From Octopus bimaculoides (taxonomy: Eukaryota): DNA of 64,000 bases. The position numbers and the translations under genes are program-made. The notes below the pieces were generated by a model. It saw only the letters and a program-made list of their open reading frames with translations, ran no database searches and was not told the origin of the DNA. This document shows positions 1 to 64,000 of the stretch, piece after piece. Location of the stretch: positions 7,094-71,093 of the forward strand of contig NC_069007.1 of the NCBI RefSeq assembly GCF_001194135.2, in the 5' to 3' direction. Every line of letters begins with the position of its first letter. Within the stretch, counting starts at the first letter, position 1.

Positions 1-254
1 CCAGTATGAATATATTTGTGTGAAGCCAAACCATCTGCACGAGAAAATGACATACCACACATATCACAGTGATACGGTTTCTCTCCTGTATGAATGCGTT
101 TATGTTTAGTTAAGGTATTCTTATCAAAGAGTGATTTTCCACAAACATCACAATGACAGGAATTAATGCATTTGTGAGTGGTGAGTGTAACTGCCTTAGA
201 AAATGACTTTTTACACACATCACAGTTGTATAACTTTTTTTTCTCTTTTGCCAT
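1..254 (-). CDS. C2H2 zinc-finger protein ZNF-A, N-terminal part (continues beyond the left window edge)
   Basis: Manual translation from ATG at 254: [84 protein letters not shown]. Canonical TGEKPY linkers; paralogous to ZNF-B and ZNF-C. Confidence 0.9.
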   Translation of the reverse strand, partial: MAKEKKKLYNCDVCKKSFSKAVTLTTHKCINSCHCDVCGKSLFDKNTLTKHKRIHTGEKPYHCDMCGMSFSRADGLASHKYIHT

Positions 255-639
255 GTCTTTCAGAACAGAGTGACTCCTTAAAATGTCTTTAATTCTTTTT
301 GAGAAATTTTCTTCTTCCAAAAATTCACCATAGGTTTATACAAACAAGGGCATATCTTCTGTAAAACATCCTGTCTTAAATCTTTAGAAGATAACAATGA
401 TGATGTGTCTGAAGTTAAGAATTCATTTCTGCCAAGGTCGTCAAATGTTCTGAAACAATAGAAAAACAGAATAAGAGACAGAAGGCACAAAAATATGGTT
501 AACATTAAACTGTGCATATTCTCTAACTTTCTATATTGGTTTGAAATATTGGCACAAGGCCAGCAATTTCAGGGGAGGGTGTAAGTTGATTGTATTGATC
601 CCAGTGTTCAACTGACACTTACTGCATGACAGGCCCTCA

Positions 640-795
640 TGCTAGTGGCACATAAAAAGCACCCACAACACTCTCGGAGTGGTTGGCGTTAAAGAAGAGC
701 ATCCAAGAGCCTGGTGAAGCCACCTGGCTTGCCAGTACTCAGTCAAACCGTCCAACCCATGCCAGCATGGAAAGCAGACGTTAAGCGGTGATGAT
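640..795 (+). mobile_element. RTE-LINE 3' tail / short interspersed repeat
   Basis: gagtggttggcgtt...ccaacccatgccagcatggaaagcagacgtt followed by a (gat)n tail; the same motif recurs at about ten places in the window. Confidence 0.75.
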
Positions 796-1615
796 GATTA
801 TATATAATATATTGCTACACCATAGAAAGTTTAGGTAAACTTCGTCACTCACTCTCTTTGTTTGTTTAGGAGGTGGGGAATTTCGGAAAATCCACCGGAG
901 TCCACTTCAATTCGCCTTAACTTTCAACAAAATTTATATTTTTTAATGAAATTCTATACAAATATACCTCGGACTATGTACATTCTGAAAAAACTTCAAA
1001 CGGGGAATTATTCCATTCAATATCATGATTTCTATAGAGATTATGTAACAAATTATACTTTACACTTCTATATTTAATTGTGCGTCGTGTATATTCCTTA
1101 TTTCTGATTCGGATGTCTTCTGCCTTTCTATTAGAAACTTTTACCTGGGAATTTACTTCAAGTGAAAAATGAATCGTATGCAACAGTTAAATCGTCTTAA
1201 TAACAGATTTCTGTTTACGAGACCTTTAGCTGTTATTTTTAGCATAACGAGTTTTCTGGTGAGGGCTTTAGTTTCGTTTCTTGCCAGTTTGTTGCTTCCG
1301 TAGAAATGTACGGATGCACAAAAATTTCCTATTATTCCGGGATGGAGGGTGTCTAGTTTCCAACCCACCCTTTTTTCCATAAGGGGTTTGCAGCATATTT
1401 GGAGGTCTGGGTACTTTATTCCACGCAAAAAATCTGAGATTTTTTTTTTTTCTCAGTGAAAGAATCAAATAACAACGATTGTTCTTACAAATATATTAAG
1501 AACAATGTACGAAGTGGATACTATCATCGATGGCTCATTTCAGGAGAGTAGTGGCTGTACATTTGTGAGGGGCAACTCTTTCGTCCACTCCTTTAATGCA
1601 TTACATAAAAAATAT

Positions 1616-1791
1616 GGTACTACTAAAGCAGCGCGGACCCGAACGCGCTAGCTAGTCGTGAGTGGTCGATCCTAACCCTAAGCCTAAACACGTATTCATT
1701 TGCATACGCGCACACGCGCGCACTTGTCGTAGGATCGACTACTCACGACTAGCTAGCGCGGACGCGCGACCACTCTTCTTTAGTAGTACCC
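1616..1791. mobile_element. Palindromic CpG-rich MITE-like element with octamer motif
   Basis: Arms 1644-1674 and 1730-1760 are reverse complements with one mismatch, and the similarity extends outward to ggtactactaaag / ctttagtagtacc. The loop contains cctaaccctaa and ATTTGCAT (1698-1705). Confidence 0.65.
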
Positions 1792-1816
1792 GCATAGTCT
1801 ATATGTGTGTGTGTGT

Positions 1817-2017
1817 NNNNNNNNNNNNNNNNNNNNNNNNNNNNNNNNNNNNNNNNNNNNNNNNNNNNNNNNNNNNNNNNNNNNNNNNNNNNNNNNNNNN
1901 NNNNNNNNNNNNNNNNNNNNNNNNNNNNNNNNNNNNNNNNNNNNNNNNNNNNNNNNNNNNNNNNNNNNNNNNNNNNNNNNNNNNNNNNNNNNNNNNNNNN
2001 NNNNNNNNNNNNNNNNN
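1817..2017. other. Assembly gap (N run)
   Basis: Run of N flanked by (GT)n and (TA)n. Confidence 0.99.
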
Positions 2018-2434
2018 ATATATATATATAAATCGAGTCTGTACACACAATACAACGAAAGTTATAACAATTTTTAAACAGTAGGTGCTTCTGTCCTTTG
2101 TTCTGCAGCAGCAGGGGAAACTATAATAGGGGGCAAATCAGTGTGATAAAGGTTAACACCTTCTTCCTCTAGGGGCTGCATCCCGGACATGACCCCTGGC
2201 TGACCTTCTGCTCTTTTTAGCCACTGTGCATTTAAAACCACCTCGAGAAATTTTTAGTCGAACGAAATCGAACTCCGAACCTTTTATCTCCTTTAAGTCT
2301 GTTTTTTTATTATTATTATTATTATTCTATGGGTCTTTTAGGCCGAACCGCTAGGTTACGAGGTAGTAAACACCGGTTTCAAGCGGTGGCGGGGAACGAG
2401 CACCTACGCTCAGACACATACGTAGAGTCGGGAC

Positions 2435-2552
2435 ATGTATTCATTTGCATACGCGCACACGCGCGCACTTGTCGTAGGATCGACTACTCACGACTAGCTA
2501 GCGCGGACGCGCGACCACTCTTCTTTAGTAGTACCCGTATAGTCTATATGTG
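2435..2552. repeat. Second, near-identical partial copy of the octamer/CpG element
   Basis: Matches about 1692-1816 almost base for base, including ATTTGCAT at 2443-2450. Confidence 0.8.
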
Positions 2553-2843
2553 TGTGTGTGTGTATTGTAGGGTAGTTTTTATATGGCTTTTGGTAGAGAC
2601 TGCAGATAAAACAAATAAAGCCAGTGGGGGAACACGTGTGGGTCTGCCAGTATCACTGATTCGTCATAAAACCCCTATATATGTGGGGTTAGGGTGCTTC
2701 CACCAAATTGATATAAACGAATAAATAATTAATGTATCAAAACAAAGACTCGAAGATGTGATAACATTTTAATTAATTTAATGGTGCATATTAGTCTTTT
2801 TTTAATAAACTAAGTATATATTAAGAAACTGTAGATAAATATG

Positions 2844-2980
2844 ATTACTTTACCATGAATAAATGCTTCCTACAAAGCAGACTGTTCGTCCGATGGAAGC
2901 GATTATAAACGTCATATTTCGCTGGTCCGAGCTTCGTCAATGACACCATAAAGGCAATCTCTCTTGACGCATGCGCATGG
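2844..2980 (-). promoter_or_regulatory. Putative promoter and first exon of ZNF-A
   Basis: NRF-1-like ATGCGCATGCG near 2969-2978 and ATGGTAAAGTAAT at 2856-2844 on the minus strand; the same arrangement lies upstream of ZNF-B and ZNF-C. Confidence 0.65.
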
Positions 2981-3384
2981 CGAAAATTATAATTATGAAC
3001 ACACAGAGGTATAACTACACTTGAGTGCTCCATCAATTTATTTCCTTGCAACTAGCTAGCAAAGTTGTTAGCACGATGCTCGAAGTGTTTAGCGGTCTTT
3101 CGTGCATCTTTACGTACTGAGTTCATATTCCGCTGAGATTGACTCTTTTCAGGGTCGATGTAATCGGCTAGTTCCCTTCCATAGGTTTCAGACCTATGTG
3201 TCAAGTAGAAAGTTTCTTTGAACTCTGAAAGAAAAGCAGTTCATACCTTTTTAGTTTAAGGCTTTAAAGGGGAAAAAAATTATAGTGGTCAGAATTGCAA
3301 CGAATGATTTATTCAGAAAAACATGAAGACCGTACATATAATTAAACGTAAGATCTAGGCATAGCTGCTTAAGTGCTGACGTAG

Positions 3385-3480
3385 TTTTGTAGTAAGAAGT
3401 TTGCTTCCCAACCACATGTGCTTCGATTCAGTTCCCACTGTGTGGCACCTTGGGCAGCTGTCTTTTACAAATGCATCACA
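3385..3480 (+). mobile_element. tRNA-derived SINE fragment
   Basis: gtaagaagtttgcttcccaaccacatg...ttcagttcccactgtgtggcaccttgggcag; same family as 23612, 32258 and 33015. Confidence 0.7.
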
Positions 3481-3524
3481 GGACCAAACCATCGTAGTTT
3501 TTTCTCTTGCATACTACACCTGGT

Positions 3525-4219
3525 GGATCTTTCTGATTTGACGGCCAACACTTTTCATTTATGTTTTATGTAGTGTTTTTGGTACCGAAACACTTCCAAA
3601 CTTCGTATACTTGTATATTTTGTGTTATAGAACAGATAAAAATGTTCGTATTCGAAGTTATTTCATGTAAAAAATTGTCGCATTTCGGTAATTTTAACCA
3701 ATCACTGACGTCTATTGAGGTGAAAACAAATACTGCTGTGGAATGTAAACAACATATTCTAACGGTGTCATGGGATCTTTTCCCTTGAATAAAATTAGTG
3801 CTGTAGTTTGTCAACAACTATCGGTGGTACTTTTATTTATGACATCGTTCGTGCGTTTGTACTGGTTTTAGCTTTAGGGTTAGGGTTATGATTATTTTTG
3901 CCATAACCTCATTCCTAACCCTAACCCCCTAAACCCTTACTAGGGAATAATGATATAATTAAACAGAGAATAACACTCTTGACACCGGCAAAAATTATTG
4001 TTTACAAGAAGAGCAGTAACTGTATTCAGCTGAATAGACGTCAGTGATTGGTTGAAATTACAGAAATACGACAACTTTAACATGAAATAACTTGCGATGT
4101 ACAATTTTTTGTTAAGGTTAAGAGAAGAAGTTGTTTCATATGACACATTCTACCAGTGTCCCAAGTTTGAAAGTGTTTCGTTAAGAAAACAAGTGGTGCC
4201 CGTCAAATCAGAGAGATCC
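3525..4219. mobile_element. About 700-bp non-autonomous TIR element with telomere-like core
   Basis: TIRs ggatctttctgatttgacgg / ccgtcaaatcagagagatcc; internal inverted repeat aaccaatcactgacgtc; central ttagggttagggtt and cctaaccctaacc; a second copy lies inverted at 54409-55113. Confidence 0.85.
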
Positions 4220-5639
4220 GCAGATTGTATAATGCTTGTGTAAAGATGACTATCCTCTATAGTAGTGAGATATGGGCCTTTATTGCAGAGGGGTCGTGCC
4301 TCTGAAATGGGGGAATCCTCAACATAATTGCCGCATGGAATGCCATGTCGACCGTGGATGTGTTTGCCGCTGGGTTGTGTTCTGGGCGAGCCATTATGTG
4401 CCGATTAACCACAGGAATTTTCCAGTTCTAATTCATTGCCGGGTGATGTGAAGGCTGTGATCGTTTGACAGGGTCACCAAATGTAGCAGGCTGGATGTGG
4501 TGTGCCATATCAATGTGATACGATGTAGCCCACTACTAAATATAGTGTATAGATGTAACGCTTCAAGGTTCTCCCGTCGGAGTAATCAGTGTACATCGAA
4601 GAATTAACACCAAGAAGGAAGAAATGTTATTTACATATATTTATTTGTTTACCCGACGGTTTGTTAAAGAGACAGGAGCAATGCTAGTGATAGTGACGAG
4701 GAGGAGGACTCGCTGGTTAGTAGTTGATAAGTAAAAAAAGTTTGTCTGTCAGTAGAAAGGGAAAGAGTAAGGTAGTCATAGTGCTGACTAGAAAGGATAA
4801 AGGCAGTATCGCCTTTCTTACAGCCGAAAGCCTCTCTTCACATGTCGAACGAAAGGCAAAAGGAAGTGCTGCTCTTGGTTAAGGCTGACGCAAAAGAGCT
4901 GGTGTTGCTTCTTGGTCTTGCTGACACATAAGGGGAAGAGATAGAAAATTCTCTCTGTTATATAAGCTATGGTCAGTAATGTGGGTTAAGCCTTAAACAA
5001 AGGACTGACCTTTTCTTGACCAGTACAAGTCCTAGGAGGTGGAGTGTTTCCTCATCAATCATCTATTGTAGAAGATTTCTCACTCGTTTTGACAAGCAGC
5101 AATCCGGTGGATTTGGTTTCAAATCTCAAGCAGGGTCAAGCTAGACTCTTACACTCTGATGGATGTGCAACATCAGTGCGTAAAAACTAACACTTCCTTT
5201 CTCCAAGCTTAGATTCGAAACCAAATCTAAGGATTCTCGTCTGACCAAACAGGCACGAAAGAATTTTCTTTGTCCTGTCAAAAAATTATGAATTGTCTCC
5301 CCTTGACCGACGACCTCAGCCTTGTCAGGCGAATTTCAAATGAACAGGAGCTGACCTTCCTGCAGCATGTCTGTCTTTCTAGCTGCCACGGCTGTTATAA
5401 ACACCGTGGTCAGCAAAGGGACAGGCAGAAAGGATCTGGGACTAAGCTGACCAGTGTTTTCTCAGATGAACAACGCCCACTGACACAAACCATTTCCAGT
5501 TGTACATCATACACACAGATGTATACTGTCTAAATTCTTCTCCAGCTCGAAGCTGTTTGCAATAAATTGATGTATTGGAAAATTGTGTAGACCAACAGCA
5601 AGTGCAAGTCCCGTATATACATTATTTAAACTATAAATC

Positions 5640-6438
5640 GATATCATTCCATTATTTACTTGGAAGGCATCCACATGCATGATTAGTTAGGGTGAGTTTT
5701 AGGGCGTAATGGAAGTGACAAAGGAGTATATTTGGCATATCCTACTTCATGAGTTCAATAAAGGTAACAACACAATGATATTCCTCACACAAAGTGTGAG
5801 GAATATCAAAGCAGTATATAGGGATAGGACAAATAGCATAAGCCAGTGTCAATGGTGGATCCAGAAATTACAAGCTGGAAAATACGGCCTAGAAGACGAG
5901 TGTCGTCCTGGAAGATCTGTAGAGCTCGACAAGGACGTCCTGGAAACCTTGGTGGAACAAAAACCTGTAACTGTTGAGGAACTAGCAGAGAAGCTTGGAT
6001 TGGGTCGTTGAAATCGGCACTAGAAGAAAAATGACCAAGTTTTTTACCAAGAGGAAAGGTGTTGTTCTTTCAGGATCATGCTTGGCCACATACAGCGAGG
6101 ATGACATTCCAAAGGCTGGAGCAGTTTGAATGGGAAACAATGCCTCACCCACCATATTCACCAGACATTACCCCATCTGATTATCATTTATTCTGTAGTC
6201 TTCAAAATTATTTGGATGGAAAAAATATGGAATCTGTAGACGAGGTCAGAACAGTACTGGCAGAATATTTTTCATCACAGACAAGTGAATTTTGGAAGAG
6301 GGGCCCTGCGAGTCTGCTAGATAGTGGAGGAGCATTGAAGGGGAGTATATTTTAGATTAAAAAAGAATTTTATTTATCTTAATTTTGAAAAATAAAAGAA
6401 GTATAAAAAAACTGCATTATGTATGGGATGACCCAATA
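5640..6438 (+). mobile_element. Degenerate mariner transposon
   Basis: ORF 5709-6011 encodes a mariner HTH region; ORF 6059-6355 has QDHAWPH and HPPYSPDITPSDYHLF; right TIR gcattatgtatgggatgacccaata followed by TA. Confidence 0.9.
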
Positions 6439-6689
6439 TATATATATATATATATATACATACATTTATGTATAGATATCAGCACACTTGTTCTCATCTC
6501 CTTTCTAGTTACCTCTCTCTGGCCAGGTAACCATGCACCTCCTCTATAGAAAAACACGTTTCTAACTTTGTCACATTCCAACCTTTTATCATCTGACACA
6601 AGATCTCTCCCACCTCCTCTAACGCCCTCTCCCCTCTCAAAATTCCTTGTCTTGAAAGTTTCTTGGTGACCCCAGCCAGTGCTGGTGCC

Positions 6690-6960
6690 CCATAAAAAGC
6701 ATCCAATCAATACTGTAAAGTGGTTGGCACTTGGAAAGGGCATCCAGCTGTAAAACCCATGCCAAAACTGACCTCGCCTGTGCTGGTGCTACGTAAAAAG
6801 CATTGAGTCCACTCTGCGGAGTGGTTGGTGTGAAGAAGGGCATTCAGCCGTAAAAGCCCTGCCAAAACCAGACAGTCGTCTGTAGTAGTCTTCTACCTGG
6901 CTGGCTCCTGGCAAACCGTCCAACCCATGCCTGCACGGAAGGCAGACGTTAGATGATCCT
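6690..6960 (+). mobile_element. RTE-LINE 3' tail repeats (tandem fragments)
   Basis: gagtggttgg...gaagggcat...ccgtccaacccatgcc...gcagacgttagatgat. Confidence 0.65.
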
Positions 6961-7311
6961 CATGATATATAATGTTATGAAAAACTGCTTTCTTTTGTAG
7001 TTAATAGATTTATTTAAAAAATAAGTGATTTTTGAGAATACATTTCTCACCTGTTGAGTAGCAATGTCACATGTATTTTTTGCCTTTTGTTGAAATATAT
7101 TAGAATAAGTATGTCAGTATGATAAAAGAATGTTTTATTTTTATCAAAAAGTAGTAGTGATAAATTAACTCAGTTCTAGATAAACGGAGAGAAAATGTAG
7201 TTCTTGAAGGTTCTTATCACCATTGTACATTTTTTTTTTTCCAGTGAGAATATATTTAAATTTATATTAGATAAGTGTCAGAGAATGAGTTGTCATGCTT
7301 GTTTCAAGTTT

Positions 7312-7455
7312 TGGCACAAGGCCAGGAATTTCGGGGGAGGTGTGAAGATGATTACATCGGACCCCACCCTCTCTTCCAATGGTAATTATTTTGCTGACTC
7401 CAAACGGATGAAAGGCAAAGGTAACCTCAGTAGAAATTTGAACTCATAACGTAAA
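7312..7455 (-). mobile_element. tRNA-derived SINE fragment
   Basis: ggatgaaaggcaaagg...aatttgaactc; same family as 26165-26432. Confidence 0.6.
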
Positions 7456-7624
7456 GAATTAATGGTTATTTTCATCATAATTTAATGTGCATCTTTCATG
7501 CTGGGACTGTACTAAGCAGCACTGTCTGTCTTGGCATGATTTTTAAAACTGAATTCCTTTCCTAACAACATACAAGAGAAAAGCCATGCACGGACAGTTA
7601 AGCAACAAAGATTTCTCAATAATA

Positions 7625-8560
7625 TCAGTTCTTTCTTATATGAATGCATTTGTGTCTAGTTAAGTGAATAATCTGAGAGAATGATTTACCACAGATATCA
7701 CAGGGATATGGTTTCTCCCCCGAATGAATACGTTTGTGTTGTTTTAAGTTACTTTCTACAGAGCATGATTTGCCACAGATATCACAATGAAATGGTTTCT
7801 CTCCTGTGTGAACGCGTATGTGACTAGTTAAATTACCCTTTACAGAAAATGATTTACCACAGATATCACATCTGTATGGCTTCTCTCCTGTATGACTGCG
7901 TAAGTGATTGGTTAAGCAACTACTTACAAAGAATGATTTACCACAGATATCACAGCGATATGGTTTCTCTCCCACATGAATTTGTTTGTGATTACGTAAG
8001 ACACATTTATCAGAGAATGATTTACCACAGATATCACAGTGATATGGCTTTTCTCCAGTATGGGTCCGTATATGTTTAGCTAAAATATATGTTTGAGAGA
8101 ACGATTTATCACAGAAATCACATTTGTATGGTTTTTCTCCTGTGTGACTTTTTATGTGTCTTGTTAAGTGAATAATCTGAGAGAATGATATGCCACAGTT
8201 TTCACAGCGATATGGTTTCTCCCCTGTATGAATACGTTTGTGTTTAGTTAAGGTACTTCCATCGGAGAATGAGTTACCACAGATATTACAGTGATATGGT
8301 TTCTCTCCTGTATGAACATAGTTATGTCTAACTAAATGATGTTTATGAGAAAATGATTTACCACAAATTCCACAGCTATGTGGCTTTTCTCTTGTATGAG
8401 TAAATCTGTGTGAAGCTAAACTATCTGCACGAGAAAATGATTTACCACAGACATCACAGTGATGGGAATTAATACATTTGTGAGTAGTGAGTGTAATGGC
8501 CTTACAAAATGACCTTTTACACATATCACAGTTGTAGGATTTTTCTAACACTTTTGGCAT
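7625..8560 (-). CDS. C2H2 zinc-finger protein ZNF-B (311 aa; 10 C2H2 fingers plus an N-terminal C2HC-type finger; no KRAB/BTB/SCAN)
   Basis: Intact ORF with a tandem CxxC-x12-HxxxH array and TGEKPY linkers; acceptor tttcag at 8802 upstream. Confidence 0.95.
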
Positions 8561-9869
8561 GCCTTTAAGAAAAGAATGACTCCTTTGAATTTCTTTAGGT
8601 TTTTCACATAAATAAAATTTTTTTAGAAATGTTCTTCTTCCAACAGATTAATCACAGTTCGCAAAAATTCAACATAGATTTATGCAAACAAGGTTATATC
8701 TGTTCTGTATAACATCTTCCTTCTTAGTCTTTTAGAAGATAAATAATAATGATGATGTGTCTGAAGTTAACAATTCTGTTCTGTCAATCTCATTTGATGT
8801 TCTGAAATAAAAAAAAAAGGAACAAAATAAGAGACAGCAAACACTAAAAAATAAGTCTTCAACTGTGGAGATTTTACATTTTTATAATGATAACTGTAAA
8901 TCGTTAGACAGGTGCCCTCCCTGTATTCCAGGGGTAACTGGCCAACATTCTCCAGTTCCCTCTCGTTTATGCAGCATAGATGCATTCAGCCAGGCTTATT
9001 TGCAGTCCATTCTTTGATGCTATCAGTCTACAAACGTCTTTGATAAGCCTCTTGTTCATGTAGCGTGGTTAGGATGAGAGACTTCTTGCTAGTTCATATC
9101 CGTCATTTACTGCTACATTATTACAAAGGTGTTCATGTAACACAAGAAGAATTAATTTTACAGATGCAGGAGATCATCAGAAATTTGATATCTGGGTTGA
9201 TTTTTCACATCAAATGCATATTCAAGTTGCCATGGTATAAGTTCTTCACTTATCACACTGCGTTGAATATAAAGCTGTGAGAACAGCTCTTAGGGTCAGT
9301 CATGCTGGGATGAGTATGTTAGCTGTGAAAAAAAACTAGTAGTGAAAGAGAAATTCACCCAGGACCAGCTGGGTGAATTTACTCTGGCTTTTTTTACACT
9401 AAAAAAATGACTGATGCCATTCAATCATGTGAACAAAGAGTTCTGATTGGCTGAAATAGGTTCTGCATGTATGATGACCTCATGGTTTACATGTGGTCAA
9501 AGGGGAGCTGAAATTAACTGTTATATCAGACCCCTTTCAGTCGAGTTTGTAGGAAAACAAAGGCAAAAAGTGAACAATTAAGAACAGAGAATGAAAATGA
9601 ACAGCAGAAAAAACGCAAATGCAAAAAAAATATTGTCCACGGAAGAGAAAGTTCACGACAAAGTCTATGCTGTGGGGTTGTTTTTTTTTTTTTTTTTTTT
9701 TCATTTCTCTCAAATCAAGATGCTTACACTCTGTCGAACATGCACACAAACATTACACATCCAGCAAAGCAGACTAGCTTCATTTCTTTCAAGGACATGC
9801 ACAGGCTTGGAAGAAATGAAGCTAATATGTTTTGCTGGATGTGCAATGTCAATGTGCATGTATGACAGA

Positions 9870-10350
9870 GTGTAAGCGCCTTGAAAGAAAAGTTGGGCAT
9901 AAGAGGCATCAGATGTGGTGTTGCGCTGGTATGGTCATGTGATGTGTTTGGACAAGGACAGCTGTGTAAAAAAGTGCTGATCTCTGACTGTGGAGGGAAC
10001 CTGTGAATGAGGTAGATCCAGGAAGATATGGGAGCAAGAAGTGGAGCATGATCTTCGAACATTGGGCCTCATGAAGGCAATGACAAGTGGTGGAGACCCT
10101 TGGCAATATGCCATGCTTGAGAAGAAGACCCATCAAGCCAAGTGAAAGTATAGTCCTGGCACCTGTGTCGGTGGCATGTAAAAAGCACTCTTTACATTCT
10201 TGGAGTGGTTAGCATTAGGAAGAGCAGCCAGCCATAGAAACCATGCCAAGTCAGATTGGAACCTGGTACAGCGCTCCAGCTTGGCAGTTTCAGTCAACTC
10301 ATCTAACCCATGCCAGCATGGAAAGCAGATGCTAAATGATGATGGTGATG
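9870..10350 (+). mobile_element. RTE LINE 3' end (decayed coding end plus 3' UTR and (gat)n tail)
   Basis: Decayed RWYGHV / GRSRKIW-type coding end running directly into the gagtggtt...ccatgccagcatggaaagcag tail and gatgatg. Confidence 0.75.
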
Positions 10351-11211
10351 ATGATGATGATGATGGTTGTGCATCGTTTTTAAAGTTAACTAAAAATAAT
10401 AGGTGTGCATATATTTGGTCATTCAAAGAACTCTTCTGCCACTTTGTGTAATTCTGTCTGAAATATGTGTATCTACAGGTGTATTGATAGTGAATGGTGT
10501 GTCACATGTATGCATAGGAGGTGTGGATGTGGTAGAAAAAGGAGCAGGGTTTTTGCTGATAGGGTGACAAATTGATAAAAACATGCTTCAATTGATTGAT
10601 ATACATAGTCTATCCAACACCACGAATTTGGGTTTCATTTTCAATACACAAAAGGGAAGCCATAGATTTTAGTTTATGTTGAGTATTTTTTTTTTTTTTA
10701 GTCAATTTTCATTAATTTTATATCCTGTGCCTTCGTTCGCTGCCCCTCTTTCAAATTATGTGGCATTGCTGATGTCTAACAGTTGATGCTAATGTATATG
10801 AGTCTTTTTTTCAAATGTAATTCGAGAGAATTGAAGCAGCAAATTCACCTTATCACAAACTTACTCATTTTGCCCAGGATAAATTTGTCTTTAATATGCT
10901 CAAAGAGAATGGATATAATTTTCTGAAATAGTGATCAGATTATGTTATAAAGCTTTTAATGCATTTAGGAAAGGCCATTAGCTTAGCTGATATAGAATTT
11001 GTAAGGTGATGAACATTTGCAAAAAATGTGTTGTCTCAAAGTCAAAAAAATGCAGTAAAAACACCTCATCTTGCCCCCCCCCCCCATATATACATGGCAG
11101 GGGAGGTTATGGGCCACTAGACATTTGGGTCCGAAGAGATTCTGTAAAGCTAAGCATTTTATGGGTGTGAAACCCGGGGTAACCCCAAGGACGACCATAA
11201 CTATCTTTAAT

Positions 11212-11252
<41 letters not shown>

Positions 11253-11307
11253 TTATGAATTTATGTTGCAAGATTCCTGATGTGAAGTTGTGTGTTCAAA
11301 CAGATAT

Positions 11308-11635
11308 TGTTGTATTTCGGGATGGTAATTTTTTTTTCGTTCTTCAATCATTTATTACTGTTCTTATTCTAACTTATGTCAACTGTCCGTAAATCTTTCA
11401 TCACACGTCTGTGACCTCCTCAGCGACACTTTCTGTCTTGTGTGCTCTTGCTCTGCCTATTCCATTCACACAAAGACAGAAAGTGTCGCTGAGGTGGTCA
11501 CAGGTGTGTGATGAAAAATCTCCAAACAATGTACATTAGTCAGAATAAGAACAGTAATAAACGAGTGAAGAACGAATATATAGTACATGTTTATTTGAGA
11601 TGAAATGAAAAAAATGACCATCCCAAAATACAACA
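11308..11635. repeat. About 330-bp imperfect palindrome (MITE-like hairpin)
   Basis: Core arms at about 11396-11444 and 11467-11516 are near-complementary; outer matches tgttgtatttcgggatggt / accatcccaaaatacaaca and tttattactgttcttattct / agaataagaacagtaataaa. Confidence 0.85.
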
Positions 11636-11650
11636 TATATATATATATAT

Positions 11651-12352
11651 AATGGGTCATCCCATAAGTAATGCTTTTTGTTTTCAATTGCATGAAATAA
11701 AAGTCGGAGGGGGATATGATTAACTACCAGCATCAACTTGCTTTAAAAGCCGGTAGTAATTTTACCTTGTCCTTATTCTTGGTGCAAATTTTTAAGAGTG
11801 CAGTTCGATTTTGTTCTTTTTTCTAAGTGACAAAGGTGCATATTCGGCATATTTTGCTTTATGAGTTCAATAAAGTCAACAACGCAACGTAAAGTGCGAG
11901 GAATATTAATGCAGTATATGGGGATCGGACAGTAAACGTAAGCCAGAAATTCCGAGACGGAAACTACAGCCTAGAAGACGATCCTAGTCCTGGAAGATCT
12001 GTCGAGCTCGACAAGGACGTCCTGCAAACCCTGGTGGAAGAAAATCCCATCGTAACTGTTGAAGAACCAGTAGAGAAGCTTGGATTTGGTCATTCAACCA
12101 TTCATCGACACCTACGTGCCATTGGAAAAGTCAGGCAAATTGGGTCAATGGGTTCCTCACAAACTTTCCGAGTGAACGCGTGCTCTTCTTTGCTGTCGCG
12201 TCTCACAAATGAACCTTTTTGGGACCAAATAGTGACTGGAGACGAGAAATGGGTTCTCTAAACGAAAGAATGCCGAACTTTGTTTATCTTAAATTTGAAA
12301 AATGAAAGAAGAATAAAAAAAAAAACGCATCATTTATGGAATTACCCCTTAT
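11651..12352 (+). mobile_element. Internally deleted mariner transposon
   Basis: TA-flanked TIRs (tgggtcatcccataagtaatgc / gcatcatttatggaattacccc); encodes the HTH and IVTGDEKWV but lacks the rest of the DDD domain; same family as 5640-6438. Confidence 0.88.
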
Positions 12353-12581
12353 ATATACACACACGAAGGGCTTCTCCTCTGTTTCCGGGTACCGGATCCA
12401 TTCAAACGGCTTTGGTCGGCTCCCATAGTGTCATGCAGGGGCAACACACCCAGCTATTGGAATGAACTCGCGTAACCCGTAATGTGTTCATTCATATATG
12501 AATCTAGGGCAGTCGTCATTTTGACAAATTGAATAAAAAATATAATCTTGTAAAAGTGAAAGTGGAGACTAGGAAAATCGT

Positions 12582-12771
12582 GGATTTTCATGGATTTCGA
12601 CAATATTTTTTTTAAAGATTTGTCCCAACGTTTTTAAGCGCGTATTGCAAAAAAAAAAAAATCCCCAAAAGTTCGTCCCGGATGCTCCAGGTGGGGCTTA
12701 AATAAAGTTATAAATTTTCAAGCGCTTCTGAGACAAAAAATTAATAAATCCCGTCAAATCAGAGAAAATCC
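12582..12771. mobile_element. Short TIR element sharing termini with the 3525-4219 family
   Basis: Right end ccgtcaaatcagagaaaatcc; degenerate left end ggattttcatggatttcgac. Confidence 0.5.
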
Positions 12772-12844
12772 AACTTAATTTGGCGACTTATTCCAGGCCT
12801 CCGCACACCTTCTAAACATAGGGTCACACCCACAATTTGTCCGG

Positions 12845-12883
<39 letters not shown>

Positions 12884-12976
12884 GATCACCGAAATGATAC
12901 ACATTCACATAATACAGAAGATAAATCTACTCTAGTAAGTAAATATACATATATAATAAAACAGGAGATTAATGTC

Positions 12977-13115
12977 ATTACTTTACCATGAATATAGGCT
13001 TCATACCATGTAAAGAAATTTATCGATGAACGCGATTACAATGAAAGCCAAGACGTTCGCTGCGCGATTCTAATGGATGTGAAGCAAGGCAACATGTTTG
13101 CGCATGCGCATGAGG
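12977..13115 (-). promoter_or_regulatory. Putative promoter and first exon of ZNF-B
   Basis: Perfect TGCGCATGCGCA at 13099-13110; ATGGTAAAGTAAT with ATG at 12989-12987. Confidence 0.7.
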
Positions 13116-14010
13116 AAATAGCAGCAACAATTCTTGAAAGTCTCAAAAGTATTTTCTATCAATTTTGAGAAGATCGAAACTTCGATTGTTAATAATTAAC
13201 ATCCAAATAAACGGAATCGTGTTTCCAGTGATTCATAAGACGTGCTTGGACGGGATGCGTTGTTCTATCCATGTACTTTTACAATCAATAAACACATGGA
13301 TGTATTAAATTAATTCAAATAAAATTTAAATGAAGACATTCTATTCATATATATTTCGATACATGGAGATAAAAAAAACTGCGAATGTCAGTGTGTCACA
13401 CCTTTTCAACTTTATTCCTAGACACTGTAGCCCAACAGGCCGACTCCGAGAGTAAATTAAAAACATTTCCGGGCCGAATCATCAGGACCCGCAATCACGA
13501 AATTTTGAAGTCAAAAGTTTTAATTAATGCGATTGTTTTCGGCCCTTTTTTTTTTCCATGGGACCCGACGCGCGCACCCGCACAAACACGCACGATTAAA
13601 AAAGAAAGCCTCTACATGTTTGAATATGTGTAAATTTTCTGTACTCCCATCACACTGTTGAATCTGCGTTTTGCATTTTTCCAGTAACATTCAACTGAGT
13701 TTCTTTGGAGGGAAAAATATGGGAAAACAGGGGATGAATGTTTTCAGAACATTCTAAAACCTCTTTCAGAAGGGTTCACTTTTCTTTGACTACTTTTGAG
13801 TAAGATTTTATTTCAAAATTTGTTTTAGTTTCACTTTTCGCCTAATTTTGCTTAGATTGCTTTCATTTTTGGTGTATCGATACAACTCTGATTTTTGATT
13901 ACGATCAACCAATTACTTTATCTCGTAAATCAAAGAATCTGATGTTATTTGGAATTAATTATAGTTGGGTAATTTTAGCCAATCAACAGACAGCGTGGCA
14001 TTAGCAGCTT

Positions 14011-14024
14011 GTTACCATGACAAC
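14011..14024. promoter_or_regulatory. RFX X-box-like motif
   Basis: GTTACCATGACAAC, two mismatches from GTTGCCATGGCAAC, in a locally CpG-rich patch (13980-14170). Confidence 0.4.
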
Positions 14025-15334
14025 AGGATGCTGTGTTGTGGTTCGCTTCACTGTTGTCTGCGACTTCGTGGTTCAATTCACGGTTGCCTCTGACGCACGT
14101 TGTTCGATGTTGATTTATTACAATTGATTCCTCACACCACGGGATTCTTTTCACCCGCGTGTTTTGTTTCAATTTGTCTATGTTAGTATTTTTCTGTATT
14201 TATTTTTATCGTAGTTTACAAATCCAAGCATGAAAACATTACACAACTTTAGAGTTTGGGAGACAGATGCCCTCTTTTCACATCCACGAACTTATATATT
14301 AATGATATGTATAAACACATGGCTGGTATACATAATACTGAAATACGCATAAAGTAAACACATGCAGACAAATATATTAATATAACAATTTTTTTAAAAA
14401 TACAATCAATGAATGAGAAAGACTAGATCAAGATAATACACCGTTTTCGGATATTCTCAGAGAGAACAGTGTTAATTTTCTGAAATAGTGTTCTGAATAT
14501 GTTATAGTGATGTAGTTTTTGTAAAGAAAAAAATTGTTTTCACAAAGTCTAAAATGCAATGAATATACATATAAGTATGCGTGTGTGTGTGTGTGTGTAA
14601 AACGAGTCACACAAGCAGTGTCACTCATTTCCAACGTGTATATGATCTTATGTGGCAAAATAGATTCAGAGACCACGGAAAAGCTATAAACACATTCAAT
14701 GCATCTTATACATGTCATAAGAATATAATGAAATTAAGGAATTTCATTGTCGTCAACTACCGTTTCTATCGCAATTTACTTTCACCTTTTTCTCAATACC
14801 AAACTGCACATGAACAAACGACACGCTCCTAAACTTTGAAGAAAGCAACTTGGTGGGGTACTCAAAAGTAGTTATAGCCCTTCATTGATAATTCCTCATG
14901 CATGCGCAAACATTTTTATTGATCAAAATCAATTTATTGTTCCAAGAGTTTCTCAAAGGCATCTCAATTATGAAAATGTAAAATTCACTAAAAATATTTT
15001 ATACATGGACTTCGATTGTCTAACTTTCTTGCCTGTAGTTTATTGATATTTTGATTTAATTTTGTTTTACTTTATGTTAATTCTTTGTGGAATATCATCG
15101 TTTAACGTCCTCTTTCCATGCTAGCATGGGCTGAAATGTTATGAAACAAAATTTTTAAAGCTTCTGGTTCTTCATGTCGACTTTGCTTCTCTGGTCGTTC
15201 AGTGACCCCATCCAAAACTCAGGAGTAAAATTCCTCAAACTTGTTGTTCTTGATATGAATCAATTATTATTTTTTTTTTTTTGGAGTTCTCAACTTAACA
15301 AATACATCTTGAAATGTCAAGCAAACTTTTTTGA

Positions 15335-15775
15335 GGTATTGAAAGTGAGGTTGTTTCTGGCAACAGTGAAGTCTGCTCTTCTATACGGGGCTGAAACATA
15401 GACGCTCACTGAATCATCGAAGAAGCAGTTGGACGGTTGTTATACGAGGATGCTTAGAATGGCACTCAATGTCTCCTGGAAGAGTCAAGCAACAAACGCT
15501 GACTTATACCAGGGACTACCAAAAGTAACATTGAAGATACAGCATAGAAGGATGAGGTTAGCTGGACACTGCATCAGACACACCAATGAAACTGCTAACG
15601 AGCTAGTGCTCTGGCAACTAATGGAAGGAAGAACCAAGAGAGGAAGGAGAAAGATGACCCGTATCGACAACTTGCTGGAAGATACTGATATGGAATGGGT
15701 ACAGGAGCTGAGGACCATCATGGAAGATCGAGATGAATGAGGGAAGTGTGTGGAAACAGTCTTGAGGCATCCTAG
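15335..15775 (+). mobile_element. RTE-type LINE 3' fragment
   Basis: LLYGAET*TLT...DGCYTRMLRMALNVSW...RRMRLAGHCIRH...GRRKMT. Confidence 0.85.
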
Positions 15776-15829
15776 ATAGATATACAATTAATAATCACAT
15801 TTTAAATATTCCTCGAAAGTTCAGAAAAT

Positions 15830-16400
15830 GTGCAGTTGGCATTTTTCTTCAGGAAATCTAAATGTGATCTTATACAATCATCATATTCTGCTCTCTATGA
15901 ACGGAAAATGATGATTGAAAATTTCGCTTATTATTTGATTCTTCTATTTCACTGTGTTCTCGAAATGGTAATTCTTGACAAGCTAACATTTCAATACAGT
16001 GAGTTAATCATTTCAATATATCATGACTTGTTTATGCAACTTTCCCAGAGATCAATTGCAATATCAATTTGTTGTCAACCAAAGGTTTACAGAGCAATGA
16101 CAGAATTCACAAGGTTCTGAGATTTCTTGTATTTTGCCAGAGCTGTAAACAAATTGCTCAAATCACAGTAGCCAGTAGTTATCCATGGCTTCTTATGTTG
16201 ACAAAATAACAGACATGGGGAACAAAACAATTTGTTTCGTATGGGACAGCTTGTCATCCACTCATATTGTTCAAAATAACGATGACATTTCTTGCTACTT
16301 ACTTTAGTTTTGATTTTCCAATTCAAGATTTGGTTTCTCTCTTCCAAGAAAAATAATCTTTTTCTCTTTGAAGCTTCTTGTTACAAAAGGTCGCGAAAGT
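15830..16400 (-). mobile_element. hAT transposase remnant (TTF-type zinc finger plus DUF4371-like region)
   Basis: YEWMTSCPIRNKLFCSPCLLF...W...G; downstream LACQELPFREHSEIEESNNKRNF resembles the LAxQxLAFRGH motif. Confidence 0.75.
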
Positions 16401-17379
16401 CGAGAGGAAGCAGAGTCAATTGACACTGTTGCGATTTTGTGGGTAAATGACATTCTTGAAAAATGCTATTGGATTTTAATTTTGTTTTTTATTTTGATGA
16501 ATCAACACAAGTCTAGCTAGGAATCTAATAACAAAATTAGAATCTAGTTTACTTATTTATGTAAATTTCTTAAAAATTATTTTAAAAGCATTGGAATTAA
16601 TAAATGGATAAAAATGTTACCTTTTAACCACAAAATCAAATTCACTAATGAATTCTGGATAGTGGTCACATGATTAAATTCCATGGGGTAATGGTGACTT
16701 TTGACCCCTGAATAGGCAGTTAAGAAAATAAGCAGGAACAAGAATTGTATTACTCCCTATGTTTTGACCCTTTTTTTCTCTTTTCACTCCCTAAAAGACA
16801 GCAGGCAAGTTGTCTATCTTTTGAATTCTCCAAAGGAATGCAAGTATATTTGCTTTCTTTAGCGGTCCTACAATGCCAATTTTTTTAATTAACAGCTGCT
16901 GACCAATTCAATTCCTTCTGTTTACAGAGGCGTTCTCTTGTACACTGAGAAGCAAATGGTTTTCTGCATGCTGTGTCTGTTCGGAGACCAGAAGTCCTAA
17001 TTCATTCATGCGACCACTTCCCAGGGGGAAATGAAAAAAGAAACAAAAATCCATTGGAAAATTAAGGAAAGTTAAAATTATCAATAATTAATTTTACATG
17101 AAACAAAACTTTATTTATCCTAGAAAAGAAGGCATGCAACGCATACATGGACACCACATGTCTGTAGCGGTGACCACTTCCCAGCACCCGCCATCATCAC
17201 CACACATACCCCTATATGAGCAGTGACACATTAGAGGCACACACTTACTCACCCAGACTTGTCAAAAACTGGCCCCTATTCACACACACGTTCCTTCAGT
17301 TGGGAGGTGGGGGCACTGTGACTTTATTATCGACCTTCCTTCTAAACTCTTCTTCCAATCAGTTGCCATGCTTGATTAC

Positions 17380-17530
17380 TAAATCTGCAGGGTTTTTTCT
17401 TTCATTCTCTCTTATTCCCCTCTGTTGAAGAGCATAGGTTTGAAACATAAAAGACTTTTTCGTTTTTTTATATTCCCAAGTGTCAAACTTAATACACCTG
17501 TCTTCATTTTTTGTTTTTCTATAAATTTCA
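17380..17530 (+). mobile_element. Penelope-like terminal repeat fragment
   Basis: ctgttgaagagcataggtttgaaacataaaagactt; homologous copy at about 33540-33720. Family assignment is from recalled similarity only. Confidence 0.45.
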
Positions 17531-17659
17531 TCTATATACATATGTATATTTGTGTGTGATATTCTATAAGATGTTTCGTAGAATTCGTTTTGACAACGAT
17601 AAGGTTATTCTTCTCTTTTGCAATTAAGAAACATTTTTTAATTTCGTTTTTTTTGGAGT

Positions 17660-17960
17660 GATTTACAATTGATATCACATGAGTGTTATAGTTTCCCTCT
17701 TGTATGAATATAATATGTGTGTAGTGGAGTGACTCCCTCTTGAGTGTGATTTACCACAAATATCACATTGACATGGTTTCTCTTCATCGGTGCATTTGTG
17801 GCTGGTGAAGATATCTCCATCAGAGCAGCATTAATCAGATATCAGAGTGATATAGCCTTTCCATGAGAGATTTACAACAGTGATCCAGTATGAATGTGTT
17901 TCGTTGTAGTATTTCAGTGAGAAAATGATTTTCTACAAACACAGTGCAACTTGTTCCTCT
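17660..17960 (-). pseudogene. Decayed zinc-finger repeats downstream of the ZNF-C stop
   Basis: The minus strand reads EKPCQCDICGKSH and IHTRGKL*HSCDI, with stops and indels. Confidence 0.7.
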
Positions 17961-18139
17961 TATTTATGAGTAGTGGTGTTACCTTTTTATTTTGAGGATG
18001 ATTTTTTTTACATGTAAGACATTATGACAATGTAACATTCTTTTTACAACAGCAAAAACCAATCCTTTTATGTTATCTTATTTTGAGTTTAGCTAAGTTC
18101 CCAATCTGAGCAAACATTCTTTCCAAATCTATCGAAATA

Positions 18140-19660
18140 TTATGGCAGCTCTCCAGGGTGACTAAGTTTGTGTTTTTTTAAGAACCGATTTTCAGAGAAT
18201 GATTTACCACAGATATTACAGTGATAGGCATGTTCTCCTGTGTGATTAAGCCTGTGTTTTTTTAAGAAACGATTCTCTGAGAATGATTTACCACAGATGT
18301 CACAGTAAAAAGGTTTCTCGCCTGTATGAGTTCGTTTATGAACTTTCAAGTTACTACTTACAGTAAATGTTTTACCACAAATATCACAATGATATGGTGA
18401 ATCTCCTGTATGAATGTACATATGTCTATTTAAGTTACTAGCTATAGAAAATGATTTACCACAGATATCACAGCGATGTGGTTTCTCTCCTGTGTGAATA
18501 CGTTTGTGTTGAATTATGTTACTTTCAATAGAAGATGAATAACCACAAATATCACAATGATATGGTTTCTCTCCAGTATGAATGCGTGAGTGTTTTTTTA
18601 AGGTACTTTTTACAGAGAATGATTTACCACAGATATCACAGCGATATGGTTTCTCTCCTGTATGACTGCGTAAGTGATTGGTTAAAGCTCTACTTTGAGA
18701 GAACGACTTACCGCAGATATCACATTGATGTGGCTTGCCTTTAGCATGAATCTGTTTGTGATCACATAGGACACTTTTATCAGAGAATGACTGACCACAA
18801 ATGTTACAGTGAAATGGTTTTTCTCCAGTATGGATCAGTTTATGTTTGGTAAAGGAACCCCTGAAGAAGAAAGATTTCCCACACATATCACAGTGATAAG
18901 GTTTCCCTCCTGTATGAACATATGCATGCGCATTCAAGGCACTTCTTTCGGAAAAGCCATCACCACAGACATGGCAGCGATAAGGTTTCTCTCCTGTATG
19001 AACATAGCCGTGAGCAACTAAAGCACATTTCTGAGAAAATCCATCACCACAAATATCACAGTAATATGGTTTCTTTCCTGTATGAATATACTTATGTGCA
19101 GCTAAGAGGTTGTTTTGACAGAATGATTCACCACAAATGTCACAGTGATATGGTTTTTCTCCTGTATGGGTCCGTACATGTTGTGCCAAAGTATACGCTT
19201 GAGAGAATAACTTATTACATACATCACATTTGTATGGTTTTTCTCCTGTGTGACTCGTTATGTGTCTAGTTAAGTGAATAATCTGAGAGAATGATATACC
19301 ACAGATATCACAACGATATGGTTTCTCCCCTGTATGAATACGTTTGTGTTTAGTTAAGGTACTTCCATCGGAGAATGAATTACCACAGATATCACAGTGA
19401 TATGGCTTCGCTCCTGTATGAACATAGTTGTGTCTAGCTAAATGATGTTTATGAGAAAATGATTTACCACAGATATCACAACTATATGGTTTCTTTTCTC
19501 CCGTATGCGTATATTTGTGGGAAGCCAAACTATCTGCACGCGAAAATGATTTACCACAGACATCACAGTGGTGGCATCGGTGATTAGTGAGTGTAAGAGC
19601 CTTAGAAAAGGACTTTTTACAGATATTGCAAGTGTATAATTTTTGCACTGTTTTTGCCAT
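18140..19660 (-). CDS. C2H2 zinc-finger protein ZNF-C (506 aa; 17 C2H2 fingers plus an N-terminal C2HC-type finger)
   Basis: Intact tandem array with TGEKPY linkers; the first five fingers are paralogous to those of ZNF-B. Confidence 0.96.
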   Translation of the reverse strand: MAKTVQKLYTCNICKKSFSKALTLTNHRCHHCDVCGKSFSRADSLASHKYTHTGEKKPYSCDICGKSFSHKHHLARHNYVHTGAKPYHCDICGNSFSDGSTLTKHKRIHTGEKPYRCDICGISFSQIIHLTRHITSHTGEKPYKCDVCNKLFSQAYTLAQHVRTHTGEKPYHCDICGESFCQNNLLAAHKYIHTGKKPYYCDICGDGFSQKCALVAHGYVHTGEKPYRCHVCGDGFSERSALNAHAYVHTGGKPYHCDMCGKSFFFRGSFTKHKLIHTGEKPFHCNICGQSFSDKSVLCDHKQIHAKGKPHQCDICGKSFSQSRALTNHLRSHTGEKPYRCDICGKSFSVKSTLKKHSRIHTGEKPYHCDICGYSSSIESNIIQHKRIHTGEKPHRCDICGKSFSIASNLNRHMYIHTGDSPYHCDICGKTFTVSSNLKVHKRTHTGEKPFYCDICGKSFSENRFLKKHRLNHTGEHAYHCNICGKSFSENRFLKKHKLSHPGELP

Positions 19661-19684
19661 GTTTTTACAAAAAGAATCATTCTT

Positions 19685-19874
19685 TTAACCCATTAATATT
19701 CAGATTGCTTTGTCAAATGCAATGCTTATTTATTCAGTTTTGAATTAATCATGCATTATATTGTAGCTTAAAACTTTCAATGGCGTGTGTGTTTATTTTT
19801 AGATGATACAGGCTGGATCTAAAGCAGAATATTTTGGGCCAGATATGGCTGGTTTAAACAACCTAAAGGGTTGA
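19685..19874. mobile_element. piggyBac-type MITE in the ZNF-C 5' leader
   Basis: Ends TTAA-CCCATT...CTAAAGGG-TTGA, a degenerate TTAA/CCCT..AGGG/TTAA signature; no counterpart in the ZNF-A or ZNF-B leaders. Confidence 0.6.
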
Positions 19875-20699
19875 GTGTCTCAAATATTGTTTCGATATTT
19901 TTTCTCTCACCATAATAAATTAATAGTTTTCAAATTTCTGCTTTTATAGTTCATGGCTAACAAATATTTCTTTTGCTATATTTCCATCATCTGTGATATC
20001 TGACACCATCCAAAGATGGTGCAAATTCCTTTGTAAATTTACCCCAAGTTTATAGACAGGTCTAAAGAAATAGTTTACCATCAGTTTACATGAAAAGGGC
20101 TTTATGTTTCTTCTGCATAAGGTTTTCCTTGAGTCTTGAGACGATAATAATGATGATGCTTCTGAATTTAAAGATTCTCTTCTGTCAATGTCATCTGATG
20201 TTCTGAAACAATAAACAAACAAAATAAGATATATGAGGTGCATTCCAGAAGTTTTGAGATTTTTTTTGAAGGAGAGTCAGTTATAACTCTCTTAGATTAT
20301 TTGTAATTTCAGTATATCATTACTATCAGTTGTTTGTTTAGCGGATTAGCGTTTTCACTAACTTTGGAAACCATTAGCAGACCAATCAGCTTCCGCTAAA
20401 TTTCGTTCTGCTAACAAAATTCAGACGTTTGTTCCTGTCTTGAAGAGTCCATCAGGCACACTATTGGCTGAATGTGTGTGTACACGTGAGAAGACGTGAT
20501 TGGTTGATGCAGCAGCATTGTGTAATTCTGCAGTCTTGAGTTCTGTTCTCTTATGATGTTGTCACATTACAGTGACAGTGGTGTACCTTATTAGCTTATC
20601 GAGTTATTGTTATGAGGACATTTTTGTTCAGCTTGAGGATGAAGGGCCAGTTTAGGAATCTGCAGTGGTTGTGGGTGAGGTGGAGAGCAAAAGAGTCTC

Positions 20700-21230
20700 A
20701 GAACACATGGCTCCACCTGGAGGACTAATTTGTCCTTACATCAAGGGATAAGAGGAATGCCAAAATACTGTATTTCCAGTGCATCATGTGCCAGTCCAAG
20801 GAGACCACCATCAAGGGACAAGTGGGGAGCCTCTACAACTTGAAGCTACATGTCAAGAAGAAACACCCAGTACATGCCATCCACTTTGAGGAGAGGATTC
20901 AGCTCTTCCCGTGGGAAACACAGACAATCTTTTGGTAGCAGTGCCAGTAACCAGTCGTTGCAGCCATGTGCAAAGAAAGCATGCCCGCCTAGCATTGGCA
21001 AGGCTTTGACCAAACTGCTGACATGGGCGTCCATCAATCTATGGTGGACAGAAAGATTGTAGACCTGTTTGTCGACAACATGCTACCACTGCATGGAGTG
21101 GAGTTCCCCATCTTTGTTGGCTTGATCAAGATGCTGAACCCCAACAAGACATCAATGTCCTACCACACCCTGAACAGGATGATCTTGGCTGGACATAAAC
21201 AGCTGGAGGAGTATTTTTCAAGGCATTTAT
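20700..21230 (+). mobile_element. hAT (Ac-like) transposase remnant with BED finger
   Basis: CIMCQSKETTIKGQVGSLYNLKLHVKKKHP (BED-type finger), then DLFVDNMLPLHGVEFPIFVGLIKMLNP. Confidence 0.75.
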
Positions 21231-21999
21231 ACCACACAACCACACCTGCATCCTGTAGGAGAAATTATGATAAACATGTTTATATCATTTGTTACCCACG
21301 TATGTTTCACCGTTGTGGTTGTGCAGTGGAACCACACAGCACTGGAAATGCAACTGAAATGCAATTAGGCAGAATTCTGCTTCAAGTACACAGAAACCTT
21401 TCGCGAATGTCTGTTCTACACATGGGAATTCAATTATGCAAAACAAAAAGAAATTAAAAAAGATTTTTTTGTGTGATTTAAGGAGGTATTTAGCTGTTAT
21501 TTTTTAGCACATCTCACAATAACCAAAATACACAACTCCTTTGTTTGTAAGTCTGACGTATTGATGTTTTTCAATATCTTTCTCGTCATAAACACATTGA
21601 ATAGTCTATTGATGAGATTTAATAAAAAAAAAATTCCGACTGTCCATATTTTGAAATTGATTAAAATTTTCTTTTTATTAGTCGTGTGAATTCCCGTGTG
21701 TAGAATACAAATTTGCAAACATTTTCTGAGTGGGTCGTATTTGGCACGTTTTACTGTCGAAGCTGACTAGTTTGCAGAATGCATTTAGGACATGAAGACT
21801 GTACGGAAGCTTGCTCTGCAATAGAGGTTGTTAGTTTAAAATTATGATAGAAAGAACAAATATAGGAAAAATTGCGATAAACATGTTTATATCATTTGTT
21901 TTGCTTGAAACCTGCACTGGATGTTCCGAGTGCATTTGGAGGCCACGACAGAGCATCAAGGGTGTTTTTTGTGGCATTAAGTGATGCAGTAAAGTATTC

Positions 22000-22549
22000 G
22001 GCACTATCATGCTATTAGCTGTCAGAAGTGAAAGTGCTCACTGCTAGTGAAGTATCTGTCTGTCTGCCTGCATGCCTGTTGCTGGCCTGTCGATTCTTTG
22101 GCTACTGACAGCTAATACCATGACTGGCCGGAGCGAGCTATATGTCTGTCTCTCTCTCTCTCTTATCTATCTATCTATTACTCGAAAGTTCGCGCGTCCT
22201 ATTATTTTTAAACTTCAAACTTCATTTGTTTTCTATTTTGATAAATTCTCTCTGTTGAAAATTATATTTTTTATATTTTAGATAATTTGCAATTTCAGGA
22301 AATATGTTTTTATATTAAATTTGTGTTTTCTACTCACGACTAGCTAGCGCGGACGCGCGAACTTTCGAGTAATAGATAGATAGAGAGAGAGACAGACAGA
22401 CAGACAGATAGCTCGCTCCGGCCAGTCATGGTATTAGCTGTCAGTAGCCAAAGAATCGACAGGCCAGCAACAGGCATGCAGACAGACAGACAGATACTTC
22501 ACTAGCAGTGAGCACTTTCACTTCTGACAGCTAATAGCATGACAGTGCC
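22000..22549. repeat. Long inverted repeat with 200-bp arms
   Basis: 22000-22199 is the reverse complement of 22351-22549 with only a few mismatches and a microsatellite length difference; 151-bp AT-rich spacer. Confidence 0.92.
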
Positions 22550-22682
22550 AAGTATTTCCTGGCTTGTCGTTGTCGTTAATCACTCGGAACATCCAGGGTT
22601 GGGGTTCACACCAAACACAGGAAGATAATGATATAAACATGTGTTTATAGTGATTTTTTTTTATACACAAATGTGTGTGTCT

Positions 22683-22760
22683 GAAGGTGCATGGCCTAGT
22701 GGTTAGGGTGTTGCACTCACGATCGCTAGATCGTGGGTTCAATCCCTGTGGCGTTGCCAT
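22683..22760 (+). mobile_element. tRNA-derived SINE head
   Basis: ggtgcatggcctagtggttagggtg...gggttcaatccc with A-box and B-box-like motifs; no acceptor-stem closure. Confidence 0.6.
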
Positions 22761-23241
22761 CACTTCGAGATCAGATGTGTGGTAACGGGTAAGGTCGATC
22801 CGATGAAGTGAGTGAGCTAATTAATGGACAGCACAATACATTTGATTACTGCAAACAAATCATTTGTGCAAAAACTGTTGGTGTGTTTATGTCGAGAGAT
22901 TCCACCACACACACACACACAAACAAACATACACACACACAAACATACAGACACACACACACACACCAAAGATCGTCAATTTTCCGCTGCAAAATCGTAA
23001 GGTAAACCATCTGAAATGTTTTTTTTTTTTTCATAAATAAAACGTGTATTTTCAAGTTATGGGGGGGAAACAAAAGTTTAATTACGCCTATGTATTATAC
23101 TAGAAGGATCTGCTGTAATTAAAAGGACCATTCTCCCCTTTCTGGAGAAAAGGGTCAAAGGGAGATGTCGCTTTCACAACAGAAGCAGTAAAGATAAGGA
23201 AAAAATAGAAAATAAATAGTATGAAACCGTGGATAAACAGG

Positions 23242-23365
23242 ATTACTTTACCATGACATACAAACTGGACAATTTCGGCGATGAACGGGATAAGGATGAA
23301 AGGAATTCTTTTGAAAATAATCTTCGGAGCCTCAAAGAAGCCATGTCCGTTTGCGCATGCGTATT
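23242..23365 (-). promoter_or_regulatory. Putative promoter and first exon of ZNF-C
   Basis: TGCGCATGCG at 23352-23361; ATGGTAAAGTAAT with ATG at 23254-23252. Confidence 0.68.
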
Positions 23366-23611
23366 GAGGAAATGCTTTCCATCTACAAAAAGCTAGACAT
23401 TAGAGATACAATTACACTTTAGCGCCCCACCAATTTTCTTTCTTCATAATTTGAATATTTTTCTTTTTTCTTTTACTTGTTTTCGTCATTAAAACTGCGA
23501 CCATGCTGGGACACACTGACCTGAAGGGTTTAATCGAATAAACCGACCCCAGTCTGGTGCTTATTATATTAGATTTTTGTTGCTGAAACGCTAGGTTACA
23601 AAGACATAAAC

Positions 23612-23758
23612 GCAGGCGTGGCTGTGTGGTAAGCAACTTGCTTCCCAACCACGTGGTTTTGGGTTCAGTCCCACTGCATGGTACCTTGGGCAAATGTCTT
23701 CTACTATGGTCTTGAGCCTTGTTAGTCTATTCAGTAGACGGAAACTGAAAGACTGTCA

Positions 23759-23760
<2 letters not shown>
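23612..23760 (+). mobile_element. tRNA-derived SINE
   Basis: gcgtggctgtgtggtaag...gggttcagtcccactgc...ccttgggcaa...gtagacggaaactgaaag followed by (tg)n(ta)n. Confidence 0.8.
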
Positions 23761-23806
<46 letters not shown>

Positions 23807-23889
23807 CTTATTTTTGGTAGTTTTTTTTACTTATTTAGTCCCTCGATAGCGTGAGGCATTGATACACAGTTAATGCCCTTTATATATAA

Positions 23890-24040
23890 NNNNNNNNNNN
23901 NNNNNNNNNNNNNNNNNNNNNNNNNNNNNNNNNNNNNNNNNNNNNNNNNNNNNNNNNNNNNNNNNNNNNNNNNNNNNNNNNNNNNNNNNNNNNNNNNNNN
24001 NNNNNNNNNNNNNNNNNNNNNNNNNNNNNNNNNNNNNNNN
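23890..24040. other. Assembly gap (N run)
   Basis: N run inside (TA)n. Confidence 0.99.
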
Positions 24041-25717
24041 TATATATATATATATGAGAGAGGGAAATTTCTATTCATCCATTCGTAGTCAAAAGGTTCT
24101 TCCTGAGCTATAAGAACAATAATAATTACAGACTGGAAGAGAAATGCTACTCTGAGATTGCAGAAAGCTATTAATATGGCAACATATGAAATCAACTGTG
24201 CTACTTTTGTAGCAACAGAGGTCCTTGGTCATCTGTCCTAGGTTGTCCACCTCTAAAATATGTGCCAAATGGTTTTTATAGGGGACCAGAAGCCATATTC
24301 TAGAATGTTACAATAAAATTCTGTTCACACCATCTCTTCATGCCTATTTGCTTTGCTAATAGACTGATCACGTGAAACTACGGTGGTTAGCTTGTGATGT
24401 TTACCTGTATGTCCAGGGATCCAGTTTTAAGCCACTGCTACAGGATTGTAAGATCAGTTTCCTGGATTCTGTAGTGTAGATATTCCTCCTAAACAGGACC
24501 CCGATCTGTCACAGGATTACTCAGTTTTGTCAGCTGAGTGGACTGCAACAATACGAAATGAAGTGTTTTACTGAAGAACACAGTATATCACCTGTTCTAG
24601 GAATTGAAACTGCATTCTTATGATCATGAGTGCAATATCTTAACCACTAAGCTATGCACCCCCACATCTGTCTACAGTAATCATTGTTTAATTCACCCTC
24701 TTGTCATTTGGAAAAATTTGACCATGTTGCGGCACTACCTTTCAGGGTTTAGTCACAAATCAACCCAGTTGATTTTAAATTCTGGTTCTTATTCTGTCAG
24801 TCTCTTTAGCTGGACTGCTAAGTTATGGGGATGTGAACTGGTGCTATGAAATAAGCATCCAGTACACTGTAAAGTGATTGGCATTTAGAAGGGCATCTAC
24901 CTGTAGAAGCCATACCAAAACAGACAAAGGAGCTCAGTGCTGAATTCTGGCTTGTTATTTCATATCAAATTAAGTTATGCCAGCATGGAAGAAGAAAGTT
25001 AAATTAGAATGATGTTGATGATGATGAAATGTGGAAATTTCTTATCATCACAGACATGTGAAACCCATACCAGCATGCAAAAATGAAGATTAAAACATTG
25101 ATGGTGATGATTCACAAATTGAATCATCTTCATCATCATTTATTACCAACTTTCATGCTGCTATGAGTTGTATGGTTTGACTGGAGCTGTGAGCTGATCA
25201 TGTTTTATATTTGTATTGAGTTCAACATTATACTGACTCTCAGAAATTAGCAATTAGCTTAAACATCAAATCATGAAGGACTCATCATCATCATGTCCAC
25301 TTTTCCATACCTGCATGGATCAGATGAAATTTGTCAAGGTAGAATTTCTGTGACTGGATACTTTTCCTGTCGTTAAATACTCACCTGTTTCCAGACAAGA
25401 TATTTCCTTTTGGCCAGACATGTTTACACAAAAGATTGAAAGAACACTGCTTGTTTTTTGTTTTTTTATTGTGTGATGGTTGTAAATGAGTGTCACTCAC
25501 TATCTTATAAGCAAAAGCAGACACAAACACACACATATGTATGTATGTGTGTGTGTGTATACACGCATATATGTATACAGACAGATATACATACATACAC
25601 GCATACATACATACATACACACACACCTGTCCACTTAGACAGGAAAGTGTTGCTGTTTACTTCTCTCTACCACATTCTACTCTGGGTTCACCCATTTCAT
25701 TGATGTTGCTGATAATT

Positions 25718-26164
25718 TATTGGGTTGTCCGGAAAGTTCTTGCCGATTTTTAAAGGAAAGAAAAAGGTCAATAAATACTTGCCATTACATTTTTAATCAA
25801 CCAAATATGAACCATTTCGTTGCACAATGCGTCTCCATCTTTCCTTTGACTTGAAAATACCCTCCTCCCAGGATTGAAGTGGTTTCATGGCAAAGAATTC
25901 ATCAAGGTATCTTTATACGTCATCCAAGGAATTGAAATTTTTTACCATTTAAGACTATTCTGCATAGACCTGAATAAGTGGAAATCCGAAGGAGCAATAT
26001 CTGGTGAATATGGAAGGTGGGGTAACACATCCCAGCCAAGCTGCAGCAATTTTTGTCCGGTTCCCAAAGAAACATGAGGTTTTGCATTATCATGCTGGAA
26101 AACAACACCCTTCCTGTTGGCCAATTCTGGAAGTTTTTCTTGAATTGCTGCTTTTAACCTCGGC
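25718..26164 (-). mobile_element. Mariner transposon 3' fragment
   Basis: QHDNAKPH...HLPYSPDIAPSDFHLFRSMQN; TIR tattgggttgtccggaaag at 25718; truncated by the adjacent SINE. Confidence 0.88.
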
Positions 26165-26432
26165 ACAATTTGAAATCAGAACGTAGCAGCAGACGAAATA
26201 CCTATTTCTTTACTGCCCACAAGGGGCTACACACAGAGGGGACAAACAAGGACAGACAAACGGATTAAGTCGATTATATCGACCCCAGTGCGTAACTGGT
26301 ACTTAATTTATCGACCCCGAAAGGATGAAAGGCAAAGTCGACCTCGGCGGAATTTGAAGTCAGAACGCAATGGCAGACGAACTACCGCTAAGCATGTCGC
26401 CCGGCGTGCTAACGTCTCTGTTCGTCGCCTTT
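26165..26432 (-). mobile_element. tRNA-derived SINE, near full length
   Basis: The minus strand reads ggcgacgaacagag...ttagcacgccgg...acttcaaattccgccgaggtcgactttgcctttcatcctttcggggtcgataa, with a partial head duplication at the tail. Confidence 0.85.
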
Positions 26433-27899
26433 ACAAGAGAGAAAATTACCAGAGAACTTTCTAATTCTTCCAAATCTTTCTGTTAAAAATTGTAATGTGT
26501 TGTTAATCGCACATTGAATGCCGATTCAAATCGAAAGAATATCGTTTACTCGTTTCCTTTTGTCATTGAGCATTGAGGTGGTTGTGAGGTGTGCTAAAAA
26601 TAACAGCCAAATAAGATTGTTTTGAATAAATCTTTTAAATTAAAATAAATATTTATTTACATGTGACATAACACATGTTGTTTACAAATATTTACAACAC
26701 GTGCTTTTTTTTAGGATGTTGACGACAAAATGTGCAGACGTGCACAAAATAACAGCTTCCAAATCCTGTTTTACAACCGTGTGAAAGTGATCAGACTTTA
26801 AACCACTAAAACATTTAAAAAACATTTTCTGGGAAAAAATGAAATAAGTCCAACAATTCAGTTTGGGCAAGTGTATTATTGTACCAAATTTGAAAATTTT
26901 CGGTACACTTTCATCCTATTTATAAGATGTTAATTAAAAACTAGTTTGACAACAGTATAGTACGTTCATAATTTTAATCCTTTAAAATCAACAGGAAAAA
27001 TAAAAGGAAAATAATTTCGTAAAATAGTTAAAAAATTATAATAATAAAGGATTTCTTTCTCAAATAATTTCTCTACAGAAATGAGCAAATTCACTGCAGG
27101 TTAAGGGTCCTTTAAACCCTAAAGTTTTGTAAGTTGCAGCCGAAATGATTTCCTAGAATGAGGTTGAAAGTAGAGTTAACTCCCCTTGTCCGTTAATTGT
27201 GAAATCTTCGCCGAATTCTGTTGATTTCCTGCTTTTTGTTTCTTTGCACGTTTCTATTATTTGATCTGTTACACTTTACAACTGATATAAGAAAACCCAC
27301 TGAAATATATTACATGATTGGTAATTAGTTGTGTAAAGAAATAGACACAGCATTCTTTATTATGTTCACCTGAAAACTATAATTCAACGTTTGGACCACT
27401 TGAACATAATTGTCACATCTTTCTAATTAGCTTTCTCTACATTAAGATGTAAGTATCATATTTATATAAACATTTATATTGTATACGCGTTATTTTACGT
27501 AATTCCGTTTGTTTCGATTTACTAGAATTTCAAATAGACAAACTTCTCTAGAAGATAAAATATTCATCTGTAATAATAAAAATAAACAATTCGTATATTT
27601 ATATGTACCGGTGGGAGTGTGTCGGATCTGATTTTAAACATATAAGAATACAAATAGTAAAATATAACAGAAATGAAGTGAATATTCGAAACTGAAAATA
27701 TACCCAGGTTCTGTAATATACGTTGCGACATGGAAAAAAAGAAGCATGTAACAATAATAATCCTTTGTATTAAAGGCACAAAGCCTGACATTTTGGGGGG
27801 AGCTTGCTTGGTCGATAACATCGATAGCAGTACTTGAGCATTTTATTTTATCGACTCCAAAAACATGAAAGCACATAAAGACAGAGACGAAATGCCGCT

Positions 27900-28220
27900 A
27901 AGTTAGAATAATAATGATAATGCCAGCGACTGCGGGACGAGATAGGAAAGTAATGGTGATACTGGTGGTGACTGGAGCCTTAATAGCAGTTTTCAAGAGC
28001 CTTGAGAAATATATTAAGAATATTGCAACTGCTGTAAGGCTCGAAGTGATCCAGAAGACTGCATCGTTGGGTACAGCTCGCATTCTAAGAAGAGTGTTGT
28101 CTCTGAGTTACGGGAGAAGAAGGCTCTGCTTTAAATCTTTGGTGATTTGTTATTTCCTGTTTTCAAGTAAAAAACAACCGCAAACAGAACAGCGAGAATC
28201 AAAACAATAATAATGATAAT
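27900..28220 (+). mobile_element. 3' end of a restriction-like-endonuclease LINE (R4/Dong/NeSL-like)
   Basis: VILVVTGALIAV..SLEKY...IQKTASLGTARILRRVL followed by a (taa)n-like tail. Confidence 0.7.
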
Positions 28221-28728
28221 CTAGCACAAATGTATATCTGTTGCATTATATGATATATTTGAGCTTAACGATGTGCTAATAATTGACCTCTTAGATTATG
28301 TCGATATTATAATATCTACATAATTTAAGAGGTCAATTATGATGGTTAGTCTTCTGGGTAAATTTTGATACTTTCACCCGCACGAGTTTCACTAAGGAAT
28401 CAAGTAGCCTGACCTGATATGCCGGAAACCCCTTATTTTTGTTCAGTAAAAAAAGGGGTTGGTGGGTGGGGGGGAGGAACCGGACTTTCTCCTATCCCGG
28501 AATCATTGGAATTTTTTTTTTCCTTTGAATGAATTACGGTGACCTAATATGCCACAAAAACTTTTTTTTTTGGTCCGGAAAAGGGGGTGAGACGGGGTGG
28601 AATCCTCGGAAATTTCAACCCCCACACCTGTACAATTTTCACCAAGAAAAACAAGATGATTTTTTGCATGGAATCAAGTAGCCTGGGTTCATGGGTGGAA
28701 GGCCATGGTTGGGAGACTGGTGGTTGTA

Positions 28729-29010
28729 TCATGGTGGGGTGTGCAGATACGATAGGATGTACTTCCTTTCATATAGGCAAGGATTAAACACTTCGCTTCT
28801 GCTATTCAGGTAAATATCCGGGTGCTGGGTACCCTTTAAAATCGCTCTCTTCTCAGCCAGGCACAACCTGCACTTCCTGCTGTTATTGAAGTGCAGTTTA
28901 CGTTTCTCCAGTATCTTCCACTTTATGGTCACCATTTTTTTCACAGCAACCACAAACTGGATATGTCCATTCACCTCTGAATAGAAAGCACTTGTCAAAT
29001 TCCTTTCCAT
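28729..29010 (-). mobile_element. Penelope-like element, GIY-YIG C-terminal remnant
   Basis: KWKILEK...NNSRKCRLCLAEKRAIL...LNSRSEVFNPC. Confidence 0.75.
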
Positions 29011-30289
29011 ATCAACTAACTCTGATAAGTGTATGGTTATATAATTGGATTGTTTCTACAAAGTTACAAGCAAATATTGTGGCCACCCCTCTTGAACCTG
29101 AATAATTCAAAATAACGTGAACGAATAAGCATTATATTTGACAGATTAATATGAACCCTAGGCTTTGCACAGTTAGGACTACATGTGGGACATCATTCCA
29201 TAAAATTTGTTTATGGGGAGAAAACTATTGAAAAATATCAAAAGATGTGTGAGTGAGAAAGAAATGTGGAGGGAGGTTTTGGGATGTGCTAAAAACAACA
29301 GCCAGATCTCCCTTAAATCACACATTTTCCTCTGAAACTATTAATTTTTTTTTCTTTAAACTGAAAATGTTTTTCTCATGGGTGTTAAGGGCATAGAGAA
29401 AAAAATAATGACCAAAATTCTTTAAGATTGGGTTGGTGAGTAGGTGGTAGGAGTGAAAAAAATTTTTTTAAATGTGTGTCTTTTTTTTTTTGTGAAAAGA
29501 TGTCTCCGATCATCCTGAAGACTTTGGTAAAAAAAAAAAAACATTGGGAAAAATTCCAACTTATGTTGGCCATTTGATTCAAATATCCATTTTCAGAAAA
29601 CCCCCGTCCCCTTCCAAAAATTTTGCCTACAAATTTCTTTGTAATCGTAATCTACACTGTTTGAAAGGTGTTTGTATAAAATCTCATTAAAAAATACTTA
29701 CATCTATATACTCTGTGTGTGTGTGTGTGCGTGTGTGTGTGTATATCAATCTTGAGATTGCATAATTTTAGTTGTTCAGGAGAAGGTTTATACTTTACAA
29801 ATCTATTAAAAGTTGAAAGATAAATCTTCACAGTTGAATCTCTTTTTCTCAACTCTCCTCTCTTATTCTGTTTCTCTTTTATTTCAGAACGTCAGATGAC
29901 ATTCACAGAGGAGAATTCTTAACATTACATTCATCATAACTATTATCTTTTAATGATGAAGGCAAGATGTTAAGCTGAACAAATATAATCCTGTTCATAT
30001 AAATCCCTGGTGGATTACAATGAATTATTTCTTCTGAGTGAGATTGAAAAAGAAATATCTCTGTTTCAGTGTGTGGAACGTGTAAGAGATGATTTAGTTT
30101 TTAATTAAATTTCAACAAATTTACAAAAGAATTTTCACCATCTTCAGATATCAAGAAAAACGACAGTGGAAACATATTTCTAATGATAAAACTATGGATA
30201 CAAAAATCCAGAAAATATCTATATATAGTGATGAGAGAAGAAGAGTTCTACTGAAATGAATTGAGAATTCATTTTTCTTTCCTGAAGAG

Positions 30290-31705
30290 ATGTCAAAAGT
30301 GAAAGGAATATTATTGTATGAATGTGACATCTGTCAAAAACCATTCTCTCAAAAATGCAACCTTACCACTCACAAATATATTCACACAGGAGAAAAACGA
30401 CACCACTGTGATGTCTGTGGTAAATCGTTTTCTCAAAATACTCACTTAACTAGACACAAACGTATTCACACAGGAGAGAAGCCATATCACTGTGACGTCT
30501 GTGGTAGGTCATTTGCTGAAGGAAGCAACTTGGCTAAACATAAGTACGTTCATACAGGAGAGAAATCACATCATTGTGATGTTTGTGGTAAAACCTTCTC
30601 TCAGGCAGGTGCCTTAACTACACACAAACGTATTCATACAGGAGACAAACCCTATAATTGTGAAGTCTGTGGTAAATCATTCTCTCGAAATAATACCTTG
30701 ACTATACACAAATACATTCATACAGGACAGAAACCATATAAATGTGACATCTGTGGTAAATCATTCTCTCAAAGTGATACCTTAAATAAGCACAAATATA
30801 TTCATACAGGTGAGAAACCATATCATTGTAAAATCTGTGGTGAATCATTCTCTCAATATAATCTCTTAAATAGACACAAAAGCATTCATACTGGACAGAA
30901 ACCATATGACTGTGATATTTGTGGTAAATCATTCCCTGAAGGAAGTAGCTTAGCTAAACACGTACTCATTCATACAGGAGAGAAACAATATCACTGCGAT
31001 ATCTGTGGGCAATCCTTTTCACAAAAACCTCACTTAACCAACCACAAGCGCATTCATACAGGAGAGAAACCATATTGCTGTGATATCTGTGGCAAATCAT
31101 TCTCTCATACAGGTAGCTTAACTACACACAAATACACACACACGGGAGAGAAACCATATCGTTGTGATGTCTGTGGTAAGTCATTCTCTCAGAAAAGTAA
31201 TCTCTCCACACACAAGTATATTCATACTGGAGAGAAGCCATATCACTGTGATATCTGTGGTAAATCGTTCTCTGGAGGAAGTACCTTAACAAACCACAAA
31301 CGTAGTCATACAGGTGACAAACCATTTCATTGTGATATCTGTGGGAAATCATTCTCTAAAAATGACACTTTGACTAAACATATCCGCATTCACACAGGAG
31401 AGAAACCATATCAATGTGACGTCTGTGGGAAATCATTCTCCAAAAATAGTCATTTAACTAGACACAAACATACTCATACAAGAGAGAAACCATATCGCTC
31501 TGATATCTATGATAAATTATTCTCCAAAGAAGATCACTTAACCTGTCACAAACACATTCAAACTGAAGACAGACCATATCACTGTGGTATTTGTGGTAAA
31601 TCATTCTCTGAACAAAGCAGCTTAACCAGGCACAAACGTATTTTTAGCAATAATAAATGCTGGACACCAATGTTTAACAAAACAAGTTTGGACGAAGGAA
31701 ATTAA
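30290..31705 (+). CDS. C2H2 zinc-finger protein ZNF-D (471 aa; 14 intact plus 2 degenerate fingers)
   Basis: Intact ORF with TGEKPY linkers; acceptor tttcag at 29887 with the same leader motif as ZNF-A/B/C. Confidence 0.96.
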
Positions 31706-31729
31706 CCTGAATGCATGTGGATAAGGAAA

Positions 31730-32397
31730 GGAATAATCCTTTTCTACTATAGGCACAAGTCAGTGGGGCATTAAACTGTAGTTATGCCTTTTTTCAATAC
31801 TAGTTAACATTAACGGGGGCAGGGGGGGGGGGTAGTCGTCTACATTGACCACTACTGAGCTAGCGCTTATTTTGTCAACCCTGAAAGGATGAAAGTCAAA
31901 GTAGACCTTGGCAGAATTTGAACTTAGACTGTGAAGATGAACAAAACACTGTTAAGGATTTCGCCTGACATGCTTACGATTCTGCCAGCTCGCTGCCTTA
32001 ATAATCCTTTTCTACTATAGACGCAAGGCCTGAAATTTTGGAGGAAGGGGATAGTCAATTACATTGACCCCAATACTTAACTGGTACTTATTTTAGAATG
32101 TAATCAGATTGGAGCCTGGTGTAGCCACCTGGTTCACCAGTCCTCAGTCAAATCGTCCAACCCATGCTAGCATGGAAAGCGGACGTTAAACGATGATGAT
32201 GATGATGAGGATGAAGCCGGATGAAATACTGCCATCTCAATGACAGGAATAATGGTTCATGCCAGGGTGGCTGTGTGGTAAGAAGTTTGCTTCCCAACCA
32301 CATGCTTTCAGGTTTGGTTCCAATGTGTGTCTTCTATCGCCCCAGGCAAACCAAAACCTTTTGAGTGGGTTTTTTTTCAATAATAACCGAAAGAAAC

Positions 32398-32400
<3 letters not shown>
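31730..32400. mobile_element. Nested SINE / RTE-tail cluster 3' of ZNF-D
   Basis: Minus-strand SINE pieces (31730-32095), a young RTE tail with (gat)n (32106-32210) and a SINE head at 32258. Confidence 0.7.
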
Positions 32401-32436
<36 letters not shown>

Positions 32437-33014
32437 ATCATCAACTTTCACACACACATGTATATATATATATTATATGAATTTATGTATGTATCTGTAT
32501 ATATATATATTTGTAGTGTATGTGTCTTTCTGTTGATTTTTGACCACCACCACTGCTTGACAACTGATGTTAGTTTATTTACATCCCCATAACAGCAATT
32601 AGGCATAAGACCCTGATGAAATAAATACAAGGCTTTAAAAAATAAGTACCAAGATTGATTTATTCGACTACACCTTTCAAAGTGGTGCTCCAGCACAGTC
32701 ATAGTCCAGTGACAGAAGCAATTAAGAGCTAAACGATAAACTTATCCAATTAAAAAAAAACATAGACAAATAGGCACAGGGGTAGCTGTGTGGTAAATTG
32801 TAAGAGGCAAATGCCTTAATTTATGGCTTTCTATGTACGAGGTTCATAGCCTCAATGTGAAAATTTAATTTTAAAAGAACAGTTATAGAGAAGCAAGATC
32901 CGGCAGGCGGCTTTTGCCTTCTCCATCATATTTACCATCCATTTCATCTCATTAATGTGTTCGTCCAGCCCGCAGCTACTCTGTGTACTGCCTTTATGGC
33001 AAATCAAATGAAAT

Positions 33015-33232
33015 AAAGTAGCTTGCTTTCCAACCATATGCTTCTGGGTTCAGTCCCACTGTGTGGCACCTTGGGCAAGTGTCTTCCACTATAGCCTCGG
33101 GCTGACAAAAGCCTTGTGAGTGGATTTGGTAGACGGAAACTGTAAGAAGCTCGTCGAATATGTATATGTTTGTTCCCCCCCCCACCATCACTTGACGACT
33201 GATGCTGGTTTGTTTACATCCCCGTAACTTAC
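33015..33232 (+). mobile_element. tRNA-derived SINE
   Basis: gggttcagtcccactgtgtggcaccttgggcaagtg...gtggatttggtagacggaaactg...cttgacgactgatgctgg. Confidence 0.8.
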
Positions 33233-33729
33233 GTAAGACACCTTCCTCTATTATTCTTTTAGCTTCTCATCAACTGACACCAAACCATCAATACTCCCTA
33301 CCCCCAGTTAAGTGAGGTTTTCTTTTGTTGGTGCTACAAAGAAAGTACCCTCTACAGTCTGTTAAATGGTTGGCATCGAGCTGTAGAAACCCTGCCAAAA
33401 CAAAGCTTGGAACAGCTCCCCAGCTTCCTAGCATGGAGAACAGATGTTGATGGATCTACTTAACAGATCCTCCTGTATTTTCTTTTACCAAACACCAGGA
33501 ACTTTTCAACACATCCTCATGTGTATGTATGTATTTATTCGCCATGTTGGATCACTTACTCTACGTTTTTTTCATTCTCTCTCTATTCCCTCTTATTCCT
33601 TTCTGTTGAAGAGCTTAGGCTCAAATTGCAAAAGACTTTTTCCATTTTTCCCGAGCATCAAACTAATACATTTGCTTGTTGTTCCTACACCTGTCTTCAT
33701 CTTTTGTTTTCTATAAATTTGAACTATAT

Positions 33730-33744
33730 GTGTGTGTGTGTGTG

Positions 33745-33788
<44 letters not shown>

Positions 33789-34100
33789 TGTTTATATTAA
33801 TTTTTAGTAGATGCATTAGCATTTCACTAATACATCCATAAATCTTTATGGTATATATATATATATATATATATATGCTGGCTGTGTACATGTGTATATA
33901 TATATGGGCATGCATACATGTATGTTCGGATATGTACATATATGTGCATAAAGGTATATATATATATGTAGAGATGTGGATATGCATGTATACACATGAA
34001 TGTATATGCATATGTATGTATATGCACATCTACTCACCTGTGTGTGTATCCATAAAAATATATGCAGGTGTATGTGTGCTTAACATATGTATGTGTATCA
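33730..34100. repeat. Compound (TA)n/(TG)n microsatellite
   Basis: Low-complexity alternating purine-pyrimidine tract. Confidence 0.9.
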
Positions 34101-34357
34101 CAGTTAAGAAGTGATTGAGGTGAAAGATGGAGAATGAGAAATAGTGAACATGTTTTATTGTTGCATGTTGTTTCTAACATGTATTCTTAGATTTGTTCAG
34201 TTTGTAGAAAAAAAAAACAGAAAAAAAACACCAAAACTATGAGAGTTCTAATTCTGGCAGATTGGGTATTGTTTCGATTGTAAATGTTGATGTGTGTGTC
34301 TGATCAGGGATGGTGGTAACAAGATGTGATAACAACAGGACACAAAGAAAGGGTTGA

Positions 34358-34533
34358 TCAATGTTTAATAATAATAATCTTTCTCTCAATTTGTTTCCTA
34401 CACAAATGACACTTGTGAAGTCTTTCTCCACATTCTTTACAAGCGGTATGGCCACATTCAAAGACCATGTTCCAACGCCGCTCCATACAAATTGTACATG
34501 TACATGTGGTTTGGTCGTCAACTTGGGATCCCT
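34358..34533 (-). CDS. MIB2-like exon 9: second RING and stop
   Basis: CTICMERRWNMVFECGHTACKECGERLHKCHLC...KH*; acceptor tttcag at 34534, phase 1. Confidence 0.9.
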
Positions 34534-37500
34534 CTGAAATGATAAACACACAGTTGTTGGTGTTGTTTACGAAGAAAACTATGAATCGGATAATTTATCA
34601 GGAAATTACAAGCAAGAAATATCGTAGGATTATGAAAGGGCCAGCATCAAAGATGGAAGTTAAAAGATGATGATCTATAGTTGGATGCCCTTCCCATCAT
34701 CAAAACTCACCCCTGCTCAAGCAAGTTTTATCACAGAAAATCAAGATGTTTAGGAAGGAGCAGTAGGAATGGTTAAATGCAGTGAAGTGGACAGAGATAA
34801 ATGAGATGGGATGTAGTCAGCAGGTTTGAGAGAAACCAAGCTGCAATTCCTGTTATATGAGTAAGAGTTGATCTCAAACCTAATATAAATGGAGAGACAT
34901 TATCGAATGACAATAGTAACCCCAACCTATAAACTTCTACTGCTACTACACATCATGTTCATTATCAATGCCACCTTCCGCACTCCTCTTGATCTTCATT
35001 GAGTCATTGTATATTTTAGGCCCAACATCTTGGATTTTGTCTAGTTTCCATTTGTTATTGGTACTTTTTCCCCAACAGATGTCCATCAATGGTCTGTTAG
35101 GTAAAAAAAAAAAAAAGAAAATAGCAACCATATCTGCTCCAGATCACACTTATTGCCTGAAAAATTGAAGGCTACATTGGGAAGACTACAATTGAAAAGA
35201 CTCTGACGATAGAAATTTTAATTCAGGGATAAACCAGGGTAAACAACAGACGTTAACTGATAAGTTAATCCTGTGAGAAATAACAAGGAATCGTTCAGCT
35301 GGTAATCCTTAAATATTTTGGTTTCTGTCGCAGAAAAGCAGCTGAGAGGTGAAGCTTCCTCATCCTATTCCTTAGACTGTACTCTGGTATAAGTACCTGC
35401 ATGTTCAATAGAACGAAACTGAAGAATTGTAAAGCTGTCATCGAGAAAAACAGCAAAATACTCGCAGCAAAGTACGTATGCATATGTACATAATATATGT
35501 ATGAAAGTTTGCAATCAGTTGCACTCGATTTTGATCTTTTGAGAGGTTAACATGTGTGATAGAAAAAGTGCCGTCAAACATACTTAAAGTTCTACTTTTC
35601 CAGCACATGTCGTTAAAACCTCTTTTCCATTGTGTGCAGGTGCATCGAGATGGAAGTGAAAAGAACCGAGATCTCTGTGGGCCACAACAAATCCAACATC
35701 ACCAAGCAAATCAATGTTAGCTGGATGACTGTCCACAGGGTCACAGAGGGGCTCAAGAAAGAGAAAGATCTCAAAGTTCCACCTCAAGTTGTTAACCATT
35801 TGGCTGTGATAAAGGCCTTCAGAAGTGATCTGAAGCTGAAAATGACTGCGCTCATGAAAAACAACAACTTGGTGACCAGTGTCCAAGAGCTTAAGGTACA
35901 TGGAAAGGCCTCTGCTCAATGACCATATGCAAGACCAACGTCAGGAGCGCTGTTGTCACCTTCTCAATGACTTGAAGTGTCTTTCTGATGAAAAAAACTT
36001 TCATGGTTGATCCGGTTGTCAACAAGCAGAACAACCACATGGTCAGCTTTGACCAGGATGTTTCTGAGATCCGCTAAGTGCCCACAGCCAAGCACCTGCC
36101 CTCCGTAATGATGCTCAGCATTGTGGCTTTGAATGGTGAGAAGATGCTGCCTTATGGCTTGCAGCTGACTACAGGGACATCTTGGCCACAAAAGTCCTGC
36201 CCTGGGTGTGAAAGACCATGAAGTAGGTGGACAAAGTCTTTCAGCAGGATGGTGCCCCTGCCCACATGGCCAAGGCCATGCAAAAGTAACTGGGGTTGAA
36301 CATGAACTTCTGGTCAAAGAACTGTAGGCTATCGCAGTTGCCTGACCTCAGTTGCCTGACCTCGCAGTTGCCTGACCTCAGCCCCCTTCACTACAATGTG
36401 CGGGTGCATGTCGAGGGCAAGGGCTGCCACAGCAATGTCAAATGAGCCGAGGTCCTCCGCCAACCGCGTGTGAGTCAGCGGCCTTCAGGTCTCACCTGGA
36501 GCAAGTGTGGATAGCCACATTGATAAGTTATTAATATTTAAACTTATCTTTTTATGTTAAAACAATAAAAACATGTTTAACTGCATCAAAACCATCATTG
36601 TGTCCTTTGTCGAGAGCATTGTAATAAGGGTAACAAGACTTTTGCAAAGCCGTGTGTGCATACATGTATATGTTGAGTGCTCTAACATACAATTATATGC
36701 CTTAGATATTCTAATGTATCTCATTGTTTCTTCTGTAAACTCAGAAATAATGATCAACATTTCAGTATTTTAGACTTGCTGCAGAATATTTCTGAATTCT
36801 TAGTCCACTCTTGTTCATCATAGTTCTCCAGGCCATAACAAAGGAATTCAAAACTGGATGCCCATGCGAATTACTATCCAATGATGACTTTGCTCTTATT
36901 ATAAAATCAGTAGCAAAATTGGAGAAGAAATTTCAGGTATGGAAGCAAAACCTGGAATCAAAGGGCCTTAAAGTTAACTTAGCAAAGACCAAAGTTGTTG
37001 TTAGCAAGAAAGCAGAGGCCCTGATCAATCTGTAAGAAAGGAATGGGAAGTAATTCCATTCACTGTGCCAAACATAAGCTATGGACACATAAGAGGTGCA
37101 GTGGAATCATAGGTAGATAAAAGATCAGGTGTGTGGCAAATGTGCAGGAACAATAAGCACTAACAGCACATGGGATGTAGACTCTCTCAAGGTAGGAGAC
37201 AATTTTTGTTACCAAGGTGACCAAATTGGCAATGGGGTGGGGGATGCTCTGAAAGTATCGTTTCTGGAATACGAATTGGACGGAGAAAGTTCAGAGAGCT
37301 GCTACCTCTGTTGGCAACAAAAAGACTCTGATTTTGTTGAATTTACCTGTGTTAGCCTGTAATTAGATTCACTTTGTGACAAATGTTATGCAATGGATTT
37401 GCTTAAAAACCTTTTAAATTATGTTCCTAAAATCTCATTATGTTGATAAATAAAAAAATTAGTTGTGCTGTTACACCAGTGTAAATTCACGATTATGTTA

Positions 37501-40500
37501 GAATTTAATTGAAACACTTTAACGAACGGTTTAATGGATCTTTCATTTGCTGTAATTAGTGTTGCAGTTATTCAATCAGCTGAACTATCAAATCATATTG
37601 GCTGAGTATTCCACAGGCACTTTTAACCTTAATACCATGAAGAATCACAATGATGCAGCTGTGAGAATAACAACCCTTTTGAATTGCTGTTCATCTGATG
37701 GGATTCTACACAGTTTCCCTTGTACAAAGCTGTAGTTATCCATGCCTATTTTGACTGATTATCAACATTTTCAGAAACCTAGAACAACTGATTTAACAGT
37801 CAGACTCTCTGCTGTAGAGATTTTCTCATTGAATCTCCTGCACTACCAAAGCATGTGCTGTGGTCTTCAATCATCAGCTTCCCATGATACCTCGAAGAGC
37901 TCACAAGGAACTATAAAAAGTCAATGTTTACTAATAGAACCTGAGAAATTTATTGAGATTTCAGTTAGTCATCCTTTTCCAGTATCATTCATTAGTCATG
38001 TTTAATGGATGTAGTGATAGATTTACAATCACAGAGAAAAGACACCTGGGTCTACACAACAACATGAAGTAAATTATTCCACACTACAAATTCAATGAGA
38101 CAAACAGACATGTCATTAAATAATATCCTTACCAAATCCACTCTTGCTAGTTACAGGTTGTCGACACTGGGGGCATGTTTTACGCTTAATTTTGGAACAA
38201 CATTCTTCACATATCACAGTATGTTCACAAGGATAGAATGTTACAGTGGCCTCTTTATCTTCACATAACAGACATGGTAATCTATGGAACAAAATATAAA
38301 CACATCTCTTCAATAGAATCAATTTATAACAAATATTACATTGTGTACATGTTTAGAATACAGAATATTATGAAACACTACAATGACCAGCAAAGAGTAC
38401 ATCACAGACTTTTCTGTAAACAATTCCATACATGCTGATGTGTGTATATATATGTATACATACGTTGACAAATATGTGTGTTGACTTTGACACACCACAA
38501 GATTCGTTTACACACAGTGAACTCCATATATTCCAGGAATATGTTTCACTTCTGGTATAAACCACATTTCTTCTGAACAAATGGATGTAAACAAGTTTGT
38601 ATATACACATTTTATAATATATGTATCTATAAAACGCTTTATTCTATCCAATCTATTTAACAAGTGCTCTCTACTTAGACATTTGGCTTTAAGTTGTATG
38701 GCCAGACACAGTTGCCATGGCTTCATGTATGGGTGAACAAGGTTACAAAACAGATCACAGTTTTAAATGGAACAATGGTCCTAAAATCATGTACAAAACC
38801 TGAGAACTCATTTCGAAATTGATGAACTGAATGCAGTAAATGTTGTTTCCATTAACCTTTAATGTACCAGTAACCTCCTGATGATCCCCAATTAACGAAA
38901 GGGACATTAGTTCTATGATTGATGGACTGTGAGAAATGATCCAATGGCCATTTCTGGTCCTTTTCTTTCTGCGTGGAATGTTGTGCTTTAGTTTCCTTTT
39001 ATGAAAACTGTCAAATTTCACCCAGAAAGCCTGCTGTATACATATTATTTGGATAATTTGTTTCCAGGTAGATTTGTTCTGTGAAGACATAAGGCAATGT
39101 TCCTCCAGTATTTACAGAAATAAATATCCATTGTTTAGTGTCTGTTTGTAAAGCTTACGTGATAATCACTGATTGGGACAGAGAAGAGCGAGAAAAAGTG
39201 TTGATAAATAAATTCCTCTTACTTCTAAGTAACAATTTAAAAAATGTGTTCATTCACGTCATTATTTAGAACTACCTTTTTTTGGTGGTTACACATCTTT
39301 AAAATAGGGAATCAAGAGAGGTATTCTAGGGGTAGACATCATCATCATCGTCATCGTTTAATGTCCGCTTTCCATGCTAGCATGGGTTGGACGATTTGAC
39401 TGAGGACCGGTGAAACCAGATGGCTACACCAGGCTCCAATCTGATTTGGCAGAGTTTCTACAGCTGGATGCCCTTCCTAACGCCAACCACTCAGAGTGTA
39501 GTGGGTGCTTTTACGTGTCACCCGCACGAGGGCCAGTCAGGCGGTACTGGCAACAGCCACGCTCAAAATGGTGTATTTTATGTGCCACCCGCAAAAGAGC
39601 CAGTCCAGAGGCACTGGCAACGATCTCGCTCGAAAATCCTATGAAGGCGGTACTGAGTGAGATATAAATGTCAACACAACCGATTATGAGACTGTATTCA
39701 AAATAGTGTTCTTTGTTTGATCACCTAACAACTGTATTTTCTGTTTATTGCTTTTCTTGCTATTGCTGTGTGTGTCTTTGGCCAAAACACTAACGACACT
39801 ATAATGTATTGGCAGAATTAAAACATAACGAACATATAAACACGATTATATACAGAATGGAAATTAGACTGGATTATCTTGTCATTGCCAGTGAATACTT
39901 ACTGCTGTGGTGGGAAAAATGCTTTTATTTGCTCCTTTAAATGCAAACTCTTAATGAGATCCAGTGGGGTCACATTCTCACTGTTTTTATGGTAAAAGTT
40001 GGCTCCCTGATAAGCAAGATAGCTAGCAACTACTGTAGCAGAGAGCCTGTCTTTCTTACTCAAAGAGAGCTTCAAGCAGAACTACAAATGGTGAAATATA
40101 AAATGATGAATTCAATATTACAAAAATATACATTGTAGTAGCTCCAAATTACAAAACAATTCTACTAAATCTAAATATAGTTTTTGCTGTGTATATCCAC
40201 TGATTAAACTGGTTATGCAGTATTGAGTTCCTACCTCTAGTTGAGGCCATTTTCCATTTATTTTTATTTTCAACATTAAGATAACATTTTAAATATTTGT
40301 CATTATATTAAACAGAACAAACCTTACTAATTAACATGAAGTTTATTGATACTTAATGAGTAGAGGTTTTCTTGCAAATCACAAATTTTACAAAAAATTC
40401 AATAAATAATACAAAACCAAAATCATAGCACCAAGTGACACATTGGAATTCTAATGGAACATATCACACAAAACACAACAAAAACCTATCGATACAACTG

Positions 40501-43500
40501 GCCATAGCAAAAAATGATGCTTATGGAAGTGTGTTTCTGTCTGTCTGTCTGTCTCTTTGCTTGCATGCATGAATGTGTAGTTGTACATTAAAAACTGAAG
40601 TACAAGGAAGCACACTTAGGACCTTGCTTTATTGTACTCACTTTCAAGTGTTCTGCCATTCTACATTGTGGATATATGTTGTGTACAGGGCCTTGCAGAT
40701 AATTTGAGACCAATTTTAAGCAGTTGACTTAGTGGGTTTAACATTTCATTTTTCGACAAAACCTTGCTTGCTTGAAAATCTAATCCTCTTTACTTTTCAG
40801 GTAAGTAGAAACGGAAAGTCGGAGAACAACAGAATCGTTCCACCATTGTTGTTTCGGTGTATGCTGGGCACACTGCCAATAAAACTATTGCCAAAACAGT
40901 TTATCCTGTGTATAAACAATTCAAAGAACACAAGACTCAAAATGATTCCAAGCACAACGTTTCTCGCTGCTCTCAAACGCTTGACTGAAGCCAACCCATC
41001 TATATCTATGACAACTCTTGCAAAGAAACACGTGTCCCTTTCCACAGTATCCAGAGCTGTGAACAGGAACCATGGTATGACTAGCTTTGTTTGACGCTGC
41101 CGTCACCTCCCAACAGCCACGGGCAAAGCAATCAGAACTGAGAGATGCTCAAAGCTCATTATTCATCAAGCATCAAGGTGTAGGAAAAACTCTCAGGTTT
41201 GTGAACAAGAAGTTCACTGTGGATGCTGAGGTGAATTGCAGAAATTCTCGAGTAATTGCATACGACTCTTCTAATGTCCCCCCCTCCCCACTGTGTTTGA
41301 GACTAAGAATTTTGCTTCTGTGGTATTTGGAGCTGTGACGAATGATGGAAGAGTCATGGACCCACACTTCATTGAAATCTGGCTTGAAGATCAGCACAAA
41401 GGAGTATCTGGAACCCTGAAGATCTCTGTTACTTTGGATGGAGCAGAAGTTTGGGCTTGACAATGTGGTGCTTATCCAGGATTCTGCACCATGCCATGGG
41501 TCAAAAGCAACATAGGCCTTCCTTGGTGAGAAGGAGCCATTTTTTTGTGAGGGCCAACATCTGGCCCAATAATAGCACAGATCTCAACCTTCTCGATTAC
41601 TTTTTATTGAGCGTACTTCACACGAGGACCAGTGCTTCACCACAATCAAGTGTCAACAGTTTGAAGACCAGCATCGTGTGTGCGACATGCAAAATCAAAA
41701 AGACAGAAGTTGTGGCAGCAGCAGCAAAATCATTTTGTTCTTGTGTGGAGGCAACCATATTGAGTGATGTTTTTGTACATAATATAATTAGGGTTATCAG
41801 GAGAGACTGGATTACTAAATGGAAATGGAAGAGGGGGGTTGATGTGTGAAAAATGATGTCTGTCTGCTTGTCTCTTTCTCTCAAATATTTATAAACAATT
41901 TTGAAAAACTTACCTCATCTAAAATACCTAAGTGTTCACCCTCAGAATGAAACACCTTTTTCTCTACAGCAAGATGCAGACAATTATTACCGCCACCATC
42001 AACAGCATTTATGCTTGCTCTTTTGGAAATTAACTTGTGGATCATTCCAAGATGACCCCCGGAGACAGCTAGAAGCAATGGTGTCATTTTGTTACGGTTC
42101 TTGAGATCCAGTTTCACCGAATCCTTAGTGGGAGTAAAAACAGGAAAAAAATTTATATGAAAATTAGGGTTGATATCAATGTGTCGTTACTGACTTCCAA
42201 CTCTAACCCTAACTGACCATGTACAATTTGATGTTTGCAAGTAGAGTCAACCCTCCCTAGGTCACCCTATAACATGCTATAGGTATGTGTTCGAGACATG
42301 ATAAATCTATTGAGATGTTATTAACAGATTGTATGTCAAAAGCCCAAGCGTATTTGTCTGCATCACTTTCTCTCTCTTTCTCTTTCTATATAAATATATT
42401 TATATACATATATCTGTGTGTATATACATATACACACACACACATATTTTGAAGGAAGTGTTAATTGTTATTCACTTTCATTTAGAAACCTTTGTGAATG
42501 ATGCATGCGAAGACAGCTGCCACAAGGGTACGCTTTTGATTTCCTTTCTTGTTATAAAAGAACTTCATAAAGTCATAAAATTGTGTTGATGTCTATGCAA
42601 TATTCCGCATTAATACAGAAAATGTTATAGATTTATGTTAATTTTGTAATTATCTTCTACACATGCTGTAGCATAGGTGCTAGCATCTGTGGTGGTGTTG
42701 ACCACCCGTAATACCATCATCATGACCAATAGAATGTTTTTCCACAGACATAAGACCTGCCACATAAAAAGGGAGTGGGAATACAGTTGATTAAATTTGC
42801 CCCCAGTATTTTATTGTTACTTTGATGATATTAATATTAAATAAATTAATAAAATGCTCGTGTGTATAATATGTATATGTTAACTGACCTGGGACAGCAT
42901 TAAAGTTAATATATCATAGCGTTGCCTGAAAATTATAGAGAGAGGAAAGAAAATAAATAAAAAAAAACATCCTCTGAGATTGAGATAATTAATAATTATT
43001 AGGTCATTAATTCATGAAAACTAAAGCAGTTAGGTTAGCAAAACCCAATTATATCAGTAATTCTATAGACACAGGCACACATATACAGTCGATGATACAC
43101 ATTGATACCCGAGTGAACACAATGTATATATATATATATATACACCATTGTACCATATATATATATATATATATATATATGGTACAATGAACAGCTGTCA
43201 TACAGACATGAATTTTACAAGGGGAAGAAGCACTTAGTTGATTATATAGACCCCAGAACATGACTGGTATTGTATTTTATCAACCTTGCAAAGGAGAAAA
43301 GCCAAGGAAACCTCAGCAAGATTTGAACCCAGATTGTAAAGAGTCATAAATAAATACCACAAGGTATTTAGCTCAACAGTAATAAGACACAAGAACAGGA
43401 GACATGGGGGATAGTTTATTAATTGAACTCCTGGATATTACTAGCACAGATTATATCGGCCCTAGAGTTACAATAGATTCTCTGGTAGGATTTGAACTTG

Positions 43501-46191
43501 GAACATAAAGAAACAAAAGTAAATACTTAGAGATTCTGTATTTAGCCCAGGGTCAGAGGAAAGAGGATGCCTATAAGAGAGGGAGGGAAAGAGAGAGAGA
43601 GGGGGGGAGTGAAAGGAAGAAAAAAGGGGCTTTGAACGTGTAACGAGGTTAACAGAGGATGAGATGAAGTAAAGAATCTAATCAGGTAACAACAACAACA
43701 ATGATTATGGTGATGGTTAATTAATGTTAATTACAGTGTCTGAAAAGTGTGAAAGAGAGTAGAAAGGTGACTCCATGAGGGATTATGACATAATTAAAAC
43801 AAACAGTATTGAAAAGATGATAAAAGAAACAGATTTGGAATGTTCTGAATCAATGGGAACTTACCATAGAACTGCCACATGTAGGGGTGTGTTACCGGCA
43901 TTGTCCACGACATGGACATCAGGCTTAGAGAGCAACAGTAATAAGTGAACAATGTCTGTGTGTCCACCAAGACAAGCCCAGTGTAGAGGTGTGTAACCAT
44001 ATTTAATATCCCCAACATTAACAGCAGGGTCAGGCATCTGTAGTAATAGGTGAACAATGTCTGTGTGTCCACCACGACAGGCCCAATGTAGAGGTGTGTA
44101 ACCATTGATATTACCCACATTTGCAACAGAGTTGCACTGCAGTAACAAGTAGACAATGTCTGTTTGTCCACCACGGCAGGCCAGGTGTAGAGGTGTGTCG
44201 CCTTTATTGTCCATCATGTTGACATCAATGTAAGACTGCTGCAGTAATTGATGAATGATGTCTATGTGTCCCCAATGACAAGCCAGATGTAGAGGTGTGT
44301 CACCATTGCTATTTTGTAGATTGATCTGAAGAAATAAACAAACAACGAACACTTTCAAAAATGGTGTCTAGACTGAGAACTGCATTTTCTTGCATAAGAT
44401 TAACTTCGTTCAACTAGTTTCTGCAATTTGATTCCATGTATTATCATCAAAAGAAAAATTAAATATATTTTTATGTAGCAAATGTATAGATCTTGTAGTT
44501 ACTCTCGCATCTCTGTGTGAACTCTTGTGTTAACATAACACACAGCCACATCAAACGCATTGTACTATCTATATATGACACGACAGGTGGAATGATGGTG
44601 TGGCGATTAATTCAATGAAGTTTATATTGTGTTCATACACACACATATATGATCAACAACTAAATGGACAGACACAGCTACAGAATATGTGTGTATGTGT
44701 GTACGCTGTACATTAAATCTGGCTCATCAATCATGGCTGAAGTATACTGCAGCCAACTGGACCAAATGATGCAGAAACTTACAAAATAACAGACTAGATT
44801 AGTCAACAGATCCACTCCTATTTTATTGCAGGACAATGCCAGACCACACATTGCAAAAATGACACTGGCAAAACTACAGGAGTTGGAAGTTCTCCATCGT
44901 CCACCACACTCACCTGATCTTGCCCCCACTATCACTTTATCCAGAATTTGGATAACTTTTCGATAGCAAAAAAAATTTAATTCCAACGATGCTGTAAAAC
45001 AGGCCTTCCAAGATTTTATCGACTCTAGATTGCCAGGCTTTTACAGTTATGGGCTAGACATGCTACCGCTCAAATGGCAAAAGTGTTTCCATAATATGTG
45101 TGCATACTTTTATGGATAAAACTATTTCTTGTATTTATAAAACAACAGCAAACTTTTTTCCTACAAATTTCATACTTGACGACCTAATATATTTATTAAC
45201 CTGTAAAATGTATTTTCCACGGGTATTTAATATAACTTCTAACACATCTTTCCAGTCCTTCTCCTTCACCACCCGATGGAGAGGACTGTTGCCTCGGAAA
45301 TTCTGGCTGTTGACATTAGCTCGCCTGGAAATCATGAGGGCCACAGCATCACGTTGGTGGCTGAAAGTAAAAAAAAATAAATAAACATTACAGACATTGG
45401 CAAAATAATTACATTAAATATACACAGATGTTCAGTACTTAAAAATTAAACATACAAAAGAGCTATATGTATGCACCACCATTTAATGTCTACTTTCCAT
45501 GCTGGGGCCAGGATGGCTTGAAAGGAAGTGAATTGGTAAGCTTCGGGGCTGCAGTGAACTCAAATGCCATCTTTAGCATAGTTTCTATGGTTGGACGCCC
45601 TTCCTAATGCCAATCATTTTACGAAGTGTATTGGGTGCTTTTTACATGCCACTGGCACAAGTGAAATTGCCATGTAACTTGCAAGAGAGAAAAAGAGAAG
45701 ACAGGGATAAAGCCCCCCACATCTAAGAGGAAGTATTTGGGATGGGAAGGTGGAGGTGTTGAAAGGCTAAAGTATGAGAGAAGGACAAGCACAGGTATCT
45801 TGTGATACCTGGCTAAAAACGATGAGAGGAAGTTAGGGAAAGGGTGATAGTGCAAATCTCTCAAGGAAGAAGGTGAGCTTAAGAGAGGACATGGTCAGTG
45901 GGACATGGGAGGGGATGAGAGTGAATGCTTTCATAACAATGAACACGCGGAGGTTGGGGGTCAATGAAGTGAAGGATAAGGAAGGGTGGGAGGGTAGGTA
46001 ATGCGGAAATCCCATTATGAAGAGTGACTCAGAAAGGAAAATTGAACAAAAAGTAGTAGAATTATGAGCAAGGTATAAGAGCAGTGGAGAAGGATACAGA
46101 AGGATACATAAGGGGCCAGTTGGTAGGGTATAATTATAGACATATGAGGGTATTGAGAATGAAAGTAGATAGAAGTGTTTGGAATGGAATA

Positions 46192-46228
<37 letters not shown>

Positions 46229-49200
46229 GTGATTGCCTAAAACAGAGTAGGGCAGGGAAGATGAGGAATGGAAGTGGTTTGGATGGGGTCTGGGCGTTTC
46301 TGATATGAGCTGATTCTGCTCTCAGGTGATAACAACAGCCATCATAGCACCATACCTAGTGGGATCAGGGGGTATGGAAATGAAGGGATGCATGATGTCA
46401 GAGAGAAAAGGGAGGGACAGGTATTCCCATATACAAGCGTAAATGAGTGGTTTTAGGATCTCATTATTTGTTGTAGTGGACGGGTTTTCTCAAGCAGAGC
46501 AAAATGCCAATCATCTTGGTCCTTTGTCACCACCTCTGCAAAGGGCTCTGTATCTAGAGACCAGCCTTCAATTCTTTATCTCATGTCTGTGTAGTCTTCT
46601 CTCTTGTATTCTACATTTGATCCCTCTTATGCCTAACTTTTTGCCAACACATTTGCAGTCGTACAGGCATACTAACATTGCACATCCAGCAGAGCACTAC
46701 TAGTTTCATTCTTTTCTTGTCTTTGTCCTCTATATTCAGGGTTCACATCTCACTACCATGTAGCATTGCTGCATGTATACAAGCATCATACAATCTTCCT
46801 TTCACTTGGTGAGAGAGAAAGGGACTGTTTGTTGCCAGCAGAGGTACTAGTTCTCTCAACATTCTCCATCCTATTCTTATTCTAGTGACTATAATTTCTA
46901 AACAACCTCCTCCACCACTAATTTAAAAAGCCTTTAGGGCATTTGAGAAAAATCAATTTCCCATGCATCCTTCAACTATATGATACCTGTGCATCTTCCA
47001 CATACATACACTACTTTCTCTATTAACCTTGCTCCAATTCCACTCTGCCATTTGTGAGTCTGTAGCTTGCACCGGGTACACCATATGGAATCACTGCCTA
47101 TCCCTCCTTTCCTATACATTGAGAAGGGCAGGGCCCTGTTTGATTTCTTGCTGACTACAACCTTGGTCTTTGCTAAGTTAACTTTAATTCCAGTCTTTGC
47201 TTCCACATTTTGTTTTCTAATTCTATTAAAGATTCCACTATGAGAGTTAGACCATCAGCATAAAGCAGTTTCTAGGAGCAGCCAGCCTTAAGTTCCCATT
47301 ATAGCTTGGAGGGAAATGATGATGAACAGAAGGGACCAGAGGACCATGCCCTGGTGAAAGTCTACCTGCACACTACCCATGGTTAACTCTTGCCTTGCAG
47401 CGCTCATGGGTACGGTTTGCTCAGCTTTCGCAATACATTCATCTATTCTTAGCTTCCTCAGAGACCACCATATCACAGAGCAAAGGACTCTGTCAAAGGT
47501 CAACAGATACCAAATATAATGGTCTACAATTGTCTAAGAAGACAGCACTGGTAGTACTTCTACCCAGTACAAAACTGACCTGCATCTCATCTATTTTAAT
47601 TCTGTTCCTAATTAATTGGGCTATAACTCTCTCCATATGACCTGGTCCAACAATTTGATAAGCCTTGAATTACTTCTGTCTAAGGCATCTCTTTTACCTT
47701 TGTGGCAGCTGACTATAATCTGATTAACTCCATGGGTGATTGAACCACATACAACTCCACCAGAGGTTTTAAATGTTTCACTGGTAATTCCAAACGGTTC
47801 AGAAGTAATTCCAGTCATCATATCCATTAACTGCCCTTCTCTCTCTCGCTTTCCAGGTGAGCAAGCCATGTATTCACTTCTTCAGCAAGACACCTGCTCC
47901 TCTTCCTCCATCATAGTTCCTTATTTCCCCAGTCTATACCTCATTCAGGTGATGGGTCTTATTCTGCAGGTACCTGACAACATCACCAATGTTGGCACCA
48001 TGTAAAAAACACCCAGTACACTGTTAAGTGGTCGGCATTAGAAAAAGCATCCAGCTGCTCTTGTCAAATTGTCCAACCCATGCCAGCTTGGAAAGAAGAA
48101 TGCTAAATGATAATGATGATGATGTATGTACATACACATGTGTATATATATGTGTGTGTGTGTGTGTGTGTATCTATATGTAGGTCTCTAAACTCTCTGA
48201 GTGGTTGGCGTTAGGAAGGGCATCCAGCTGTAGAAACTCTGCCAAATTAGATTGGAGCCTGGTGTAGCCATCTGGTTTCACCAGTCCTCAGTCAAATCGT
48301 CCAACCCATGCTAGCATGGAAAGCGGACGTTAAACGATGATGATGATGATGATATGTGGAGGTGCATGGTTTCTTTGTTAGAGTATTTGGGTGACTATTG
48401 TAAAATTTTGAGTTTCATTTCCAGTGGCACACTGTGCCTCTGAGCAAGACACTTTGTTTCACATTGCTCCAATCCACTTGGCCTTGATAGGAACAGTCAT
48501 CTGTAACATAATAGATAACAACAATAATATTTGTTTTACAGTTTTGCACCAGGGCAGCAGTGTAAGGGGGAAGGGTTAGGGTTAGGGTTTTAATCATTTA
48601 CATCGACCCACCTGTATTTCACTGATTCTTTGTTTTATTGATCCTGAAAAGGTGAAAGGCAAAGTTGATCCAGTGAACTATTTTAACTCGACTAACAACA
48701 ATAATGAATAATGTATTTTTCATAAGAATTTACTCATTCATTTCAGTTGTTTACGATAAACGAAATTATTTTCATACCATTTCTCGACATATCGATGGCA
48801 AGCTGACAGACTCCTTCGCACGTCAGACAAAATGCTTTCCTCTGGCATTTTGTTCATTTTTATGTTCTGAGTTCAAATTCAATTGACTTATGATCGACTT
48901 TGTCTTTTAATCCTTTTGAGGTTGATAAAATAAGTACTAGTTGAACAGTGGGGGGTCAATGTAATCAATAAACCCCCTTCCCCCAAATTTCAGGCTTTGT
49001 ACCTATAGCAGAAAAAAGAAAAACATCCCAGCCCCTAATAATTTTTATTTCTTTCAAAGAACGGGTATAACGATTCTGATACTTTTTGTTTTAATTTCAC
49101 GACTAAGATGCCTGTAAGAAGGTTTGAAACAAAATGGATCTGAAAATTTTAGTTAATTGTGAACTTACTTAGTCACAGCATAATGTAAAGCTGCATTACC

Positions 49201-52200
49201 ACCTTTGTCACTCATGTCTAACTCAGCTCCAGCATCAATCAACAAATTTATTAAATCCGTGTTGCCTTGTTGACAAGCAACCATCAGGTACGTCAGGCCC
49301 CATGAGTTTGTTTGGTTGATCTGAAATGAAGATAACGAAGCCATTTCAAATATATTAAGGGAGAGAGAGTAGAGAAAGTGTGAGTAAGGAAGATGCATGG
49401 TTGAGAAAAGAGGGATGTGAAAAAGAGGGATGGGGGAAGAAGAAAACTATAGAAACCATGTTAAAGGAGACAGCAGACCTTGGTGCAGTCTTTTGATTTG
49501 CAAGTTTGTGCTGAACCAGTCAACCGATACCAGCATGGTAAACGGTCCCAATTGTTTCCTAGCTATTCAATTGAAGCCATGTAAGCTTCAGTTGAAACCA
49601 CATCAGATTCTTTAGCAGAGTTTATTTGCAAAGAAAGAGATGCAAAAGCCGCCATACCAATGATGTTCTTTGATTTTACAGTTTTGATGTTATGTTCACT
49701 AGCTTCTCACTGATGGAAGTCTTCTCAATGCTACCATTATCAATTAATGCTTCGGCTTTGTAAGTCTTGTTCAGGATAACCATGGAAGTGACACGGAATG
49801 GTGAACCTGCTGATACTGCCAAACGTAGATCATATTTATCATCTTTATGTGTCACAATTGCTGAGTTGTTCCTACAAAGTTTTCCAAAATGTCCTATTTT
49901 GGGGAGTATTTGTGGTAGACTCTGCTTCCCATGCAGGAGAACAAACTCCATGGGTGTCTGGAATAGCCACAAAACCAACACTGAGAGGCTTTTCCGTTTT
50001 GGATCACAGCAGACCATTCTTCTTCCGGCTTTGGGAATCAATCGTCTTGGCCATGACCAGTGCCGTTGGGCTGAAGGTGGCACACTCAGAATTTGACAAA
50101 ACTCAGGAACTCTGTTGTGCCACCTCTAGCAGACATGCTTCGTCATAAGCTGTGCTGAGGTTGGCAGTTTTGTTTTCTAACAGTCTTTATCTTATCCGAT
50201 TCAAAATTAGTCCATTTCTAAACACATCTCTAAACATTTCCGACCGGTTCTGCTCAGCACTCGCTGCAAGTATTTTGAGTTCATTTCAGAACTGGTCGGG
50301 AGATTCTCCTGCTTTCTGTCTTCTTGTGGTCAAAAGATGGCATACCATTATGATGTTCTTTCGTTTAATATACACAATATTCAGTGTATTTACAGCTTCT
50401 TTACAGTCCTGAGCTTCACTCATGAATTCGTATGCATTCAGTTCCACATCATCAAAAGATTGAATTTATTCATAATACTACCTTCCTGTCCTGGTAGTGA
50501 GTGTATAAAGTTGGTGAAACTTCTAAACCAATGATTAAAAGCCTTGTCAGCAATTGTGGAGTTTGGGTCAACATTCAATCTGTTTGCTTTCAAGTATCTT
50601 TTCATATCTGGTATCCTTCCCAATTTGTACCCGTCTTTTCATTAATTTTGTTCTCTATCGATTATTCAACGACTTCTTCAAAATTAGTTTCTTTGATTGT
50701 TATGAATGACCAGTAATTCTTGGTTCACACATAATCCAAAACAGCAAAGTGTCATATAGTGCTATCCATGATATTCTTGATTAAATGTATGTTATTCAAA
50801 ATGGCTACTCGCTCTCCCTGGTCATCAAATGGACATGCCTTTCATGTCAATGGGGAAATCACTGAAATCATAGCACAATTTGCATAACAGTCTAGTAAGC
50901 AGATGCGCAACACAGCTTTTATCACATTATGACTGGTCTTGAAGCAACTGCTTCACCATACAAAGATCGATGGTTCTGTATCTTGACTTTGTAAAGGTAG
51001 ATCATGGCATTATATGTCATAAGCTGCAAGATTTTGGCTTGGTTAGTAAACTAAGAGAGTGGCTACACGGTTTCTTAAAATATAGAAGTCTGACAGTTGC
51101 AACCAATAGTGCCCTCACTGGAGAAAGACAATTTCTGAGTACCCCAGGGAACTGTCCTATAGCAGCTTACAGTAGCTCTCTTCGACATGCCCATGCTTAC
51201 TTAGACAGCTGTCCCTACCTATGCTGACAATACAAAATTATCACATGCAATATAGAGACCCGGTGATGTCCCAAGCTTGGAACAGGACCTAAATGCAATA
51301 TTCAAGGGAACTGAAGAAAACAACAGGCAGGTTAATGCTAGAAAATTTCAAGCACTGTGTGATCAGCTCACAAATACACAACATTCTGTGTATATCGGAC
51401 CCAAGGGCAATGAGATTCCTAAAGTCACAGGCGGTGAGAAACTTATGTGCAATGATACATCATTTCATGCACACATTATGAAGACAGCAACAAAGTATAG
51501 AAAATTGGCAGGATGGATACTAATGTGCCTCAGGACGAGAGACCAAGACATCAGGTTGATCCCAGGGAAAGCTTTTGTCCTCAGTTGCCTTGATTACTGC
51601 TCCCAGCTGTGGTCACCACATAGTGTCAAACTAACAGCAAAGCTTAAAGCAATTCAATGCTACTCCAAAAAATGTTTTCCACACTACTTGGGTAGGCTGG
51701 AAAAAAATTATGAATCTATTCTCTGAAGTGAAGATGAGAGAGATATGTAATAGTTTACATGTAGAAAATTCAGGAAGGACAAATAGCTAATGTCAACATC
51801 AAGAATTATGCAAATGACCATACTGTACATCATTGTGTAATACCAAAATTACCATCCAAAATATGGATGAGGTACTGCAATAGCTTGACATTCAAAGATC
51901 CACAGCTCTTTAATGCTGTGCAAAAAGAATTGAGAAACCTAGCCAATGTGGATGTCTCCTGAAAGAAACTGGGCATTCTCCAATCCATGACACCAGAGGA
52001 ATTAACATCTTGGCATGAAGTCCAGTGCTTCTCCGAACCCTTTTTTTTTTAAGTATGGTCCCTTTTCTTTTATTAACAAGTTTTCAAATACATCTTTCTT
52101 TGCTATGATTCAATTTTAATGTACAAACATCAGGTGAGAGTAATTTAGTTCTAGATACTAGCCTTAACAGGGACGACCACTCACCATAGCAGCCCCCCCC

Positions 52201-53069
52201 CCCCAACAGTAAGTGAATATTTGATGCCTCATCGCTTCACTGTAGTTACTGATCCAAACTTTAGTACATTGCTTCAGCCAAACTCAAGGACACATTCTTT
52301 ATGTTTTATATATTTATACCTCTGTTGGCTCCTTAGTCCTCAGTATCCATAGAAAATTTTCCACAGCCCCTACCTAGGGGTGATGTTACCCTCTCTGAGA
52401 AGCCCTGCTCTATATTCTTGCAGTGTCTCATCAGTTGACTACTGGCCTGCTATTCTAACTTCCAATATTTCAATTATGAAGTGAAGAAACTATAAACAAC
52501 CACCATCTTTATGCCTTTGGGTATCTTTCTCTAATCAGTGAGCACCGGTACAGTTCTATAAAGCCAGATCAAGTGGGAAGTTTCATTCCTGTGTGACACA
52601 CCAGTATTTTCATATGTTTGACAACTTGTGCAAAAAATGGTGTAGCCCTTCAAATCAGTAAAACCTTTGCCTATGTGTGGTAAGAGAACTTCTTGACAGA
52701 ATCACACCCATCTTTTGACTTCACCTATCTCTCATCTCTTGAGCTGAATATTTCCTGTCAGAATACTCCAATGCAATGTGTGATGAGGGGCTTCTCTGTC
52801 ACTCACATTCCTCAAGGTTTGGTTAAGCATTTATGAAAACTGACAGTGATGTGGATTAGACAAAAGAGATGAAGAAAGAAATAAAATATCATGGACAAAT
52901 GCATGTGGTTAGGTAGGAACATTTAATCTTGTGTAGAAAATATTAAACAGTCAAATTTGTGAAGGCAATAAACAGGACAACTTACTTTATCTGGATTTTC
53001 TTTAAGAAATGTTTTAATATAGTGAATGTCACCTTGCTTAATTTTCTCTGTAATCTTATAAACCTCCAT
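34358..53069 (-). CDS. Mind bomb (MIB2)-like ankyrin-repeat double-RING E3 ubiquitin ligase, 9 coding exons, 535 aa (whole gene span)
   Basis: Exons 53069-52986, 49320-49169, 45360-45201, 44325-43865, 42925-42889, 42123-41914, 40081-39903, 38281-38133 and 34533-34358. All are GT-AG with matching phases (0,2,0,2,0,0,2,1) and total 1608 nt. The ANK + YLA.QGA.FYHKN + RING + RING order matches the MIB2 C-terminal half. Confidence 0.88.
35560..36480 (+). mobile_element. Degenerate Tc1/mariner-superfamily transposon (intronic)
   Basis: FSDEKN..VDPVVNKQN, QQDGAPAH and a disrupted PDL.PL.Y motif. Confidence 0.78.
36800..37350 (+). mobile_element. RTE LINE reverse-transcriptase fragment
   Basis: LFIIVLQAITKEFKTGCPCELLSNDDFAL (decayed YADD)...GLKVNLAKTKV, then a Cys-rich PHD-like segment. 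Confidence 0.82.
38133..38281 (-). CDS. MIB2-like exon 8: first RING
   Basis: CLLCEDKEATVTFYPCEHTVICEECCSKIKRKTCPQC; ccatag acceptor, gtaagg donor. Confidence 0.9.
39337..39650 (-). mobile_element. Young RTE 3'-tail copy
   Basis: (cat)n followed by the reverse complement of the tail; about 4 mismatches in about 158 nt against 48195-48353. Confidence 0.85.
39903..40081 (-). CDS. MIB2-like exon 7 (not in the ORF track)
   Basis: FCLKLSLSKKDRLSATVVASYLAYQGANFYHKNSENVTPLDLIKSLHLKEQIKAFFPPQ; ttgtag acceptor, gtaagt donor. Confidence 0.88.
40684..41790 (+). mobile_element. Degenerate Tc1/mariner-superfamily transposon (intronic)
   Basis: FTVDAEVNCRNSR, VVVFGAVTNDG, IQDSAPCH and WPNNSTDLNLLDYF. 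Confidence 0.8.
41914..42123 (-). CDS. MIB2-like exon 6: ankyrin repeats
   Basis: DSVKLDLKNRNKMTPLLLAVSGGHLGMIHKLISKRASINAVDGGGNNCLHLAV; gtaagt donor. Confidence 0.9.
42889..42925 (-). CDS. MIB2-like exon 5: 37-nt small exon
   Basis: (W)QRYDILTLMLSQ; pyrimidine-rich tttcag acceptor, gtcagt donor; the only candidate I found that bridges phase 2 to phase 0. Confidence 0.8.
43865..44325 (-). CDS. MIB2-like exon 4: tandem ankyrin repeats
   Basis: Five TPLH motifs (GDTPLHLAC.GH.DI..LL); cttcag acceptor, gtaagt donor. Confidence 0.92.
44705..45110 (+). mobile_element. Mariner 3' fragment
   Basis: LLQDNARPHIAK...HRPPHSPDLAP. Confidence 0.8.
45201..45360 (-). CDS. MIB2-like exon 3
   Basis: HQRDAVALMISRRANVNSQNFRGNSPLHRVV; tttcag acceptor, gttaat donor. 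Confidence 0.85.
45470..47960 (-). mobile_element. Deleted RTE LINE interrupted by another insertion
   Basis: RT N-terminus (CHKGKRDALDRSNSRLIKLLDQV) near 47620-47870, KVNLAKTKV/PHD near 47000-47200, coding end 46440-46790 and tail 45470-45680. The segment at about 45700-46430 resembles an unrelated LINE endonuclease relic plus (GA)n. Confidence 0.7.
48195..48353 (+). mobile_element. Young RTE 3'-tail copy
   Basis: gagtggttggcgttaggaagggcatcc...ccatgctagcatggaaagcggacgttaaac(gat)n. Confidence 0.88.
49169..49320 (-). CDS. MIB2-like exon 2
   Basis: INQTNSWGLTYLMVACQQGNTDLINLLIDAGAELDMSDKGGNAALHYAVT; gtaagt donor. Confidence 0.9.
49676..50623 (-). mobile_element. Ty3/Gypsy-type LTR retrotransposon relic (gag, zinc knuckle, protease)
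   Basis: MKRYLKANRLNVDPNST.ADKAFNHWFRSF, RRQKAGESPDQF, RLLENKT, GHFGKLCR and ALIDNGS (decayed aspartic protease motif); multiple stops. Confidence 0.8.
50935..51985 (+). mobile_element. CR1/L2-type LINE RT fragment
   Basis: LYLDFVKVDH..ICHKL, YADNTKL and [10 protein letters not shown]. Confidence 0.85.
52986..53069 (-). CDS. MIB2-like first coding exon (not in the ORF track)
   Basis: MEVYKITEKIKQGDIHYIKTFLKENPDK; context aaaaacATGG; acceptor tttttag at 53088; gtaagt donor, phase 0. Confidence 0.78.
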
Positions 53070-53519
53070 GTTTTTTAATGAAAGATACTAAAAAAGAAAG
53101 GAACAAAAATAGTTTAAAAAAAGAAAAAAAACTTATAAAATGAAGCCAACAGCAATACACAAATGATGGTTCTAAAACCTCAAACAATGACAAATATTAG
53201 AAATTTCAGTTTATCTAAACTAATATTTATAGCTGAATGTTCTTCCTGGCACCAATAAACCTAACAGCAAGCGTTACATTGTGTCTCTAGGTTAGCTACC
53301 TTATTCTACTTATTACAGTCTGGTTATTTACAATTAAACCCTAAATAGAAGAATGTATAGTCTGTCGATCAGCAAGGTAGACACTGTACACCTTGAGATA
53401 TAGATCTGTGGATCATACCACATCAAGAAGAAGACATTGTAGATCTTGACTTATGGATCTGTGGATCATACCTCAGAGGAAGACACTACATCTTGAGCTA
53501 TAAATGTGTAGATCAGTCC

Positions 53520-53760
53520 TCGTCAGTTAGTTGGAAAGTGAATTTGAATATGACAGCAGGACATAAGGCATGAGATCTTCATGAATGTATACTCCAACTC
53601 CACCATGTCTACTTTCTCTTCTGTCTGTTCCTAATACTTTGGCATGTGTATTTCCATATCTGCTATGTCAGATCTAAAATGCAGTTCCATGTATTGTACA
53701 CATAGAACTTGATAGCATAAGCGACGTCAGCTCAAATGTTACATGAGCTTTTGTACCACG
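53520..53760 (-). mobile_element. CR1-type AP-endonuclease remnant
   Basis: RTDRRESRHGGVGVYIHEDL...LLSYSNS on the minus strand. Confidence 0.6.
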
Positions 53761-54408
53761 GATGAAAAAGATTTTTCTTCATCTGCTGCCCTTTTCACAT
53801 CTGGGTGAAGTTGATTGTTTTAAGTGGGGTGCACTGTGTTTGCATATTATTTTTTAGGAGCAGATGAGGGCTGTACAAGCTTTGTACGAGGATGCTACCA
53901 ATAAGGTGAGGGTGGGCAATGAATCTAGAGATAAGTAGATAGCTTCTGGTATCTAGATGAGCAGGTTAGTAGTGGAGGTTCAGAGAGTTCCTAGCCCTGC
54001 TGGCAACAAAGGTGGCAGACGATAAAAACCATTGGATGATGAGACTTCAGGCTAATGTTCACCGGAAGGCTATTGCCTGTGGCTATTGGAAGCCATCGAG
54101 TCGTTGATGGACATCAAAAGTGCTCGACTATGATTCTGCTGCTCATTGAGAGACTGTTAGAGGGGATGTGTCTGTAATACGTCCATTTTGCAAGTGGGCT
54201 GGAGAATCCAGTGGCTTATGCTGCTCAAACGGAAAGGTTCGCTTGCTTAACCTGCAAAACACTCCTCAGCCTTTCTGCTCTTTACTTCTGGGTCAACACC
54301 CTGATTTGCGCTTATAACAAGTTTCAGTCACAAACCCATTCATGAAGACTCCTATATGCCGACATTCTAAATTCAGGGCCAAACCTTATCATAGGATAGG
54401 CTCTATTC

Positions 54409-55113
54409 GGATCTCTCTGATTTGACGGGCACCACTTGTTTTCTTAACGAAACACTTTCAAACTTGGCATACTGGTAGAATGTGTCAAATAAAACATCTT
54501 TTTCTCTTAGCCTCTTTAACAAAAATTTCTTCTTAAGTTATTTCATGTTAAAGTTGTCGTATTTCTGTAATTTCAACCAATCACTGACGTCCATTCAGCT
54601 GAATACAGTTACTGCTCTTTTTATAAACAATAATTTTTACCGGTGTTAAGAGTGTTATTCTCTGTTTAATTATATCATTATTCCCTAGTAAGGGTTTAGA
54701 GTTAGGGTAGGGTTAGGGTTATGGCAAAAATAATCATAACCCTAAAACTAACCCTAACTCTAAAACCCGAACCCTAACCCTAAAGCTAAAACCAGTACAA
54801 ACGCACGAACGATGTCATAAATAAAAGTACCACGGATAGTTGTTGACAAACAACGGTACTAATTTTATTCAAGGGAAAAAATCCCATGACACCGTTGCTT
54901 ACATTCCACGGCAGTGATTGTTTTCACCTCAATAGACGTCAGTGATTGGTTGAAATTACCGAAATACGACAATTTTTTACATGAAATAACTTCGAATACA
55001 AACATTTTTATCTGTTCTATAACACAAAATATACAAGTATACGAAGTTTGGAAGTGTTTCGGTACCAAAAACACTACATAAAACATAAATGAAAATTGTT
55101 GGCCGTCAAATCC
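54409..55113. mobile_element. Second (inverted) copy of the telomere-core TIR element
   Basis: Reverse complement of 3525-4219; the ORFs 3561-3788 and 54865-55086 are nearly identical. Confidence 0.88.
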
Positions 55114-55245
55114 AAAAAATAGTGTAATAGATGTAAAACAACTTGCTTTGAAAGAATATCAAGAACACACACACACACATATATATAAATATGTGTGTGT
55201 GTGTGTGTGATGTGTGACGATGTGAATGTTCCGAGCCCCCCCCCC

Positions 55246-55314
55246 NNNNNNNNNNNNNNNNNNNNNNNNNNNNNNNNNNNNNNNNNNNNNNNNNNNNNNN
55301 NNNNNNNNNNNNNN
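55246..55314. other. Assembly gap (N run)
   Basis: N run. Confidence 0.99.
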
Positions 55315-56069
55315 GTTCGCGAGCGCGCGTTTTTTCTTCATATTCGTTGGCAGCAAGTTGTTTTACACCTATTAGAATATTTCATTGTTTTTATTTCCCA
55401 CCGGGTCAAACCTTTTAGCTTTTTTTCTCTTCTTTTTGCTTACTACAGCCACTGTTAAGCATCGAAAGAAATCACGCTCTGTAGAATTGATGTAAATAAA
55501 GAGATGACAAAAAAAGGATTAGTATCGAAAGATCGTCGAAAATTTCCTGACTCCCCCCCCCCTCAGAAAACAGCTATTATTAACATAGAAAGTAATTATA
55601 CCTTAATCCCTATTTTTGTAAGCAGTTATAACCGTAAAAATTTTAGTTGCAGAGAGCAGAAATTGAAAGAAGATATACAACATAGATGTGTGTGTGTTTA
55701 CGATAAGTTGATTTATAGAAAAAATTGTTAAATGTTTGAAATGCAAATCTGTGAATGAAAAATAAAAATTCAGACATATACATGATAGATAGACCTGATA
55801 GAAATAGCAGCCAAATCTCCCTCAAAACACCCTACTGTATTAATGCAAGAATTCTGTGTTAATACATTAATAATTGCTTTAACAGAAAATGAACCTGTAA
55901 TGTAAATATGGAATAAATAATTGTTATACGCTTATATAAATCTGAGATGTACCTGTTGAAGGTTAAAATGTAAGAGATGTTATTTTCAATGCGTGCATAA
56001 ACATAAAGTGTCTGCTTCTGTATTTTTAACATGAATTTGTTCTGTCAATAAATGACCGGACGGAAGAAG

Positions 56070-56216
56070 ATACGGGTACAGCTAACGAAGAGTGGACCCC
56101 AACGCGCACCCGCGCAAGCTAGTCGTGAGTAGTCGATCCCACAAGTGCGAGTGCGTGTATGCAAATGAATACATGTGCGCGCGCATGCAAATTATTACAT
56201 GCGCGCATGCGCGCTC
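56070..56216. promoter_or_regulatory. CpG-rich element with two octamers and an NRF-1 core; candidate promoter of the MIB2-like gene
   Basis: Homologous to 1692-1791 in reverse orientation; ATGCAAAT at 56159-56166 and 56185-56192; GCGCATGCGC at 56203-56212; about 3 kb upstream of the first coding exon. Confidence 0.45.
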
Positions 56217-56252
56217 TTTTAACGGCTGAAATATATATATATGCATATACAT

Positions 56253-56286
<34 letters not shown>

Positions 56287-56690
56287 AAGGAACGACCGTG
56301 CGAACTCATAAAAGGGGCAATGGTGACGAATGGAAAAACAGAGAGAAGAATTATGGGATGATGGAATGAACTAAGAAGATAGAGAGTGTATCTACGTAGT
56401 TAGAGAGAAGCAATAGAGAAAGGGGAAAAAAGACGGTATGATGGAGAAGAGAGCGAGAGAGAGAAGTTATATATATATACATATTTGACAGGAATGGCAA
56501 CAAAAGAAAGAAAGAGACCTCGATATTATGCAAATAGAGGAATTTATCTGTGAAAATATGTGACACTTATTCAGTAGCCATGATAAAACTTCGAGTTTCG
56601 GATGCCAGGGTGGGGGGGTCCACGTCAACATCTCTTCAGTTAAACATGAAACAGGGCAGAAACCATCTGCCAAAAGGAAAGGATTACGCA

Positions 56691-56790
56691 NNNNNNNNNN
56701 NNNNNNNNNNNNNNNNNNNNNNNNNNNNNNNNNNNNNNNNNNNNNNNNNNNNNNNNNNNNNNNNNNNNNNNNNNNNNNNNNNNNNNNNNN
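56691..56790. other. Assembly gap (N run)
   Basis: N run. Confidence 0.99.
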
Positions 56791-56827
<37 letters not shown>

Positions 56828-58873
56828 CATACACACACATCTATAAATTTATATATATATATATATGATGTTCATATTTATGTACATGCATGTAATATGT
56901 GCACACAAATACTTGCAAAACACACACACACACACACACACATTGATGGAATATGCATGCAGATTTGATTATGCATCATTTTTAATGTTTAATTTCTTTT
57001 GATGTAACATATATGCTGGATGTATGCATATGAGTATGGTTGTGTGTTTGTGTACACACACACGCACGCTAAGCCTGTTTGCAAACATATTTAAACATTT
57101 AAAGGCATATATACAAACATGCTTACATACTAAGTTATATATACACATGTATATATACACTCACAAATGTATATACATGTTTATATTACATATGTGAGAG
57201 TAACAGAATGAGAGAGAATAAGATATTTGTGTGAGTGCAAATTAAATGTAACGAAGCACTCAATTTATCTGTGAGATCCTATGCACATACATATAAATCT
57301 ATATATATAGTCACCTTTCATTATCACACTTCTATATATATATTTCCATGCAAAGGCATGGAAGGGATGGATTTTACTTTGTTGAACAATTTCTTATTCT
57401 TGTTTAGCCCTAGGTCAGCACTGACCAAGTACACCTATGATCAAACAGTCATGACCAACTAATGCCTTTTTTTTTTACTCTAGGACTACATTACCAAACA
57501 CATATTTAATTATAATTAATATAGAAAGAGAGTAGGGTGATTTGCGGGAGATTTAGATGCTATTTCTAGCAGGTCAAACAAACATAAAGAAATTCATTTA
57601 GCCAAACTGAAGCAGGAGCAACTCCATTGACTGTAGCAAGACTAACAGCACTTTGCCATCTACCATTTCTCTATGGCTACTTGCAGTCCTAGAAATAAGC
57701 CAAAATCTCATAAGGAAATTGTTATATATATTTACTTTTATTACAGACCAATGACAAGCTTTGAACCCCAAACTTTTTATATAAACATAATGAAATATGG
57801 TAAACATATTCCAATACAAAAACTATGGGTTCATGTATTCTCAGATATACGTGTGCTATTTCTATGACGGTGCCTTTTATCATAGGTCTGCTCGATGAGC
57901 CAAAGCTAACAACATTCTCATATATTTAGATAATAATTTTAATTTACATACTGTAGTTATATCACCTAAATGACCTCTGATCCTTAACTGGCTTCTTTTG
58001 TTATAAATAGTTTATTTTCGATCCCCTGATATGTCCAGTGGAATATTTCAAAAACTTTCCCCACCACATTGCTATCCTTAAAATCAGCAGTTTTCTTTTA
58101 TTAATGACATTGACAGAAAAGCAACACTGGTAACTAGTATCACAGTATCTGAAGCTGCTGATAGAGAGTGAACCCTGTTTACACACCTAATGGCCAGGTG
58201 GTGGGGGTTAAAATCAAACAACAGATTAAATCTTCTGCCCCAAAGTAGGAACCACTCATTATTGGACAGGATTCTTCACAGTTTCTGTCTATATTCACAA
58301 GATATTAGTAATTCATCCAAGGTTACAGTGAAAAACGTTTATCCAAGATCAAAGCCTTAGTCTTAATGATAGGAAATCATTATTATCACTCATGTCATAT
58401 CATCATTATCATTTATGATAACAAATTGATATTTAAGAGAGCATGTAGTATAGCTGGACCAATATATCAGGCAACCAATCAAGAAGGTTGAGTCTTGAGC
58501 AACATTTCTATGGTCAATACACATTGTTCATAATAGACTGTTATAAAAGATGGGGGAAGGTGAAGTTCTATGACATAAGTAGATAGAAAACCAGGAGAAA
58601 GAGCAATGATTGTTAAAGGATGTAGCTAAATGACAGGTTGAACACCAGACAGAAGTGATTGTTAATAGATGCACCCAGATATGTTAAGAAAACACCTGGA
58701 AAAATAGCAGAAAATGATAATAGATATACTCTGGAGGTATATGAATAACTACTATTGAGAGAGAGAGACTAATAGAAAAATCAAAAGATTTTTTTTGCAC
58801 ACATACAGTATATACACACAACACACACATATACACACACATTTATAAGCATACACACATACATAAGTGTGTG

Positions 58874-58916
<43 letters not shown>

Positions 58917-59199
58917 GAAGCTAACTGGACAGCCTGTATGGATAAAAGTTGTATGTATGGGTTTAGGTGTGATATGTGGGGTTATATACATAAAGAGATA
59001 ATGGAATGTATATCAAAAGCAGTTGTAAAATGATTGTTTACTTTTATTCCTTCTTTCCCCCTCTCTCTCAACACACACATGCATATATACACACAAACAT
59101 GAAAAAATACATATATATATGCTCAAATTTTTGCACACATATATGCTTGTGTGTGTTTGTGTATATGTGTGTTTATGTATGTGTGTATGTGTATATATA

Positions 59200-59266
<67 letters not shown>

Positions 59267-59964
59267 NNNNNNNNNNNNNNNNNNNNNNNNNNNNNNNNNN
59301 NNNNNNNNNNNNNNNNNNNNNNNNNNNNNNNNNNNNNNNNNNNNNNNNNNNNNNNNNNNNNNNNNNNNNNNNNNNNNNNNNNNNNNNNNNNNNNNNNNNN
59401 NNNNNNNNNNNNNNNNNNNNNNNNNNNNNNNNNNNNNNNNNNNNNNNNNNNNNNNNNNNNNNNNNNNNNNNNNNNNNNNNNNNNNNNNNNNNNNNNNNNN
59501 NNNNNNNNNNNNNNNNNNNNNNNNNNNNNNNNNNNNNNNNNNNNNNNNNNNNNNNNNNNNNNNNNNNNNNNNNNNNNNNNNNNNNNNNNNNNNNNNNNNN
59601 NNNNNNNNNNNNNNNNNNNNNNNNNNNNNNNNNNNNNNNNNNNNNNNNNNNNNNNNNNNNNNNNNNNNNNNNNNNNNNNNNNNNNNNNNNNNNNNNNNNN
59701 NNNNNNNNNNNNNNNNNNNNNNNNNNNNNNNNNNNNNNNNNNNNNNNNNNNNNNNNNNNNNNNNNNNNNNNNNNNNNNNNNNNNNNNNNNNNNNNNNNNN
59801 NNNNNNNNNNNNNNNNNNNNNNNNNNNNNNNNNNNNNNNNNNNNNNNNNNNNNNNNNNNNNNNNNNNNNNNNNNNNNNNNNNNNNNNNNNNNNNNNNNNN
59901 NNNNNNNNNNNNNNNNNNNNNNNNNNNNNNNNNNNNNNNNNNNNNNNNNNNNNNNNNNNNNNNN
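59267..59964. other. Assembly gap (N run) within microsatellites
   Basis: N run between (TA)n and (CA)n. Confidence 0.99.
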
Positions 59965-60103
59965 CACACACACACACACACACACTCTCTCTCTCTCTCT
60001 ACTTCATTATTTCAAAAAAAAAAAAAAAAAATTCAAAATTAGGAAAAAATATTGATTTTCTAGCAACTAATAATAATACTAACAGATGATACGAAGAGCA
60101 TGA

Positions 60104-60245
60104 TGCGATTGTCATAGATTGGTTGAACGACATTCCGACAACTTGCCTGTCTTTGTTGAATTCAAAATAAAATGTTTTGAACTTGTCAAAGACAGGCAAA
60201 CTGTTGAAATATCATTCAACCAATAAAATATTTATTGCAATCGCA
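60104..60245. repeat. About 140-bp imperfect palindrome
   Basis: tgcgattg / caatcgca, attggttgaa / ttcaaccaat and ttgcctgtctttg / caaagacaggcaa. Confidence 0.75.
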
Positions 60246-60309
60246 GCAGTGCGTACTCTTTCGATTGTCTATTTACCTTTTGAAGAGTTACGTCAACCCT
60301 TTAAAAGAT

Positions 60310-61200
60310 AACAATAATCCTTTCTACTCTAGGTACGAGGTCTGAAATTTTGGGGGATGGCATTAGTTGATTCCATTGATCCCAGTACGTAACTGGTACT
60401 TAAATTATCGATCCTGAAAGGATGAAAGGCAAAGTCGACCTTGGTGGTATTTGAACTCAGACCGTAGAGACAGACAACCCGAAGGTACAAGGCCAATTTT
60501 GGAGGTTGAGAAGACATTGACCGCTGTTCATGATTGGTACGTTAATCTTTTCTTAAGCTCTTAATCCCTTCTCAGAGAATGAAAGACAAAGATGATCTCT
60601 ATGATTTATTCCTAGCGTTCCTAGCACAGTGTCACAAAATGTGGGATGAGTATTGTCTATGTAAGTGGCTTCCACCAACCACTGCTCCACAATATTTTAT
60701 CAACACAAGCAAAATAGTGACAAGTAAAGCTGACCTTGGCAACCCCTGAAATAAGAACATAGTTTAATACACCACAATACATTTTGTCTGATGCCTCACT
60801 TACTCTGTATTAAAATAGTTTTAATTTAATTATTAGAGGGTGTGGGCTAGTCAACTGACACCAGTATATAACTGGTACTTCATTTCATCAACCCTGAAAG
60901 AATGAAAAGCAAAGTTAGCCTGAAAGGGATTCAAACTCAGAATGTAGAATGACACAACGCAGCAACAGAAGGCATTTTTCTGGTGTTCTAATGGGTCACT
61001 CAACCCACAAACCTAATCATAACGACTCCTGATTTAGGCACAAGAGCAAAGATTTTGAGGAAAGGTGGGGGTGGGGTTAAAAGTATTAATCCTTGTACTT
61101 GAATGGTACTATAATTACTTGGTCCTGGATGAACGAAAGGTAATGTTGACTTAATGCAATTTGAACTTGGAATGTATAGAGCCTGAACAAATTCCACAAC
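60310..61200 (-). mobile_element. Cluster of decayed tRNA-derived SINE fragments
   Basis: Repeated aactggtactt...ctgaaaggatgaaaggcaaagt...tttgaactcag motifs at about 60310-60470, 60840-60950 and 61030-61190. Confidence 0.7.
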
Positions 61201-61599
61201 ACAAATTTGCTCAACATTCTAAAGATTCTGGCAGTTCACTGCTATAATAATAATAATAATAACAGTATTATGTAACGCAAAATATAGAAAAACAACAATA
61301 GTAACAATAATTATTATTATCATAAACGTTAATGTCTTTTTAGAAAACAAAAATGGTTAATTTGAACTTTAGGAAGATGACAATTAACACTGACAGGGAT
61401 GTAAAAAAATATAAATGGAGAATCAGAACAGGTGTTACATCATCAGTGAACTTCTTTTCAAAATTCTCCTTTTGTTCCACACATTCTACACTCATTCTTA
61501 GGTGATATTGGTCCAACATGACATCCTCACCACAAATTTCTCAATTCTCTTCAAAATCTCTCTTATGCATGCATTAAACATAGTGTAATGAATGTGAGT

Positions 61600-62030
61600 G
61601 ATTGTTGCTAAGTATATACACATACACATATATAAATATATATATATACACACATGTATATACATATATTTACAAATATATATATATATCCATATATATA
61701 CACACACGCACACACATATATATATATACAGACATGCTCATATATATATATATATGCATAAATATATATACATACATATCTATACATACATACATATGTA
61801 TATACACGTATACATATGTACATTTATATACATACATATATATATATATACATGTATACATACATATATATGAATACATATATATATATATACATATATG
61901 TAATTGTATACATGTACATATATATAGACATTAAATATATATACACATATACAACACATATTTATACACAGTTATATGCACATATATATATACATACATA
62001 TGTGTACATATACATAACTGTTTACACAGA
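61600..62030. repeat. Compound (TA)/(CA) microsatellite
   Basis: Low-complexity tract that explains the YIYI-type ORFs. Confidence 0.95.
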
Positions 62031-62179
62031 CATGCAGAATGTAAATAGACACCTTTAATTTTCAAAATTTCTGATCTAAGCGTCTTAATATGTTTTCAGC
62101 GCTGTAGAATTTACAATGTAATTATTCTTTTTCATTCCAGGTGTCACTATATTAAACATTTGCGAAGAGTAACCTAGCC

Positions 62180-62540
62180 ACGCACAAAATATTCAGCAGA
62201 ACTGTCAGATTTTCAAAGAGGTCGTATTGTTGGGCAATCTGAGCAAGGGAAAAATTGTTGAAAATCTTCAAATTCCTCTTGCTATGGTTAATAGAATTAT
62301 GGTGCAATTCAAAAGCCAGGGAGAAGAATCAACAGATTCTCATCCTGACCGACATGGGCCCTCAGCAGAGAAGCTTCGCAGTTTGAAGAGACTTGTGGAA
62401 AACTAACCCCGTTTGAAGGCTTTTGACATTGTAAAACAATGAGAAGTTAGTCCAAGAACGTGTGTTACATATTTGCATAAACTTTGGTATTATGGGCGAG
62501 CAGCTACAAGAAAGCCTTTCCTTCAATAAATGAATATCAA
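62180..62540 (+). mobile_element. Tc1 transposase N-terminal remnant
   Basis: ELSDFQRGRIVGQ...GRAATRKPFL. Confidence 0.7.
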
Positions 62541-63304
62541 ATAAAACAATTTTAAACTTAAGGGTGCCTATTTACTTCCTGCATGTCTATGTACATATGT
62601 GTATAATATACATATATACATACACATATACAAATATATATATATATACAAATATATGTATACACATATAGATATATACATATATATATATGTATATATA
62701 TATATATGTATATACATATATATATATGCATATATATATATGCATGTATAACAAGTGGAGGTTTCAAATCTCTTCCAGGAATTACAAAAGTTCTTATTAA
62801 ATAACATTTTTATTTACGCAACCAAATGTCCCTCAGCAAAAAGATTGTCTGTGAAAAGGGGCCACAAAGCAGCTTTGACATAATAACCAATTCTCCTCCA
62901 AATCTTTAAAGTAAACCCAATAACTGAAATAAATATAAATATCTTAATTTTCTTATAAAAATTGTTATTTCTTTGGTAAGGGTGTTTAGAAATAAAAAAA
63001 TACTCTCGTGGAGGTTTCAAATCTCTGCCAGAAATTACAAGATGTCTTATTTAAATATTTTTTATCTAAGCAACCAAATTTTCATCAACAAAAAGATTGT
63101 TATGATAGATTTAAATATCTCTTAATTTACTACATTAATATGTTGGGTGTCTTGGTGGTCTTGTGGGTAGAGACATAGACAGCCACATTGAACATCCTGG
63201 GCAGGGTCCAATATATATATATGTACATATATATGTACATATATACGTACATATATATATATATATACATATAAATATATAAATATATACATATAAATAT
63301 ATAA

Positions 63305-63335
<31 letters not shown>

Positions 63336-63379
63336 CATACATATAAATATATAATATATATATATACATATATATATAT

Positions 63380-64000
63380 ATTGAAGACCTCTATATCCAT
63401 GTCTTGCAGGTCTCTCAACTGTTTTGGCAGGGCAATTAAAGAGCTGAGGTCCTCTGAAACTGAGGCTGTTGCAGTACCTTGTTCTTATGTGAGATGCAGT
63501 GGACGGTACCCTTGGTACCATGCAGTGGAAACCTGTGTAGGCATTCGTGTAGTTCTTGATGCCAAAGTTTGGTACCAGTCCTTCCAGTATTTTCCATATG
63601 TATATTATTACATATCTCACCTGCCTGCGCTCCAAGGAGCAGAGACCTAGTGCCTTCAGTCGCTGGACTGTGGCGATCTTTTTTGTATAGTAATGCTGAA
63701 TTGCCTCGAGTTCTGCTGTCCGCTTAACACTGTATGGTGACCACAACTGAGAGCAATAGTCTAGGCGGCTCAGAACAAATGTCTTCCATAGAGTCAACAT
63801 GACTTTTTGATCCCTTGTACGGAATGTCCTCAGTATCCACCCTGCCAGTTGTCTGCACTTTGCTGTCAACTTGACAATGTGCATGTGAAATGATGCATCA
63901 CTACACATGTTGATGCCCAGGTCTCTTACTGTTTGTGATTCTGGGATTGCAGTACCTCCAGGTCCTGTGTATGCCAGTTGGGGGGCACTTGTGGCCTTGT
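63380..64000 (-). mobile_element. CR1/L2-type LINE RT C-terminal fragment
   Basis: [11 protein letters not shown]...[12 protein letters not shown]...[21 protein letters not shown]; same family as 50935-51985. Confidence 0.88.

Follow-up and report, generated by a model that had tools for sequence, protein, structure and literature searches.

An invariant 15-mer upstream of three tandem zinc-finger genes of Octopus bimaculoides probably marks the end of a short non-coding first exon

Three C2H2 zinc-finger (ZNF) genes of Octopus bimaculoides, arranged in tandem on the minus strand, share an invariant run of 15 nt (TCATGGTAAAGTAAT) several kilobases upstream of their coding regions. This 15-mer is, as we read it, an ordinary feature of gene structure and probably represents the exon-1/intron-1 boundary within an arrangement of promoter, non-coding exon 1 and 5'-UTR intron. 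According to this model, the promoter of each of the three genes would be compact, TATA-less and enriched in CpG, and would carry an NRF1-type palindrome. Downstream of it would lie a short exon 1 without coding sequence, probably less than ~110 nt long, then a GT-AG intron of 2.4-4.2 kb and finally one large exon comprising a uORF-rich 5' leader as well as the complete ZNF coding sequence (CDS). The working 5' splice site would most likely be the first of two closely spaced GTs (donor 1, ATG|GTAAAGTA), which U1 snRNA would recognize in a register with a one-nucleotide bulge, G|GUAA(A)GUA, and such recognition would explain why an unusually long stretch remained frozen while its surroundings drifted. 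The ATG would then constitute the final three bases of exon 1 and, if used, open an intron-spanning upstream ORF (uORF) of 3-4 codons. Because this AUG is one of many and its context is weak, most ribosomes would be expected to scan past it, and the tiny uORF probably arises as a by-product of the donor sequence, or contributes at most in a minor way to a leader that is repressive in general.

The window, a stretch of 64,000 nt at the beginning of chromosome record CM046627.1 (assembly GCA_001194135.2), contains the three genes, designated A, B and C, at a spacing of ~10.2 kb. Their CDS start at the ATGs at 254 (gene A, 507 aa, running past the left edge of the window), 8560 (gene B, 7625-8560, 311 aa) and 19660 (gene C, 18140-19660, 506 aa), all of which are on the minus strand and in a strong context with G, G and A at -3, respectively. 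The genes are old tandem duplicates of one C2H2 zinc-finger gene, and the four-fold sites of their CDS exhibit 70-81% identity. A fourth ZNF paralogue, gene D (CDS 30290-31705, plus strand), was used for comparison. The existing annotation presents genes A, B, C and D each as a single-exon CDS beginning at the ZNF ATG, while introns are modeled for a neighbouring ankyrin gene; the annotated CDS of an O. sinensis gene in which the leader described below is likewise present also begins at the ZNF ATG.

The core of the invariant run, the 13-mer ATGGTAAAGTAAT, had been reported in a first-pass annotation as a conserved element upstream of all three ZNF acceptors, and its positions and strand were reproduced. 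Exactly three copies are present in the window, all on the minus strand (2844-2856, 12977-12989 and 23242-23254), compared to 0.29 copies expected by chance even with one mismatch allowed, and none of 100 shuffled sequences reached three copies. A conserved tttcag|AAC acceptor follows each copy 2.4-4.2 kb downstream, with ATG-to-acceptor distances of 2407 nt (gene A), 4188 nt (gene B) and 3052 nt (gene C). While the core proved to be real, the conserved element is longer than had been described, since the invariant run actually extends over 15 nt (2844..2858, 12977..12991 and 23242..23256 in genes A, B and C). With 28% invariance in the other columns of the block in which it resides, a run of this length has a probability of P<1e-5, and to judge from this conservation it is clearly under constraint. 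The flanks, previously considered diverged, largely are so (identity of 0.47-0.53 vs 0.46 for unrelated sequence), but other short motifs have been kept in them at fixed spacing.

The 15-mer is the largest of several such motifs within a block of ~190 nt, which spans 2799..3006 in gene A (nhmmer envelope), 12932..13130 in gene B and 23197..23394 in gene C (minus strand in each case). No other block upstream of the acceptors is conserved in all three genes; the remaining islands shared among their introns and upstream regions were either dispersed repeats or missing from one copy. The block contains a palindrome that is perfect in gene B (GCGCATGCGC, 13100-13109) and located at 2967-2976 in gene A and 23353-23362 in gene C, which we take to be an NRF1-type motif typical of TATA-less promoters. 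Within it, CGCATGCG is positioned at -120..-111 in genes A and B and at -108..-99 in gene C. A further motif at about -35..-49 reads TAATCGCTTCCATCG in gene A (2891-2905), TAATCGCGTTCATCG in gene B (13024-13038) and TTATCCCGTTCATCG in gene C (23279-23293). The window holds four matches to the NRF1-type palindrome vs 0.18 expected, three of them in the blocks of genes A-C, and CpG dinucleotides number 8-10 per 200 nt in the blocks vs a window mean of 3.2. The palindrome, its conserved position and the CpG-enriched surroundings are as expected of an NRF1-type promoter, and the best reading of the block is that it would combine promoter sequence with a short non-coding first exon and its 5' splice site.

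Direct reading confirmed the conserved tttcag|AAC acceptors that had been noted before, with exon starts at 449 (gene A), 8801 (gene B) and 20202 (gene C). They exhibit strong pyrimidine tracts followed by AG, as expected of GT-AG introns. The 11-mer tttcag|AACAT is invariant in genes A-C, and the tttcag|AAC acceptor is found in gene D (tttcag|AACGTC) as well as in the O. sinensis gene; since it is conserved in all of these, an upstream exon is required. The 5' leader within the ZNF exon spans 255..449 in gene A, 8561..8801 in gene B and 19661..20202 in gene C on the minus strand, with 4, 4 and 13 further uAUGs, respectively, and the acceptor and homologous leader of gene D occupy 29888..30289 on the plus strand, with 10 further uAUGs. 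Across genes A-D and O. sinensis, the beginning of exon 2 (~55 nt) is conserved without indels, which points to a leader exon common to octopus ZNF paralogues and species.

The putative intron 1, with donor-1 boundaries, extends over 450..2853 in gene A, 8802..12986 in gene B and 20203..23251 in gene C (all minus strand). Identity among these introns is at random level: that of gene A is not alignable to those of genes B and C, that of gene B aligns to A and C only in dispersed repeats, and that of gene C cannot be aligned with either of the other two. The gene A intron contains repeat copies at 620-801, 1688-1816 and 2433-2561 as well as an assembly gap (1817-2017) that lies wholly within it and overlaps no claimed ORF, so that frame continuity is unaffected, whereas the length of this intron is only an estimate and sequence could be hidden there. 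Because the repeat copy at 1688-1816, which is 98% identical to that at 2433-2561, abuts the left edge of the gap, the latter is probably situated in repetitive DNA. Lineage-specific exons could be concealed by the gap and by the unaligned introns.

Both GTs of the 15-mer, ATG|GT (donor 1, after 2854 in gene A) and AAA|GT (donor 2, after 2849), are invariant in all three genes. When the top-scoring GTs of the interval between 130 nt upstream and 400 nt downstream of the ATG were compared, only donor 1 recurred at the same place in every copy. In a simple weight matrix, donor 1 reached 0.75 bits and donor 2 about -2, compared to 8.6 for the consensus, and donor 2 (AAA|GTAAT) is without G-1 and without G+5. 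The stretch recognized in 5' splice sites is -3..+8, and pairing in bulged registers is an established phenomenon (PMC4856993). When the 5' end of octopus U1 was taken as the metazoan consensus, the best predicted register consisted of 8 bp with one bulged A, was centred on donor 1 and spanned nine bases of the run, at -6.9 kcal/mol vs -14.4 for the consensus site. The suggestion that both donors are functional found no support: with 5 nt between the GTs, donor 2 falls short of the strength expected of a tandem alternative 5' splice site, and the best U1 register sits on donor 1. The predicted pairing accounts for G-1 to A+8 only; the invariant TCAT before and AT after it may have been kept by selection acting on the AUG, a second donor or a site in the DNA. 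Since the 13-mer resides in the sole conserved upstream block, ~110-120 nt below the palindrome, in a CpG patch and with the only same-position GT candidates, the view that a short upstream exon ends at it and is spliced to the conserved acceptor is indirectly supported.

A different but unlikely interpretation is that the 15-mer would bind a sequence-specific factor near the promoter, and that the actual donor of exon 1, or the transcription start, would lie elsewhere. The run exceeds a canonical donor footprint and contains a direct repeat of GTAA with one base between the copies, it sits in a promoter-like mosaic of short motifs, and both of its GTs are weak by weight matrix; a site of 15 nt could accommodate about five zinc fingers, and auto- or cross-regulation in the cluster is conceivable. 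This interpretation would nevertheless leave the conserved acceptors in need of a donor for which no other same-position candidate was found in all three copies, and the 8-bp U1 fit in a known register type speaks against it. We know of no transcription-factor motif that matches the 15-mer.

All spliced ORFs quoted in the first-pass annotation were reproduced exactly, those of donor 1 as MNI*, MNIK* and MNIR* and those of donor 2 with 59, 25 and 88 codons ending at 278, 8732 and 19944, and every uORF stops before the ZNF ATG, as had been claimed. Given the assumed splice and a presumed transcription start, the exon-1 AUG would precede the main ORF and meet an in-frame stop ahead of it. All three copies retain the start and the tiny uORF, but the long donor-2 uORF is not conserved: its indels are not multiples of three and break the frame, variable sites show no codon-position bias (3/5/7, or 7/7/9 with gene D), and nonsynonymous changes are well above synonymous ones. 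Database proteins resembling the donor-2 ORF or beginning with the spliced peptide were not found, nor were transcript contigs for the B, C and D proteins or for the leader ORFs. The context of the exon-1 AUG is weak, with a T at -3, and in genes B and C further AUGs are found 5-20 nt ahead of it.

These observations do not favor the previously proposed two-donor switch, in which both GTs of ATG|GTAAA|GTAAT would be used and donor choice would toggle the mRNA between a uORF of 3-4 codons compatible with reinitiation and a long one that is repressive, forming a dedicated translational control module. We consider this proposal quite improbable, even though the joint -3..+6 footprints of the donors correspond exactly to the 13-mer, the run ends about where the footprint of donor 2 does, six invariant bases lie beyond the U1 pairing, and the AUG with its in-frame UGA 3-4 codons on is kept in genes A, B and C. 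Both tandem donors (PMC11162779) and uORF-altering 5'-UTR splicing (PMC12219734) are known phenomena and provide precedents. Against it stand the feeble donor 2, the lack of coding constraint in its ORF of 25-88 codons, and the weakly placed exon-1 AUG with its upstream competitors; a further 4-13 uAUGs between either uORF and the ZNF ATG argue against the claim that the tiny uORF allows reinitiation at the latter. A family-wide distribution had been asserted as well, yet the motif was absent from three of the three further loci that made up the sample: neither the 13-mer nor the exon-1 block was found upstream of gene D, though its acceptor and leader are homologous, and the 13-mer was not found upstream of the O. 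sinensis gene with the shared acceptor and leader exon or at another O. bimaculoides ZNF locus. If true, the switch, as predicted from the sequence, would be a neat mechanism.

Equally doubtful is the broader notion that the 15-mer is more than a splice mark, either through use of both GTs, where the 5-nt shift would change the frame of the intron-spanning uORF, or through selection on the AUG and the UGA 3-4 codons on as a minimal uORF. In genes B and C, the stop of the tiny uORF overlaps the next upstream AUG (AUGA), and if the minimal uORF were selected, this overlap would link its termination to renewed initiation at a second conserved uORF. A ZNF subfamily with a hard-wired translational gate would be the consequence if the 15-mer did more than mark a splice site.

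It is very unlikely that the ATG represents a leftover or alternative protein start of an ancestral ORF that ran from exon 1 through the leader into the fingers, with the present stops due to recent decay. The indel-free beginning of exon 2 and the agreement of the ZNF frame with donor 1 in gene A and donor 2 in gene B would be in line with such an origin, but the distance from the exon start puts the ZNF frame in a different phase in each of the three genes (195/241/542 nt in A/B/C; mod 3 = 0, 1, 2), the leader contains 3-14 stops in the ZNF frame, the substitution pattern is not that of coding sequence, and the annotation places the CDS start at the ZNF ATG in genes A-D as well as in O. sinensis. 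That the identical run is without function, having survived by chance or arisen as a small patch of gene conversion within the duplicated DNA, as the remaining similarity of the tandem copies at four-fold sites might suggest, is hardly credible given its statistical significance, the random-level identity of the introns and the expectation that a conversion tract would bring its flanks along.

If the exon-boundary reading is true, its value lies mainly in annotation, with a promoter, a non-coding exon 1 and a 5'-UTR intron placed for three ZNF genes. Cephalopods have undergone a massive expansion of C2H2 genes that is widely of interest, and to our knowledge little is known about the regulation of these genes; the conserved, putative NRF1-type promoter and the uORF-dense leaders offer starting points for its study.

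Among known systems, the STAT3 delta-3 tandem donor (PMC11162779) likewise holds two GTs few bases apart, whereas the octopus spacing is 5 nt, its location is the 5' UTR and the second GT is very weak. Similarity to bulged-register U1 recognition (Tan et al. 2016, PMC4856993) is seen in G|GUAA(A)GUA, which is predicted to form 8 bp with one A bulged and would explain conservation to about +8 or +9; in contrast to a validated register, that of the octopus site, bulge position included, is a prediction from duplex folding with an assumed U1. As in RBMXL1-type uORF control by 5'-UTR splicing (PMC12219734), a 5'-UTR intron would, under the assumed splice, separate an upstream AUG from its stop 3-4 codons on, but the octopus leader differs from this case and from minimal AUG-stop-like uORFs in its many other uAUGs. 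NRF1-type TATA-less promoters are resembled in the perfect or one-off palindrome, its fixed distance upstream of the exon end and the CpG-enriched patch; in contrast to these, the octopus palindrome is a candidate site for an NRF1/Ewg homologue, with a presumed transcription start. Clustered vertebrate KRAB-ZNF genes have 5'-UTR introns with a non-coding first exon. The octopus genes lack a KRAB or other effector exon, and unlike in the vertebrate genes their entire CDS is in the last exon, with a start codon 195-542 nt into it behind a uORF-rich leader. In their short, predicted non-coding exon 1, an intron of several kb and fingers in one large terminal exon, as well as in tandem duplication with splice sites kept while introns decay, they nevertheless parallel the vertebrate clusters.

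Four C2H2 zinc-finger (ZNF) genes were located in the window, in which any position plus 7093 gives the position in CM046627.1 (GCA_001194135.2; window position 1 is position 7094 of the record). Three of them, A (ZNF ATG at 254; CDS of 507 aa extending past the left window edge), B (CDS 7625-8560, 311 aa) and C (CDS 18140-19660, 506 aa), are arranged in tandem on the minus strand, while the fourth paralogue D (CDS 30290-31705, 471 aa) lies on the plus strand, head-to-head with C. A, B and C are old duplicates; their amino-acid identity was 63-80% and their four-fold degenerate CDS sites were 70-81% identical. In the annotation every ZNF gene has a CDS of one exon that begins at its ZNF ATG, and introns are modelled for the neighbouring ankyrin-repeat gene, a multi-exon gene at about 34358-44358 (minus strand, annotated product 535 aa); the ORF at 43861-44358 gave a Pfam ankyrin match. 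Exact-protein look-ups with the ZNF proteins of B, C and D matched the genome record only. Matches to the full-length ZNF proteins were dominated by vertebrate ZNFs, with two usable octopus proteins, and a profile of the ZNF N-terminus gave only two weak matches. A further octopus protein matched no record.

The first-pass annotation had reported an identical 13-mer 2.4-4.2 kb upstream of a conserved acceptor in A, B and C. We found ATGGTAAAGTAAT exactly three times, always on the minus strand (2844-2856, 12977-12989 and 23242-23254; chance expectation 0.29 with one mismatch tolerated), and the acceptor tttcag|AAC with exon starts at 449, 8801 and 20202, at distances from the ATG of 2407 (A), 4188 (B) and 3052 nt (C). 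Joining either ATG or ATGGTAAA to exon 2, which comprises the leader and the ZNF CDS, reproduced every ORF that had been listed, all of them stopping before the ZNF ATGs. We infer the splice between exons 1 and 2, its cut site and the transcription start. Another copy of the acceptor 11-mer at 13742-13752 (plus strand) was regarded as a chance match because it has neither a pyrimidine tract nor similarity to the leader. The assembly gap 1817-2017 falls within the putative intron of A and touches no ORF; the length of this intron is uncertain and sequence could be hidden there.

The introns of A, B and C could not be aligned (identity about 0.46, the level for unrelated sequence), and only two non-coding islands were common to all three genes, namely a block of about 190 nt that surrounds the 13-mer, and the acceptor together with the initial 135 nt or so of the leader. 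The remaining common patches were dispersed repeats or were missing from one copy. The flanks of the 13-mer had been described as diverged, which held for most of the upstream block, where 28% of the columns were invariant, but not for a few motifs kept at fixed spacing. The block contains a palindrome of NRF1 type (GCGCATGCGC, exact or with one mismatch) at -120 to -111 from the exon-1 ATG in A and B and at -108 to -99 in C, the motif TAATCGCGTTCATCG at about -35 to -49, and the invariant 15-mer TCATGGTAAAGTAAT, and its CpG count was 8-10 per 200 nt versus a window mean of 3.2. At the invariance rate of the block itself, 15 consecutive invariant columns have P<1e-5; the constraint on the 15-mer is real. 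Judged from its motifs, the block has the anatomy of a putative compact TATA-less promoter with a short first exon and a splice donor. Under the most economical reading, which we consider fairly probable, the 15-mer would be the 5' splice site that ends a short non-coding exon 1 downstream of an NRF1-type promoter in the three tandem paralogues. An in-frame upstream ATG was also seen at 2949 in A (-93) and at 23344 in C (-90, in good context), both on the minus strand, with no equivalent in B; if transcribed, it would open a 34-codon ORF running through the terminal ATG and ending in MNI* or MNIR*.

Two candidate donors, donor 1 (ATG|GT) and donor 2 (AAA|GT), lie 5 nt apart inside the 13-mer. 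With a simple position weight matrix, donor 1 (ATG|GTAAAG) scored 0.75 bits and donor 2 (AAA|GTAAT) about -2, compared with 8.6 for the consensus; these values are approximate. Donor 2 has no G at -1 or +5, and among the top-scoring GTs of the block and the following 400 nt donor 1 was the sole candidate to occupy a matching position in A, B and C. When the copies were folded as duplexes with the metazoan U1 5' end, one preferred pairing was predicted for all three (8 bp, -6.9 kcal/mol), with G-1, G+1, U+2, A+3 and A+4 paired, A+5 bulged, and G+6, U+7 and A+8 paired. As recognition of 5' splice sites extends from -3 to +8 and registers with a one-nucleotide bulge are on record (PMC4856993), bulged U1 pairing on donor 1 would explain 9 of the 15 frozen bases without a second donor. 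The TCAT and AT of the 15-mer are unaccounted for by this pairing and could reflect selection acting on the AUG, a second donor or a site at the DNA level. Reading the sequence revealed no U12-type donor ([AG]TATCCTT) and no sign of a spliced-leader RNA gene, with no downstream Sm site conserved in the three copies, and Rfam identified no RNA family anywhere in the window.

The earlier proposal that donor choice switches between a tiny uORF (MNI*, MNIK* or MNIR*) and a long, probably repressive donor-2 uORF is favoured only by the presence of the two GTs; several sequence features besides the low score of donor 2 oppose it, and we consider it quite improbable. Over the first 55 ungapped nt of exon 2, the donor-2 ORF lacked codon-position bias, with 3/5/7 variable sites at codon positions 1/2/3 (7/7/9 when D was added), and per pair its nonsynonymous codon differences (7-9) were far more numerous than the synonymous ones (0-4). 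Beyond these 55 nt the leader carries indels that are not multiples of three (a 4-nt insertion in B, a 1-nt gap in C), the length of the ORF varies from 25 to 88 codons, and a profile of all three donor-2 peptides matched no protein in a large protein collection. The leader is therefore conserved at the nucleotide level, and the purine-rich sequence at its start (GACAGAAGAGAA) would be compatible with an exonic splicing enhancer. Leader ORFs of C (45 and 99 aa) likewise matched no record in look-ups. Further AUGs between the exon-2 start and the ZNF ATG number 4 in A, 4 in B, 13 in C and 10 in D, so that a ribosome rescanning after a tiny uORF would encounter many more starts. The exon-1 AUG has T at -3 versus G, G and A at the ZNF AUGs, and it is preceded by other AUGs 5-20 nt upstream in B and C. 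Counted from the start of the exon, the three genes have no ZNF frame in common (offsets of 195, 241 and 542 nt in A, B and C).

A second small uORF was observed in the leader, where an AUG at exon-2 position +9 opens eight codons ending at +35 in B (8767-8793), C (20168-20194) and D (29896-29922); A has lost this AUG, but an AUG at +24 in that frame leads to the same stop (415-426). The +9 AUG and the UGA that closes the donor-1 tiny uORF overlap as AUGA in B and C, and would do so in D should its first exon end in ATG. Candidate intron signals were seen at 255-330 (A), 8561-8680 (B), 19661-20081 (C) and 30010-30289 (D), with a pyrimidine tract and AG immediately before the ZNF start codon of A, B and D, and a GT near leader position +122 in A (ATG|GTGAAT), C (ATG|GTAAAC) and D (CTG|GTGGAT); B lacks such a GT. 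These signals hint that the leader may contain an additional small intron, which would alter all uORF predictions. A segment absent from A and B is common to the leaders of C (19700-20080) and D (30020-30260), as in ACAAATTTACAAAGGAATTT.CACCATCTT, and makes them 542 (C) and 402 nt (D) long versus 195 (A) and 241 nt (B).

Several candidates for intermediate exons or conserved elements proved to be repeats, including the A/B intron island (645-801 and 10171-10352; dispersed repeat), the intronic CpG islands, and an A/C upstream block that is SINE-like and absent from B. The apparent conserved islands in the ZNF introns and upstream regions are explained by two families of short dispersed SINE-like repeats (620-801, 10156-10352, 32102-32196, 39351-39546 and 48192-48340; also 3388-3468 and 23625-23704). 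Two copies of a CpG-rich repeat (1688-1816, adjoining the left edge of the gap in the intron of A, and 2433-2561; 98% identical) flank that gap, and a third (56103-56176, 81-85% identical) adjoins the fourth GCGCATGCGC match of the window (56203-56212). An inverted repeat pair (3547-3887 and 54770-55100; 341 nt, 93% identical, 51 kb apart) is presumably another dispersed element. The 257-aa ORF at 63135-63908 (minus strand) had no Pfam match and may resemble the C-terminal region of non-LTR retrotransposon ORF2 proteins. TA/CA-type microsatellites flank the 698-nt assembly gap 59267-59964, and the long ORFs listed there are artefacts produced by its run of Ns.

The module had been proposed to be family-wide, which the sampled loci did not bear out. 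In D the acceptor and leader are clearly homologous (exon start 29888; leader 29888-30289, plus strand), and neither a copy of the exon-1 block nor the 13-mer was found in 6.5 kb upstream, nhmmer included, a stretch interrupted by a 151-nt gap (23890-24040). A candidate first exon near 27953 was not homologous; the first exon of D might sit in this gap, or D might share the palindromic promoter region of C. A homologous acceptor/leader exon was also detected in an Octopus sinensis ZNF locus (CM016876.1; locus positions 9627-9769, nhmmer E=1.3e-15), where the leader tttcag|AACATCA... immediately precedes the CDS start annotated for a different ZNF gene; neither the 15-mer (up to 3 mismatches) nor the NRF1 palindrome was found there within 9.6 kb, or at another O. 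bimaculoides ZNF locus. This makes the leader exon an old element common to the species and kept across distant paralogues although non-coding, while the block with the 13-mer is a feature of the tandem genes A, B and C. With the 15-mer read as a 5' splice site, its ATG would belong to the context of the donor and, at most, open a uORF of 3-4 codons. The components of such an arrangement, 5'-UTR introns, tandem donors and splicing-dependent uORFs, are already known (PMC11162779, PMC12219734).
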